A stretch of DNA of 54,873 nt, the filler included, from Catajapyx aquilonaris (lineage: Eukaryota): NCBI GenBank assembly GCA_000934665.2. It is 2 parts of 2 records of this genome, joined end to end, with 100 filler letters (N's around TTAATTAATTAA, not from the genome) between each part and the next. Parts side by side here need not be neighbours in the genome. Positions count along the whole stretch, not along the records: positions 1 to 27,406 come from JYFJ02005064.1; 1 more part is not named here. One strand, given 5' to 3'. How positions within the stretch are numbered: the first letter of the stretch is position 1; every line of letters begins with the position of its first letter. Made by a program: the position numbers and the translations under genes. Positions 1-54,873 of this stretch are shown one piece after another. The notes below the pieces were generated by a model. That model had not been told where the DNA came from, did not search any database, and worked only from the letters and a program-made list of their open reading frames with translations.

Positions 1-175
1 GTTTACCCATCGTATGCTATTGTATCGTATTATAACGGAAAACGATAATGATACTGCTTCTCATAACTTGTCAGTCTTAATACAGTGTTTCCTGGTCGTG
101 TTGTAAATAAATGATAGAAACTGTGTCACGGATGAAACATCAGCACGAAGATAATAATATTACTCACTGCCATGC
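1..175 (-). other. Inverted copy of the upstream region of the B-type GR genes (implies a further GR on the minus strand just left of the window)
   Basis: Reverse complement aligns with about 22860-23030 (CTTCGTGCTGA.GTTTCATCCGTGACA...GTATTAAGACTGACAAGTTA...CATTATCGTTTTCCGTTATAAT...GATGGGTAAA), which lies directly upstream of the GR at 23175. Confidence 0.75.
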
Positions 176-414
176 TCGCCCCAGAGCAAGATGGCATGAT
201 CAATGGCAAATATAATAAAATAATAATAAAATACTGAAAAGAGGTAATATTGACTAAGTAAGAGTAATCTATAGAAATATTGTTCATAATATTCAGTAGG
301 GCAGCACGTTCAGGATAAAGGTCAGCGCAACGTCTTGTTTCCATAACCTGTTGTCCATTATTCTGATCCTCTGCTGTGTTCGTATGCAGAGAATTGAAAC
401 GTGATATAATTCTC

Positions 415-677
415 ATGTTAAGGCCCTCTTAGGGAGGAAGGGGAGGTTCCCAAGGGACGGCGCTGCGCTGTGCTGTAGTCATTTGTGACATTCATAAACA
501 CCAAACATTTCATCCTGGCCCTGGGCAGAGTAGGGAGTGCAATTCTGCCCCGGAATGTCGGGTGAAAGGCGGAAAAAAGACCGGCGAAGCAGAGGTGACT
601 GGGAAGGGATTTGAACCCCTAACCTCTCGCTTGGCTGGCCAGTACCATAGCCACTAGACCACCATGCCTCCCTCTCC
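415..677 (-). mobile_element. tRNA-derived SINE
   Basis: Minus strand starts GGAGAGGGAGGCATGGTGGTCTAGTGG (A box) ... GGGGTTCAAATCCC (B box), then a non-tRNA body; 3' end approximate. Confidence 0.7.
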
Positions 678-959
678 ACGTTTATCGACTAGCAAAGTCG
701 ATAATCGGCAGCGTAAATACACACAGGAGAGACAGAAATGTGTGTACGGAGATAGAGATGGAAACACCGTAGTCTGAAGGGAATACGTGTCACGCTATAG
801 CAACTCGTGTGAATCCCACTCTATAATATCCAAGGCAACAAATAAAACACGAATCAAAAAAATAAATCCCATGCGAACACTTCAGACTTCAGTTACTCAG
901 TGGGACAGTTCAGTGGTAGTGGAGTCAATCATTGGCTTGTGTTTTCAGAAGAGAAGGAC

Positions 960-2461
960 ATGTTTGGGTGGATGTCAAAAAAGGTGATTTCGGTGGAGGA
1001 GAAACAAGCAGAAGACAATGCAAGGAACGAAAAAATATTTTGGGAAGTGTTGAGACCAGTGGCTATCTTGTCAGTGGTTGGAGGAATTGCTCCTTTTCCG
1101 TGGCACAAGAATAAGAATGATCATAAAGGGAAGTGGCGCAGACGGTGGCCAACAATGGTTCATTTGATATTAATCGCCACTTACTTCACCATCCTCATTA
1201 TTTTCTCCAATAATAATATGACCAGTGAAGCCATAGAAAGAAGCCCCACAGCGAAAATGACCACTGCAGTTATGAATATGGTTTCTGTATTTGGTCCGTG
1301 GATTAACTACATTTTTGCGCAAACAAAAGTAACCCAAATGTGGGAACTGATTCACCGATTTTCAAAGCAGAACGTTGCTAGTCACAGGAGCATATTGAAG
1401 AAGTATGCGGTGCTCATGATTGTTTCGTGCGCTCTCTTTCCATTGTTGGAAATGTCCGACGCTATAGTTAGTTTTGCGAGTGCAGGAATATTATTTGAGC
1501 CGTATTGGTCGCTATTGATATTTATATTATATCACAGTTTCTTTTTGCTTCACGTGATTCCTGCGCAATTAATGTTTTTGGCACTGATTCTGCGGTCACG
1601 ACTCGAAGATTTCAACGAAAAAATTGTACAAACATGCAACATTTTGCGCACATGCACTAAAGATCAACAAGATGAAAACGACATAATTAAGCGGACAAGC
1701 TATTCAGCAGACCTGTTTCACGAATTGGGAGTCTTGGTTGACATGATGGATAGTGTTTCCGGCTTACTCATTCTAACTTTCTTCCTGATATGCTTTATTT
1801 GGATGACAAGCAGTATCTATTATGTTATTTTGCCAACACCCGATCCCCCCATTGTGGATGCCATACAGATGATGGGAATTTCTGTCATGGCAGCATCTGT
1901 GGCTGCTTTCTCCATTATTTTTGGATCGATTCAACGACAGGTACTAGAAAATACCTTTAAAGGCGCCCTGCATATAACTACTGTAGGCCTATAATTATGC
2001 AATGTTTTACTATTTTCAGAGCACGAGATCCCTGCCTGATCTAATAAACACTAATCGTCGTATAGTCAATCCAACTATCAAGGCAGACGTAAGTGATTTT
2101 TTGAGCATTACATAGGCTTCAGTCATGGTCGACTTTTTTCTCATTATGCATAAGTTCTATTATAATCTTACAGATAGAATCACTAATCGTGAAGATGTCT
2201 GGTCCTCCCATGGAGATAACTGCAGCCAGTTACTTCACGGTCAACCGTGGCCTCCTGACCTCCGTGAGTTGTATTTGTACCTTGACAAGGCCCATAATTT
2301 ACCAATATATTGAATTCACTCTACAGGTGGTGGGAGCTGTAACTACATACCTCATAGTACTTGCTCAGTTCAAAGGAGCTGAAAAGGCGGAGGACATTGT
2401 GACCACAACCGCTGACCTAACAAGCGGTGTTACTGTGATGACTCCAGCTGAAGCAAAATAG
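960..2461 (+). CDS. Gustatory receptor, subfamily A, intact (~424 aa); exons 960-1940, 2020-2088, 2174-2263, 2327-2461
   Basis: Multi-TM hydrophobic exon 1; three phase-0 GT-AG introns in the C-terminal region; ITAASYFTVNRGLLTS and TYLIVLAQF match the GR TYxxxxxQF signature. Confidence 0.9.
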
Positions 2462-3238
2462 AGCAGGAATCAGATTTCATTTATTAAATTCGAATGTTTT
2501 TTTCATCAGTGAAAATAATTGACCTCTTCATCTTAAAAAAATGACCTACGCCTGGCTATAGTCAAATATGCAGAATCTTTACGGGACACAAAAATTACTG
2601 GACAAAATATTGTAGGTATAACGTCTCCGGATCTCCTGTGGTACGGAACTGTCAATATTGGCTACTCGCAACAAAATAAAATGTTATCCTGACTGTTATG
2701 AGCCACACAAGAGTCTTTGTTGCATGACGGGTTGCGGTTCATTCAGGATGATTGTTGCCAACAATCACTAATAATCCGATCAGTGCAGGAGGGCCAACTA
2801 GTACTGCTTCAATGAAGGTGTAGCATCATTTCTCAGTATCGATTGGTCAATCTCCAACACGCAAGAGGTGAGCATAGTGTCCTCAAACAATACTGTCACT
2901 ATTGGCTTCATCACTAATAACTGATAAATTCACTGTTTTTTTCTAGCAACCAGTGTCAAGAACAACATCATTGCGTTGCTCAATTTTTAAAGCACAGAGG
3001 GAGTCACGAACCTTCAATCCATGGGAACTGTTTGGGTTACAACATAAGCCTAATTTCAGAGTCGCAGACCACAGGGAATATGGGTCACGCCATAGCAACA
3101 TAGTGTGCACGTCATTCGATAGACACCAAAAAAGTAACAGGAACTGAAATATCAGTCCCATGCACGAGTCCTTATTGGAACAACCGTCTTCGCTCGGAGG
3201 TCCTCATAGTATTTCAGTGGACAGATACAATATTTTTT

Positions 3239-4228
3239 ATGGGTGTAGTAGCCATGTTTGGAGGAATGTCGACAAAGGTGATTTCGGTTCAGCAGGCGGA
3301 ACGCTCAGAAGACAATGGAGAAAAGAGAGATGAATTCTGGGAAGTGTTGAGACCAGTGGCCTTATTGTCAGTGGTCGGAGGAATCGCTCCTTGCCCGTGG
3401 CCAAAGAACAAGGTCGGTCTTAGAGGAAAGTGGTGCAGACGATGGCCAACAATGGTGCATTTGATATTATTTGCCATATACACCACCAGACGCCACCGTC
3501 ATCAGTCTTCATCCCCCTAGTCACTGGACAGTGATGAGTGATGACACAGAGTAAAGCCCCACAGTGAAAATAACAGTTTTAATTATGCATGGATTCCCAC
3601 TAGTCGCTATTGCATCCTCGGTGGTCGCTTTGACTATCAACTGTTCAACGACAGGTATATGCTCTACTACAGTATTACATAATACAAGGGATTATTTCGC
3701 TATTCTATTGTCGTCCTTTCAGAGCACCCGGTCCTTGCCTGACCTCATCCAAGCCAATCGCAATCGTAGGATAGTCAATCCAACCATCGAGGCAGACGTA
3801 AGTCACCTCACCAGAATTACGTAATTCTTAACGACGCGACGGCTGTCCAATAAAGACCTCACACTGTACCGCGCTACATGCAGTAACGCAATTATTATTG
3901 GATTAAAATATCATTTCAGATCGATTCGATGATCCAGAAGATCGACTGGTTCTCCCAGGGAGATAACAGCGGCAAATTACTTCACAGTCAATCGTGGCCT
4001 GCTGACCTCTGTAAGTTGTGTTGTGTAACTTCCTGAAGATCATAATATTGAACAGTGATATTCATTTACTCCTCAGGCGGTGGGAGCTGTAACCACTTAC
4101 CTTGTACTTGCTCAATTCAAAGGGGCTGATTGGCTGAAAAGGTCGAAGATGTTGTGACGACACCAGTTGCCCTAACAAGCAGTGTTACCCCTGGTGTTAC
4201 TACGATGACGTCGTCTGAGGGAATATAG
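3239..4228 (+). pseudogene. GR subfamily A pseudogene
   Basis: N-terminus paralogous to the GR at 960 (FWEVLRPVALLSVVGGIAP...RRWPTMVHLIL); most of exon 1 deleted; exon 3 (3920-4010) is 91 nt (frameshift); last exon reads TTYLVLAQF. Confidence 0.85.
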
Positions 4229-4740
4229 AGCTGGAAATATTGTAGGCATACTTGGCAGTGTTCAAGTATGATTGCGTCGGATCAGGATCAATTTTTTTTG
4301 AAATTATGACAATGGACTATCCCTATAGTGCTACAGGCAACATTTCCGACACGTTTGAAAGCACTGACTGGTGAAAATGGTATCTCTCACCTCTGAATGG
4401 AATCCCTACTGATACCATCCTACACTGGAAGCAGCTTTCCCTGGAGGTCACCAAAAAGTGATATGATTTCTATTTTACACTAGTTGGTCGCTGCGGCGAG
4501 TTAAAAGTACAGCAGACTCTTAGGACTGGGACATGTGTACACGAAAATGCTACCAAACAACGCAGACCACACTGGACCAGGTCCAGACAGAAGTAGCCTG
4601 AGGTGAACAGCACCAAACCCTTTAATTGTAAGTAGTATTTGTGCAATGGGAATACAATGGATACAGACATCACAACGCATATAACACAAGTTCTATGAAT
4701 GGAATATATTACTTTCTATTACGAGGTTTCGATGTTATTA

Positions 4741-6537
4741 TTATTCTGGATTGCATTTTGCATATTTTTTTGCATAATATATAACTTCACCAATGAACAA
4801 GAACATACCACAACCCCAACAACAGGTGGCAAGAAAAATCATCACACCTCTTAGTTGTTCGAACTTCAAAGCCATTGAGTGCTGGTAAGATCTATCCAAC
4901 TTCCTCGCTTCCTTGATTCCTATCAGATGGCATGTATACTCCAAGTACGTGTCATAATAAGCCATAAGTCCTGAAACGATGTAATGATATGCCATTCTAT
5001 CAAGAATTGGACCCAATTTGCTGTGTTTATCCAAAATGAATCCAACTAACACCAATATACTAGCTTCTTTTGCGATGGTCAATGGCATATTTCCTGCCCT
5101 GTCCACAAATTGCGTCGTCATTGCAACCAGTATGTCCGCTGGAGCTATGCAGGCGTAATTCTCGCCTATTGATTTGCGTAAACATGAGGTGAAGTCGCGT
5201 TGATCAATCATGTCTCTTGCAATAGGTTTAAAGTATTCCAAATCATTGTCGGAGAAAACACCTGCTATGTAAGGCTTAAACGATGTAATACTTCCCCACT
5301 GCCATTGTTTACGCCTGTTATTGAGTTCCTGATACGAGGTGGGCAAATCCTCCTGCAGTGGAGATGCCAAGAATCCGAAGTACAAGGCTTCGTACCCGAT
5401 GATGATGACCAGGGAATAGATCCACCAGAAGGAGATGAAGAGTCTGGAGGGGTCACCTCGGGGGATGGTGTTGGGGTTTTCCTCGATCAGGGTGGAAAAC
5501 AGGTATCTGGCCGAGTAGAGGAACAGGGAATAGGACGGACCCTTGTCTGGAAAAGGGTTGCGGAAAGTGCTCTCTATTCTTAGAAGGGCGAAAAGGACAA
5601 AGCTGCCTGCCAAAGTGGCCAAGAATATCATAACCCACATATCTGGAGTGTAAGGCATCAAGACAGAATTCCACGAGTAACTTGGTCTTGAGGTTCTGGT
5701 GGTAAACGTCACCTGCGTATAGTAGACAGGTAATATTACCTGCACAACAGAACTTATCAAGGTTAAGGTTGTGATGCCAATCTCCGCCCTTCGACGGATA
5801 ATGTCACCAGTTTGACCGGAGTAATTACCATCAGGCAATACAATCTCAGGAATCTCACCGTCATCAAGTTGGAACGCATAAAAACCCCAATCAAAATTTA
5901 GGATATCACTAGTTAAAAGAAGGAAATTAAAAGTTCCAAACATTGGCAAGAAATTTTCCAACGAGTACTGAAACTCTTCCTTGGACAAGTCAAGCGCGGT
6001 CGTGCCGTTAATTACCTTACCGTGAAGATTGGTAGAATAATCCGAGAACAATTCCGGTAAAATGCCGCCCCGAGTATATAGAGCAACATGCACCACTTTG
6101 GGGTTACCACGATCGCAATAATGACAGTTCGCCATCACCTTGAGCGAGCTGGAGTCCTGGTCGAACTGGATCCCGACCTGAAAGAGCATGAGTTGGGCGA
6201 TGGGATGCATCAAGACTGTGTCCAGACCTCCGTCCCTGGGCCAGAAGAGGAACCTGTCCCTTCCGGTGTCCATGAGGTGAAGAGTGGCCGCGTGGACCAC
6301 CAGAGGAGACAAGGTGTCCAGTGTCCCGAAGGCGAAGAGGAAGGTGGCGCAGGGGTCCAGTCTCCTGGCCTCCGNCAGGAGACACCCGTCCCCTCTCTCC
6401 CGATGGACGTCACTCACCAAGGATGACACCAGTTCCTCTTCCTCCGACCCAACAGATGGAGAGGACCTGACCTGGACTTGACCAGATGTGACCCAGGCCA
6501 AGACGCACAGACACACTGCAACCACTTCTCTCTCCAT
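4741..6537 (-). CDS. Divergent intronless ionotropic receptor (IR, variant iGluR), 598 aa
   Basis: Signal peptide; S1 region DGNYSGQTGDIIRRRAEIG; PYTPDMW before M1; SRLFISFWWIYSLVIIIGYEALYFGFLASP at M3; LKFEQLRGVM before M4; canonical S1 Arg not evident; one N at 6376. Confidence 0.88.
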   Translation of the reverse strand: MEREVVAVCLCVLAWVTSGQVQVRSSPSVGSEEEELVSSLVSDVHRERGDGCLLXEARRLDPCATFLFAFGTLDTLSPLVVHAATLHLMDTGRDRFLFWPRDGGLDTVLMHPIAQLMLFQVGIQFDQDSSSLKVMANCHYCDRGNPKVVHVALYTRGGILPELFSDYSTNLHGKVINGTTALDLSKEEFQYSLENFLPMFGTFNFLLLTSDILNFDWGFYAFQLDDGEIPEIVLPDGNYSGQTGDIIRRRAEIGITTLTLISSVVQVILPVYYTQVTFTTRTSRPSYSWNSVLMPYTPDMWVMIFLATLAGSFVLFALLRIESTFRNPFPDKGPSYSLFLYSARYLFSTLIEENPNTIPRGDPSRLFISFWWIYSLVIIIGYEALYFGFLASPLQEDLPTSYQELNNRRKQWQWGSITSFKPYIAGVFSDNDLEYFKPIARDMIDQRDFTSCLRKSIGENYACIAPADILVAMTTQFVDRAGNMPLTIAKEASILVLVGFILDKHSKLGPILDRMAYHYIVSGLMAYYDTYLEYTCHLIGIKEARKLDRSYQHSMALKFEQLRGVMIFLATCCWGCGMFLFIGEVIYYAKKYAKCNPE

Positions 6538-7279
6538 GGCTAGACTGATCCCCTCCTATTGATTCCCATAGTTTTTATATCAATTGCCCGAAACATTTCG
6601 CTGTCAATATATTTTGCCATCCTTGCCAATCCACATCGAACTCATTCAGAAATCTTATTTGGACAAATACACACGTTGCCTGCCCTTTCCTGTGCTCCGA
6701 AACTAATTCCCACGAACAGGGTCGTATTAAGATGCAATGTTACGGATTTTCAGGTTGCAGAATATTAAATTATGTGATGCAAGATGAGAGATTGTTATTC
6801 CCGACTATGTGTGAGTTAAAATTGCTGAGATTGACAGGATAATGATGTTTTCCTATCCGGCTTTTTCTGCCAAGAAATTGCTCACTTAACCTACATATAC
6901 GTCACATAGGATAAATCTTTCATACGTGCACTACGGAACAGTGCAGTTAAAATGTCTCCAAACTACCTCGCTTGTCACGCACTCTAGTTTGCATAACCTA
7001 GAACCCAGAAACAGGGAGTGTTTTACAGCCACTTTCTGGCCTCTTTTCTCTCCCTCCAAGTAATGTTTGTGCTTATGCACAAGGACCCACAAATGCCTTG
7101 CTTGGCAATGCGTTTAAGCCTAAGGATTATTTTTATAGTTATACACTTCGAACCTATTATGCAACAAGAACTCCGATGAACATGCAACACAGGTTTATTC
7201 CCGTGAGACAAGCATCAATAAATTCTCTCTTATATTTGTTCCTTATATGAGAGGTGAGCTGCTGGTGAAAAGGGAGACA

Positions 7280-8150
7280 TATGGAAACACCGTAGTCTGA
7301 AGGGAATACGTGTCACGCTATAGCAACTCGTGTGTATCTCACTCTATAATATCCAAGGCAAACACGAATCAAGAAAATAAATCCCATGTGAACATTTCAG
7401 ACTTCAGTTACTCAATGGGACAGTTCAGTGGAAGTGGAGTCAATTATATTATTGGCTCGTGTTTTCAGAAGAGAAGGTTTATAAATAGTGCAAAAGCCAT
7501 GTTTGGGTAGATGTCAAAAAAGGTGATTTCTGTGGAGGGGAAACAAGAAGAAGGCAATGCAAGAGAGGAAGATTCGAGAGGGAAGTGGTACAGACTGTGG
7601 ACGGTGGCCACGAATGGTGCATTATTTTGATGTAATACGCAACTTACCTCACCAACCTCTTTATTTCCCCCCATAATTTGACTAATGAAGCAGTGGAAAG
7701 AAGCCACAGCGAAAAATGACCACTGCAGTTATGAATATCGTTTCTGTACTTTGTCCGTAGATTAACTACATTTTTGCACATTTTAGAGCATTACATAATT
7801 TTATAGGCTTCAGTCAAAGAAAGGCTGTTAACTTTTTTCTCATTATATTATGCATAAGGTTAGAGGTGGTTGCAGTTGTAACCACATACTACCTCATAGT
7901 ACTTGTTCAGTTCAAAGGAGCTGAAAAGGTGGAGGACATTGTGACCACAACCGTTGACCTAACAAGCGGTGTTACGGTGCTGACTCCAGATAAGGAAATA
8001 TAGAGCAGGAATCAGAATTCATTTATTAAATTAGAATGTTTTTTTTCCATCAGTGATGATATACCTCTTGATCTTAAAAATGACCTACGACTGGCTGGTC
8101 AAAGATGCAGAATCTTTACGGGACATAAAAATCACTGGACAAAACATCGT
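7280..8150 (+). pseudogene. Degenerate duplicate of the GR at 960 with its 5' and 3' flanks
   Basis: 7280-7470 matches about 759-955; ATG at 7499 followed by TTT GGG TAG (W to stop); large deletions; last exon remnant YLIVLVQFKGAEKVEDIVTTT at about 7890-8003; 3' flank matches 2461-2610. Confidence 0.85.
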
Positions 8151-8157
8151 AGCTGCA

Positions 8158-8626
8158 ATGGGTGTAGTAGCCATGTTTGGAGGAACGTCGACAAAGGTGA
8201 TTTCGGTTCAGCAGGGGAAACCCCTCTGGTTGCCAATCCAAGCATCAAGCCTCACGTAAGTGTTCCTGCTGTATTACTTATATCGTATAGTATCAATAAC
8301 AAAAAATTTCACCATTTGTATCAGATTGAAGCCCTGCTCCAGAAGATGACAGGTCCTCCCATTGTGATTACTGCCGGTGGATACTTTTCCATCAACCGCG
8401 GCCTCTTGACCTCGGTATGTTGTCATTATGTCTTCAATGTTAGTATAATGTACCCTTGTACGCACAAGAAGAGAAAAGTTACTGCTTGAATCAATGATTC
8501 ACAAATCACTAATTGACATGCCAATTTTCCTTTAACACTTTTTCTCTATTTTCTCCAAAGATGGCAGGATTTGCGACTACGTGCCTCATTGTCCTGGCTC
8601 AATTCAAGGCCTATGAAGAAGCATAA
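8158..8626 (+). pseudogene. Chimeric GR remnant: A-type N-terminus fused to B-type C-terminal exons
   Basis: 8158-8215 matches 3239-3297 (MGVVAMFGG.STKVISVQQ); followed by the end of a B-type exon 2, exon 3 at 8325-8414 and exon 4 at 8561-8626 (MAGFATTCLIVLAQFKAYEEA*). Confidence 0.8.
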
Positions 8627-9060
8627 TTGTGCTGGTGGACTTAATTGGCAGAGTCGAGGAAAGAATGTCCACAGATATGATTGGGACATGGTTTTCTTCT
8701 CTTTATTATTTTTTACTTAACCTACATGGTGTCATACAAGAAGGCTGATCTTTCCTAATAATAATTGACATTCTTCAATCACCAGGTAATGACGTAACCC
8801 TTAACCTTGTCATGTAGTCATTATGAAACTTGGAATATCCTATTATCAATGTATCTTCATTTTAACTCTTATTTACTGACTTGCTGCTTATCGGTGGCAC
8901 TTGTCTCTACAGAAAACCAAGCTCGCTCTTCTTATACCCTCCTAAATTTTGAAATCCTTTGGATTTTATAATTATGCGTGACATATAGTGTTGTGAAAAC
9001 ATCACCTCTGCTGCTAATTTTCATGTTAGCAGGGTCAAAATACAAGCCAAAAGAGCGATT

Positions 9061-9316
9061 TTCCGAAGCCGCAACACCTGCATCCAGTCGCGGGTGGCGG
9101 GTCGCCGGTCCCAACTGGCCGGTCGCGGGTCGTCGCGACTGACATCAGTGAAATGTTAATGGTTGATTTAGCTTGATTCATAAATTGCTACATACAATAG
9201 ATTTGGAAGCGTGTGAGGTCAACTTCTCCTTGCTCGCGCCACCATAGAGCGCTCTACAGTAGCAGCTACCAGGGACCTGCGACCCGCGACCGGCTGCAGG
9301 TGTTGTGGCTTCGGAA
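9061..9316. mobile_element. MITE with about 40-bp terminal inverted repeats
   Basis: TTCCGAAGCCGCAACACCTGCATCCAGTCGCGGGT at left versus ACCCGCGACCGGCTGCAGGTGTTGTGGCTTCGGAA at right; superfamily not assignable. Confidence 0.7.
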
Positions 9317-9399
9317 TATTTCATTTAGTTTGTATTTTGCCGTGAAAATTAGATGTAAAAATGAGGCTTGCCCCACACTATAGGCCAAGCAGAATTTGT

Positions 9400-9843
9400 T
9401 ATCTATTTATTTTACCCCGTGATATGCCTGCATGGGCCCTGTTGGGGGGTGGTACACCACCATCCATTTTCTTGTATTTTTCTTTCTTTACTCCGGTGCA
9501 AGGGGACAGGATAGGGATAATGATGCGGTGACACTGGTGCAGGTGCAATGTCTCAAGTTGGGGGTCGTGTGCAGTCCCCCAGTGGGTCAGGTTGCAAGAC
9601 AACCCTCCAGGGTCCGGGTCAGAAATCCCCCACCGTCACCGCACCTCCTCATGGACGGGACAAGGAAAGGAAAGGAAGGAATCGGCTGTGGCCTATTATT
9701 TAGGAAGCAACCCCGGAATTCTCGTGGGTGGATCGTGGGAAACCACAGAAAACCACGGTTAGGATTGCCGGACCCGGGACTCGAACCCAGGACCTCCCGA
9801 TTAGCAGTCGAACACCTTATCCACTCCACCAAACTGCTTCGGT
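9400..9843 (-). mobile_element. tRNA-derived SINE
   Basis: A box TGGTGGAGTGG, B box GGTTCGAGTCCC, then body GGTTTTCTGTGGTTTCCC...TAGGCCACAGCCGATTCCTTCC of a type common in arthropod SINEs; 3' end approximate. Confidence 0.75.
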
Positions 9844-10011
9844 TGTTACTGTATACTGTAAGAGTGTAAGGGACGAGTAATAAACTTTCTCCAAAACTGG
9901 ACTATTTATGTCACTACTGCTCTATTGAAAGTGTAGTCTTAGGCATAGCAGAATTGGTGGATCGGAAGTCAAAAGAAAATAAAAGAGCGCATTCGTAATC
10001 CAAAAGACATA

Positions 10012-10539
10012 CAGGGTGTAAATAAATTCGGGGGACAAACTTGTAGGGGTAATAGAGGGGACCAAGACAAACATATTTGACATAGGAACCCGTGTCCGGA
10101 AACGCCATCTAGAGGGGGTTCATAGACAAGGAACGGGTGCGCTCAGACGAGTCACGCAGGAGGCGCTAACGAGCAGACCGTTTAGTTGCTAGGTGGCGCG
10201 CGGATTGTACACAACTTTGCAATTCGCCATAAATTGGCAACAACAGAGTTGTTGTTTATTATCTGTCCGCTACCTAGCATGCTGACTTTAGTTGTTAGGT
10301 GGTTCTGTTGTTGCCAGGTTATGGCAAATTACGAAGTTGTGTACAATCCGCGTGCCACCTAGCAACTAAACGGCCCGCTCGTTAGCGCCTCCCGCGTGAC
10401 GCGTCTGAGCGCACCCGTTCCTTGTCTATGAACCCCCTCTAGATGGCGTTTCCGGACACGGGTTCCTAGGTCAAATATGTTTGTCTTGGTCCCCTAAATT
10501 ATCCCTACAAGTTTGTCCCCCGAATTCATTTACACCCTG
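10012..10539. mobile_element. Tc1/mariner-type foldback MITE, about 235-bp TIRs
   Basis: CAGGGTGTAAAT...ATTTACACCCTG ends; long near-perfect inverted arms; TA on the left flank, right TA not preserved. Confidence 0.85.
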
Positions 10540-10546
10540 CGCATCA

Positions 10547-10694
10547 CAAGGGGGTAATCACTTCGGTACTCCGGTGTACACCTGGGAGTGGTACTCCCTG
10601 GTACTCCTCAGGCACCTCACTCTTTATTACTCCGTGGTACTCCTTGAATTTGGTACTCCAGTGTACACTTTTCAGTCGAGTGATTACCCCCTTG
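10547..10694. mobile_element. 148-bp MITE with 8-bp TSD (P- or hAT-type)
   Basis: TIR CAAGGGGGTAATCACT / AGTGATTACCCCCTTG; GCGCATCA duplicated at 10539-10546 and 10695-10702; internal GGTACTCC repeats. Confidence 0.85.
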
Positions 10695-12079
10695 GCGCAT
10701 CAGGTAAAAGATCATGACATGTGTGCCGTAACTGGTGTTAATGATATTCACTAAGGCACTTAATTCGTAAATAGAGATCAACTGAAGATCTAGTGTTCAT
10801 ATTTATTTCGTTACTGTTTTGCTGCTCCAAAGTAGATGCAAGGATAAATTTTCATATTCGTCCACTGAAATCACTCTTGCCGACATTCCCCCAACTATGA
10901 ATTGGCAATAATTGCCCGACTCCTTTTATATGCAAAATATATGCAATGTCTCCAAAGTCGTTTGAATATTATGAACCACTTCTTACGAAACTATTCAAAG
11001 CTAAATATTATTGTCCATGAGAGTGTGTAGCCGATGTGCTCCAATTAGGGACTCCGATGCGTAACTGTCGTATCGATGTTTGATATCCGTTGGGATAACC
11101 TAAGACGACATCATTAATATTATGCCAGTGAATAACACAGCTTCAGTTGTCACCTTGTGACTCGTTCATTACAGAGACACAGTGAAAATTTATTGTAAAT
11201 GAAGTCTAGTTGTTTCTCTGTTGCTATGGAGCACTTCTGCATTGACTTTACATCATGATCGAGCCATGTTCTCATGTACAGTACGGTATACACATTAATA
11301 ATTAATAATTAATTTGTTTAAATGTGTGTTAACACTTCTACGCGGCTGCCGTGGGCGTGTAGTCTAGTTATGTACATTGACCTCGTCGCGTCATGTCGTA
11401 GGGCGTCTTGAAGGGCGCCTGGAGACATCTTCTCAAAGGTCACTCGGACATGTACCTTCCATCCTTCTTCCTCGACATGACCAACTTTTTACACTACTTC
11501 AGAGCCTACCCATGGCTGAAGGGTCAAGCTGACCTTTTGGATTGGAGATAATATTCCCATTGTACGTAAGTTGACGTAAGTACATTCTATAATTATTTCA
11601 ACTAAATATCACATACGCAATCGACATGGCGGAAGAGATTGGAACCTTATTCATCCCTCACACTTACACAGGAAGGGCTGCAGTCACACACCTGCAGATA
11701 ATCCATATTTAAAACATCGAATAACACGTTCCTTTCGGTGCTAGATGCAAACATGCATGCTTCAATATCTGGATCTGGTATGAAGACTTCAATGCAATGA
11801 GTAATTATTATCTTCGTCCTCCATGACAGTTTCTACCATTTATTTATAACACGATCACGAAACGCTGACTGACAAGTCACGAGATATCGTATTCACACAA
11901 TAGCACTTGATGAGTAAATAGTCCCACTCCCAAGATGTAAACTATCATTTATTTTGTACCCTGGCCGCTTGGTATTAGGGTGCGGTTCTTTTGAAGGCAA
12001 CAATCGATGAGAACTTATTCTTCTGTTGGGGACAAAATAATGTATTGGCAGTGGTGCTTCAAAAAGGAGTGAGGCAACA

Positions 12080-13473
12080 ATGTTTGGCAAAAGATCTACC
12101 ACAGTTTGCGTTGAAAGTGCCAATCAGTCTGGAGACAATGGGCAATATGCCGCCTTTTGGACCGCGTTCAAACCATTGGCAATCTTGGCCACCTTTGGAG
12201 GAATCGCTCCTTGTCCTTGGCCCAGGGAAAAGCCGAGTTGGAAGTGGTACCAACGGTGGCCAACAATGGTGCACTTCACTATACTGATACTGTCTGTCAT
12301 TACATACATCTACTTCCCACCGTTGACATGGAAAGGAATCGCCAAATTCAGTGCTACACGACGGTCAAAAGTGATCATTCTTCTGATCGTAACCTGCGCT
12401 ACGCCATGGATAAGTTACATTTGGATCCAAGGATGGGTGAGAAGAGTGTGGAAGCTGCTTCATCGCTTCTCTCAGCTTGATGTCATCAGGCATAAGAAAA
12501 CCCTTCATAAGCGTTCACTGATATTAGTGGCTGTCAGCTTTCTTCTGCCTTTATTGGAAACAATTACCTTAATTATCAGGCGTTTTGCGTTTATTTGCCA
12601 GCCCTTTCGAACTAAGGAACATGGTGAATTTATTCTTCATGTGCGGCACTGCTTCTTTTGGTTGCAATTGGTTCCCATTGTGGTGGCATTTCTAGCGACT
12701 GTTGTCCGGGAACTGTTGAACGAATTAAGTGAGAAAATTATTAATATGTGCGATTCATTATTTTTGTCTTCAGCAGATGGGCCGAAATCGAATGAAATTT
12801 TTGGCGAAAATATAGAGTTGATTTCTCGTAAATATTACGAACTGTGCTTTGTAGTGGAAAACGTGGACAGCGTTTATGGAATGTGCATTTTGGCTGCTTA
12901 CTTTATGAATGCTGTGAGGGCAATAAGCTCGATTTCTGAGTTGCTGTTGGTGCCCTTCATTAGTGTGTTAGACACAGCGGCATTAATCATCAACACCGGA
13001 GCCATACTAGCATCAGTAATTGCATTTACATTAATCTTGGGGTCCATACCATCTCAGGTATGTCATCATTTTTGCGGGGGTCATCGTGCAGTTATTAATA
13101 AAAACTCATCTTTTCAGAGCACAAGGTCTCTGACTCACCTGATTAGTACAGTACAGTACAAGCCCTCTGGTCACCAATCCAAACATCAAGGCTCATGTAA
13201 GTGTTCCTGCTGCAGTGTCAATACCACCTAATTTCATATTTTCAATCAGACTGAAGCAATGGTCCAGAAGATAACAGGTCCTCCCATTGGGATTACTGCT
13301 GGGGGATACTTTTCCATCAACCGCGGCCTCTTGACCTCCGTAAGTAAGTCCATCTCCAATATTCCAGTCTCCAAGAGGGGAAATGTTGTCTCCTATAATT
13401 CACAAATTAATGAACACATTAACATGCAAATTTTCCTTTACAACATTTTTCGCTTTCATTAATCCATAGATGG
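12080..13473 (+). pseudogene. GR subfamily B pseudogene
   Basis: Exon 1 (12080-13057) open; exon 2 (13118-13196) is 79 nt instead of 69 because of an AGTAC repeat expansion; exon 3 at 13250-13339; last exon deleted after its first bases. Confidence 0.85.
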
Positions 13474-14134
13474 TTATAATGATTGATATCCTGCAAATAC
13501 CAGGTAATTACGTAACACGTAACCTTGTCCATGTAATTATTATGTAACTTGGAACAACTGATGATCAATGTATTCTTCTATTGCTTATTTACTGTATTGC
13601 TGATTATTGGTGACGTCTGGCCTCTACTGAGACGTAGGCCTACTAAGTTTACATTATTAAAAATATTTTATGATGATGTCTCATCCGAGCACTATGGCCC
13701 GTGGCACGCCTATTGATGTGAGAATTTAATAAACATGGAGTTCTAGGTGTGACAGGTGTCCTCTTCACAACCAAATGTTTATATTACTCTACACGCTCAC
13801 AAGTTTCACGATAGTATTGATCAACATGCTAAATAATTATTGTGCCTTTGCATCATTAATATGTTGTTGACGAGAGCATTGGCAGTAGGCTTACTATTTT
13901 TCACACATACTGTATGTCATCGACAAAGGATACCTTCCAGCATCGTTTGATTTCTTCTGTGCTCCATCAGTATGGAAGTTGTTGATGATGAAGTAAAATG
14001 GAATAGTAAAACGCAAGTGCGTCTTAACTCTTCGGCCTCGCGCAAAAGAGGGGATTCGGGAGGGCAAAGTTTCCTGGACCCTGCCGAAGTTTCATCCGTG
14101 ACAGTTTCTAGCATTTATTTATAGCACTAACACG

Positions 14135-14468
14135 GGGAGGCGGAGTGGTGCTGCGGTAACGTACGCGCCCACGGATGTTAAGGTACCGGGTTCGATCCCA
14201 ACCCGGGGACACCCCCTTCATCACGTGCAGAGTTCAAGGGTCACCTCTGGCTTCGTCTCGGGTGGTATATCCACAGACTAAACCACCCGGGGGAGTTCAC
14301 TAAAAATGGCCACATTAAGACATTGCACTGCACCTTGCACATCCCCTCCTGTCATCCTGCCCGTGGGCCCGGGCGTTACGTATAAAGGCTCCAATGTACT
14401 TGGCATAATAAATAAAGGTCCGTGCTACATACCTCTGATGAGGTCAGCACTACCCCGGATTATTATTA
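14135..14468 (+). mobile_element. tRNA-derived SINE (family shared with 46229 and 54471)
   Basis: GGGAGGCGGAGTGGTGCTGCGGTAACG...GGGTTCGATCCC head; (TTA)n tail; 16-bp TSD TTATAGCACTAACACG at 14119-14134 and 14469-14484; empty paralogous site near 22915. Confidence 0.9.
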
Positions 14469-14718
14469 TTATAGCACTAACACGAAACAATGTATTTAGA
14501 CTGACAAGTTAGGAGAAGTATCATTATCGTTTTTCGTTAGAATAGTAATAGTGCAACAGCTTGCTATGGGTTAATAGCCACGCACTTAAGCTATAAACTA
14601 TCCAATGAACCTTGTCCGAGTGACAGGGTGCGGTTCTTGTGGAAGCAATAATCAATGAGAACTTATTCTGTTGGGGACAAATGTTGGCAGTTGTGCTTCA
14701 AAAGTGAGTGAAGCAACA

Positions 14719-16169
14719 ATGTTTGGCAGAAGATCTACCGTTGTTTGTGTTAAGTCTGGAGACAATGGCCAATATGACGCCTTTTGGACCGCGTTCAGAC
14801 CATTGGGAATCTTGGCCACCGTTGGAGGAATCGCTCCTTGTCCTTGGCCCAGGGAAAATCAGAGTTGGAAGTGGTACCAACGGTGGCCTGCAATGGTGCA
14901 CTTCACTATTCTGATCCTGTCTGTCACTACATACATCTACTTCCCACCGTTGACATGGAAAGCAATTGCCAAATTCAATGCTACACGACGGTCACAAGTG
15001 ATGATTCTTCTGATCGTAACAAGTGCTACTCCATGGATAAGTTATATTTGGATCCAAGGAAGAGTGAGGCGAGTGTGGAAGCTGCTTCATCGCTTCTATC
15101 AGCTTGATCTCAGCAGGCATGAGAAACCCCTTCACAAGCGTTCACTGATATTGGTGACTGTCAGCGTCCTTCTGCCTTTATTGGAAGTAATTAACTTAAT
15201 TATCAAAAGTTTTGCGTTTTCTAGCCCATTCGAGCTTAGGAACATTTTGAATTTATTCTTCATGTGGCACTGCTACTTTTTGTCTCATTTGATCCCCACT
15301 CAGGTGGCATTTCTGACGATTGTTGTCTGGGAATTGTTGCACGAGTTAAGTGAGAAAATTATTAATACGTGCGATTCATTATTTTTGTCCTCATCAGGAG
15401 AGAGGCAGAAAGCGAATGAAATTTTTGGCGAAAATATAGAGTTGCTTTTTCGTAAATATTACGAACTGTGCTTCGTAGTGGAAAACATGGACAGCGTTTA
15501 TGGAATGTGCATTTTGCCTCATTACTTTATGAATGCAGTGCGGGTAATATGCTCGATTTCTGAGTTGCTGTTGGTGCCATTTGTTAGTGTGTTGGACACA
15601 GCTGCATTAATTACCATCACCGGAGCCACACTGATATCAATAATTGCATTTACTTTGATCCTGGGATCCATACCATCGCAAGTATGTCATCATTTTGGCG
15701 CAGGTCATAGTGCAGTTATTAATAATTCATATTTTCAGAGCACACGGTCTCTGACTCATTTGTTAAGTGCAACCCCTCTGGTCACTAATCCAAACATCAA
15801 GGCGTATGTAAGTGTTCCCTTTGCTTTGCTAATGTCAATACCAACTAATTTCATATTTTCTATCAGACTGAAGCACTGGTCCAGAAGATGACAGGTCCTC
15901 CCATAGGGCTTACTGCCGGTGGATACTTTTCCATCAACCGCGGCCTCTTGACCTCAGTAAGTTGTCAATATATCTTCAATATTCTAGTACTGTGTTGTAC
16001 CCGAGATGAGAAAAGTTACAGCATGAATGATTGACAAATCAATGATACATACAATGACATGCCAATAATCCTTTAACACTTTTCTCTGTCATTTTCTCCA
16101 TAGATGGCAGGATTTGCGACTACGTGCCTCATTGTTCTGGCTCAATTCAAGGCCTCTGAAGAACCATAA
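14719..16169 (+). CDS. Gustatory receptor, subfamily B, intact (~395 aa); exons 14719-15681, 15739-15807, 15867-15956, 16104-16169
   Basis: Open multi-TM exon 1; three phase-0 introns at the same positions as in the GR at 960; LTAGGYFSINRGLLTS; ends TTCLIVLAQFKASEEP*. Confidence 0.88.
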
Positions 16170-16807
16170 TGGTGCTGGTGGAGTTTATTGGCAGAGTCGA
16201 GGAAAGAATGTACAATGACCTAATTAAGACCTGCTTTTCTTCTCTTTATTATTTTTTTCTCTACCTAGGCCTACATGGTGTCGTGCAAAAGGCTGATCTT
16301 TCCTAATAATGATTGATATTCTTCAAGCACCAGGTAATGATGTACCACCTAACCTTGTCATGTAGTCATTATGTGACTAAGGATATCCTATATTATATTT
16401 ATGACCAATGTATTTCCCTATTCACTCTTATTTACTGCCATGCCGCTTATCGGTGACACTGGTCACTACTGACTGTGAGAGGTAGGCCTATTGCATTATA
16501 AAAATCTTTTATGATGATGTATTAGCCACGCACTATGTCCCATTGCAAGCCTATTGATGTGAGAATTTAATAAAGATGGAGCTCTAGGTGTCAGGTGCAC
16601 TCCTCCCAGCCAAGTATTTGATACTCTACACCTAAAAGCTCTCCTCACACCGTGTAAATTTTTCTTTCACCGTATTCCAACTGCTTCCAACTCTGATCAC
16701 CAGTTGGCCTTCTCTTCACTCTCATCCCGTGCCTCCCGCTGTGGAGACAGCCAAAACTACTGGGTGGAAAGGCCACAATATTGGCTCAAGTGGACTCTCC
16801 AGCCTCA

Positions 16808-17075
16808 CTATGCTCTTGTTACGTTAGGTGACTCTGAAATAGAAAAATCATCCACCTTTTCTGCTCCTTTGAATTGAGCCAGTACTATGAGGTATGTGGT
16901 CACAGATCCGGCAACCTGAAGGGGGAATCAAAATTAATGTCAGTGGATTAATGGCAACTATACCCTATTTAGCAGCGCAACTTACAGACGTCAAGAGGCT
17001 TCGATTAACCGTGAAGTAACTGGCCGCAGTTATCTCCATGGGAGAACCAGTCAATTTCTGGATCAGCGAATCGAT
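16808..17075 (-). pseudogene. Orphan last two exons of an A-type GR (16986-17075, 16808-16915)
   Basis: IDSLIQKLTGSPMEITAASYFTVNRSLLTS and VAGSVTTYLIVLAQFKGAEKVDDFSISESPNVTRA*; splice sites intact; no GR exon 1 found upstream. Confidence 0.8.
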
Positions 17076-18022
17076 CTGAATTAATGAAGTGCAAGTCAAC
17101 GTAATTGTTGTAATTTTTGATTTTGTCATTAGTATTTGATCAAGGTGCACTCTACTGAACATCTAAAAACATTACTCTAGAACACTTACGTATGCTTTTG
17201 TGACCGGGGCAATTCCAGTAAAGGAAGTGAAACGGAGGTCACAGAAAGCGACAACGAGCATTTTCTCAGTCTTTTCTTGTGACTTTGAACATTTTGATTT
17301 GAAAATCCTATGCGAATGAATAATAGGCCCCAGTTGAGGTCTCCTGCGTATATATTCCAGAGAGACAGTTACAAATATTGGATGTGTATATTTCACGTGT
17401 TTCTTTGTTGCTCTGGAGCACGTTTTCACATTTTATGTGCCATGAAAAATTATTACATATTACACTAAAGCTATGTTATCATAATACTGTTTAGTTGGAC
17501 TAATTAGCGCCAGCAGATTACGCACTGGATATATTACCAAATTGTTCCAGATTCGTGGGTAACTTTTTGATAACCTACTACTTATAGTGTGCATTATTTC
17601 TACTGGCTTATGTAGTGTGCATAGTGCTTTATATCTGATGGCTTATCGATGCAGCTTTTCATACATCCGTGAGTGACGATTAGTGTACATGTCGCTGCTT
17701 CCTGGAGTGTGCTCATATCGGGTTAGGCCTGCATTTGTATTTGCATTTGTTTCTACTGATATGACACTTAAAGTAATAATAATAATAAAGCTATACACCG
17801 TAGGCAGATGGGGACTAGGATGGAAGGAAACGTGTGCAGACTAATTAACACGAAGATAAATATTTTAAATCATTGAATTTACTTTCACTTCCCTAGAAAT
17901 ACAAGACAAAAATTCTGGATATACATACTTTACGTATTTGACAATATTGAAAATACATAATTATTGCAAACTCTCCGTGTCTCGATCCTTCATTATTACC
18001 GATGTACGGAGTAATCTGGTAA

Positions 18023-18895
18023 TTAATACGATCCGCATTCCTGTAACACAACAAATACGAGGAGCATTAATGATGCATTACGTACCTACGTTAAAAAGTT
18101 TCATTCAATTGAAAACAATAGTTTCACAAGGATTCTATACATCACCTGCATGAATTTTGTCTTGACGCATGCTAGAGGTTTTAAGAAATCACATCTCTCC
18201 AGAGATTCACCTTCACCTGCAGGACAGTAATGGAACAATGAGAACGGGAATGTGTTCCAACATATTGAAGTGTGTGTAGGGTACACGGGTATTGCAATGC
18301 TAACTAACCTGTTTCTACGCAGTGGGTGAACGTTTCGACGAAATACTCGTTGGTCTCTTCGTATCCTTCTTCGGGCAGAAAGAAATCCGCCACCTCCTGT
18401 GGTTTCACGTTTAAATCATCATCAACCTATACACCGACCACAATTTAAAATAATTACTCCCAAATAAAACCGTAATGATCATTATTTTGTTCGCTGATTC
18501 CACACTGTAGCTACATTGCACCTTACATACCAGGTCTAGAAAGTGGCACAGGCATATTACACGGTCACACTGAAAATAAAAGATGCATATTGTATCATAA
18601 TTAGTACGTTACTTATTCAGTTTGAAGAAATTATTGTGAGTTAAAAGTGAGCATGTTTTACACACCACTTCAGATTCCCCGCGAATTCCTTTAAAGTCGC
18701 AGGCCGTAAACGCTGCTTCTAGCCCTTCTTTTGCGCTTTCTTTGAGCTCCTTCGGCTGCCGGCAGCGAGCAGCAGGCTGAGAAACAGAAAGAAATGTGAC
18801 AAAACATTTCTTAACAATCACTGTAATAGACTCACCTCATCTTGGGCTGCTGCAAATGCTGACAAGAGAAGGACAAAGGTGGCTGCGAAGATCAT
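18023..18895 (-). CDS. Secreted Cys-rich protein, odorant-binding-protein-like (Plus-C-like), ~138 aa; exons 18836-18895, 18666-18776, 18531-18569, 18309-18426, 18146-18216, 18023-18040
   Basis: Phase-compatible GT-AG exons give MIFAATFVLLLSAFAAAQDE-PAARCRQPKELKESAKEGLEAAFTACDFKGIRGESEV-CDRVICLCHFLDL-VDDDLNVKPQEVADFFLPEEGYEETNEYFVETFTHCVETG-EGESLERCDFLKPLACVKTKFMQ-ECGSY*; signal peptide on its own exon; 9 Cys. Confidence 0.72.
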
Positions 18896-19189
18896 TGTTG
18901 CTCTCTATTGTTACAGAATGGGAATGAAGTGCATTGCACAATATCGCGTACTTATGTAGTGTTAATTATCTCGGGGGATATGGCTGCAGCCTTTCCTATG
19001 CACACATGTGTGAGTGACGATTAGTGACTATGCTTCCTCAAATGTGCTGATATAGGGTGAGGCACGTACGGTATTGATATTCCAATTAAAAAGTGATGTA
19101 CCAGGCGTACTACTGTCGGTTATAGCAGACTCGGTTATAACAGACTGTAACCCTCGAGTTTTCTTGCATGCCCCCTGATCCGATTTTAA

Positions 19190-19656
19190 CCCTTAACCTC
19201 GTAGGTGGGTGAAACACCTTTAACTACGTAGGTGGAGCCTGAAAGGCTCCAACGGTATATTTAAATTTCTGCTTATCAACTAAATTGTTATATTGGACTT
19301 TTCACATACAGAAAGTGCAGTTCAGATCATTAGGCTTCCGAGAACGTAAAAATCACACGCTGAGTCAGCATATTCCGACAGGGAAAAATTCTTCATTAAA
19401 AGGTTACATCATGCTTGAGCCGCTCAGTCTTCACCTGCATAGGTAGAGCCAGTATAGAGTCCAGGAGGGACCTGTTCCCCGTTACGAATTTTTTTAAACC
19501 AAACAATAGGGACTTAAAAAAAAATTCCTTTTCATGCTTAGGCAGGTTTGTCTGACGAAGTCACGGAAGGACAGGGGAAAATAAAATTCGATGAAAAAGT
19601 TACATGCGTTTAAATAGTGCTTGGAGCCTCTCAGGCTCCACCTACGTAGTTAAGGG
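19190..19656. mobile_element. Non-autonomous piggyBac-type element
   Basis: TTAA at both flanks; CCCTTAAC...GTTAAGGG ends; inverted CTACGTAGGTGGAGCCTGA.AGGCTCCAA subterminal repeats. Confidence 0.8.
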
Positions 19657-21343
19657 TTAAAGACGTATCCACGTCAAAAGAGGATTGTAATGTATTATGG
19701 CAATTATGGGCTGCCTAAGCACATTTCCAAGCTTGTATAACTTGCCTTTTTATGACTTGCAATGAAACACAGATTTTGAACGAATCAGTAACACGCAGTG
19801 TACTGCAGCTTTAGCACTTGATCCTTTCTTCCTGCCATAAGAGGAAACAAACTCCCCCGAGAGACATATCGCCATATGCCAGTAGGTAGCATAACAGATA
19901 AACCGAATTGCATTATAACTAATGGACTGTGACATACGGTAGGCCAACATTTAAAATGTTATTGTTGCCTTCACTTCTTCTCGTACATTTTTAATGCCAT
20001 CATTAAGCCTATAAGGTCATAAAAGTACATAAACAACATAGTGTTGCAACTACATTCGAGTAGGGGATATACTTTGATATAGATGAGAATCAAGTGTCTG
20101 TAATTTAACAAATTTTTAAATTTTTAAAATGAGAAAAATCTACCGTACATTTTTGTTTTGAATTTCTCCAATTTGGCTACCAAAATATTATTTATTTGAT
20201 GAAAATTATTTCAATGTGATATTATTAATATAATTTTAAGATATTCACAAGTTACAGGGGACTTGAAACCTTTGAAATACCTATACTTGTTTGATGTACA
20301 GTACCTTGACTGTCACTCCCATTGACAGTTCACGTATGGCAAAACATCTTATTTTCAAAATTAGCTGAAACCAAGGCTGAAACATGTCAAGCAGTTTCAA
20401 CAAGCCAAGAAGCAAGACACTTCCATGCAAGAACCATCTCACATTCCACAATCTATATAAAGTTTGTCAAGAAACAAATACCTGTGCGAAGGTACAGTAA
20501 ATGATGCTGACCCCCATAATTTTCAAAGGTCTATCAACTATGATGTTACTTTATTTTGTAACTTCTATATGTGGATAGTGTTTTGCAACATAATATTATC
20601 AAAGCTCTTCTGCAACTTGCGCTGATTATGTAAGTGCCATCTTGTATTCTAAGTAGCATTTGCAGCACAAATTAGTAATTCGCTGATTTATTATTCTTGA
20701 CTTGATTCTTGATTTGAAGCCATCAGTGGCATATATAATACAAATTGTCACCAAACAAATAATTAATCAAACACGGCTGCAACCCAGACAGAATGACGAT
20801 GACTAATAATAATTATCTGCTGGCCGAATTTACCTCCATGACAGTTTCTATACCATTTATTTATAACACGATCACGAAACGCTGCATTAAGACTGACAAG
20901 TCACGAGATATCGTATTCACACAATAGCTCTTGATGAGTAAATAGTCCCACTCCCAAGCTGTAAACAACCATTTGTACCCTGGCCGCTTGGTAGGGTGCG
21001 GTTCTTTTGAAGGCAACAATCGATGAGAACTTATGCTTCTGTTGGGGACAAATGTATTGGCAGTGGTGCTGCAAAAAGGAGTGAGGCAACAATGTTTGGC
21101 AAAAGATCTACCACAGTTTGCGTTGAAAGTGCCAATCAGTCTGGAGACAATGAGCAATATGCAGCCTTTTGGACCGCGTTCAGACCATTGGCAATCTTGG
21201 CCACCTTTGGAGGAATCGCTCCTTGTCCTTGGCCCAGGGAAAAGCAGAGTTGGAAGTGGTACCAACGGTGGCCAACAATGGTGCACTTCACTATTCTGAT
21301 CCTGTCTGTGATCACATATATGTACTGTACATAATTATGTACT

Positions 21344-21425
<82 letters not shown>
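21344..21425. repeat. Compound (GAC)n(GAT)n microsatellite
   Basis: Directly visible trinucleotide runs. Confidence 0.95.
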
Positions 21426-21428
<3 letters not shown>

Positions 21429-21544
21429 TTTGGAAATAATTTTTATTACAAGCCAGGCCGACTGTACACGTTGCGTACATAAATGATACTCTAGAATAAT
21501 TCCGAATTAAATAATGAACCAATCCATAGGACATTTATTACTGT

Positions 21545-21774
21545 ACAATTGTAAGTATTTGTGCAATTATGATACAATGCATACAAACAGTGCAATGAAT
21601 ATTACATAAGTTACATAATTTGAATAGATTTTCTTTTTACGAGGTTTCGATGTTGTTGTCATTATTCTGTAATACATTTCGCATATTTTTTACACACATA
21701 AGTTCACCAATGAGCAAGAGCATACCACCACCCCAACAACAGGTGGCAAGAAAAATCATCACACCTCTCAGTTG
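21545..21774 (-). pseudogene. 3' fragment (M4 helix, tail and 3' flank) of an IR paralog
   Basis: Reads QLRGVMIFLATCCWGGGMLLLIGE versus QLRGVMIFLATCCWGCGMFLFIGE in the IR at 4741; flank similarity extends to about 4625-4740. Confidence 0.85.
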
Positions 21775-22261
21775 CGTTTGCCTGCCCTTTCGAACTAAGG
21801 AACATGGTGAATTTATTCTTCATGTGGCACTGCTTCTTTTCGTCGCAATTGATCCCCATTAAGGTGGCATTTCTGGCGACTGTTGTCAGGGAACTGTTGA
21901 ACGAATTAAGTGAGGAAATTATTTATATGTGCGACTCATTATTTTTGTCATCAGGAGAGGGGCCAAAAGCGAATGATTTTTTTTTGCAATAATATAGAGT
22001 TGATTTCTCATGAATATTACGAACTATGCTTCGTAGTGGAAAACGTTTATTGTCAGAGAGGTAGGCCTACGAAGTTTGCATTATTAAAAATATGTTATTA
22101 TGTCTCAGCCGCACACTATGAGTGCCCGTAACACGCCTATTGATGTGATATAATTTAATAAACATGGAGCTCTAGGTGTGTCAGGTGTCCTCTTCACAAC
22201 CAAATGTTTATAATACTCTACACGCTCACATGTTTCACGATAGTATTGATCAACATACTAA

Positions 22262-22409
22262 GGGCCAGTTGCACCGGCCTCAGTATAACTTAGAACCTCG
22301 GGTATAGCAAGAATTGCCATAGCAATCATTGTTGACCAACAATGATTGCTACGGCAATTCTTGATATAGCCGAGGTTCTAAGATATACTGAGGTCGGTGC
22401 AACTGGCCC
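22262..22409. mobile_element. PIF/Harbinger (Tourist-like) MITE, almost fully palindromic
   Basis: GGGCCAGTTGCACC...GGTGCAACTGGCCC with TAA TSD; paralogous empty site at about 13825-13845 (CATGCTAAATAATTATTGTG). Confidence 0.9.
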
Positions 22410-23174
22410 TAAATAATTATTGTGCCTTTGCATCATTAATATGTTGTTGACGCGTTGCATGGCTTCGTGCAATTGGCAGTAGGCTTACTATTTTCCACAC
22501 ATACTGTATGCCATCGAAAAAGGATACCTTCCAGCATAGTTTGATTTCTTTTGCGCTGCATCAGTGGAAGTTGTTGAATGTGAAGTAAAATCATGCTAAG
22601 AGTGCAAATAACAACATTTATTGGTAAACAAAAAAATGGTGATTCAACCTCGGGTATACAATAGAGAGGAGAGGTAAATGGACAGCCGGGTAAGGGGAAA
22701 TTAACATCAATCACACCTTGTTGTGGGAAACCAATTCATCCAAAATAAATGGTGCTCAACAACCCTTATTTTTCGCTTCAAGCTGTCAACCAGCCATTGT
22801 GACAGTGTTCTGCTTCATTGCCATTTGCATCATTGCATCTTGTTCATGTGCAAGCATGAGAGTAAGTAATATTATCTTCGTGCTGAAGTTTCATCCGTGA
22901 CAGTTTCTAGCATTTATTTATAACACGACAACGAAACAATGTATTAAGACTGACAAGTTACCAGAAGTATCATTATCGTTTTCCGTTATAATGGCAATAA
23001 TGCAACAGCTTGCGATGGGTAAATAGCCACGCTCTTAAGCTATAAACATACTATCCAATGAACCTGGCCCGCGTGACAGGGTGCGGTTCTTGCGGAAGCA
23101 ACAATCGATGAGAACTTATTCTTCCGACGGGGACATATGTTGGCAGTTGTGCTTCAAAAGGGTGTGAGGCAACA

Positions 23175-24667
23175 ATGTTTGGCAAAAGATCAACCGTCGT
23201 TTGCGTTATGTCTGGAGACAATGAGCAATATGCAGCCTTTTGGACCGCGTTCAGACCATTGACAATCCTGGCCACCTTTGGAGGAATCGCTCCTTGTCCT
23301 TGGCCCAGGGAAAAGCAGAGTTGGAAGTGGTACCAACGGTGGCCAGCAATTGTGCATTTCACTATTCTGATCCTGTCTGTTATTACATACATCTACTTCC
23401 CACCGTTGACATGGAAAGGAGTTGCCAAATTCAGTGCAACACGATGGTCAAAAGTGACCATTCTTCTGATCGTAACAAGTGCTACTCCATGGATAAGTTA
23501 CATTTGGATCCAAGGAAGAGTGAGGAGAGTGTGGAAGCTGCTTCATCGCTTCTCTCAGCTTGATCTCACCAGGCATAAGAAACCCCTTCACAAGCGTTCA
23601 CTGATATTGGTGACTGTCAGCGTCCTTCTGCCTTTATTGGAAGTAATTAACTTAATAATCAAAAGTTTTGCGCTTTCCAGCCCATTCGAGCTTAGGAACA
23701 TTTTGAATTTATTCTTCATGTGGCACTGCTACTTTTTGTCTCATTTGATCCCCACTCAGGTGGCATTTCTGGCGATCGTTGTCTGGGAATTGTTGCACGA
23801 GTTAAGTGAGAAAATGATTAACACGTGCGATTCATTATTTTTGTCCTCGTCAGGAGAGAGACAGAAAGCGAACGAAATTTTTGGCGGAAATATAGAGTTG
23901 CTTTTTCGTAAATATTACGAACTATATGCTTCGTAGTGGAAAACACGGACAGCGTTTATGGAATGTGCATTTTGGCTGCTTACTTTATGAATGCAGTGCG
24001 GGCAATATGCTCGATTTCTGAGTTGCTCTTGGTGCCCTTTGTTAGTGTGTTGGAGACAGCGGCATTAATTACCATCACCGGAGCCACACTGATATCAATA
24101 ATTGCATTTACTTTGATCCTGGGATCCATACCATCGCAAGTATGTCATCATTTTTGCGCGGGTCATGGCGCAGTTATTAATCATTCATATTTTCAGAGCA
24201 CACAGTCTCTGACTCATTTGTTAAGTGCAAGTCCTCTGGTCACCAATCCAAACATCAAGCCGTATGTAAGTGTTCCCTCTGCTTTGCTAATATCAATACT
24301 AACTAATTTCATCATTTTCAATCAGACTGAAGCACTGGTCAAGAAGATGACAGGTCCTCCCCTTGGGATTACTGCCGGGGGTTACTTTTCCATCAACCAC
24401 GGCCTCTTGACCTCGGTAAGTTGTCAATATATCTTCAATATTCTAGTATAAGGTACCCTTGTACCCGAGAGGATAAAAGTTACCGCTTGAATCAAATATT
24501 CACAAATCAATGAATACATTCAATGACACATGCCAATTTTCCTTTAACACTTTTCTCCATAGATGGCCGGATTTGCGACTACGTGCCTCATTGTCCTGGC
24601 TCAGTTCAAGGGGTCTCTAATTACCATGATGTTGCTGGTGGAGTTTATTGGCAGAGTCGAGGATTGA
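23175..24667 (+). pseudogene. GR subfamily B, full length but with one 2-nt frameshift; exons 23175-24139, 24197-24265, 24326-24415, 24563-24667
   Basis: TACGAACTATATGCTTC at about 23916 versus TACGAACTGTGCTTC in the intact paralog; all splice sites intact; last exon runs past the paralog's stop. Confidence 0.8.
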
Positions 24668-26954
24668 GACCTGCTTTTGTTCCCTTTATTATTATTTTTA
24701 CTCTACCTACATGGTGTCATGCAAGAAGGTTGATCTTTCCTAATAATAATTGGCCTTCTTCAATCACCAGGTACTGACGTTACACCTAACCTTGTCATGT
24801 AGTTATTATGTAACTTGGAATATCCGATGATCACTGTATTGTCCTATTCACTCTTATTTACTGTTTGTTGCTTACTGGTGACGTCTGCTGGCCTCTCCTG
24901 AGAGGTAGGCCTACTACAGTATTATTATTTAAAAACCGTTAATGACGATGTCTCGGCCACGGACCTATTATTGATGTGGGAATTTAATAATGATGAATCT
25001 ATTTTTATAAAATATGGAGCTCTAGGTGTGCCAGGTGCGATCTTCACGGCTAAGTGTTTAATATTCTAGTCTGCACTATCAGATGTTTAGCGATAGTATT
25101 GATCAGCACGATAAATAATACCTGTGCCTTTTCATCATTAATATGTTACTGACGCCTCGCATGTCTTCGTGCATTTGGCAGTAGGCGTACCATTTCTCAC
25201 ACATACATCATCGACAGAGGATGCCTTTGATTTTTTCTGAGATCGACAATATTAGTAGTGGAGGCTGTTGATATTGATGTAAGATGAAATAGTGCCTGTT
25301 GAATTTTGCTTCGTGGAGGTGTCAGAACTATTACGCCAATTTGATGACCTACCGACATCGACAGTTGCAACGGTTTGTTTCTTTTCCGCGAGAATGCTCT
25401 TCACGCTTCTGACGACTTGCCGCTATGCGTAAAGCGTAATAGTCCATTGTTACTGTAAGGGACGACTAGTAAACCCTCTCCAAAACTGGCCTATTTATGT
25501 TACTTACCATTGAAAGTGTATAGACTAGTGTTTTTTTCAGGCTACTACTGTACATGCGAGAAAGATCATACCCATTTCATTACTTATTTGTAACGACAAG
25601 CCGGCGGGCGATGTGACGAGACTTGCAAAACTCAACTTGAAGGCACGGTTCCAATAGTCGCCAGGCAAGCAGCATTTTTCATAAGAATGCTGCACGTTAT
25701 GAGAACACCAAACTTGGCATACATCATGTCCACACCTATTGTCAACGTTTAGGAAGGGGAGCCACCTGATATATATCCCCGAAACAAAATGGCGGTCATA
25801 TGTTCAGAAATGGCCGCCTTAAAATTTAAATTACCTTCATGACTGGAATCCTGGAACTCGGATTCAATAAAAAGCTCAAAAGGACGCATTATAGTGCACA
25901 TAAGAGATGCAGTCATCCATGGGGCCTGGACTGTTCTCATAAGAACATACTGTTGATACTCATGTGTTGGTACTTGCCATATCTTTCTTCTTTGAGTTGA
26001 GGACTTTGGGCCTTGAAGAACTGTGGGATTCATTTAACTTAGGTCAGAAACAAAGGTACATTCCAGCTCACATCAGCTTTGTTCAGAGAAATGTGTCGCC
26101 CCACGGAGCTTCCACGCATTCACAGGGTGTGACACTGTTTCAACATTTCCATTCCATGGGAAACTCAGTGCCTGGAACACATGGAAGTCCTATGATTAGG
26201 CTACTTCTGCTTTCCGTGCCATTTCAACTCCACTTTCAAAACTGCCAATGGACGTGCTTCATGAGCTAGAACAATTTGTCGTCTGCACACTATAAGAAAT
26301 ACTTGGGCGGGACTCTAAGACATATGTTTTCGACTTCTGAGGAAATACTGTTTCACAGACTCCCTCCTATATATACCTGAGAAGCACTCCGACAGCATGC
26401 TTTGAGAGCTGTTTATCCGGGCGACCACATTTGTGGTCAGTGTGTAAGCCCCCTTTACTTTTTATTTATTTATTAGTTACCCTGTTGTCATTAAATCTTA
26501 CTCCCATGAGTGGTAGTCAGAAAAACGCAGGCATAGTCCCTTAAAGCTTAAATACATTTGCATTGCACATGAAATGCGCAAATACCTTGTAATATTATGT
26601 TCAAGCCCAATGTGAATGTCTGTTTGCAGGGCAGTCCTGCTGGATTCCGAGCCAATCAGACACCGACCGTCCGTCGGCCATTTTGGACTCGGGGCCAATC
26701 GTAACCTCTGCTTACATTCGACCAAAATTTTGGGTTAGGAAACATTTCAAAATGGTGGCCACTGTTGCCTCCCATTCCATCTGGGAATCTGACTGAAATG
26801 AGGGTACATAAAGACGCATTTCCCTCAGGCCGAGAGTACCTATCAATAAATATACACTCTAATGCTAATTAAGTATTGAACATTGCTACAGCATTGCTGT
26901 GGACAGTCATGCACAATAGAGCAGGTGAAAATGATATGTTATAATAAATAATGA

Positions 26955-27030
26955 CGCATGCGAAGACCGAAACCGGGACCTTCCGTTCAGCAAGCCGAGA
27001 CGTTACCAACTCCGGCAACACGCCTCCCCC
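26955..27030 (-). mobile_element. Degenerate tRNA-like SINE head
   Basis: GGGGAGGCGTGTTGCCGGAGTTGGTAACG...GGTCCCGGTTTCGGTC; decayed A and B boxes. Confidence 0.5.
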
Positions 27031-27406
27031 TGTTTCCTAAGACTTTTCAAAGGCCTCTCTCATTATTAACCTTCAAAGAATGGGTCCCAAGTCACGCCAG
27101 AGTCACACCTGGCAATACAGTGTGATCTAAAATATTTCGCATATTGCTGTGGTTGTTGACACTATAAGCTGCTTGATAATCATTTGAAATCACTATGGAG
27201 AGGTAACGTCTACTAAATAAACAGTTTAGTGACAACAAGTAGCCATAGCAGTCGGACAATAATTTAGGATAACATTGCACTATATACGACATAATTATAG
27301 TTTCATACCCCCCGCAAACGAGCTTTATCCTGGCTATCCTAAGCAACCCACACGGCATGATAACAGAACCGAGTCAGCGGCAACAGGGCTTGGGGGGTGT
27401 TGGCCG

Positions 27407-27506
27407 NNNNNNNNNNNNNNNNNNNNNNNNNNNNNNNNNNNNNNNNNNNNTTAATTAATTAANNNNNNNNNNNNNNNNNNNNNNNNNNNNNNNNNNNNNN
27501 NNNNNN

Positions 27507-27546
<40 letters not shown>
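27407..27546. other. 100-nt assembly gap (N run with internal TTAATTAATTAA) followed by an (AT)n microsatellite
   Basis: N at 27407-27450 and 27463-27506; (AT)n at 27507-27546. Confidence 0.95.
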
Positions 27547-27549
<3 letters not shown>

Positions 27550-27732
27550 CCAAGAAAATCCATTCAGCATCACTGATTAATGATTATTATGAGACTGGGC
27601 AAGGTATTATCTATCACTGTTACATCACTACTGTTTTTCTTTATTCTTTTTTCAACAATGCCTACTTTGCCCCTCGCATTCCTGAACACAAGCGACCTCA
27701 TAAAAAACTGCCAAAAACAAAAGTCAACTTAC

Positions 27733-30700
27733 TGCAAGCTGTGAAGTGGACGGAAGACGTACATGCTCCTTGCAGCTGTCAGGAAATCTCAGCATCAGTG
27801 TGCAAGGAGGGTCTAAAAAGCAAAAGTAGTTGTAATTATGCATAACCCGATGGATGATGAACTTTTCCCCAATGGTGAATGTTCGATGCTAATAACGCAA
27901 TGAAGAATTTGGCATATTTTTGATCAACTAAGGTACGACTTATAAATACTGCATTACATTTCCTGAAAATATCTCCTGGACGTGAATCCCTAAGCAACAG
28001 ACCTGATTCACTTCCTAGGTAATCCATCCACGAGCCGGCCACCTTTGGTTCAAGCTTGGGATCGTCCTGAGGCAATGTCTCTTTCTCTTCTGCAACTCGG
28101 GCTCTCTTACGCTTGAACCATTCCTCCCCGTCTTTCGACTCCTCCTTCCCCCTATCCTCTTCCCCCTCGGATTCAAATGTCTCTAGATCACTCCCGTCCT
28201 GCTCTGACACTGCTCCTGAATCAGTTCCTTTCCCCTTCAGCGATTCCCTGATGGCTGCCTCAAGCTGAGAATCCTCAGACGCATCCAATATTGATTCAGC
28301 TGTTGCCCCGACTGCCGCACTGCTAGGCCTCTGTGGTCTGGCTGGTGACCTGATTCCATCCATTGAAGGGTGCTCGGAGAGAAACTCAGTGGCTAGGTCA
28401 CAGAAAGACACGGCGTCCAGGCGATGCCACACACGGAGAGATTCTCCAGTCTGAGGGTCAAGGATGGCTACATATGGCCACTGTGTCACCTTGTAAAATG
28501 CCATGTACCGCTGTCCATCACTGCTGTCCATGTAAACCTGTAAGTTGACATTCCAATGTAGTGACAATACACCTCAAAAAGCCCCATTTACATGGAGCTA
28601 TGTGATCAGCAATGTTGCAGCGATGAGACCAATTGTTGGGGGGAAAGATATACGTATTGCTACCATGCGACCTTCGCTCAGTGACGTATATAGTTGCACA
28701 TCGCTGATCAAATCACTTGCATGTAAACACGGCTTAATGCCTCATAGGCTATGGCATGTGGCATTTCAACAAAAGACAACTCACCTGCCAGAAAATAAAG
28801 TGCTCCTGGACAATGTTCTTGACGGAGGTGTTGGACCAAACATCCCGGTTGAGCACCTGACAGGCAAATTCCTGGACGTTCTGTACATTTACTAGTAACC
28901 ACTTCTTCAATGACACACCCTTGTCACGAGCCTGTAACAATAAACATGTTTTTATAAGCATAATTCTCTCAAAATTACATCGACTTTAGAAATTCTGGCC
29001 AGTGGCACCGCAATGCAACAGGATGTATGTTTTCTAAGTGTTAGAATTGCCATCCACTCTTCTAATGAGGTATTGAACTTTCGTCAGAGCCCATGGAAAA
29101 ATAATCACCAAACTACTAGGGTCTCCAGTAAATACTTATTTCTTTACCTTTAAAATATGAGCACCCTCTGATAATGCCATTGGAGAATCAGTATTTTTTC
29201 AGTGCTCTGAATGGTGGTAAGTTGCTCTATGCATTATCCATTTGAAGTCCTATAGTCATAAACAGAAAATCCAAATACTTCTTGCACTCACACTCTGAAA
29301 GGACCCTCTAAAGATCATGTCCAGTGGCGGTCGAAACAAATCTTCTAGAGTCTTTCGCTTCCGTGAAGGAACAGAAGATGAAGCTCCATCAACCACACCT
29401 AACAATTCCTCCTGTCGTCCTGAAGAAAACAAATTTGTTAAAATTTTGTTCCAGAACAAAACTGTTGATTACACATACTGGTTTCAACTTGGAAATCCCT
29501 GAAGCCATCGAATACAGATCGAACAGTTCTTCTCTTCCCCCTGAAGCCATAAGCAAATATTTCCTGTCCTGGGCCAACTAACACTTCTTGCACTGGTGGG
29601 ATAGGAGCCCTCACCGTTTCTTCACCATCAGGCTCAGCATTAACTGCTGCTGAGGAAGCGGACGGAGCTGCTGAAGAATTGTTGGAGGCAACCGAGGAAT
29701 GCTTCTGATGTCCACCACCTAACTCGGATTCAGTGGATTCAATATGCATATTGATTGCCATCTCCAGGTTATCATTGCAGGCTTCCAGTAGTGACAGTGC
29801 CACCGTTGAGTCTGCCCCTGTGGAATAAGCAATTTGTTGAAATTTGAAATATTTTCATAAACTCTGTGCACAAAAACATCGAAGATTAGGGACGGAGTGC
29901 AGAAAATTAGGGAAAGGCAATAAAGCTGGAAAGTTGACAGTTATTATGCAGAATAATAACGTCAAGATTATGAGACACAGAAAAAATTGTAATGTGTGTG
30001 CAAAATTACACAGGACTCATTAGTTTCACCAGCCTTTTGCCAGCTCTTACCAACATCCCAGTATTTTTGGTTAAGGTCTGTCTGGTGGCGAGCACCAAGC
30101 CAAAGTAACATGATGCATGCATTAGCCTAGTCTATCTCATGTAGCAGAATTTTTCAAGCTACAAGCTGAATGTGACACCGTTCCACTAATTGGACATTCT
30201 GGACATGTGAACATCAGATTGAAAACTTCTTGCCCGTCACTCCCGCTGATCAACTGCATCCTCAACCAGGGGTTCATCCCAGAAACGCAAGAGCATCTCA
30301 ACAGGCAAACTACCCAGGAGGAAAACTCAGCAGCAGCGAGTCAAAATGATCAGTTGCTCATCATTCGCTCCACATGTCCACTCAGTCCAACTAGTAAAGC
30401 CTTGCAACTTGCGGTACGTCTCTTGCACTAGTGCGATCCGTAGTAATGTGATTTCAGCCTTTAATTGACTGGCCTAGCAGGTACTGTGTTATGCTGTGCC
30501 AGCGCATTCTGCATAGCATTGTTATTCTTACAGTAATTAACCACAATCAACACCGCCCCTTACTAGCCAAAATCAGAGGAATTAGAATGGCATCAATCAG
30601 CATGATGATTACGCTATTATCTGCCTCTTTACAATGCCCATCTCCCGAACTCCTTTTCGAATCCCTTCCCCACACATTCAAGACGCGGCCAGCCCCATTT

Positions 30701-30784
30701 CCGACCCGGCCCGACCCCCACTTCACCTGTGATTGAGCAGAACTGCTCCACCATGTCATCCTTCCGTTTGGCTGTGGACGCCAT
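27733..30784 (-). CDS. UBXN7: UBX domain-containing protein 7; exons 30727-30784, 29479-29817, 29292-29419, 28785-28931, 28003-28537, 27733-27812; final exon not found (probably at or beyond the gap)
   Basis: UBA-like region (FCSITGAD...LLEACNDNLEMAIN), VRAPIPP, TLEDLFRPPLD, UAS domain KWLLVNVQNVQEFACQVLNRDVWSN, UIM SEDSQLEAAIRESL, UBX start LMLRFPD. Confidence 0.9.
28580..28734. mobile_element. Degenerate Harbinger-like MITE (same family as 31496)
   Basis: AGCCCCATTTACATG...CATGTAAACACGGCT ends; shares CATCGCTGATCAAATCA..GCATGTAAAC with the copy in the mRpS25 intron. Confidence 0.6.
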
Positions 30785-31037
30785 TTTGGACTCGATCGAA
30801 AGAAAAGAAGAAGCTCAAACCGACCATTTGCGCTGTGGCTATGCGCAATTGTAATCCCATCTACCAATAGGAACGTGCGCTCCCATCATTGTAACCAATC
30901 ACAGCTGAACATCGAATTAGGTGCTGAGTCGTGTAAACTGATGCGAACAGACGAGCATCGCGACCCGTACTGTGGACATCACTTTTTCTCTTTTTCTCGT
31001 GGTACTTGTCCCTGCTTGTCCTGAAAATTAGTGGACA

Positions 31038-32074
31038 ATGCCGTTTATGAAAGGTGCGGCGCCGATACGGCGGACTCTGCAGTATCTAGAAGCGGGAAGG
31101 GTGTACCTCAAGGACAAGGTGCGCATATTCTCAGTCAACTACAACATCTACGGAGACCACCACGAGGGAGCCAGGTGATTACTAATGCCTTAATATTAAA
31201 TTAAAACTATTACACTCATTAAATTTTAATGAGCTGTTTTTTTTCCACAGAGAATTCGTGTTTTGGCATCTCCCGCAGCTGCAGTATAAGAACCCTGACG
31301 TGCAGGTCATTACTTTGAAGAATATGACTCCATCGCCTTTCATCCGGTGCTTTCTCAGTAAGCAACTGACACAGTCCTGTACTCTGAAAAAAAAAATCCC
31401 AAAAACCTCAGACATTTCCATTGAACCTAATCAGCTATCGCTTGAATGCATGAGGTTTATTAGACAATCACAGGCCACATGTTAGCATTGCATGAAGCCG
31501 CTTTTACATGGAGCGATGTGCAGTGATGAGTATCGCTGATCAATAAAACCAATTGTGTGGGGCTAAAGTAACAATCGAATTTTGGATGCCGACAATTGGT
31601 TTCATCGCTGATCAAATCAGTCGCATGTAAACGCGGTCTGATTAAAGGAAATAGAAGGATATCACATTGGCCATTTAATAGATTAGAATGGATTAGTAGT
31701 GCATACAACAATATTTACAACATGCAATTTCCTTGCAGATGACGGTCAGCAAGTTCTAGTTGACATTGACAGCAAGAGCAAAGAAGAGATACTGGAGCAT
31801 GTTCGGAAAATTCTTGGAAAACCAGAGTAAGAATTTGTACCATAATTTACACTGTTCATTTTGTGTGATTTTTTCTTTTTTTTTCCACAGTTCAGTTCTT
31901 GAGGCTGAAATAAAGGCACATCAAGAGCTGTCGAATCCGGCCCATTTTGGTGAGAAGTGCCTCAGGCACTGCATCTGCGAGATACCAGGGCAGATCCCAT
32001 GTCCATCAATTGTTCCATTGCCCTATCACATGAGGGGGAAGTACAAATATGGACAAGCAGAACTTGAATTGTAA
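31038..32074 (+). CDS. mRpS25: Mitochondrial ribosomal protein S25 (~171 aa); exons 31038-31174, 31251-31357, 31739-31826, 31891-32074
   Basis: [17 protein letters not shown]...[22 protein letters not shown]...[11 protein letters not shown]...NPAHFG...[12 protein letters not shown]; exon phases consistent. Confidence 0.95.
31496..31638. mobile_element. Degenerate Harbinger-like MITE
   Basis: AGCCGCTTTTACATG...CATGTAAACGCGGTC flanked by TGA on both sides. Confidence 0.6.
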
Positions 32075-32109
32075 AAAAGTAACTTAAAAGTGTAGTAAAT
32101 CTTGTTTTT

Positions 32110-34505
32110 TCAAAAGTCAGTCACCCAGCAATCTCTCCCTGAGCAACCCTTCAGTCTTTTCAGAAGAGACTTGTAGTGTCTGTGAGTCTTTTCATTGAGA
32201 GCTGGTGCAATGTTGGTCAACTGGTAAGGGTCAGATGTTATGTTATAGGCTTCCTGGAATCCTTCAGAGTCTTCAAACTGGCAGAAGAGGAAGTTGGCCT
32301 GTGGGCTGATTTGTCGCACACAGTCATAGGTGTTGTTGGTCGAGTCCTGGCACTTGCAAGATGCTGCTTCCTGGCACAACTGAACAAGAAAAGAAATTGT
32401 TAGCGCTTTCCAACCTATATTTATGTTCAACTGTGACTAACTGTGACGTCTGTTCCTCTCCATGGGCACTCTGGATCCGTCTTCCCTCCACCTTCCCCCC
32501 TGTACTCCACTAAGAAGGCAGTCCTCCACTCCTGCGACTCTCCTTTGGCAATCTCGAAGAATGACATGCCATCAGTATTGGCAGCTCTTTTCCCAGCCAT
32601 CTCAAGCAGGGTTGGGAATAAGTCAATGAGCAGCACCATCTCCGACCTTTTCACACCCTTTGGTATTCCTGGACCCTGAACCAACAATGGAACACGCAAA
32701 TCTGTGTCGTAGGGCTGGCGCTTGTCCCAGGGCATTGAGTTCTGACCCAGGTGATAGCCATGATCAGATGTGAAGACAACGTAGGTGGAAACCATGCTGA
32801 TGACTTGCATGATGTTACGCACCATATGATCCACAGACAATAACGTGCGCCATCGATTACGATGTACTTCATCAACAACATCAACAGTGACATTGGGCAA
32901 TGGTGATGGTGGAAGTCGCAATAACCAATGTTTGTCGGTCCCTGGGATGGCATCAAACCCATATGTTCGAGGAGCTTTAATTTCTTCATACCTGTGTTCG
33001 TATTGTGGTGCAGGTGTGAAGGGTGCATGTGGCGCTGGTACAGCCAATATCATAAAGAACGGAGCACCATTGAGGTTTTGTTGCTGTATAAACTGCAGGG
33101 CTGACCTTGCTATTACATCTGTTAAGTAGTCAGTTGCATAGCTATCACCATGACGGCGTGCAGTACCATTGATGGACAAGGTGTAGTTGTAGTAGCGTGA
33201 GTTCCCAGTCAACCCCATCCACCAGTCCCACCCTGCCGGTACATGTTTGGTGCCTCCAGCATGTTTCTTCCCATACTGTAAAATAGAGCCATGTCCAAAA
33301 GGTTGTATTTAAAAACACTAAAACACATCATCAGACACAACTTGCAGCAATCCTGTAATGAACTGCAATTTCCCTGGATATGTTTACAGGGAAAAGACGC
33401 ACCTGATTCATGTATTTCCCTGCGTAGAATGTAGTGTAGTTTAAGGCCTTAAGATGCACAGCCAGCGTTTCCATCTCCAGTCCCTGCTGCCACTCATGGC
33501 TGCTGCAGTTTCCTTCCAATGTGTTGTTGACCACTCCGGTATTGTGGAGGTGGCGACCAGTCAGGATTGATGCACGGCTCGGACAACAGATTGGGGTTGT
33601 TGCAAACTGAGGATTGACAACTAATTGCCACAGAGCTAACAACCCAGAAATATTGTGATCCCTTCATGCACCATTCAATATTATTAGCATCCAGTTGACA
33701 AAGACAATGATGCAATCCAACTCACACAGTACAATAAAAATACTAGTACCAGTCAGTCTTCCCACAAGTTAGGATTCATTCAGATGGCATGCTCTATTTT
33801 TGTATTTTCAGTACTTTCCACAACATAATTTTCATAACAAATAATAACGAATAAAGGTTTAGACAAGTGTATGTCCTTCATATTCTTATTGGCGCAAGTG
33901 AGGATGCATGATTTTTTATTTTTAAATTATTTCAGATGTGGCAAACATAATTTTCACAAGTAAGTATGGTTGAAATTAATGCAATGGCATGCCAAAGAAT
34001 GGCAGCAGTGATTGGCTTCGTACACATTTGCCTACAGGATTTACAAAATGTACAATAACAGCATGTGCCATGTGGATGAGTCTTTAGTGTGAATCTGTGA
34101 CACTAGAAATAAACTCTCTTTATTACAAATGTTCAACAAGCCATCAAATTTGAGACGATTGTCAACTCACAGCATTTTCAAACGTGACACCTTGCTGACC
34201 CAATAACTGCTGGACATGCTTCAACGGCGTCTGCAATAAGAGTAAAACGGGGAGGATTGGAAATGAGTCCACCATTGTCACTGACTAATCCCAAGTTTAT
34301 TGCTGGACTTGACTTTTGCCCCATCACATTATTCTGCTGTCCTTACCATTCCCCCCAACACCAGATCCTGGTCATCACTCAGAACAAGAACGATGTTGGG
34401 TCGTGCCGGAGCTGGATCAAGACCCGCCAACTTCGGTGTCAACGGCAGGAATGGAAGAAGCGGGACCAGGACCAGCAGCAACAGGCAGCAAGGAAGTCGA
34501 TTCAT
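32110..34505 (-). CDS. GNS: N-acetylglucosamine-6-sulfatase-like (~508 aa); exons 34347-34505, 34171-34230, 33403-33606, 32442-33275, 32110-32379
   Basis: Signal peptide; RPNIVLVLSDDQD; sulfatase signature CCPSRASILTG; FYAGKYMNQYG; FTSDHGYHLGQ; DKRQPY; CKCQDSTNNTY. Confidence 0.92.
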
Positions 34506-34549
34506 GATTGCCCCCCGTTGCATAATATGCTGTGATGACAGATTGCTGA

Positions 34550-36431
34550 TTATTGACTAGGCGGTGCCATCAGGTCAACTCCTATGGCTCCTCTGGCAAT
34601 CCTCACGCCAACAACGAAGAAGACAATGCTCTTCACCATTTGCCTGCAATTAGAAAATATATTTAACAGCTTGTTGTGTATTGGGTGGCTGGTAATGGAT
34701 CTCAAGGTGATGAACAAACAAGGTGTATTGCCAGTATACAGGGTGATCAAACTTTTTTGTCGTTTTAGTTATTGACAAATTCGGCTTAAGCTGCTTATAT
34801 TGTAGCCCGTTACCTGGCAACCTCGTCCGGCGGGCCAATTCAAACATCAGCCCATGGAGAGCGCTTCCATTGTTGCCACTGTTTACAAATCGAGTGAGTG
34901 ACGCGGACGACCCAGCGACGGGTCTCTTCTGCCTGCGCACTCACTCGGAACTCGATTTGTAAACAGTGGCAACAATGGAAGCGCTCTCCATGTGCCGATG
35001 TTTGAATTGGCCCGCCGGACGGTGTTGCCAGGTAACGGGCTACAATATAAGCAGCTTAGGCCGAATTTGTCAATAACTAAAACGACAAAAAAGTTTGATC
35101 ACCCTGTATAATAAGCAGAGTCCGGATTTTCAGGCACGAAAAAACCCGAAATAGGCACAAAATAGTTACTTTTTCGGGAGTATGGAGGATAATGCTATAT
35201 CAAATAAAAAGCTAGAATAATTTTATAGGCCTAAAGTATAAATGTAATAAGGTTTCAAACCATGGCAAAAACCTAATAACAACGATAAACTGACATGAAA
35301 TCATGAAACTTGGGTAAAAGTCACAAAGTGCAAGCAAGTACGCACTTGCTCTGGACTTCACCGCTTATAGCCAGTTTCCACTTGCACAATATTTGGCATA
35401 CACGTCACGGAAACATGATTTGTAGTAATACTTCTGAATAATTTTGGTTGGTTCAGGAGCACAAAAAAACAAACTTGCCTCTGAAGGAATAGGTTCGGAA
35501 TAGGCCCAAAAAGTCCCGAAATTGCTTCAAAAAGCTCAAAAACTATCCCAAAAAAGACCACATAGGGATTAAAAGTCTCAAAAATCCAAAATAGGCAAAA
35601 TAGTTCCCAAAACCACGAAATAGGCCATCTTAGGCACTATAAAACCTACATTTTCCACATCCTGCACTTATTCACAAAACCATCCAAACTGAAAAGGAAC
35701 TAAATAGGCATTTGGCTAAAAATCTGGACTCTAAAGGCCTGTACACACAGGCCGTTGACGGTTTTGTGTTGCCCCCGTTTACATGAGTCATGATTGGTCT
35801 GCTGCGTCGACACGACCCAAGACCAAAATCGTCAACGGCCTGTGTGTATGGGCCTTAATAATAAGCGCTCGAGAACAGACCAACGACTAGGTCTGGTTCC
35901 TACATAAGAACAACAGTCACCAGTTGTCTAGCAACTGGTTACAAAGGACACAACACAGCTCATACATGACATTCCACCATATGCAGAGGGGTTATTCACT
36001 CATTGTATTCCCTGCGTATTCCACTTGTATTCTGGATATATTCCAGCATATTCCGGGTGTAATACATATACCAGTATCCCAGTGTATACGGGGAATATCA
36101 GTATCCCAGTGTATACCGTGGGAATGCCGGAATTCAGTATTCTTTGTACACAAAATGGACAAGTGATTAACCTTTTGCCATAACCCTATGATTGTGATTA
36201 ATTAACAATCTCATGATAAACCAATCTTTGGACTTGGTTGACTTTGCACCACATGAAAAGTGATTATTCCTGCATATCTCCCTTCTCGGCCCCCACAAAT
36301 GGCTGTTCATCGCATCGCCCACGCCCCGGGGCATGCCTCGAGCCTCACCATCTGAACTGGTCGTGGTAAATTCCGCGGAAAAGGGCCATGATCCCACCTC
36401 CACGCCGCTGATGGAACGTTTCGCCGGCCAT
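34550..36431 (-). CDS. TOMM6: TOM6-like mitochondrial import receptor micro-protein (58 aa, or 44 aa from ATG 36389); exons 36349-36431 and 34550-34643
   Basis: Phase-2 GT-AG join gives MAGETFHQRRGGGIMALFRGIYHDQFRWQMVKSIVFFVVGVRIARGAIGVDLMAPPSQ*, resembling the metazoan TOM6 pattern RGVY...DFRR...GLFAAGVWLARNLSDIDLMAP recalled from memory. Confidence 0.72.
34739..35106. mobile_element. Tc1/mariner-type foldback MITE, about 155-bp TIRs
   Basis: TA-CAGGGTGATCAAAC...GTTTGATCACCCTG-TA; near-perfect arms. Confidence 0.9.
35116..35857. mobile_element. hAT-type non-autonomous element (its right end is interrupted by a Harbinger MITE)
   Basis: TIR CAGAGTCCGGATTTT / AAAATCTGGACTCTA; 8-bp TSD ATAATAAG at 35108-35115 and 35858-35865; internal AAATAGGC repeats; second partial copy at 51308-51556. 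Confidence 0.8.
35735..35855. mobile_element. PIF/Harbinger MITE
   Basis: AGGCCTGTACACACAGGCCGTTGACG...CGTCAACGGCCTGTGTGTATGGGCCT with TAA TSD. Confidence 0.85.
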
Positions 36432-36460
36432 CTTTGCTGGGATTGGAAAAATACGGTAGC

Positions 36461-36473
36461 GTGACGTCACTGG
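36461..36473. promoter_or_regulatory. CRE/ATF-like palindrome upstream of the TOM6-like gene
   Basis: GTGACGTCACTGG 30 nt upstream of the ATG; identical 13-mer at 52941. Confidence 0.45.
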
Positions 36474-37758
36474 CTTTATCAGCAACACTAGCGCTTACCT
36501 AGCGGACGATTAGAGAATCTCTGGTCACCGTATTCGAGTCGACCTTGGATGGCATTTAGAATCAGCGTTAATTTCTTTACCACCATTTACACCATTTAAG
36601 TTAGTGTCACACTACAAGTTGTACAGGTCGTACTTACTCTCTCACTATCCAGGACATACTGAAAGAAACAATAGCATAAAAGTGTTCAAAAGATTACCAT
36701 ATTATCAGGTATGCAGATACAGGAATAAAATAAAGTGAGATAACACTGCAATATCTAATTTATTAACAATGCACAATTATGGCTTGTCCCCAAGTAGATT
36801 TTGCCCCACTATTTGGCATTAAATCTGAACCTAGCTACCCTTTACTTTGCCATGGCGTAACAAGGGTTGGTCAAGGAACAATGTTTATGGGGGTGAGAGA
36901 GGGCAGTTAAGACAGGGAAAAAACAACAACAAACAACAACAACAACAACAATAAACACCCTTCAGAAGATTTGTACTGTGCAAAAAGTCAGCTCAGAGAG
37001 GATGCCACTGAAATCATTTCACACATAGGGAATGTTTGTTTTATGGATCATGTTTGTTTCGAGATATATCTGGTAACAGACTGGAAGTATGTTACAATAC
37101 AATAGTCTCGCACTTGACCTGATTCCTTTTGAAACTGGGAATGGAGATACGGTTGAGGTAACAGAGTTTCATTAGAGATTCATAGTTTCAAAAATCCACC
37201 TGCCTTTCATTATTCCCGCAATGATGCCACATAACTACGTAATGAGGCAGAATAGTCTTTCTCTTACAAGATTGCAAGTGCAAGATTACATGGTATTGTT
37301 ACACAATTCAGTAACAGGGGAGCTATATTTTTTACACATTTTTCACTCTAACAGGAATGCATTTTATGCAGCTATTGAAGTAGATATGCTTCATGACTTC
37401 ACAGCAAACTGGTAGCATTTTCTGTCCCACTTTTAGTTTATTTTACAACATATCTGAACTACTTACCCCCAAAAAGAGGAAGACCCATATCGTCAAAGGC
37501 ACAAGCTGTAACTTTGGTATTGTGAGCAATATAAAGTTCCAGTATCAGCTGGGAAGGGGGGGAGTTGCAAGTATTTCAAGGTGCAGTGACATGTATACAA
37601 CAGTATGTGTCTGGTGACACGTAATTCCATCAGCAAACAAAGGCACATCTAAGGTGTTTTTTTTTTTCCACACATGCTCACACCCAGACATTCAAATGTT
37701 GGCATTATTCGTGAAATTTTCATGTTGTTTACAAGGAGATGACTAGACTGAGATTCCA

Positions 37759-40700
37759 TCAGCATGGTGCCGATGGTAAAGTGAACTGACTCAGGCGAGA
37801 CAGTCCTTTGGTGAGACAGGCAAGTGACTCCCGGGCTGCGCAGAGTTCAGACTGGCGGTACCGAGACACAGCAGACTGGAACTCCTGGATTCGACATCGG
37901 TGAAACTGCTTTATCTGGAAGGTTGGAGGAAGTACAAATGAATGGCACTCAGAAAATGAAATTATTTCGGATCCCATCTTCAACTCCCACCAGCTGCCTT
38001 ATCTTAATTCTACCCTCTACCCAAACAGGAACACAATATCTTAGGATGATAATAGGCTCACAAACAGAGAGTCTTGCATGTGACAGTTTCACAACATCAT
38101 AATGCTAGGGTGACTGTCATATTCCAGTTATGACAAGTTATAATTGCAGAAGCATGGATATGTAATGGTCATCACCACAGCCTTCCACCTCTGAGGTCCC
38201 AACTGAACTCCCAGTCAGATGAAGGGTTTTCTCATGCAGAAGAAGTTCTCTCCATATTCGCATGGGTTTCCATGGGGTTATCCCATTTATTTGCACTATC
38301 TAAACCTATCAGTAGTGCACTGACTGATAATCAGAATTTAAAAGACAATCCCATGTGGTACAATTATAGGCCTATGGTAGGGTAACAAATTGTTCATTAC
38401 TAGTAATTACTAAATTACCCATCCCAGTACTCTCCGTGTAAAAAATACGCTGGTCTGTTTGGTTTGAAACTACTCTCACTTGACTACCATAAGGAAGAGA
38501 AACCTTTTTTCTCACTCTAATTTTGCAATCAGTCATGCTCTCCCTACTTACTACACAAAAGGTGATAGAAGTGTCAAGCTTGGTGAGCACTGGCGCTGAA
38601 GCGAATGCTCCTCTAATTTGGCTGATTAAACAAGCGTAACAGCCGTGAAATCTCGAGGACAGGGATGATTGTTTCCGCATGATCGCTCCTTAAAAATTTC
38701 TCCAGCTGAGAAATGTCACTGTCACACCAATTTGCACTCTTGCATCTTACGAGTTAGTCATGTAATTCGTGTGACCTCCACGTGTTTACAGCTGAACGGA
38801 TCCAAACACTACCTTTGATGAAACACAATAATCATCAGTGTCCTTCCTAACACACTGCTAACTGCATAAGCCTAATACGTCCTGCTTGATTGAGCAAACA
38901 TACGTGACAGCTGCTTATATAAAGATGCAGTGTACCACAATCCTGGAGGGAGTGTGGACCAAGGTTCTGCCTTGAAACAATTGCTCAGACATTGCATTGT
39001 TTGCAACTACCATTGTTTTCTGTCACCTTCTCATGTTTTGTAACACCTCTTTGCACGACACTTTACATATAACCTTAAATTCAAAATGAAAGGGAGGAAA
39101 AAATAAATCCTGAAGGCTTACTTCTTGCCGAGCCACATCAGAGCACTCTTCAAAGGCACTCTCCGACTCCTGCTTGGCCTTCACAGCCTGCAAGATATGC
39201 ACAATACGAAAAGAAATTAACACACACACAGTTTAGTGAATCAGAGCATGGCAAAGATTGTGCCTAAAGGAAGGTTACTGGGGTGGGGAGAATGGAGGGG
39301 AGGAGGAATGAGTTTGCATGACTCTTCCCTCATTTCAGCTCCCAAATGTATAAATAAACCTCCTCCCCCACGCAAACCCCAACCAACCACCCCATAATTT
39401 GACTATGAAATATATGATGGACTAACAAAAAAAAAGATCCTCCTCACTCATCATGGTTTTTATCAGATGAGGCGATCGCGGTTGGCTGACCAGAAGATGA
39501 CCTGCTGGGATCCCAGGTAGTCCGAACCGTGAAGGGGAGCTGAGGAGGATTCCATGGTTGCGGAGCAGAAGTAGGGGAGAGAGTCAGAGTCGGAGGAACT
39601 GCTTGGAACTGTACATGTGCAAGGGTGGGTGGGGGGAGAGAAAACAATTAAAAAGTAAAGTAGGGTGAGAAGCAAATTCACTGCAACTTTGTTCCTATAA
39701 TAAAAGTTGTTGGCTTGATTGTTAATGACTAAATATCAAGCGGTCTGTCAAGTGGGGAGAAGTAGCATGGTGCAACTGCATAATGATGATCTAAACAAAG
39801 ATCCTCCATGACAGTTGAGCCCAACCCATTTATAATAAGACCTCTTATAACTGTACCACCCGTAATTGTGCTGTAAAAAGTGGGCATAACCCATGATGCA
39901 AGTTTTGACCATTGTGGTCAGCAAATTCCCCAACTTAGGTTTACAAAGTTTCCCACTACTAGCCTCAGCAGCAAACCAACCGTAAAGAAACAAGAGAAAT
40001 GACTCCCTGCGGACTCGAATAATCACCCTGGACTTCCTGCCTAGCTTCCCTTCCGTGATGCCTTCTCCCCAAAGAGTTTATGTCGTGGATTGAAGACTCT
40101 CCAACACCATCCACCAGAAGTGCTGTATGCCTCAATGGTGCCAAAGATGGGGTTGGAAACGCTAGAAGACCAGCTCCTGCGTTGACTGGAGGGCGGTTCC
40201 TGCCTGTGAACCATGCACCCAGCTGGTGTGTGGCAGCAACAGATAATCCATTGCCAGTAGATATGGACTGTGGCCCAATGGCACCATTGCTATTCAAGGA
40301 GGGTCCCACAACTTCCCTTGGCCTGTGCCGCATAATCCGTCTCCTCTTCCTCCTCCATCTAAGTAGAACTGCTCCAACAGCTACCACCATGAATGCCCCT
40401 ATGCAGCCAGCAGCTACAGCTGCCGTTGCAGGTGTGGTCATTCTGTTCGGAACATTTGGGCATCCAATTCAAGATAGGATCAACCTCATTGTCATGGTAT
40501 GTGATGTGCCATTGAGGGAAGTTGGCAAGTTGGTCAATGTTTAATTCAGCACTTCCTAAGATTTTGAGTTGCCTGGCATTCAACCCAGAAACATATTCAT
40601 TCTAACTAGCTAAATATTAATTAACCAAATACACTTGACAAAAAGAATCACTAGCTTTCAACTACAAATATTTCATTGGGTAAACATTAGCCTTTGTCAA

Positions 40701-43700
40701 ATAGGACCATTACCAAATTAAAGTATTAACATCAGTTTTGCTACATTTATCTTTGTAGTTATTCAAGCAGAGTGGTCGCTATGCAGGGCGTTTCTCTGCC
40801 TGAGTTGGCAGTCCAAAAAGTAGACGATGGAAGAGGTTGATAGATTACCTATGCTAGAGCTGCATTCAAACTCGATCCTTTTTGTCAAATTGTAAATTAG
40901 CTGAAAAGTGAGCTGCACTACCAATTTAGTCGAGGATTGACCTGCCAAGATCATCTGAGACACACAGTTGATCATATGCATAAAATAACTAGATGCTGAT
41001 TATTCTGCACAGTGATAAGCGAGTTTTTAAAAACACGCATAAAAAATCTGAGTACCATCATTCCTGTTCTCTCACCCTCTCAAAAGTGCAAAAAGTAATA
41101 TTAGAGGTAGCCTTGAATTAGTGAGAAGTTGGCGAGAATAATTACGTGCAGCTATATTATTATTCAAATAACACAGCAATTGTACGTAATTAGTTAGTAT
41201 TTTAGTTCATGACTATTGTCCAGTACATAAGAATTAAAAATCACCAGGACAAATCCAGATTCAATGACTCTCTTTTCAATGACAAAAACCAACACTGATG
41301 CTAAGAGTAGTAATGGTAAGTTAAGCATGATTAAGAAAACTACTGCCACATTAGCATTGATGCTCTCTCACAAGCACTCAGTTAAACTCTAAAATTCCTT
41401 GTCAAGTTAGCACTATTTTGAATGCATGTAAGATATGTGAAACTTCAGAGAAAGCGCCTTTCATCTTTCCCCATCTCTCAATCTCCTGCCATCCTCCTTG
41501 TTACAAATCCCTATTAAATTCCGTGTTCAGGTAAATTTCAACGAAATAATTCTTTTAAAAAACTACCCAATATTCACCTAAAAACATCCAGTACAAAGAA
41601 TATGTATTTTAAAGATAACTAGTTGCCATTATTTTTAGTCGAAGTTGTCCCGAATAATGCAACAAAAATGCCACTCAATTTTGCTTATTGATTCCTGCCT
41701 TCACATACGAAATTCACGAATTTGAAATTGGCAACATTTAATCGTGATTAATCATGATTTAAAATTTTCCAGCAACAGTAATGACGACTTTTTTTTCACA
41801 GTTGCCAATTTTTTGCTAAGGCAAGTATTACCCCCAATTCGATCAATTATCAGACCCATGAACATTTAAATGCCAGTTTTAGTGAACAATATGCAACTCT
41901 AAAATCGAAAATCAGATGCCAGAAAAACAATCGGGAGAAACTTCGGAAATTTCTAGGCGATTTTATCATATTGCAAATTCGCTCATTTCTAACGCGGATG
42001 TTCAATATGCATATTTTTAAAAACGAGTTCACTTTTTCATCACAATTCTACTAAAATATGGCCATTCACGACAAAAACGATCTTGCAATAGGCAGTTGAC
42101 ATTTCGTCACCAACTTGCGACCAAAAAAAAGCGCGAAATTTCGTCCGCTTATTATCTCGCAAAACATGAACTTCCGCCTCAGTTTCATCACAACGTGTGA
42201 AAATCATGCCGATCAAAGTGTGACAGGGACATTTGAATTTCACATTTTCTCCGAGCACGCGACAATACCATATCGTGTGTACTGTCCCACAACCCCTGCG
42301 AAAAAAAGGCGCTAGTAATATCCTGCCGAAGTAATTTCTATATCCCTTTCCCTTTGCCACGATATGCCTTTCGCCCGTCTTCTTTCGGCTCTCACACTCT
42401 TCAATAATTACAGTTAATAACGAAGAAAGTGTGGCAGAAAAAAACTCCGAAAAATCTCAAACATGAAATATTGCGGTTCTCTTCAAAATGTCGCCGAAAT
42501 TACACCCTGAGCATGTGCTTATAAAGCATATGGGTCAAGGCTGATTCGTTTGAATTTCTGCGGTCCTCTTTTTTTCCCATGCCGCCCAGCAATTTAAATC
42601 CATGTGAATTTGCACTTTCGCAACTTCAAATCGCTCCAGCAAACTTTCCTCAATGGTAAACAAGTCGGCTGATCCTTATCTCCAGGCATCATCTCACGGG
42701 AAAACAAGAATCAGTGGCAATGAAAATTATTTGGTTGATCCTATCTCGAACTGACCTCCGTGACTCCACCATGGGGTTCCGGAGTCGCGGTACTGACGGC
42801 GGTGGTGCCAGTGACGACGACGACGATGTCGACAATGCCAACGACGCATTGCTGCTCCGACTGGACAGTCTTCGGGGATCCTCGCCGTAAAAACCGTCAA
42901 ATGCATCCCATAGGCTCTCCCTAGGAGGTGTGGGTACCACCACCAAACCTGGAAAATCGGTGGTGCTGGTGGTGGACGAAATGTCCGGTTCGTAACTGGT
43001 GGTGTTGACAGACGCTGCTGGTGCCAGATACCAATTGGACGTCGTTACTGGTACGGTCGGTACCGGCGTCGTTGTCGTGTCCAGAAACAAATATTCTGTC
43101 TCATGGTCCACCCGATCAGTGGCAGCCACTCCGATTTTAGCCACCCGGTTGGCAAAAGACGACAACCGTCTGAGGTCAATCCTGGAGTATCTCAGCACCT
43201 CCTCCTTCTCCTGAGGGGTCAGCTCACCAGGAACTTGGTCACTACTCACAGTCACAGTCACCAGCAGGGACACCACGAGCGCCAGCGCCGCGCCATACCG
43301 GACGCGCATGGCGCCTCGACTGGATGCTGGCGGCTTCTTTCTTCCAAGCCGGGCCCTAAGCCCATTTCATTATCCCAAGCAACAGAGTCTGAAGTGGTCA
43401 CACGCCAGTGAGAGCGTGAAGGGCGATTCCCCCAGAGGAAAAATGAGGGTCAGTGCTCAAGGGGGACATTCATGTGAGGAGGAGAAGAAGACGAATCCTC
43501 CTCCACCACCAGCCAAACTCCACCTACTGGAGGACTACTGGTGCTCACTGGACCATCAGCATCACCTGGTCAGCAGCCCAAGAGCCGCAATTTTTAGAGC
43601 GTTTTTTTTCTGTACTTCAAAGATCAAGATAAAAGACAACTTGAAGAAAGAGAAAAATAGACGGTAATATACTGTCACGTATGTAGGGCGTTTTGAGAAG

Positions 43701-46700
43701 GAAATGCGGTGAGGGGAAAGTACCAAGCTGCAATTTCGACTTCCTTTTCATCATTACAAGTGCGGCCATATAATAATTGGGTCTACTGTGCGGATGTCAG
43801 GAAACTTGGTGACAAGGGTCTGTCACCTTGTACACGAAACTGACTTTGATCCCAGGCCCATTCCTTATCTGTCATCTTCATGGATGGCCTTGCATAAAAA
43901 GGCTAGCAAGGTAAAGGTAGAAAATGTCAGAAGAATGGTTTGTTCCCAGCCACTTTCAAAAGCAATAATTCTTGCTTTCTGTGACGGGATGATTGTGTTG
44001 CAGTATGACAATGCTGGGCCGCTTAGATATTGATGTCAAGTTTCTGTGGCCTACCCTGCATGGAGCTTCGTTGTGGTGACAAACAAGTAGCCACTGTCTG
44101 TGTACCGACTTCTTGGTAATAATACATCACATTCCACAATGGATTATGAAACACTTTCTCTTCAAAACTCTCCCAGGCCTTGCCAGTTTTCTACTTCCAT
44201 TTCAGGTCTGTGAATGCTTTTTATACTTTTACAAGTAGCCATGATGATCTATTACAGAGCACACTAATTAGCATAGCTTTGAGCAATTTGCAGCCTTGCA
44301 AGTTTCCCACTTTCACTGGTGTTAAAACTATGCCAATTTTCAATGCAGAATTTCCTGCACAATCCACAACCCCAATTAATACATGCATCCAAAATTCTTT
44401 GCATGCACATGCATAGAATCCATTTTCATCAAACCCATGCTTACGTGAGATACATTCAACAATTCGTGTCAATTATTTTTCATCACTTAATTAGTACTGA
44501 CATGTAATGATTTTCCCCTGATGTCACAGCCAATTACTACATTGACCAAAAATGATGAATGTTTTTTCTCATATATTTCAACAAAGTTTCTCTCCAACAG
44601 AACGATAAGCTAATGCACCGTACAGTGTTGGACATTAATCGAGACATGCTGCTAGCGACATTTTCCGAAGCGGCAGAAGAAGGAATCGAAGATAAGGATA
44701 GTGCAAGCCAGGTGAGCAAGATTCCTTCTTCTGCCGCTTCGGAAAATGTCGCTAGCAGCATGTCTCGATTAAAGTCCAACACTGTACAAGTTTGCTAAAA
44801 TGGATTCTACTGGCAAACAAGAAAAATTAGAAATCTTACCGCTTCCTTCTTTCCTGCTTTTGCCTTGTCCAGAGCACGATTGGCACCTTCATATTCTAGC
44901 ATGAGTGTGAGGCGAATTTGTAGCATTGAGTTCTCGCTGTCTATGTATCGGGAAAATAGCTCCAGGCAGGATCCAAGAGATGCATCTGCCTGCTGAGTCT
45001 GCCAGTCAAGCACATGCTAACAAACAGAAAATGCAGCTTTGACTAAAAGGTGCATCTCATGAAGAAAGCAAAGTCAAGCCAACAGCATGACTATGCTGGT
45101 TCACAAAATATAAATGAGTATGCATTGTGTTTCATAATTAAGCTAACATCAAGATCATTTGGCAGAAATGTCATGTACACCAACACATGTCATGTCAGCA
45201 CCCTGAAGGAGGGGATTGCATGGGAAGGATGTGGGAGGTTCTCCTGACCAACTATTTTGCATGCACATGAATACCAACTTGATGCAGTAAAGTCTGGAAA
45301 CTTTTTAACCACCAACCCGTCACAAGCTTAATTATAAAGCAAGTGGTATATTTATGTCACTCGATAGGATGGCACTATTTGATATACACACCTGAACACA
45401 CCTGAAAATAATCAAGTGCAATAACACGAATAATCTGAAACAACCTGAATACAACCCTGGAGTGTTCGCTTTGCCCCATTATTGTGATAAGAAGAAAACT
45501 AGCAACATGTACAAGCAATAACCTGACATGTTGTTGTTCAGGCTAGAATTCATGCAAGCATATTTGTGAAGGTAAGTACTCATCAGTATCAAATGTTGTG
45601 ACAATTTAACACAACAAGTTCACAAGCCAATAAGCTATTACAATGGAGACAACAAACTGAAGGCTTCTGTAAACCCTGAGCATTTGCCAACCAATTTTTG
45701 ATACATTATGATGTGAAACTTTGAAATAAATTAGAATTCATAATTGTAAGGATACCCTTTCAGTGTGTGTGGAAAATGCACTGAAGGGAGCTTTGAGTAT
45801 ATTCGCATATAATAAAAGCTTTAGTAATGGTAAAGCTAAACTGACCCAAATGTGCACATTTTAATTGGATAAATATAAATGAAGTTGTTCTTTGCAAATG
45901 TGATGCTTGTAAAGTAATTATAGCGAAACCTACTTATAAAAAATCTTAGATGCATGGGAAACGTGCTCATCATTAATTTTTTTTTGCTCCTGGTGGAGGA
46001 TTATCAATTAATTTTCTGTCACATAAAATGGAAACTTGTTCAACAGAGAAATTTTCTATGAACAAGCAACTCCACTGCAGGTACATTTCACTCTACTTTC
46101 TTGGATACTACAAATAAGGGGCATCCAGCACTTCTTGATGAAGCAGGGTAAAATAGGTTTGGGCATGGCCATTGAGCAGGTTAGGGGAATCCCTTTTGCA
46201 ATGATTGTTGCTGACATCCAGCCATGATTTTTTTTTTTTTTTTGAAGTACCCCGTGATGACCTTTTCGTCTATAGGGGGGTGGATTACCACCATTGGAGG
46301 GAAAGGGCTGTTGTCTATTTTTGAATACGCCCGGACCCACGGGCAGGGAAACTGGGAGGGGATGTGCAAAGTGCATGTGCACAGACGTTGATGTGCCGTT
46401 TTGTGAACTCCCCCGGGTGGCATATGTGGAAGGATCGCCACCCGAAACGAAGCCAGAGACGGTCTTACTCTGCGCGAGATGAAGGGAGGAAACCCCGGGT
46501 TGGGCTCGAACCCGGGACCTTAACATTCGCGGGCGCATACGTTACCGCAGCGCCACTTCGCCTCCCCATCCAGCCATGATATCACACTCAGCTAATTGGG
46601 GGACACTTTTATCAGGAGTGGTGTAATGTTGAATTAAGAATCTTAGCATGCAATATACAGGGTGGACGGAAAGTTTCGGACAACCATAGGCTTTTGAACC

Positions 46701-49700
46701 CTACATTTCATAGCGTCTGGTCACATCTTTGAAATGTCCACAAGCAGTTATGATGTACACTATCTTTTGAAGCATAATCTTGACAACATGTGAGCACCTT
46801 CGTTCCCGCAATTCCATTAATAACTTTGCATCTGTGACTCATCCATACATCGTATCATTCTGTTTTGCGTTTATTTTACTAGTTACCTCGAAGGAACCTG
46901 GCCGTATTCTGCAGCAGTTAAGGTTTTCATGGCCCTTTTCCATGAGTTCCCCTTCATTAAAATGTGGTGAATTCATTCCTGATCTTATTTTTCACATTGG
47001 TGTATCACCTGGTCGAATAAAAATATGAAAAGTTGATTAACTTCTGGTGGACCCAGGTTATTACTTTCCAATTCTCATAACGGTATACTCTCCATTTTTT
47101 ACTTTTTTTTTTTTGTGGGTACAAAAGAACAGTAGACAGTTCTACCCTGGTAAATTAATCAACTCGCGTGGGCGGTGAAACTCTCTGTCCACTCTTGTAG
47201 TTGGGCCAAAATAAGTCTATGGAGAGTAAACTACATGACACATCACACCACAAAATGCAAAGAAAACTTATGCATCTATTGGCATAATTTTTGTCCTTAT
47301 CTTACACCTTGTTTTCTTTATTTTGTATTTTCTTTTAACCCTAATTAGACAGGTGTATCATATGCTGATACGCTGGCTTTAAAAAATTCTGCTGGTGAAA
47401 CTGCATACCGTTTTCTCACTATGTCACGTGGTTTCTGTGTGGCTTTATAAATTTTCTCCCACGTAAAAAAATCGCGAATTTTGAACTACAAAATCTTGCA
47501 TAAATCAACCAGATTAACTTAAATGACATAATCTGCCCAGCATCATCTTTTTGCGGCCGTTGAAAAAAAACCCTAACCCCGTGACCTTGGGTGGCAAATT
47601 TTTGGCATACATAGTTGTCCCCAAACCTCCTCAAGAGATTCCACCCAAAAATTAGTGCTAAATATTATTATTAAGTTTTAAAAATAAATAAATAAATAAT
47701 GTTGGACGGTGCGCAATTATAGGCTAAATCGGCACAACCCGGACTGTGCGGCGATCTTGCGGGCGGGGGATTAATTGATCCGAGGGAGGCTGAGTCTGAA
47801 CTCTGGGTGGGAGCTTCATTGTTCCTAAAAAGTCTTCTCCAGAGTGTGGAAGCGCCAATACTTGAAACAGACATTTGTTTTCTGAGCTGTGCAAAATCAC
47901 CAAAAACCCGTCCGTCTTATTACGGTTAATATATGATGAGAAGTTTCTTAAATCAATTATTATTTCACCTGTGTACACACACTATGCTGACCATGAGAGA
48001 AATGTGAAGTTGTCAGGGCTTTGTCATGTTTTTAAAAATAGGTTATTGTGTATTTCTGGTTCAATTTGCAACTGACAATATGTACTTAAAAAATCAACAA
48101 AATACATATGCATACTTAAGTTTCACAAATTCTAAGAACATTTCACAAATAGAAACCTACCCTTGTGTCCTCTAAGACCTCAGAGAATCTAGCATTGAGC
48201 CTATTGCAGTATCCATTAACCCCTTCATTGCTGCCCATGTTGAGATTCAGAGCTGTAGCCAAATGAGCCATCTGGTTGCTCAACCCTAGACAATGCAGAA
48301 AAGTTAAATCAATAACAATGCACAAACAGGCAGAATAATTTCAGGCTGCATTATAACTTACTTTGAGTAGCATAATTCATGGCCATGAACTTCGCAGCAG
48401 CATCTTTGACTTGTATTGAGTAGTCTTGGACCCATTCACGTTCCTTCTGGAAAAACTCTTCACAGTCATGATGAGCATTGGTCTTCCGCACCTCTAGGCG
48501 ATTAGTGAGACCACTGAACAATGATCGCCGCATTCGTGTCCTCGAAGGTGGGTCCAGTCGAGTTAGGAAAGCCACCAAGTGAGGTTCTTGGCCAAACACA
48601 GGATGGATTATGAGAAGATTCAGGTACCTGACCAAAAAAAGAAAAACATTCACTAATTACTGGTGAGATCTGAAATTCCACTCTGTAAGATATTCCTCAT
48701 AGAGGAAAAGGGATAGTCGAAAAATAAAAGTGGATGTTACTTTTCATCTACCTGCCTAAGTTTGCAGTTATTCATTATCATAAATTTGCACAGAAAAGGA
48801 AGAAAACGTTATTTAATTGCCTACACATGTTGTATGCAAAATAGTATTAACAAATAACCAAAGTGATTGATTTTGATACAAGGTGGAAAATTAATTTTAT
48901 ATCCTTTAAAAAACCTTACTGGAAGGGAGAATAAGACAAAAAAAACTTGCTTTTCAAGTTGCCAGCAATCTTTCTGAAATTCATCAGCCAGGAGGCTCTT
49001 AGATGAGCTGCCAAGCTGCCTCCTGGACCTGGCCTCTGCAGTCTGGGCATCTACAGTAGGCTGTGGTGGAAGAGGGGGAACGATGAGACCTGCTAAGTTA
49101 GTTCCACTGGCCAGACATTGTTCAAGGTACACGAAGTCCTCATACTGACGCTGGATCAGCCACGATGTGCCTTCTTCTGCCCCTCGAAGCTGTAAAAGAA
49201 ATGAAACAGATCCTAATGAATAACAAATTTATGTTGCTTCATCATCTAAATCTATTGCAATCCTAAAAAAATTATCAACCAACTTGGAATTACCTTGGCA
49301 GATATGACCATTATTTTCTTTCATGATTCAATTTCCCTTTGTCACAGTCAGGATCACAATAATTAATTCCCTAATACTGATACAGGCAACTGCAGTCACA
49401 TCATGCTGCTGACACTGAATTATTGAAATTAAACCGATGCAGATTCTCCAGACACTCCATAATTTATAACATTTTCCATTTTGGTACCTATCAAACATGA
49501 TTGTAGTGTCAGCGGTATTTTCTCTTCTGCATATCAGGAACTAGGAGGAAGACAATGCCTCGAAGCATGTCTTTACATCAGATATGGTGTAATTTTGGTC
49601 ACTGGTCAACAGTTGTGAAAGCATCTGCTTTGAGATGACTTGTATAATGTTTTCAAGACCACAATCTCAGGCAACACAAGAATTCCTTCCACATAATAAT

Positions 49701-52040
49701 ATTAGGCATTTGTGGTGGTGACCATATCAAACTCCTAGTTGAGATTTTTTTTGTCACACCCTGTGATGTGGCAAAGTGGGTCACAACACTGTTTGATATG
49801 TCCTTTTTATATAACCAAAATTACACTTTCTCATAGACCAAACTGCTCCAGTCCTCATGCACATGACCACAAAATAGTGAAAGGAGTTTAAAAAAAAAAA
49901 AAATCAGTACTGCAATATGGGGCTCACAAACATTAATTAAGGAAATCATTTCATTGAGAAACCTAGCAATTTAATTACTGCAGCATTGAGAGTAAATTTG
50001 GAAACTCACATTTCCTCCTCCTTCATCTAAAAAATCTGTGATTACAATTCGAAATGGTTAATGCACTACTGCAGTATTTAAAAAAATTAACATCTCTCAA
50101 AATTCCTGAATAATAATAATCCCTTGCAATAATCAAATTAGAGCAGATGGAAACTAACTTTGGTGACATGGATGCGGTACTTGACAACATCGCCATCTTT
50201 GCTGACATCGCTGGTGAAGGATATAGAAAAAAGAGGCATTGACATTGGCTCATGAGAACTGGGGCTTGAGGATGTGGAGGTGGCGACGCTGCTGCTGCTC
50301 CCTTGACTGTCGCCTTCTGCTGACATTTCCTTTCTCACTCTCATTTCTGGTTCCGATTGGGCATCAGATTCAGGTCCAGTTGGCCCCAATTGGTCACCAG
50401 ATTCTGGTACAGTTGGCTCCAATTTATCAACGGATTCTGGCACAGGTGTGTCTGCTGGTGTGTCACCTTCACATGTTGATTTCTCCACATCACCTGACTC
50501 AGATGGAGTGTCCCCCTTCTTCTTGGCAGAAGTCGGGGAAATCTCAGTGTTTGTCCCTTCGGACGCAGCGTCTTCCTGCAATTATGAATTAATGAAACAT
50601 TTCACAGCATTTTACAAACTTTTAGTGGCTCTATAATGCAACAAAATGCTAGTATACCATAAGGCACAAGTAGTTTCAAAAGGAAATGTCACAATGGACG
50701 TCCATGCACAATGGCACAGTCAAGCCATGTAATCGCCCCATAAAAAACAGCTCCGTCTAGCATGCCATCCTCATACAGTCACTTGACCACTTGGAGGATA
50801 ATGGATGAGTCACGAGTTTGCTCACATGTTTTCCCAGCCTTGTGGCTATCAAACTATAAATAGCAGGCATAAATAACCCAACCATGTATGCAAATCAGCT
50901 CTTGATAACCTAATTAAATAAAATTTTGCTGCACCATTTTTCAAATAATAATTAAGCTATTCATGTTTCATAATGCATTGATGCCCCTGAATTATTATTA
51001 TTATTATTATTATTACTATTATTATTATTATTATTATCATTATACACTGTATTCCCATTTATCCAGGCAAATGACTGTACAGGTGTCACCTGATAATAAT
51101 CAGGAAACACAGATAATCAGAAAATGGGCATAGATAACGTACAAATTAGCTATTCAGAGGTCTTTAATGTATTACTGTAGATAGTGTATGCTGCTTTACG
51201 TATACTGTATATAGGGTTTAATCAAAATAATCAAACTTAACCCTTGCTTTTTATAGTTTGTCTTCTGCAAAAAGTCTCATTTTTTGTTTGCAAAAAAACC
51301 AAATATGCCTCTGAAGAAATAGGCCCAAAAGCCCCGAAATTACTTCAAAAAGTTCAGTTCAAACACTATCCCAAAAAAAGACACATAGGCATGAAAAGTC
51401 GCAAAATGCCAGAATAGGCAAAATAGTTCCCAAAACCACGAAATAGGCCATTTTAGGCACTATAAAACCTACATTTTCCACATCCTGCACTTATGAAATG
51501 GATAGATCTCTTCACAAAACCATCCCAACCGTTCACGAACTAAGTGCCTAAAAATCTGCTGCAGTTTCTTGCTGCCTCTGTTCAGCTTGTCTCGCTGCTT
51601 AGAATTCCAGATGGGACTGGGGCTCTGCTGTGGTCTCTTGCTGCCTCTTACACTTAGTCCTTTGACGTTTGGCAGCAGGTCATTGTTGTAACGTGTAATG
51701 CTTCTTTAGAGGCATCGAGAAACAGAAAAGGGACAGCCGATATCTCCGACAATGTAATTCTAATTTTTTGTTTCCTTGGAGATGCTTTTTGATATTGTTG
51801 GCGAGTGATGGCTCAAGGAAAGGCGGGAGGAGTGCCGTGGGAGTTAGGCTCATTTTCGGAAGCTGAAACATGCTGCATTATATTCCTCGAAAAAAGTAAC
51901 CCCTGATGAGCAAGTTTAAGGCAGTGTAGGGGCATTCCCCAGGATTTCTATAGCGAAGCCACAAATCCACAAACCCACGAACTTATTTATATAGAATTAT
52001 CATCATCATCATCATCGATAAGTATTATAGGTAACCATCA

Positions 52041-52080
<40 letters not shown>

Positions 52081-52268
52081 CATCGATTGTTGTCGTTGTG
52101 CCACAATGCAGCTGTTCCCACTGCGAACGTTAATGTTGTGCGTGTCACGAAGTCATTAGAACCATTGTCAAGTGAACCGGAATCACCTTTCCGTGACAAT
52201 CCTTATCCTTATTTCCCTTTTGGAATGAGCTAGTTTGGAACGAATAATCTCACCATGACCACAACCAT
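37759..52268 (-). CDS. PX-BAR sorting nexin, SNX5/6/32-like; exons 52254-52268 (tentative start), 50159-50575, 48951-49189, 48362-48627, 48161-48285, 44840-45016, 39122-39187, 37759-37914
   Basis: PX region KDGDVVKYRI...QRQYEDFVYL...GLIVPPLPP...YLNLLIIHPVF; BAR region EFFQKER...LEYEGANRALDKAK...FEECSDVARQEIKQFHRCRIQEFQ; exon phases consistent. Confidence 0.85.
39463..43309 (-). CDS. Uncharacterised type-I single-pass membrane protein (~371 aa) nested in a sorting-nexin intron; exons 42756-43309, 40027-40442, 39463-39608
   Basis: Signal peptide MRVRYGAALALVVSLLVTVTVS; Ser/Thr/Pro-rich ectodomain; TM AAVAAGCIGAFMVVAVGAVLL followed by RWRRKRRR; phases 2 and 1 join correctly; ends VIFWSANRDRLI*. 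Confidence 0.75.
44623..44784. mobile_element. Tc1/mariner-type MITE, about 65-bp TIRs
   Basis: TA-CAGTGTTGGAC...GTCCAACACTG-TA; arms nearly perfect. Confidence 0.88.
46229..46566 (-). mobile_element. tRNA-derived SINE (family shared with 14135 and 54471)
   Basis: GGGAGGCGAAGTGGCGCTGCGGTAACG...GGGTTCGAGCCC head; poly(A) tail; TSD CATCCAGCCATGAT at 46215-46228 and 46567-46580. Confidence 0.9.
51308..51556 (+). mobile_element. Partial copy of the hAT-type element at 35116
   Basis: Matches about 35478-35725 (AATAGGCAAAATAGTTCCCAAAACCACGAAATAGGCCAT...CACTATAAAACCTACATTTTCCACATCCTGCACTTAT). Confidence 0.8.
51557..51995 (-). mobile_element. Possible Helitron 5' remnant
   Basis: Starts TCTATATAAATAAG followed by a GT-rich tract; decayed coding KRQQETTAE...ARQAEQRQQETAA resembles the RxxET repeats at the N-terminus of Helitron RepHel proteins. 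Confidence 0.4.
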
Positions 52269-52940
52269 GGGACTGGGGCGCTCTCGGCCCTCCCTGCGCA
52301 CCTGCAGGCGGCCTCTCTGCAGCCTGGGTCGTCTGCAGGTCTACAGCTGACGGGGTGGGACTATCGCAGGGAACTATAGTCTCCGCTGGCTGGGTCCAAC
52401 CCACTGTGGACTGTGCCTGGCAGCCTACCCCTCTCAGTCTTTTCAAGGGCGACACCGCAGCATCTGACACCTGCCGGTCTACTCGGACCAAACGGTTCCG
52501 ATCCCCGCTGGCAGATGGCGGGACTGACAAGCGGGCGTACTACAACATGCATGGGGCGTAGTTGGACTACCGGCGGACAGGCGGATGCAATTGAAGCGAT
52601 TTGAAGTAAATATGCGAATGTGGGCGTGATACGGATGTGTATGCACATGAAATAAGATCGGAGTTGATATGCCTTTGACCAGCATGTGATGCCAAGGATG
52701 AAAGGCTCAAAAGCACGCTCAAAAGAGAGGGAGGATTGTTGGCCTCGTATTACAGTACCGTATCGCATTTCACGGGCACACAGGGCACACAGGCTCAACA
52801 ACTGGCTAATTAAAATCGACACGGTTTATTCCCATATCGTTGAATGCTTCTTTGTCCCGATTTAACTTGTATACACGTTTAAAAAATGGGTTTCGTAATT
52901 TTTGGCAGTTAGACCGTCACTTGTCTTTTTGCCCGGGGTG

Positions 52941-52953
52941 GTGACGTCACTGG
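52941..52953. promoter_or_regulatory. CRE/ATF-like palindrome in the divergent promoter between the sorting nexin and the WD40 gene
   Basis: GTGACGTCACTGG, identical to 36461-36473. Confidence 0.45.
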
Positions 52954-53189
52954 AATTTTTTTAGCGCCACCCCCGCCATCGTGAATTCTTGAAATTTCAT
53001 TGTTCGACCAGCAATTGAACGGGTAAGCCGCTTGCTCTAATTGTCCAGCTGCACGTACTGGTCTGTACTACATACGTTTGGTGCACATGAAAGGTCGATG
53101 ACCCTGACAGGGTGACGTGTCCGTTTCAGACTTGACCTCTTGACGTGCCCTCCCGCCCGCCAGTCAGCAAACCCCGAGTGAGTGAGGCA

Positions 53190-53292
53190 ATGGCGGTCGT
53201 TGCGTCTGCGGGCAACGTGGTCAACCTGTGGGACCTGCAGGACAAGACGCACAAGCTCATCAGGACCCAAGAACCGGTCAAGGGTTGCCCCA
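53190..53292 (+). CDS. First coding exon of a WD40 protein, NEDD1/Grip71-like (partial)
   Basis: MAVVASAGNVVNLWDLQ resembles the NEDD1 N-terminal ASSGDDIKIWD strand; good Kozak context; GTTAGT donor; downstream exons not confidently identified. Confidence 0.45.
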
Positions 53293-53595
53293 GTTAGTAT
53301 TGACAGCTGGTACTTGGTTGTAGACGTACTGTATGTATGGTAAGGTCGGAAGCAAGGTGACGGCACTAACCAGGACATTTTAAAAATTTAGGGCAGCTTC
53401 AGACTGGTTAGAGATGTTTTCCTGTTAGCGCCTTGCTTACAGCCATTCCCTGATTGCCATATAATGAGGGTTTACAACCTCTTCCTCGTTGGGATAAACC
53501 CTTTGACTTTGCAGTAACTTTGCCAGGAACATGGGCAATACTGGCCAGCATCATCAGTTTTTTGGACACCTAATGACAGCATGGTATCATACTAT

Positions 53596-53911
53596 CAGAG
53601 CTGGGCACACTAACAGAAATGTTTAGTTCTGCTAACACTAATTCTGTTAGCAGACCGTGGGCGGCACTGAAACATTTATGATAAACAGCTAGAGCGATTA
53701 GGGGGATTCCCACTAACTTTTCTAGCTGTTTAGCATTAGCGATTTAGCGATGTACTATATCGCCCAAAAAGATAGAGACGATTTTGCATTTGACTCAAGT
53801 GCAACTTGCACTTGAATCAAATGCCAATCGTCTCTATCTTTTTGAGCGATATAGTACATGGTTTTACTGAGCAAGTTAGCTGTTATCAAAAGTTAGCAGT
53901 GCCCACCTCTG
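53596..53911. mobile_element. hAT-like MITE containing a nested hairpin element
   Basis: CAGAGCTGGGCAC...GTGCCCACCTCTG ends; imperfect TSD CATACTAT / CAATACTAT. Confidence 0.65.
53750..53859. repeat. 110-bp near-perfect palindrome (small MITE)
   Basis: ATGTACTATATCGC.CAAAAAGATAGAGACGATT...AATCGTCTCTATCTTTTTG.GCGATATAGTACAT. Confidence 0.85.
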
Positions 53912-54470
53912 CAATACTATCACATTTTTTATTACATGTGTGCATCCCACTTTCCAGTTTAGATTTTCCTGACATTGCAGTAATGAACCGGAGTACCACC
54001 AGTATTGTTATAATGCTTATCTGACATATAAAGGGTGTTCCAAGTTCATGCCAGGTTGTTTTTAGTTATCATTAATATTACCCAAAGTACCGTATTTGAT
54101 GACATATATTTCCCTACCAAAAATGGCTCAAAAAATTGCCCTGCGTCTTATATGCAAAAATACACTAAATACACCTGGATATGAGCTGCTGAAATATATA
54201 AGGTGTCTTATATGCCTATGCATCTTATATGCCGTCAAATGTGGTCAAGTGAGGGACCACCCAAAAGTAGTGTTATAAGCGGGAAAATTTACCTCATGAA
54301 AATGATCAAGGGACGGGAAAAAAGGGGCATTGAAAGCAGGAGTGCATTATATGTGGGAGCGTTATATCAAGGTTTTACTGGAGTTATTTTTGTGTGTAAT
54401 GTTGCGCCCTGATCCAGGTGCCCCATTACTCCCAGGTGGTAGAATATAGCAGTTTCAATAGAATAGAGCA

Positions 54471-54776
54471 AGGGAGACGGAGTGGCGCCGCGGTAACGCG
54501 TGCGCCCACGGAAGTTAAGGTCCCGGGTTCAATCCCCACCCGGGGTTCCCACCTTCTTTCGTGCAGAGTTGGGCCATCTCTGGTTTCGTTTCGGGTGGCA
54601 ATTTCCGATAGACTAAGCCACCCGGGGGAGTTCACAAAATGACCGTATGAGACATTGCACATGCACTTTGCACATCCCCTCCTACTTACCCGTGAAACAC
54701 ACTCAATACTGTCCACAGTATACAAGTTTCACCCAGATGGTGGTAGCCCACCCCCCTGAAAGGGCTCGGTATATAT
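54471..54776 (+). mobile_element. tRNA-derived SINE (family shared with 14135 and 46229)
   Basis: AGGGAGACGGAGTGGCGCCGCGGTAACG...GGGTTCAATCCC head; (TA)n tail; TSD ATAGAATAGAGCA at 54458-54470 and 54777-54789. Confidence 0.9.
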
Positions 54777-54873
54777 ATAGAATAGAGCACCTGCATTGGG
54801 GCACAACAAGCTACAAAAAAATAACAGCTTCAAACGAAATTCTATAACCAGTAGGACTACTATACTTTGAACA

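Follow-up and report, generated by a model that had tools for sequence, protein, structure and literature searches.

Genes of the GR, IR and OBP-like families lie mixed on one contig of the Catajapyx aquilonaris genome, far beyond what chance would produce. This mixing likely arose when a young group of IRs spread inside an older GR array by local duplication and by copying between the copies, with no fixed working unit. The window, i.e. the whole stretch of DNA analyzed (54,873 nucleotides), is made of two contigs: positions 1-27406 are the whole of contig C2899, and from 27507 the first 3000 bases are identical to the start of C2900, whose length of 27367 nt equals that of the rest of the window. 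The linker between them joins two contigs. Therefore, housekeeping genes located in the second half are not demonstrated neighbours of the cluster, and we rejected them as its boundary because they belong to the separate contig C2900.

Gene content of the contig

The features of the window are listed in Table 1. The first-pass annotation had counted about nine GR loci of two subfamilies between positions 960 and 24667, with only two intact genes. This count was right: the subfamilies are 32% identical, and the other seven loci are broken. We also found a tenth remnant, upstream of position 960 and beyond the range of that annotation, so that eight of ten GR loci are broken, in agreement with the birth-and-death turnover it had proposed. 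The exons of the intact genes measure 981, 69, 90 and 135 nt (960-2461) and 963, 69, 90 and 66 nt (14719-16169), with GT-AG introns and no internal stops. Relict GR genes, members of the bitter supergroup, have been reported to show a long exon 1, a 69-72-bp exon 2, a 90-bp exon 3, a short last exon and phase-0 introns (PMC13388675), and both intact GRs have this pattern. Both also fall in the set CaquGR31-547 when matched to trimmed alignments. In the Pfam search, PF08395 (7tm_7) was matched by GR-A1 and by the ORF at 23112 (E 1e-8), and not by the ORFs at 14659 and 12041.

Table 1. Positions of the features in the window.
Feature	Position	Strand	Basis and remarks
GR exon-1 remnant (tenth locus)	129..428	-	GR HMM E 2.8e-4; no Pfam match
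Intact relict GR, subfamily A (GR-A1) = CaquGR122	960..2461	+	4-exon model, 424 aa; PF08395 E 7.8e-15; PMC13388675 supplement match
GR pseudogene, subfamily A, exon 1 mostly deleted	3254..4222	+	tblastn, self-BLAST
Single-exon divergent IR	4741..6537	-	PF00060 E 6.5e-9; one N at 6375 for 142 nt present in paralogs
Second homogenised IR tract, M1-pore-M3 region, approximate	5419..5599	-	inner subclade only
Homogenised GC-rich IR 5' tract, N-terminal alpha/beta domain	6139..6537	-	core CDS nt ~180-540 (paralog numbering); here reaches start codon
Heavily deleted copy of 758-3302 region: GR-A1 pieces and 64 bp of next GR's start	7281..8221	+	self-BLAST 81-95%
Subfamily-B GR 3' half, fused to the remnant before it	8219..8913	+	80% to 15771-16472
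Palindromic MITE-like element	10012..10539	.	87% self-inverted (self-BLAST); copies in C4084 and C8054
GR pseudogene, subfamily B	12080..13339	+	exon 2 = 79 nt (frameshift), last exon lost
Intact relict GR, subfamily B = CaquGR206	14719..16169	+	4-exon model, 395 aa; PMC13388675 supplement match
Inverted GR remnant, subfamily A: 3' exons and exon-1 scrap	16847..17308	-	tblastn
OBP-like gene, six exons, 138 aa, secreted-type, eight family-invariant cysteines plus one	18023..18895	-	spliced model
GR pseudogene, subfamily B: two exon-1 pieces, microsatellite and IR fragment between	21092..22047	+	self-BLAST, tblastn
IR 3' end and flank	21547..21774	-	80% to 4624-4857; fused into GR pseudogene 21092-22047
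GR, subfamily B, near-complete	23175..24667	+	2-nt frameshift near 23925
N/stop-codon linker	27407..27506	.	joins contig C2899 to C2900; not genomic adjacency

The IR had been described as complete. It is a real single-exon gene, but it is not complete: one N stands at 6375 where the paralog C5817 has 142 nt, and 47 codons are absent. This N is most likely a collapsed assembly gap. The gene is a single intronless ORF with a short N-terminal domain and a PF00060 match above the cut-off. The predicted model of C5817 (pLDDT 88) has one N-terminal alpha/beta domain (residues ~32-201), and its top Foldseek matches are NMDA, AMPA and kainate receptors (E ~1e-21). We regard the window gene as a divergent IR with an iGluR-type channel domain and, as predicted from its paralog, an iGluR-type fold. 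The second IR locus claimed earlier, a fragment, is present, but it is not separate: it is fused inside a GR pseudogene, and the junction shows a 3-base microhomology.

The OBP-like gene proved real and intact. Its family comprises some 20 genes or more, in which eight cysteines are invariant in all 19 spliced models. Direct exon-level Pfam searches with the gene gave no PF01395 match, and a profile of its exon 4 found nothing among representatives or longer proteins (best E 0.31 among PDB sequences). A PF01395 search of the genome gave three matches only, all in C485 and none within the OBP-like family; the C485 exon had no scored database relative, only atlas leads under 0.9, some of them PF01395. 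The family HMM matched all three PF01395-positive C485 exons (E 7e-5 to 2e-4, among 63,267 ORFs), and its best match outside the OBP-like contigs had an E-value of 3.5. The family differs from insect OBPs in its eight invariant cysteines, in the lack of a direct exon-level Pfam match and in the spacing between the C2 and C3 equivalents, which is 4 and not the classic 3. It resembles them (PF01395; PMC4145409) in its small size, signal-peptide-like start and conserved cysteine frame, and it may be connected to them by transitive homology via the PF01395-positive genes of the same genome. A 2014 review states that OBPs were not found in Diplura (PMC4145409). An IR is recognisable near OBP-like genes on four of the ten other OBP-like contigs (C1417, C2933, C3801 and C4084), and C10461 also contains one.

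No housekeeping gene was found among the cluster genes, as had been claimed. None of 17 further ORFs of at least 80 aa scanned in positions 1-27406 matched Pfam, in a scan that left out opposite-frame ORFs over GR and IR genes and could miss short-exon genes. The best matches of a sulfatase ORF, at about 50%, are spread over many animals and carry no information on lineage.

Adjacency of GR and IR genes

A GR was present in 17 of 39 stretches around IRs of the window clade, in none of 40 stretches around other IRs (40 of 98 contigs, hand-picked among the top Pfam matches) and in none of 20 size-matched, next-numbered contigs. All four of the window-clade IR contigs examined first, which are additional to the 39, also contained a GR. 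In terms of length, 33 GR elements occurred in 246 kb of non-IR sequence for the window clade, against none in the 285 kb and 180 kb of the two comparison sets. Given an upper-bound chance of 2.2% for a GR per 10-kb stretch, 17 of 39 corresponds to p ~2e-18 if the stretches are independent; the samples share ancestry and are not independent, and the p-values reject sheer gene number as the cause without saying how many events took place. The mixed GR, IR and OBP-like content proposed for 960..24667 is thereby confirmed as beyond chance, and the adjacency is not the random outcome of gene number that the first-pass annotation had named as the case against its reading.

On the IR tree, a GR neighbour was found for 23 of 29 members of an inner subclade, whose boundary was drawn after the labels were visible, and for only 4 of the 24 copies in the grade around it. 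Mixing is not limited to the window clade, with IRs of other clades in 7 of 30 distant-GR stretches. GR-centred stretches contained IRs in 10 of 52 cases against 1 of 20 random ones, a difference that is not significant (p 0.27), and only two of eight further block-bearing IR stretches contained a GR.

Homogenised tracts and mosaic IR genes

Across 21 paralogs, the 5' tract of the IRs showed third-position identities of 0.90-1.00 and GC3 values of 0.74-0.89, against a GC3 of ~0.3-0.6 outside the two homogenised tracts. The second tract showed third-position identities of 0.88-0.97 and GC3 values up to 0.80 in the inner clade, and the window IR scored 0.88-0.99 to inner-clade copies and 0.61-0.70 to outer ones. 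Among 40 scored matches of the 370-bp GC-rich block, 37 were full-length at 99-100%. Within CDS 181-480, one haplotype is common to 15 of 21 IR copies and the others have private changes; the edges of the block copies are ragged. GRs carry a homogenised tract of their own around residues 21-50, where identity at synonymous third positions is 0.84-0.91 versus ~0.5, without GC bias (GC3 0.45-0.54).

The first 150 nt of the window IR CDS are 100% identical to three paralogs and 62% identical to C3989, so that the gene is a mosaic of the flank and S2 of C3989 with a beginning from another group. Likewise, the ligand domain of C1817a is of the inner-clade type, but its signal peptide and the flank upstream of it are those of C1817b, an outer-clade copy from the same contig. 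The segment histories were incongruent: rho was 0.24-0.25 between the signal region and S1 or S2, and 0.87 between S1 and S2. Near-identity that includes synonymous sites, GC bias in the IR tract and incongruent segments, three marks of regional gene conversion, were all found. This indicates that the 5' ends of the IRs have been swapped around the 99%-identical block by such conversion.

Origin of the mixing and comparison with known systems

Window positions 1021-6370 are collinear with positions 4156-1 of C4084 at 89-94%, and C4084 holds, rearranged and at 83-94%, the block of GR-A1, GR pseudogene and IR together with two copies of GR-B and the remnant of an OBP; this duplicate has lost the OBP and the GR-A1 copy. 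C4084 is unlikely to be the other allele: its DNA differs by 6-17%, its order and pseudogenes are different, and its GR, which matches CaquGR207 in a comparison of 120 residues, carries a separate number in PMC13388675. Non-genic DNA is common to other mixed loci as well (C6528/C8054; C8305/C6528/C7662). A few true co-duplicates exist. The distances of IRs and their nearest GRs were uncorrelated (Mantel r 0.09, p 0.28, n=15), and they stayed uncorrelated once the converted tracts had been removed (r 0.17, p 0.17, n=16). Nine of 15 IR-GR pairs are convergent and six are same-strand. Fixed GR-IR pairs were rejected on these two grounds. The median p-distance was 0.31 for the IR ligand domain, against 0.67 for the neighbouring GRs. 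Gene conversion can by itself remove a co-phylogenetic signal and give IRs a young appearance. Among 32 mixed GR and IR loci, OBP-like sequence occurs in two, the window and, as a remnant, C4084; C1417, where all three families are present, lies outside this tally.

The first-pass annotation had interpreted the cluster as a co-duplicating and possibly co-regulated receptor-plus-carrier module undergoing birth-and-death evolution. Birth-and-death, non-random adjacency and the occasional co-duplication of a mixed block hold, but a stable module does not, given the Mantel results, the variable orientation and the rarity of OBP-like sequence. A selected module, in which common enhancers or a shared sensillum keep IR, GR and OBP-like genes together, is therefore improbable. 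It would fit the strong clade-specific adjacency, the nine of 15 pairs that lie tail-to-tail within 4 kb and the OBP-like arrays that interleave with IRs, but partners vary among loci, the window IR is flanked on both sides by GR pseudogenes, and the C4084 duplicate has not kept its set.

It also seems rather unlikely that gene-poor, rearrangement-tolerant chromatin has repeatedly and independently collected fast-turnover chemosensory families, with the converted tracts uninvolved. Several unrelated IR clades do lie beside several GR clades, other genes were not found in the 27.4 kb (17 ORFs scanned), and Manni et al. report that single IRs moved around the Campodea genome (PMC6938034). However, GRs were absent from the other-IR stretches, the GR-wide enrichment of IRs is not significant in the present sample, and the strongest mixing is that of one recent subclade, as inheritance of a single juxtaposition predicts. 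Chance adjacency, or an assembly artefact from chimeric contigs or from gap filling that pasted one sequence into all IR copies, is very improbable. Both families are huge (714 and 948 first-look candidates; 547 GRs are reported in PMC13388675), and many contigs break inside the IR block, where the window has its N. However, the GR count far exceeds the chance bound, the mixed order recurs across many separate contigs, the block copies differ privately and at their edges, raised GC3 cannot stem from gap filling, and contig breaks in the block require genuine near-identity.

We therefore return to a young IR group spreading among older GRs. The contig is probably a piece of a large region that mixes chemosensory families; here a young single-exon IR subclade lies among older relict GRs, likely after one or a few early juxtapositions and subsequent local rearrangement. 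The best reading is birth-and-death evolution in a shared neighbourhood and probably not a co-regulated module. An ancestral IR would first have ended up within a relict-GR array or next to one. Local duplications, inversions and deletions would have followed, with the near-identical converted tracts as likely recombination points. Unequal exchange and microhomology joins would have copied IRs, GRs and sometimes the OBP-like gene together, and most copies would have died. GC-biased gene conversion may hold the IR N-terminal domain constant, and in the inner subclade the pore too, while the ligand-binding halves drift; exchange at the block would swap 5' ends and cause GRs that lie between IR copies to be duplicated or inverted. 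In function, the genes would be independent receptors and carrier, their linkage reflecting history and not a fixed unit. We directly observed that adjacency is clade-specific, that mixed blocks have been duplicated, that some remnants are chimeric, and that tracts are homogenised and IR genes mosaic; no GR-duplication breakpoint was mapped to the IR block, because contigs break within it. More tentatively, the 370-bp block maintained by conversion might fix the IR N-terminal (assembly) domain, free the ligand-binding halves and serve as a recombination hinge that reshuffles IR promoters and pumps the duplication and inversion of interposed relict GRs. The concerted evolution of one family could then shape the expansion of an unrelated family within a large region where chemosensory families mix.

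If the mixing is driven by exchange at converted tracts, trees built from full-length receptor alignments would be distorted, short-read assemblies would give too low a count of IR and GR genes, since contigs end inside the block, and unrelated chemosensory families that share a location need not share function. Diplura, which have no ORs, form the sister group of insects (PMC6938034). Therefore, the expansion of their relict GRs and IRs, which number in the hundreds, is relevant to how insect chemoreception arose.

The GR genes have already been published: CaquGR122 and CaquGR206 are among the relict GRs CaquGR31-547, with the same long/69/90/short exon pattern in phase 0, and 89 pseudogenes are reported (PMC13388675). 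However, the main text of that study does not give the genomic arrangement of the GRs, and the parts of it considered here contain no IR or OBP annotation. Titles and abstract openings in the literature searched, subscription papers being outside its scope, mentioned neither mixed GR/IR/OBP clusters nor IR gene conversion; within that literature we did not find the interleaving with one IR subclade, the 8-cysteine OBP-like family or the segment-wise conversion. The expanded intronless IRs of Campodea augens (PMC6938034) are likewise single-exon and divergent, in arrays on both strands with inversions, segmental duplications and many pseudogenes, but section 16 of that source does not describe interleaving with GRs or OBPs, or gene conversion. 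The same question of two-family clustering was asked for GRs and IRs of Dysdera silvatica (GALEON, PMC11236287), where the heat map has separate GR and IR clusters and the parts considered report no clade-specific interleaving. The closest likeness to the homogenised block is found in avian gamma-c ORs (bioRxiv 10.1101/2025.11.14.688425) and fugu protocadherins (PMC1852091), in which, according to the sections considered, a near-identical GC-rich tract of ~300 bp, third positions included, lies beside divergent segments with incongruent histories. In contrast to both, the genes described here are ligand-gated ion channels of a clade interleaved with an unrelated family, and conversion sets a constant N-terminal domain and pore apart from variable ligand-binding halves.

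Composition of the chemosensory contig

Positions 1-27406 of the window are the entire contig C2899 of assembly G000 (285.6 Mb; 20,583 contigs), and the initial 3000 bases from position 27507 are the start of contig C2900, whose length equals the remainder of the window. Contig numbers in G000 approximately follow decreasing length, and C2899 and C2900 are size-ranked neighbours. Because their join is artificial, the second-half ORFs (UBA/UBX-type, mitochondrial ribosomal, sulfatase and PX-domain) cannot be taken as borders of the cluster, which may extend beyond C2899. False adjacencies may occur in other windows of G000 built likewise.

The first-pass annotation described about nine taste receptor (GR) loci of two subfamilies at 960-24667, two of them clearly intact. 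Our exon models agree: there are nine loci in this range, and all seven besides the intact pair are damaged by deletions, frameshifts or fusions. The intact GRs, one from each subfamily, are 32% identical to each other; PMC13388675 gives their exon structure for bitter supergroup GRs, and they match CaquGR122 and CaquGR206 in its supplement, so that the window belongs to the dipluran Catajapyx aquilonaris, for which 517 relict GRs, including 89 pseudogenes, are counted. The ion-channel-type receptor (IR) that had been called complete is a single open frame, but 142 nt of its paralog on C5817 are represented by a lone N. The reported IR fragment is present, but not as a separate locus, being joined into a GR pseudogene with 3-base microhomology at the fusion point. 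The OBP-like gene was recovered with six exons and 138 aa, and a Pfam scan of 17 further ORFs of C2899, each at least 80 aa long, gave 0/17 matches.

Features of the window, in order of position
Feature	Position	Structure	Remark
Tenth GR remnant	129-428		outside 960-24667
Intact GR, subfamily A	960-2461	exon model, long/69/90/short, phase-0 introns	CaquGR122
Window IR	4741-6537		
More inverted-repeat elements	8970-9396, 19216-19657, 22261-22410		
Dispersed SINE-like repeat	14135-14376, 46327-46567, 54472-54691		
Intact GR, subfamily B	14719-16169	exon model, long/69/90/short, phase-0 introns	CaquGR206
OBP-like gene	18023-18895		
Linker	27407-27506	N/TTAATTAATTAA/N, N/stop-codon	artificial join of C2899 to C2900
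UBX-type gene, UBA/UIM-bearing; mitochondrial ribosomal L51/S25 gene	27836-33663		C2900
N-acetylglucosamine-6-sulfatase-like gene	within 27836-33663	long intronless stretch	C2900
PX-domain gene	near 48821-50600		C2900

Direct exon-level searches with the OBP-like gene gave no PF01395 match. From 26 listed candidates, 19 spliced models passed the score filter, and eight cysteines are kept in all 19. Among 63,267 ORFs, the family profile matched 3/3 PF01395-positive exons of C485 (E = 7e-5 to 2e-4) with the cysteines aligned, and its best match off the OBP-like contigs had an E-value of 3.5. Judged from its sequence, the window gene is probably a divergent OBP. At C485:68500-77000 (L187), three or more PF01395-positive OBP genes lie in tandem, their C-termini extended by a cysteine-rich segment; OBPs were not found in Diplura according to a 2014 review (PMC4145409). 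The protein of OBP-like exon 4 is identical at L024:5575-5694 (C2933) and L026:7549-7668 (C2483), a candidate recent duplicate or conversion.

Association of GRs with one IR clade

Both receptor families are very large: first-look searches gave 714 and 948 candidates, of which the best 111 and 150 were scored. Among the matches listed, a GR appeared on 17 of the 63 contigs where the window IR has a close relative (0.7 expected on size-matched contigs), compared with 0 of the 98 contigs that carry other IRs. We annotated regions of up to 10 kb using HMMs derived from the retrieved genes; the GR model, based on 153 exon-1 ORFs, recognises a GR in 52/52 GR-centred stretches, themselves part of its training. 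GRs occurred in 17/39 stretches surrounding IRs of the window clade (drawn mostly by rank from 39 of the 63 contigs, with three short ones omitted), in 0/40 around other IRs (hand-picked from the 98, top-scoring multi-exon receptors excluded) and in 0/20 next-numbered contigs (Fisher, p = 6e-7 and 2e-4, respectively), the IR copies in these counts sharing ancestry. GR-IR adjacency is thus above random expectation, and the mixing of chemosensory families on C2899 is real and non-random.

Four further window-clade contigs, fetched first, all carried a GR (4/4). In the IR tree, a GR neighbour was found for 23/29 copies of the inner subclade, window IR included, versus 4/24 in the surrounding grade; the subclade boundary was set after the labels were seen, with contig-level labels where contigs were taken whole. 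Other counts call for caution. A GR was present in 2/8 further IR stretches bearing the near-identical 5' tract considered below. IRs were found in 3/22 near-GR stretches, one of them picked with its IR already known, and in 7/30 distant-GR stretches; the 10/52 GR-centred stretches with an IR did not differ significantly from 1/20 random ones (p = 0.27).

Converted tracts

Across 21 full-length IR paralogs, third-position identity at CDS nt ~180-540 is 0.90-1.00 and GC3 is 0.74-0.89, compared with ~0.4-0.75 and ~0.3-0.6 outside both this block and a second tract in the pore region, which is homogenised solely in the inner subclade. Genome-wide, 37/40 scored block matches (the best 40 of 104 candidates) were full-length at 99-100%; block copies have ragged edges and private changes, and contig ends often lie inside the block or at its edge. 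A structure model of the C5817 paralog (pLDDT 88, iGluR fold) places the block centrally in the predicted N-terminal alpha/beta domain, as its core. The histories of the segments conflict: ligand-domain segments S1 and S2 are concordant (rho 0.87) but the signal region is discordant with them (rho 0.24-0.25), and mosaic genes occur. The window IR has its upstream flank and S2 as in C3989, but three other copies share its initial 150 nt without a difference. In C1817a the ligand domain is of inner-clade type, and the flank and signal peptide are those of an outer-clade gene situated 10 kb from it.

Two IR pairs, L019:3528-5468/L020:3896-5803 (C1817) and L053/L065, share upstream flank and signal peptide (88-93%), with ligand domains merely 56-65% alike; their sequences make them candidate promoter swaps. 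A separate, distant two-exon IR clade (L077, L079, L081, L082, L084, L086, L093, L095, L099, L100) has near-identical tracts of its own, 200-340 bp long, which cover the 5' end and the pore region. Subfamily-A-like GRs have their own tract near residues 21-50, with GC not raised. We infer that converted tracts may also drive GR duplication.

Origin of the mixed array

It had been proposed that receptors and carrier duplicate together as a possibly co-regulated module. In part this stands: collinearity at 89-94% identity, intergenic DNA included, links window 1021-6370 to C4084 4156-1; C4084 also has GR-B gene copies and an OBP remnant in changed order, and non-genic DNA is common to a few other mixed loci. 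However, IR and nearest-GR distances are uncorrelated (r = 0.09, p = 0.28, 15 pairs; ligand-binding segments only, r = 0.17, p = 0.17, 16 pairs), the relative orientation of IR and neighbouring GR is not constant, and OBP-like sequence is present at 2/32 mixed loci. The median p-distance is 0.31 among IRs versus 0.67 among their GR neighbours. We regard a co-regulated module as quite unlikely. A permissive neighbourhood shared by the families seems somewhat less improbable, though still doubtful. Chance or an assembly artefact is the least credible reading. OBP-like genes lie mainly in arrays of their own kind (C5156, C2483, C6264, C5431), and some arrays are interspersed with IRs of other clades (C2933, C1417, C3801). 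On the 50-kb contig C1417 (L009-L012, L174), distant-clade IRs, at least seven OBP-like genes and four GRs are interleaved.

We consider it probable that an IR lineage entered a relict-GR array and multiplied locally, conversion maintaining the tracts at which 5' ends are exchanged. Once placed within the array, IR copies would multiply through local duplication, inversion and deletion, carrying along GRs and occasionally an OBP-like gene, and the majority of the resulting copies would die. Conversion would prevent both the N-terminal domain and the pore of the IRs from varying, and IR 5' ends would be swapped by exchange at the converted tracts.

The window GRs are already published, and neither birth-and-death arrays nor regional conversion is a new kind of process. 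Clade-specific mixing of relict GRs with one IR subclade, and a link between this mixing and converted tracts, were not found in the literature searched, mostly at the level of titles and abstract openings, nor in the passages of PMC11236287 on GR and IR clusters. With respect to known systems, the converted tracts show three of the five conversion signatures listed for avian gamma-c ORs in bioRxiv 10.1101/2025.11.14.688425, and the IR tracts also agree with the GC3 criterion applied to fugu protocadherins (PMC1852091).

What the first reader, a model, noticed from the sequence alone, without database searches (positions are those of the whole stretch)
18023..18895. Hidden six-exon OBP-like (Plus-C-like) secreted protein inside the receptor cluster
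Seen: six short exons with canonical splice sites join in frame into a ~138-aa protein with a signal peptide on its own phase-0 exon and 9 Cys. The ORF track shows only fragments. Known: OBPs have a C..C...L.L.D segment, a C5-X8-C6 pair, and Plus-C members add a C6-X8-C extension and N-terminal Cys. Here the segments are CDRVICLCHFLDLVDDDLNV, C-X7-C and C-X8-C without the Pro. Inference: an atypical OBP-like carrier; the odd Cys count may allow dimerisation. Classic OBPs are considered hexapod-specific, so this would be more notable if the host is a crustacean, myriapod or basal hexapod.
Basis: partly seen in the sequence, partly recalled or inferred. Interest (0 to 1): 0.82.

Follow-up and report, generated by a model that had tools for sequence, protein, structure and literature searches.

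The report
Small secreted nine-cysteine protein gene
A small, intact six-exon gene for a secreted, acidic, cysteine-rich protein lies inside a taste-receptor gene array of an arthropod outside the winged insects; it looks loosely like an odorant-binding protein, but that kinship could not be proven here.

Summary
On the minus strand, six exons (18895-18023) with GT-AG borders join in frame into a 137-aa protein (138 with an alternative exon-2 donor). It has a signal peptide on exon 1 and 9 Cys. Codon usage, exon/intron GC contrast and splice-site quality all exceed chance.

The OBP reading is unproven. The strict classic and Plus-C cysteine formulae both fail. The best six-Cys fit misses three gaps by one residue each, and 125 of 20000 shuffles fit as well. 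Single exons gave no hit in Pfam, PDB sequences, two protein libraries or the Atlas. The spliced protein could not be handed to the fold or HMM tools. Two exon pieces fold as helices at low confidence.

The ninth Cys depends on an unverified 18-nt last exon. Reading through intron 5 gives 8 Cys.

The host is an arthropod outside winged insects and spiders. The gene is single-copy in the window and sits in a ~4.2-kb unique segment that interrupts a gustatory-receptor tandem array.

The scan has already noted several 8-Cys OBP-like clusters elsewhere in this genome. This gene shares no words with them. Modest interest.

The parts
18836..18895 (-). Exon 1: start codon (18895-18893), signal peptide and three further residues; ends in phase 0; donor GTGAGT
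18669..18776 (-). Exon 2 (36 codons, Cys25 and Cys46); weak donor GTGGTG; an alternative in-frame donor three bases downstream (exon end 18666) adds one residue
   Evidence: AF2 of this piece gives one helix, pLDDT 55.9
18531..18569 (-). Exon 3 (13 codons, Cys57, Cys62, Cys64); candidate C2/C3 region; donor GTATGT
18309..18426 (-). Exon 4 (118 nt, acidic, Cys105 near its end); ends in phase 1; donor GTTAGT; weak acceptor tract
   Evidence: AF2 of this piece gives two helices, pLDDT 68.6
18146..18216 (-). Exon 5 (71 nt, Cys117 and Cys125, C-X7-C); donor GTGATG
18023..18040 (-). Exon 6: five codons plus TAA; supplies Cys134 (the ninth Cys, C-X8-C); least certain part of the model
18101..18145 (-). 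Alternative ending if intron 5 is not spliced: 14 more codons then TGA, giving a 146-aa protein with 8 Cys; GC 0.29, intron-like
19001..19063 (.). Upstream copy of a short direct repeat that brackets the gene (core; the alignable stretch is ~140 nt, 18935-19075)
   Evidence: 74% over 69 nt, E 3.5e-6; only two copies in the window
17660..17728 (.). Downstream copy of the same direct repeat (core; ~17590-17740)
16600..20830 (.). About 4.2 kb of sequence with no counterpart in the other ~2.6-kb gustatory-receptor repeat units; holds the gene. Limits are approximate, read from the repeat families.
   Evidence: start-to-start spacings 2627, 6385, 2071
14659..15891 (+). Main exon of the flanking gustatory-receptor-family gene on the low-coordinate side
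   Evidence: 31% identity over 343 aa, E 2e-52, to ORF 846-1994, which matches Pfam 7tm_7 at E 1.1e-14
21011..22025 (+). Flanking receptor copy on the high-coordinate side; its ORF is interrupted by a trinucleotide-repeat tract (probably decayed)

Best explanation
This is a real, intact, single-copy six-exon gene. Its product enters the secretory pathway through a cleaved signal peptide. The mature protein is small (~13.5 kDa), acidic, mostly helical and held together by about four disulfides.

It is most likely a very divergent member of the arthropod odorant-binding-protein / OBP-like group of extracellular carriers, which shield small hydrophobic molecules inside a disulfide-braced helical bundle. 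It sits in a unique segment inside a gustatory-receptor tandem array, so it may be expressed in the same chemosensory tissue.

Shown: gene structure, open frame, coding signal, signal-peptide-like N-terminus, Cys positions and genomic position. Inferred: secretion, helical bundle, disulfides, ligand carriage, kinship with OBPs and any link to the receptors.
For: - Gene model and its statistics.
- Mature size 117-120 aa, pI 4.4-4.5, 9 Cys. Insect OBPs are described as 120-140 aa, six-helix, six-Cys proteins (PMC8222343, passages read).
- The best six-Cys subset (25, 57, 62, 105, 117, 125) has gaps 31, 4, 42, 11, 7. The classic formula is 25-30, 3, 36-42, 8-14, 8 (PMC5623005). The total deviation is 3 residues, reached by 125 of 20000 composition-preserving shuffles.
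- Both exon pieces that could be folded are helical with no strand.
- The gene lies among 7tm_7 gustatory-receptor genes and near a Lig_chan ionotropic-receptor gene.
- Unchecked earlier notes of this scan report many 8-Cys OBP-like genes, some with six exons and some interleaved with IR/GR genes, elsewhere in the same genome.
Against: - The strict classic and Plus-C regular expressions both fail. The two most conserved spacings, C2-X3-C3 and C5-X8-C6, are each off by one.
- No Pfam family at E<=10 for exons 2, 4 and 5.
- 0 of 177635 PDB sequences at E<=10 for the same three pieces.
- 0 of 1,835,955,588 representative proteins at E<=0.001 for exon 4.
- One word-sharing candidate, not scored, among the longer proteins of the 5.8-billion library.
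- The Atlas neighbours of exon 4 are unnamed or EF-hand clusters with few shared features. Exon 5 with its read-through tail gave no usable hit.
- No word-level look-alike among the scan's other windows, including the 8-Cys clusters of this genome.

All of these searches used pieces of 36-40 aa and have little power. There is no expression or conservation evidence at all.
Confidence: 0.45

Rival explanations
1. It is a real gene, but for a lineage-specific ('orphan') secreted cysteine-rich helical protein that is not related to OBPs. It could be an immune, reproductive, glandular or cuticular factor. On this view the position among receptor genes is an accident of insertion or array growth, and the near-fit of the Cys spacing is coincidence made easier by having nine Cys to choose from.
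For: - No sequence match of any kind for any exon.
- Both published OBP formulae fail.
- The gene sits in a ~4.2-kb segment foreign to the receptor repeat unit and is bracketed by a short direct repeat. This fits independent arrival rather than co-evolution with the receptors.
Against: - Only 0.6% of shuffles fit the classic Cys formula as well.
- Size, acidity and helicity are those of OBPs.
- OBP-family members often share under 10-15% identity (PMC4145409, PMC8222343). Blank searches with 36-40-aa pieces therefore say little.
Confidence: 0.3
2. The true product is a five-exon, 146-aa, eight-cysteine protein. On this view intron 5 is not an intron, and the reading frame runs on for 14 codons to a TGA at 18103-18101. 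The ninth Cys, the terminal C-X8-C and the 'odd cysteine' idea would then be artefacts of a chance 18-nt exon. This concerns the model, not the family, and is compatible with either reading above.
For: - The frame stays open for 14 codons past the exon-5 donor.
- The donor GTGATG matches only 4 of 6 consensus positions.
- A five-codon terminal exon is easy to find by chance.
- Eight Cys is an even number and matches the count reported, unchecked, for the genome's other OBP-like families, one of them with five exons.
Against: - The read-through stretch has GC 0.29, like the introns (0.28-0.43) and unlike the exons (0.39-0.56).
- The exon-6 acceptor is good (TTACAG, pyrimidine tract 0.65).
Confidence: 0.25
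3. It is not a working gene. It could be a chance chain of open fragments, or a silent or decaying copy.
For: - There is no transcript, orthologue or paralogue evidence.
- No canonical AATAAA lies within 420 nt downstream; only AATAAT and AGTAAA variants occur.
- Two splice sites are weak.
Against: - Independent signals agree: the frame-specific codon score (1% tail), the exon/intron GC contrast (22 of 14902) and an intact frame through six exons.
- The N-terminus is a textbook signal peptide, and the Cys pattern is non-random.
Confidence: 0.12

Closest known systems
Classic insect odorant-binding proteins (Pfam PBP_GOBP, PF01395)
   Same: Signal peptide. Mature ~120 aa and acidic. Long Cys-free helical stretches. 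A six-Cys subset lies within one residue per gap of C1-X25-30-C2-X3-C3-X36-42-C4-X8-14-C5-X8-C6. An acidic stretch follows the C2/C3 region.
   Different: C2-X4-C3 and C5-X7-C6 replace the near-invariant X3 and X8, and C1-C2 is X31. There are three extra Cys. No HMM or sequence match at exon level. The fold is untested.
Plus-C insect OBPs
   Same: More than six Cys, including one 8 residues after the candidate C6 and extra Cys in the N-terminal half.
   Different: No Pro after C6. No C4-X19-29-C4a-X9-C5 arrangement. Only 3 residues follow the last Cys. The formula quoted in PMC5623005 fails.
OBP-like proteins of chelicerates and myriapods (e.g. Varroa destructor OBP1; 21 genes in the centipede Strigamia maritima)
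   Same: Small secreted helical Cys-rich proteins in non-insect arthropods, very divergent from insect OBPs and from each other (PMC8222343, PMC5952958). This fits a host outside the winged insects.
   Different: Those have six Cys with C1-C6, C2-C3, C4-C5 pairing and five helices. Here there are nine (or eight) Cys with unknown pairing. The phmmer search of PDB sequences with three exon pieces found no relative.
The 8-cysteine OBP-like gene clusters noted by this scan on other pieces of the same genome (e1-7596167, e1-7593906, e1-7499558, e1-7593693, e1-7500799, e1-7708544)
   Same: Same genome. Small multi-exon (five or six exons) genes for secreted Cys-rich proteins that are missed by ORF scans. 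Some are interleaved with IR and GR genes (unchecked notes).
   Different: This gene is solitary, not in a tandem array. It has nine Cys in the six-exon model. It shares no short words with any noted window. Their sequences could not be read here.

Membership tests
Classic insect OBP (PF01395 PBP_GOBP) | Signal peptide; small soluble acidic mature protein of about 120-140 aa | tested here: met
   Hydrophobic N-terminus on exon 1. Mature 117-120 aa, 13.3-13.7 kDa, pI 4.39-4.47. No SignalP-type program was available; the signal peptide was judged by reading.
Classic insect OBP (PF01395 PBP_GOBP) | Six-Cys signature C1-X25-30-C2-X3-C3-X36-42-C4-X8-14-C5-X8-C6 (as quoted in PMC5623005) | tested here: not met
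   The regular expression fails on both models. The best subset has gaps 31, 4, 42, 11, 7, with three gaps off by one. 125 of 20000 shuffles fit as well.
Classic insect OBP (PF01395 PBP_GOBP) | Significant match to the Pfam PBP_GOBP profile | tested here: inconclusive
   0 families at E<=10 for exon 2 (36 aa), exon 4 (40 aa) and exon 5 plus read-through (37 aa). The whole spliced protein could not be submitted.
Classic insect OBP (PF01395 PBP_GOBP) | Six-helix fold with three interlocked disulfides (C1-C3, C2-C5, C4-C6) | not testable with these tools
The exon-4 piece gives two helices (pLDDT 68.6) and the exon-2 piece one helix (pLDDT 55.9). Foldseek on the 40-aa model gave only histones at E 8.8, which is meaningless.
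Classic insect OBP (PF01395 PBP_GOBP) | Expression in chemosensory tissue and binding of small hydrophobic ligands | not testable with these tools
Plus-C OBP | C1-X20-41-C2-X3-C3-X41-46-C4-X19-29-C4a-X9-C5-X8-C6-P-X9-10-C6a, with Pro right after C6 (PMC5623005) | tested here: not met
   The regular expression fails. The residues after Cys125 and Cys134 are not Pro. The observed gaps are 20, 10, 4, 1, 40, 11, 7, 8.
Chelicerate/myriapod OBP-like (Varroa type) | Six conserved Cys paired C1-C6, C2-C3, C4-C5; five-helix fold lacking helix 2 (PMC8222343) | not testable with these tools
   Pairing and fold cannot be derived here. The Cys count differs (9 or 8). The phmmer search of PDB sequences on three exon pieces found nothing.
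This genome's 8-Cys OBP-like families (earlier scan notes) | Recognisable sequence similarity to those genes | tested here: not met
   The look-up by sequence (exon 4) and by place (16000-20700) found look-alikes in 0 windows. That look-up only sees roughly 60-70% identity or more, so distant paralogy is open.

The most novel reading that the evidence does not exclude
The gene is a surviving, highly divergent intermediate between insect-type OBPs and the OBP-like proteins of chelicerates and myriapods, carried by an arthropod lineage outside the winged insects. It has shifted core spacings (C2-X4-C3, C5-X7-C6) and an unpaired ninth cysteine. Its seat inside a gustatory/ionotropic receptor array reflects shared regulation of carrier and receptors.
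Probability: 0.12. Interest if true: 0.6.

Novelty: new variant of a known kind. Interest (0 to 1): 0.3.

Why it matters
The literature read here still argues about where insect OBPs came from. It is unsettled whether they are confined to hexapods (PMC4145409, PMC5850775) and how they relate to the OBP-like genes of chelicerates and centipedes (PMC5952958, PMC8222343).

A genome from an arthropod outside the winged insects that carries many OBP-like genes, including odd solitary ones such as this, is useful material for that question. By itself, though, this one gene adds little. It has no detectable relatives, no expression data and no fold. Its most unusual feature, the ninth cysteine, rests on an unverified 18-nt exon.

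Its practical value is as an annotation that ORF- and homology-based pipelines would miss.

Tried and rejected
1. RNA evidence. The look-up of sequencing runs (kind rna) on 17850-19000 listed no RNA holder, so read laying could not be used. This is no evidence either way.
2. Whole genome. None is held for this window, so paralogues outside the window could not be sought.
3. Relatives of the protein.
   - Exon 4 against the 5.8-billion library (longer proteins): 1 candidate, none scored.
   - Exon 4 against 1.84 billion representatives: 0 hits.
   - PDB sequence searches with exons 2, 4 and 5 plus read-through: 0 each.
   - Pfam at E<=1 and E<=10: 0.
4. Atlas. Exon 4 gave unnamed and EF-hand clusters at 0.90-0.92 with only 92-123 of 256 shared features, read as chance. 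Its acidic N-terminal stretch does not fit an EF-hand loop by eye, using a consensus recalled from memory. The exon-5 piece gave no usable hit.
5. Foldseek on the 40-aa exon-4 model returned two histone chains at E 8.8. This was discarded as meaningless for a helix-turn-helix fragment.
It was not pursued.
It was not pursued.
8. I hoped the 14 control genomes of the genome search might hold insect OBPs for a local profile. I took a bacterial handle with a 16S primer pattern and searched PF01395. Nothing rang in 0 of 14 controls, so this was a dead end.
9. A second, decayed gene copy after the downstream flanking repeat was sought. tblastn and blastn of the gene against the window found none. 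The best non-self protein hit had E 0.52.
10. Host identification. N-acetylglucosamine-6-sulfatase hits are all about 47-57% identical across Metazoa. The named UBXN7 hits (10 of 13) are all non-hexapods: a priapulid, a scorpion, a horseshoe crab and seven non-arthropods. Neither result names a close relative.
11. Other Cys-rich families (saposin-like, CHH/ITP, insulin-like, CSP) were considered from recalled Cys patterns only, and set aside because the spacings do not fit. They were not tested by any search.
12. The earlier-findings look-ups returned nothing. Paper search added nothing usable.

Full report
**What is there**

| Exon | Coordinates | Length |
|---|---|---|
| 1 | 18895-18836 | 60 nt |
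| 2 | 18776-18669 | 108 nt |
| 3 | 18569-18531 | 39 nt |
| 4 | 18426-18309 | 118 nt |
| 5 | 18216-18146 | 71 nt |
| 6 | 18040-18023 | 18 nt, including TAA |

- The five introns are 59-105 nt long and all are GT-AG.
- The 414-nt reading frame has no stop and gives 137 residues. A second in-frame donor three bases further on in exon 2 would give 138.
- Exon 1 ends in phase 0. It encodes a short hydrophobic N-terminus with small residues before the likely cleavage site.
- The protein has Cys at 25, 46, 57, 62, 64, 105, 117, 125 and 134.
- The stop-to-stop ORF list shows these exons only as fragments of 20-75 aa amid many others, so 'hidden' is fair.

**Is it more than chance?**

- A codon log-odds score was trained on 2585 codons from the window's Pfam-supported ORFs. 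It is +16.7 in the proposed frame, against -30.5 and -40.8 in the other two. 1.0% of about 5000 random window segments reach it.
- Exons are 48% GC and introns 34%. Laying the same exon/intron mask at 14902 other places in the window gives as large a contrast 22 times.
- The acceptors' pyrimidine tracts are reached by 10 of 20000 random sets of five AGs. The donors' match to GTRAGT is reached by 39 of 20000 random sets of five GTs. These two are partly circular, because the sites were chosen by eye.

Together with an intact frame and a textbook signal peptide, I take the gene as real, with probability about 0.85-0.9.

Weak points:
- The exon-2 donor is GTGGTG or GTGTGT.
- The intron-3 acceptor tract is only 0.41 pyrimidine.
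- There is no canonical AATAAA within 420 nt downstream; only AATAAT and AGTAAA variants occur.

**The last exon matters**

The ninth Cys and the terminal C-X8-C come from an 18-nt exon.

- If intron 5 is not removed, the frame runs on for 14 codons to a TGA. That gives a 146-aa protein with eight Cys.
- The read-through stretch is 29% GC, like the introns, and the exon-6 acceptor is good. I therefore favour the six-exon form.
- Only a transcript can decide. The 'odd cysteine, hence dimer' idea hangs on this exon.

**Surroundings**

- ORF 846-1994 matches Pfam 7tm_7 (E 1.1e-14), and ORF 4741-6555 matches Lig_chan (E 6.5e-9).
- The ORFs at about 12041, 14659, 21011 and 23112 are tandem copies of one unit. 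The copy at 14659-15891 is 31% identical over 343 aa (E 2e-52) to the 7tm_7 ORF. The gene therefore does sit inside a gustatory-receptor array with an ionotropic receptor nearby.
- The array's start-to-start spacings are 2627, 6385 and 2071 nt. The long interval holds about 4.2 kb (roughly 16600-20830) with no counterpart in the other units, and the gene lies in it on the opposite strand.
- The gene is bracketed by a short direct repeat (cores 17660-17728 and 19001-19063, 74% identical, E 3.5e-6, only these two copies in the window).
- No second copy or remnant of the gene exists in the window. The best non-self tblastn hit has E 0.52.
- I infer that the gene either predates the array's growth or arrived independently. 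Nothing shows co-duplication with the receptors.

**Host**

- The window's N-acetylglucosamine-6-sulfatase exon finds 847 proteins at E<=1e-20. The 120 listed are only 47-57% identical and come from all over Metazoa.
- I built a quick maximum-likelihood tree of this exon with 31 of those 120, picked for having names: 13 winged insects, 5 spiders, 2 crustaceans and 11 outgroups.
- The tree puts the window inside an arthropod clade (SH-aLRT 97). It falls outside the clade of the 13 winged insects (89) and outside the spiders (99), on a long unresolved branch.
- The 245-aa UBXN7 exon finds 13 proteins. The best named ones are a priapulid, a scorpion and a horseshoe crab at 39-46%.
- So the host is an arthropod without a close annotated relative and is not a winged insect.
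- Earlier notes of this scan call the genome springtail-like. I did not test that beyond the tree.

**What is the protein?**

Positive indications:
- The mature size is 117-120 aa and the pI about 4.4.
- There are long Cys-free stretches.
- AlphaFold2, in single-sequence mode, makes two helices from the exon-4 piece (pLDDT 68.6) and one from the exon-2 piece (pLDDT 55.9), with no strands.
- The classic OBP formula is quoted in PMC5623005 (passages read). Against it, the best six-Cys subset (25, 57, 62, 105, 117, 125) has gaps 31, 4, 42, 11, 7, so three gaps are off by one residue each. Only 125 of 20000 shuffles of the mature sequence fit as well.

Negative indications:
- The strict classic and Plus-C expressions both fail. 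The two spacings that define the family, X3 and X8, are the ones that are off.
- There is no Pro after the candidate C6, and no C4...C4a gap of 19-29. 'Plus-C-like' is therefore not supported.
- Every sequence search with single exons was blank:
  - Pfam at E<=10.
  - PDB sequences at E<=10.
  - 1.84 billion representatives.
  - The word-indexed 5.8-billion library.
  - The Atlas gave only low-overlap unnamed or EF-hand neighbours for exon 4 and nothing for the exon-5 piece.

These queries were 36-40 aa long and have little power. OBPs are known to fall below 10-15% identity among themselves (PMC4145409; PMC8222343).

The decisive tests are an HMM or profile search and a fold prediction on the whole spliced protein. 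No database entry for this protein or a relative was found to stand in for it.

**Comparison with what is known**

From the passages I read:
- Insect OBPs are 120-140 aa, six-helix, six-Cys proteins with C1-C3, C2-C5, C4-C6 bridges (PMC8222343).
- They have been reported from Collembola and Zygentoma, but not from Diplura or Protura ESTs (PMC4145409).
- They were reported absent outside Hexapoda (PMC5850775).
- OBP-like genes exist in all chelicerates examined and in a centipede, which has 21 copies (PMC5952958).
- The Varroa protein has a five-helix variant fold and different Cys pairing (PMC8222343).

The present protein works, on my reading, like these carriers. Membership in any of the named groups is not established, and for Plus-C it is contradicted.

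Within this scan, five earlier reports describe clusters of 8-Cys OBP-like genes on other pieces of the same genome, and one describes such genes interleaved with IR and GR genes. These are unchecked notes. The present gene shares no short words with any noted window. If they are right, a solitary divergent copy next to receptors is an expected by-product of a large, fast-evolving family.

**Verdict**

- The interpretation 'atypical OBP-like carrier' is plausible but unproven (about 0.45).
- 'Plus-C-like' is not supported.
- The dimerisation idea is unsupported and rests on the weakest exon.
- Rivals are an unrelated orphan secreted protein (0.3) and a non-functional locus (0.12). The eight-Cys five-exon form (0.25) is an alternative model compatible with either family reading.
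- The finding is a useful annotation and a modest datum for the origin of OBPs. It is not a surprise in a genome already seen to be rich in such genes. Interest 0.3.

Noticed in passing
window 11800-25300: Tandem array of at least four gustatory-receptor-family units of ~2.6 kb (starts near 12041, 14659, 21011, 23112), up to 96% identical between some copies. Conserved spacer blocks follow each gene (e.g. 13597-13971, 22024-22565, 24868-25206).
   Followed up: partly
window 21340-21425: A long (GAC)n/(GAT)n trinucleotide tract interrupts the receptor copy at 21011-22025, giving poly-His/Arg/Asp/Met runs in several frames. That copy is probably decayed.
   Followed up: partly
window 19177-19669: MITE-like element: terminal inverted repeats 19216-19252 / 19621-19657 (37 nt, 95% complementary) and 19177-19208 / 19638-19669, about 370-430 nt apart, just upstream of the gene's flanking repeat.
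   Followed up: no
window 17590-17740 and 18935-19075: A ~140-nt direct repeat (about 75% identical in alignment) brackets the gene at a spacing of 1341 nt. It has no other copy in the window, and no second gene copy follows the downstream repeat. Its origin is unknown; it could be a duplication scar, a small mobile element or a shared regulatory block.
   Followed up: partly
window 4741-6555 (-): Single-exon 604-aa ionotropic-receptor-like ORF (Pfam Lig_chan, E 6.5e-9) with one N at 6375. It lies between gustatory-receptor fragments (846-2461, 3104-3520, 8004-8489).
   Followed up: no
window 27407-27450 and 27463-27506: Two runs of N (assembly gaps) beside an (AT)-rich simple repeat, just downstream of the UBXN7-like gene.
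   Followed up: no
window 27836-33663 (-): Housekeeping neighbours: UBXN7-like exons (27836-28573, 29438-29854) and N-acetylglucosamine-6-sulfatase exons (32110-33663). Their best database relatives are only 40-57% identical, so the host has no close annotated relative.
   Followed up: partly
window 42689-43366 (-): 225-aa ORF with a hydrophobic N-terminal segment and a Ser/Thr/Pro-rich body; no Pfam family at E<=1.
   Followed up: no

Follow-up and report, generated by a model that had tools for sequence, protein, structure and literature searches.

A TOM6-like micro-gene and a GNS orthologue of Catajapyx aquilonaris as a possible dicistronic transcription unit

We analyzed a 54,873-nt stretch of DNA from Catajapyx aquilonaris (assembly GCA_000934665.2; the whole stretch is referred to here as the window), in which a two-exon micro-gene resembling TOM6 lies directly upstream of the gene for GNS on the minus strand. 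The RNA evidence comes from the single public run that we found (X1), whose library type is unrecorded and which we treated as cDNA-like because its contigs are spliced; these contigs were built from 31-letter words (de Bruijn), can merge overlapping transcripts, and are no proof of a single molecule. From 5′ to 3′ along the minus strand, the features of the locus are as follows.

36432..36600, minus strand: putative promoter-like segment ahead of TOM6; CRE-type palindrome TGACGTCA at 36469-36462
36349..36431, minus strand: coding part of TOM6 exon 1, 83 nt (27 codons plus 2 nt), ATG at 36431, donor GTGAGG at 36348
34644..36348, minus strand: TOM6 intron, 1705 nt, GT..AG, acceptor ttgcag, mostly repeat-derived, joined across by a contig
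34550..34643, minus strand: TOM6 exon 2, 94 nt, 30 codons plus TAA (34552-34550)
34506..34549, minus strand: intercistronic spacer, exactly 44 nt, covered by an X1 contig without any difference
34347..34505, minus strand: GNS exon 1, ATG at 34505, 53 codons, signal-peptide-like N terminus and start of the sulfatase domain
34231..34346, minus strand: GNS intron 1, 116 nt, GTAAGG..TTGCAG
34171..34230, minus strand: GNS exon 2, 60 nt, 20 codons, absent from the earlier model
33403..33606, minus strand: GNS exon 3, CCPSR formylglycine motif, Pfam Sulfatase E 1.4e-10 on the enclosing ORF
32442..33275, minus strand: GNS exon 4, main sulfatase domain, Sulfatase E 1.8e-27, X1 contigs over 32442-33214
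32110..32379, minus strand: GNS exon 5, stop codon at 32112-32110

Judged by its sequence, the downstream gene is a clear orthologue of GNS, the lysosomal N-acetylglucosamine-6-sulfatase. Our model comprises five exons, encodes 508 aa, and has GT-AG ends at every intron, one of which (32380-32441) is spliced out in an X1 contig (CT..AC). The exon set of the preliminary description was incomplete, as it overlooked the exon at 34230-34171; we included this exon because it is required for an open frame and for the alignment to GNS homologues. Its inclusion shortens GNS intron 1 to 116 nt. The C-x-P-x-R formylglycine motif of type I sulfatases is present as CCPSR, and an SGSH_C domain was detected by Pfam (E 1.8e-11). 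A protein search returned 963 matches at E≤0.001 among 1900 candidates; among the 120 matches listed, most of those with a source name are GNS or GNS-like, at 47-57% identity, and the model aligns over residues 19-503 to the 505-aa GNS of a locust with 51% identity. The protein is thus collinear over its full length with human GNS (the Sanfilippo IIID enzyme) and its animal orthologues, at 47-57% identity over the parts compared, and has in common with them the Sulfatase and SGSH_C domains, the CCPSR motif and a hydrophobic N-terminal leader.

The upstream micro-gene retained both the two-exon structure and the coordinates first proposed for it, with exons 1 and 2 forming a single open frame of 58 codons in which the codon for Trp28 is split TG|G by the intron, so that this residue is encoded across the splice junction. 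Exon 2 would encode a putative transmembrane helix followed by a C-terminal DLMAP motif, and its matches, weak as they are, point only to TOM6. In Pfam, the sole family matched by its 30 aa is TOM6p (PF15184; E 0.051, profile positions 49-70 of 74), at 13.8 bits compared to a gathering score of 27 bits, the exons having been submitted separately (30 aa and 27 aa). In the PDB, 2 of 177,635 distinct sequences matched exon 2 at E≤10, and both are TOM6 of solved TOM complexes, a weak but specific result: fly Tom6 (9etm_G, E 0.02) and human TOM6 (7ck6_E, E 0.71), with bit scores of 17.8 and 13.2 for exon 2 alone. The PDB alignment pairs LVK of the fly protein with MVK of exon 2. The N-terminal 27 residues (exon 1 alone) gave no Pfam family match and no detectable match to TOM6; the only PDB match of exon 1, a galactosidase (E 0.052), is unrelated.

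Compared to the metazoan TOM6 proteins of known structure (human TOMM6, PDB 7ck6/7cp9; fly, PDB 9etm), the predicted peptide is similar in size, with 58 aa against residues 7-48 of the fly model (PMC11707698), and it has the same order of a single C-terminal helix, putative here, and a (D/E)LM motif. Its Tyr22, Trp28 and Lys32 show the Tyr-6-Trp-4-Lys spacing of Tyr15, Trp21 and Lys25, which are described as lipid-contact residues of Drosophila Tom6 (PMC11707698). It differs from these proteins in that the similarity is weak and in that two very large protein searches found no close relative: a word-indexed search with the 72-aa ORF containing exon 2 gave no candidates, and an exhaustive phmmer search of 1.84 billion representatives with exon 2 gave no match at E≤0.001, as is to be expected when the query has only 30 aa. 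In the ESM Atlas we obtained leads only, all below 0.9 (TOM5-like, 0.81; TOM6-type clusters, 0.76-0.77). Taken together, these data support a TOM6-like identity and suggest that the micro-gene encodes a genuine TOM6, a small subunit (58 aa here) that is tail-anchored and belongs to the translocase of the mitochondrial outer membrane.

Around 36430-36500, where promoter-like context had been noted before, we find that this reading is backed by the TGACGTCA palindrome and by a CpG observed/expected ratio of 1.33 in the 200-nt segment 36401-36600, for which the reference is a set of 1084 windows across the whole stretch with a median of 0.58 and a 95th percentile of 1.22. A CpG peak together with a CRE occurs only at the 5′ end of TOM6 and not upstream of GNS, where the ratio is 0.54-0.62 without a peak. 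There is no ATG between 36500 and the TOM6 ATG at 36431, which comes first among those in the modelled RNA. At the other end of the micro-gene, the TOM6 stop (34550) stands exactly 44 nt ahead of the GNS ATG (34505) on the same strand, as reported earlier, and the spacer (34506-34549) is indeed devoid of AATAAA, as it is of ATTAAA and of all 14 poly(A) hexamer variants in our scan. The sense strand of the TOM6 intron is likewise free of AATAAA. Past the TOM6 stop, the first AATAAA, and the first poly(A) hexamer of any kind, lies within GNS intron 1, 45 nt from the 5′ end of that intron (34301-34296), with GT-rich sequence on its 3′ side; the chance expectation for an AATAAA in a stretch of this length is ∼0.10.

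The start codons bear on how GNS could be translated from an RNA beginning at TOM6. An additional ATG in the GNS frame, absent from the earlier account, lies at 34523-34521, 26 nt past the TOM6 stop. Five AUGs precede this first GNS-frame AUG: the TOM6 start codon, whose context is A at −3 with G at +4, and the four that follow it. Because three of the five share this context, leaky scanning to GNS is unlikely, and reinitiation at GNS after 58 codons with a gap of 26 to 44 nt should be inefficient. Given these preceding AUGs and this gap, the predicted dicistronic RNA would be a poor template for GNS.

One X1 contig of 370 nt, with no mismatches, carries most of the RNA evidence. It joins 45 nt of TOM6 exon 1 (∼36349-36393) to 34642-34318; the junction 34642/36348 has CT..AC ends, skips 1705 nt and equals the predicted GT-AG splice, so that the splicing of 36349 to 34643 put forward in the preliminary description is borne out. 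From there the same contig reads on without a gap past the TOM6 stop and over the spacer into GNS, where it includes the ATG, exon 1 in full and the first 29 nt of intron 1; it thus contains TOM6 from about codon 14 to the stop, GNS codons 1-53 and the 29 intronic letters. Co-transcription of TOM6 with the 5′ end of GNS therefore has support at the level of contigs. Within this one contig, the TOM6 intron is removed, yet the donor of GNS exon 1 is unspliced, and the sequence ends without an A tail at 34318, 17 nt short of the intronic AATAAA. The contig of the gene upstream ends 26 nt ahead of an AATAAA, and since both contigs stop shortly ahead of this signal, such ends may be usual in run X1. 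The GNS exon 1-exon 2 junction is present in no X1 contig, and no piece links TOM6/GNS exon 1 to GNS exons 2-5; contigs are absent over 33308-34243 (GNS exons 2-3) and over 36394-36789, and such holes prove nothing. Contig depth (49.7 over TOM6/GNS exon 1; 13.2 and 21 in the GNS body) cannot be used to rank the parts of the gene. Of the dicistronic TOM6-GNS mRNA proposed earlier, continuity of RNA from TOM6 exon 1 into the GNS coding sequence thus stands at the level of contigs; the only contig that bears the spacer is unspliced at the GNS donor and ends in intron 1.

Based on these observations, we tentatively favor a shared transcription unit of the type known from flies, with one promoter, a short TOM6 mRNA and a longer dicistronic form, to which we give a probability of about 0.45. 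Both genes would be transcribed from the single CRE-bearing, CpG-rich promoter just upstream of 36431, and the primary transcript would be spliced from 36349 to 34643 and extend past the TOM6 stop and the 44-nt spacer to the end of GNS exon 1 and beyond. Where it is cleaved and polyadenylated at the AATAAA in GNS intron 1, a TOM6 mRNA of ∼0.5 kb would result, whose 3′ UTR would include the GNS start; where the intron is removed instead, the product would be the long TOM6-GNS mRNA, from which GNS may be made by low-rate reinitiation after the TOM6 ORF. Against use of the intronic poly(A) signal, GNS intron 1 combines a small size with strong splice sites (GTAAGG and a pyrimidine-rich TTGCAG); splicing of such introns usually precedes the use of any poly(A) signal within them. 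We regard as distinctly unlikely the more specific proposition that this 116-nt intron acts as a switch, with splicing leading to the dicistronic mRNA and polyadenylation at the internal AATAAA leading to a TOM6-only mRNA.

The same contig fits equally well with two independent genes that overlap, since overlapping transcripts merge in assembly, and this explanation, though on the unlikely side, is a possible one. It would place the GNS start site within TOM6 exon 2 or toward the 3′ end of the TOM6 intron; the TOM6 3′ UTR would span GNS exon 1 and stop inside GNS intron 1, and there would be no functional dicistronic mRNA. An unspliced donor at GNS exon 1 is to be expected of a TOM6-only RNA that terminates in intron 1, the numerous strong AUGs ahead of GNS argue against a TOM6 ORF in an efficient GNS mRNA, and at fly dicistronic loci the 3′ gene is often served by an alternative promoter farther downstream (PMC4528330). 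The DNA ahead of GNS offers little to such a start site, however: a simple motif scan of 34900-34506, to which we give little weight, found no Inr, TATA, DRE or CRE; the CpG ratio shows no peak there; only 44 nt of noncoding sequence precede the GNS ATG; and the intron upstream is mostly repeat-derived, with an inverted repeat whose 161-nt arms (34735-34895 and 34950-35110) are 97% complementary.

An obligate dicistronic mRNA, as the preliminary description had it, would mean that all transcripts carry TOM6 and the whole GNS ORF and that the 29 intronic letters stem from unspliced precursor. The RNA that runs without interruption across a spacer lacking poly(A) signals and the strong splice sites of the 116-nt intron agree with this view, but the contig passes the GNS donor unbroken while the TOM6 intron is cleanly removed, and with a spliced path from exon 1 to exon 2 in the assembly graph, a 29-nt dead end would probably have been trimmed. 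TOM6 would moreover rely on an mRNA of ∼2 kb with a very long region past its stop, and we consider this form of the model rather improbable. An operon-like precursor resolved into two mRNAs, either by cleavage or by spliced-leader trans-splicing onto the AG at ∼34531-34529 (tctgtcatcacag|cat), would remove the upstream-AUG problem, and a pyrimidine-rich AG does stand in the spacer just ahead of the first GNS-frame ATG. Yet the X1 contigs show no joint at that AG, nor a loose end there among those listed, and TOM6 has no poly(A) signal ahead of it, which makes such a precursor very improbable.

The shared unit that we favor resembles the dicistronic loci of Drosophila in several respects. Crosby et al. 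(2015, PMC4528330) report 159 dicistronic gene pairs, in 69 of which one gene also has a monocistronic transcript, and the 5′ genes usually gain this form via an upstream poly(A) site. As in these loci, two unrelated conserved ORFs lie here on one strand, and their distance of 44 nt falls between the limits known from the fly, −34 and 319 nt (PMC4528330); the 5′ protein is very small, a class over-represented among fly polycistronic genes; and a shorter transcript of the 5′ gene from an earlier poly(A) site is likely. The position of the candidate early site differs: it falls within intron 1 of the downstream gene, so that the start of the GNS ORF would be part of the short mRNA. Another parallel is sloth1-sloth2 (Bosch et al. 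2022, PMC9681215), where the upstream cistron also encodes a small mitochondrial membrane peptide, the gap is also very short and the upstream ORF is likewise expected to damp downstream translation. In that case, however, the sloth1 Kozak context is weak and leaky scanning was shown by reporters (PMC9681215), in contrast to the A-3/G+4 start of TOM6, and the two proteins are paralogues in one complex, whereas TOM6 and GNS are unrelated and belong to the mitochondrion and the lysosome.

Our literature searches turned up nothing on a TOM6-GNS pairing, and we saw no sign of a transcript common to GNS and TOM6 elsewhere. CG18278 is taken here to be the fly GNS gene. Term searches of the fly polycistronic list (PMC4528330, File S1) for Tom6 (by name), sulfatase and CG18278 gave no match. 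From a scan of metagenomes with a 14-sequence GNS alignment, 80 loci were kept, and a phmmer comparison of the spliced TOM6 peptide with all 10,899 ORFs (at least 20 aa) of these loci gave a best E value of 0.44. That match lies inside a GNS gene in another frame and is noise. Fourteen of the 80 loci were inspected by eye. In 11 of them, from unknown eukaryotes, the contig includes the start of GNS together with 61-1931 nt ahead of the earliest in-frame ATG of the open frame, and none has a TOM6-like ORF in that stretch, a result with no bearing on arthropods.

TOM6-GNS looks like a new example of a dicistronic layout that is well known in insects. Such loci account for ∼2.5% of the protein-coding gene models of the fly (PMC4528330), so that current views are not challenged by it. 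If confirmed, it would add TOM6 and GNS, a pair that we did not find in print, to the dicistronic loci of animals. The TOM6 gene described here was not found by a search of 5.8 billion predicted proteins, and gene finders may well miss it. The locus would, if confirmed, also provide a compact natural case for the expression of a downstream ORF behind a well-initiated ORF of 58 codons, and its 116-nt intron with an internal AATAAA would be a simple system for the competition between splicing and polyadenylation. Should the intron indeed act as a switch, one promoter would set a regulated ratio of a mitochondrial import subunit to a lysosomal enzyme, and the TOM6 ORF would in addition throttle the translation of GNS.

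A locus first described, from sequence alone, as giving one dicistronic mRNA for a TOM6-like micro-gene and the downstream N-acetylglucosamine-6-sulfatase gene (GNS) is partly supported in that interpretation by our analysis; the reading we place first, at a probability of about 0.45, is that a single promoter serves both genes and that GNS intron 1 is then either spliced out or used for polyadenylation, so that TOM6 has a short mRNA of its own beside a longer dicistronic one. The exons concerned are:

36431–36349, minus strand: TOM6 exon 1 (83 coding nt from the ATG at 36431; donor GTGAGG)
34643 to the TAA at 34552–34550, minus strand: TOM6 exon 2 (acceptor ttgcag)
34505–34347, minus strand: GNS exon 1
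34230–34171, minus strand: GNS exon 2 (60 nt)
33606–33403, minus strand: GNS exon 3
33275–32442, minus strand: GNS exon 4
32379–32110, minus strand: GNS exon 5

The downstream gene is a sulfatase gene, as had been called, but the earlier model had missed its 60-nt second exon. GNS reading-frame pieces match the Pfam families Sulfatase (E 1.8e-27 and 1.4e-10) and SGSH_C (E 1.8e-11), and the 293-aa exon retrieved 963 proteins at E ≤ 0.001 among 1,900 candidates; among the 120 matches listed, which come from spiders, insects, crustaceans, molluscs, and vertebrates, most of those named by their source are N-acetylglucosamine-6-sulfatases or GNS-like, at 47 to 57% identity. All four introns are GT-AG, intron 1 being only 116 nt long. 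The 508-aa product contains CCPSR, and its residues 19 to 503 align to a 505-aa locust GNS, so that exon 1 encodes the real N-terminus. The fly GNS is, we assume, CG18278.

Joined, the two TOM6 exons form one open frame of 58 codons, and sequence comparison makes it very probable that this is a TOM6 orthologue. The Pfam and PDB searches were run with the unspliced pieces. Exon 2 (30 aa) has a single Pfam match, TOM6p (E 0.051; 13.8 bits, under the gathering score of 27; profile positions 49–70 of 74), and at E ≤ 10 it matches 2 of 177,635 distinct PDB sequences, both TOM6 (Drosophila Tom6 9etm, E 0.02; human TOM6 7ck6, E 0.71). Exon 1 alone gave no TOM6 signal in the Pfam or PDB searches, its sole PDB match being a galactosidase (E 0.052) that we judged unrelated. 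Two very large protein searches returned no relative, and an Atlas search led to small TOM subunits, all below threshold. The fly TOM structure report (PMC11707698) gives Tyr15, Trp21, and Lys25 as lipid contacts of Tom6, and Tyr22, Trp28, and Lys32 of the Catajapyx peptide have the same spacing. In the PDB alignment, fly LVK stands opposite MVK of this peptide. Since the Trp28 codon is split TG/G by the exon junction, the protein comparison also supports the TOM6 splice. The start context (36425–36437, minus strand) reads AAAGATGGCCGGC and resembles the TISU/YY1-type element, a feature of genes whose 5′ leaders are very short. With such a leader, Met15 (36389–36387) could be the start used, and the resulting 44-aa product would be near fly Tom6 in size.

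RNA evidence comes from X1, a single public sequencing run that behaves as cDNA, with canonical spliced junctions in three genes of the region. Its key contig (370 nt, no mismatches) joins 45 nt of TOM6 exon 1 (about 36393–36349, its upstream limit) to 34642–34318, skipping 1,705 nt with junction ends CT..AC on the plus strand; the splice from 36349 to 34643, whose absence the preliminary description had named as one way to refute it, is therefore seen. Beyond the junction it runs unbroken over the TOM6 stop codon, the spacer, the GNS ATG, and the whole of GNS exon 1. TOM6 and the GNS 5′ end are thus found on continuous RNA. The contig is unspliced at the GNS exon 1 donor (34347/34346), reads on for 29 nt of intron 1, and ends there, leaving no loose letters. 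No X1 contig joins GNS exons 1 and 2, and 33308–34243 is without contigs, a gap that proves nothing. A second contig has the GNS intron 32380–32441 removed and goes on to merge with a convergent gene on the plus strand; as a contig may fuse overlapping transcripts, X1 contigs do not prove a single molecule.

The convergent neighbor is an MRPS25-type gene (30959–32074, plus strand; Pfam L51_S25_CI-B8, E 1.7e-10), whose stop (32072–32074) lies only 35 nt from that of GNS (32112–32110, minus strand), so that each 3′ UTR must overlap the other gene's coding exon. One 1,536-nt X1 contig merges the two, with plus-strand introns at 31172–31247, 31358–31738, and 31827–31890; past the GNS stop, canonical AATAAA or ATTAAA is absent until 31679.

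The spacer between the genes (34549–34506) is exactly 44 nt, with the GNS ATG at 34505, and it contains none of 14 poly(A) hexamer variants, AATAAA included. The original observation is confirmed here with three corrections, namely the missed 60-nt exon, a GNS-frame ATG inside the spacer (34523–34521, 26 nt past the TOM6 stop), a start at which would lengthen the GNS leader by six residues, and an AATAAA in GNS intron 1. This AATAAA (34301–34296), the first canonical poly(A) signal past the TOM6 stop, lies 45 nt into the intron and 17 nt beyond the key contig's end, and GT-rich sequence follows it. At the frequency of AATAAA in the window (101 on both strands), chance would place about 0.10 in a stretch so long, and taken alone the signal is weak evidence. 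The 1,705-nt TOM6 intron has no AATAAA, compared to about 1.6 expected. Upstream, a minus-strand transcript (a 1,040-nt X1 contig over 36790–37500 and beyond) also stops, at 36790, a little short (26 nt) of an AATAAA on its strand (36764–36759), suggesting that coverage by X1 contigs tends to give out just ahead of genuine 3′ ends. The interval 36759–36790 is probably the 3′ end of the upstream minus-strand gene, which would leave only about 300 nt for a TOM6 promoter.

Under the reading we favor, polyadenylation within GNS intron 1 would produce the short TOM6 mRNA, and splicing of that intron the dicistronic one. The strong donor (GTAAGG) and pyrimidine-rich acceptor of intron 1 count against use of the AATAAA, and short introns with strong sites usually outcompete internal poly(A) signals; an obligate dicistronic mRNA, with which the continuous RNA also agrees, is nevertheless rather improbable given a key contig that stops, unspliced, in the intron. 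A precursor resolved via trans-splicing or cleavage is very unlikely.

The second most probable reading, though well short of likely, gives GNS a transcription start of its own within a region that the TOM6 3′ UTR overlaps. The window is CpG depleted (observed/expected ratio of 0.64, compared to 1.04 for GpC), which suggests a genome with germline DNA methylation. The 200 nt at 36401–36600 reach a CpG ratio of 1.33, within the top 40 of 1,084 windows, and hold the palindrome TGACGTCA (36469–36462), whereas the 400 nt preceding the GNS ATG stay at 0.54 to 0.62 and match none of the simple core-promoter patterns scanned. A single promoter upstream of TOM6 is mildly favored over a start site in the TOM6 intron or exon 2.

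The TOM6 intron also holds an inverted repeat (34735–34895/34950–35110; 161-nt arms, 97% complementary, 54-nt loop) with the look of a hairpin or an element of MITE type. Many X1 contigs match 34712–35881 at 90 to 95% likeness, so members of the family must be transcribed somewhere. Of the five base differences listed, four are plus-strand A>G changes clustered at 34961–34972 in one 97-nt contig, which could reflect another repeat copy or RNA editing. Elsewhere, four long plus-strand ORFs share an N-terminal stretch with the motif SEATMFG and are probably a repeated element or young gene family; the one copy searched (12041–13228) has no Pfam match, and several CpG peaks of the window fall within or adjoin these copies.

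12041–13228, 14659–15888, 21011–21331, and 23112–23933, plus strand: SEATMFG ORF copies
4744–6555, minus strand: ORF containing a domain of ligand-gated ion channels (Lig_chan, E 6.5e-9)
27839–29854, minus strand: gene with a UBA-like domain (E 3.4e-7)

The Drosophila survey of Crosby et al. 2015 (PMC4528330) describes 159 dicistronic pairs, 69 of them with a monocistronic transcript for one partner too, gaps of −34 to 319 nt at polycistronic-only loci, polycistronic genes that encode very small proteins more often than expected, and 5′ genes that usually become monocistronic via an earlier poly(A) site; the TOM6–GNS locus fits this description. A term search of its File S1 gave no entry for Tom6, Tom, import, mitochondrial, lysosomal, sulfatase, or CG18278, and literature searches gave no TOM6–GNS transcript. 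From metagenomes, a search with an alignment of 14 GNS sequences kept 80 loci, which have no bearing on arthropods: the spliced TOM6 peptide reached at best E 0.44 against their 10,899 ORFs, and among 14 loci inspected, the 11 that include the GNS start and sequence before it all lack a TOM6-like ORF there.

A spliced RNA begun upstream of 36431 presents five AUGs ahead of the first GNS-frame AUG:

AUG 1: TOM6 start (A at −3, G at +4)
AUG 2: in-frame Met15 (A at −3, G at +4)
AUG 3: out of frame, opening 23 codons
AUG 4: in-frame Met30 (A at −3, G at +4)
AUG 5: in-frame Met52

Leaky scanning has been demonstrated for sloth1–sloth2, whose first ORF is in weak context (PMC9681215). Leaky scanning past the TOM6 AUGs to GNS is unlikely. 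Reinitiation after 58 codons across a gap of 26 to 44 nt should be inefficient. Translation of GNS from a dicistronic RNA would be slow, with TOM6 unavoidably acting as an inhibitory upstream ORF.
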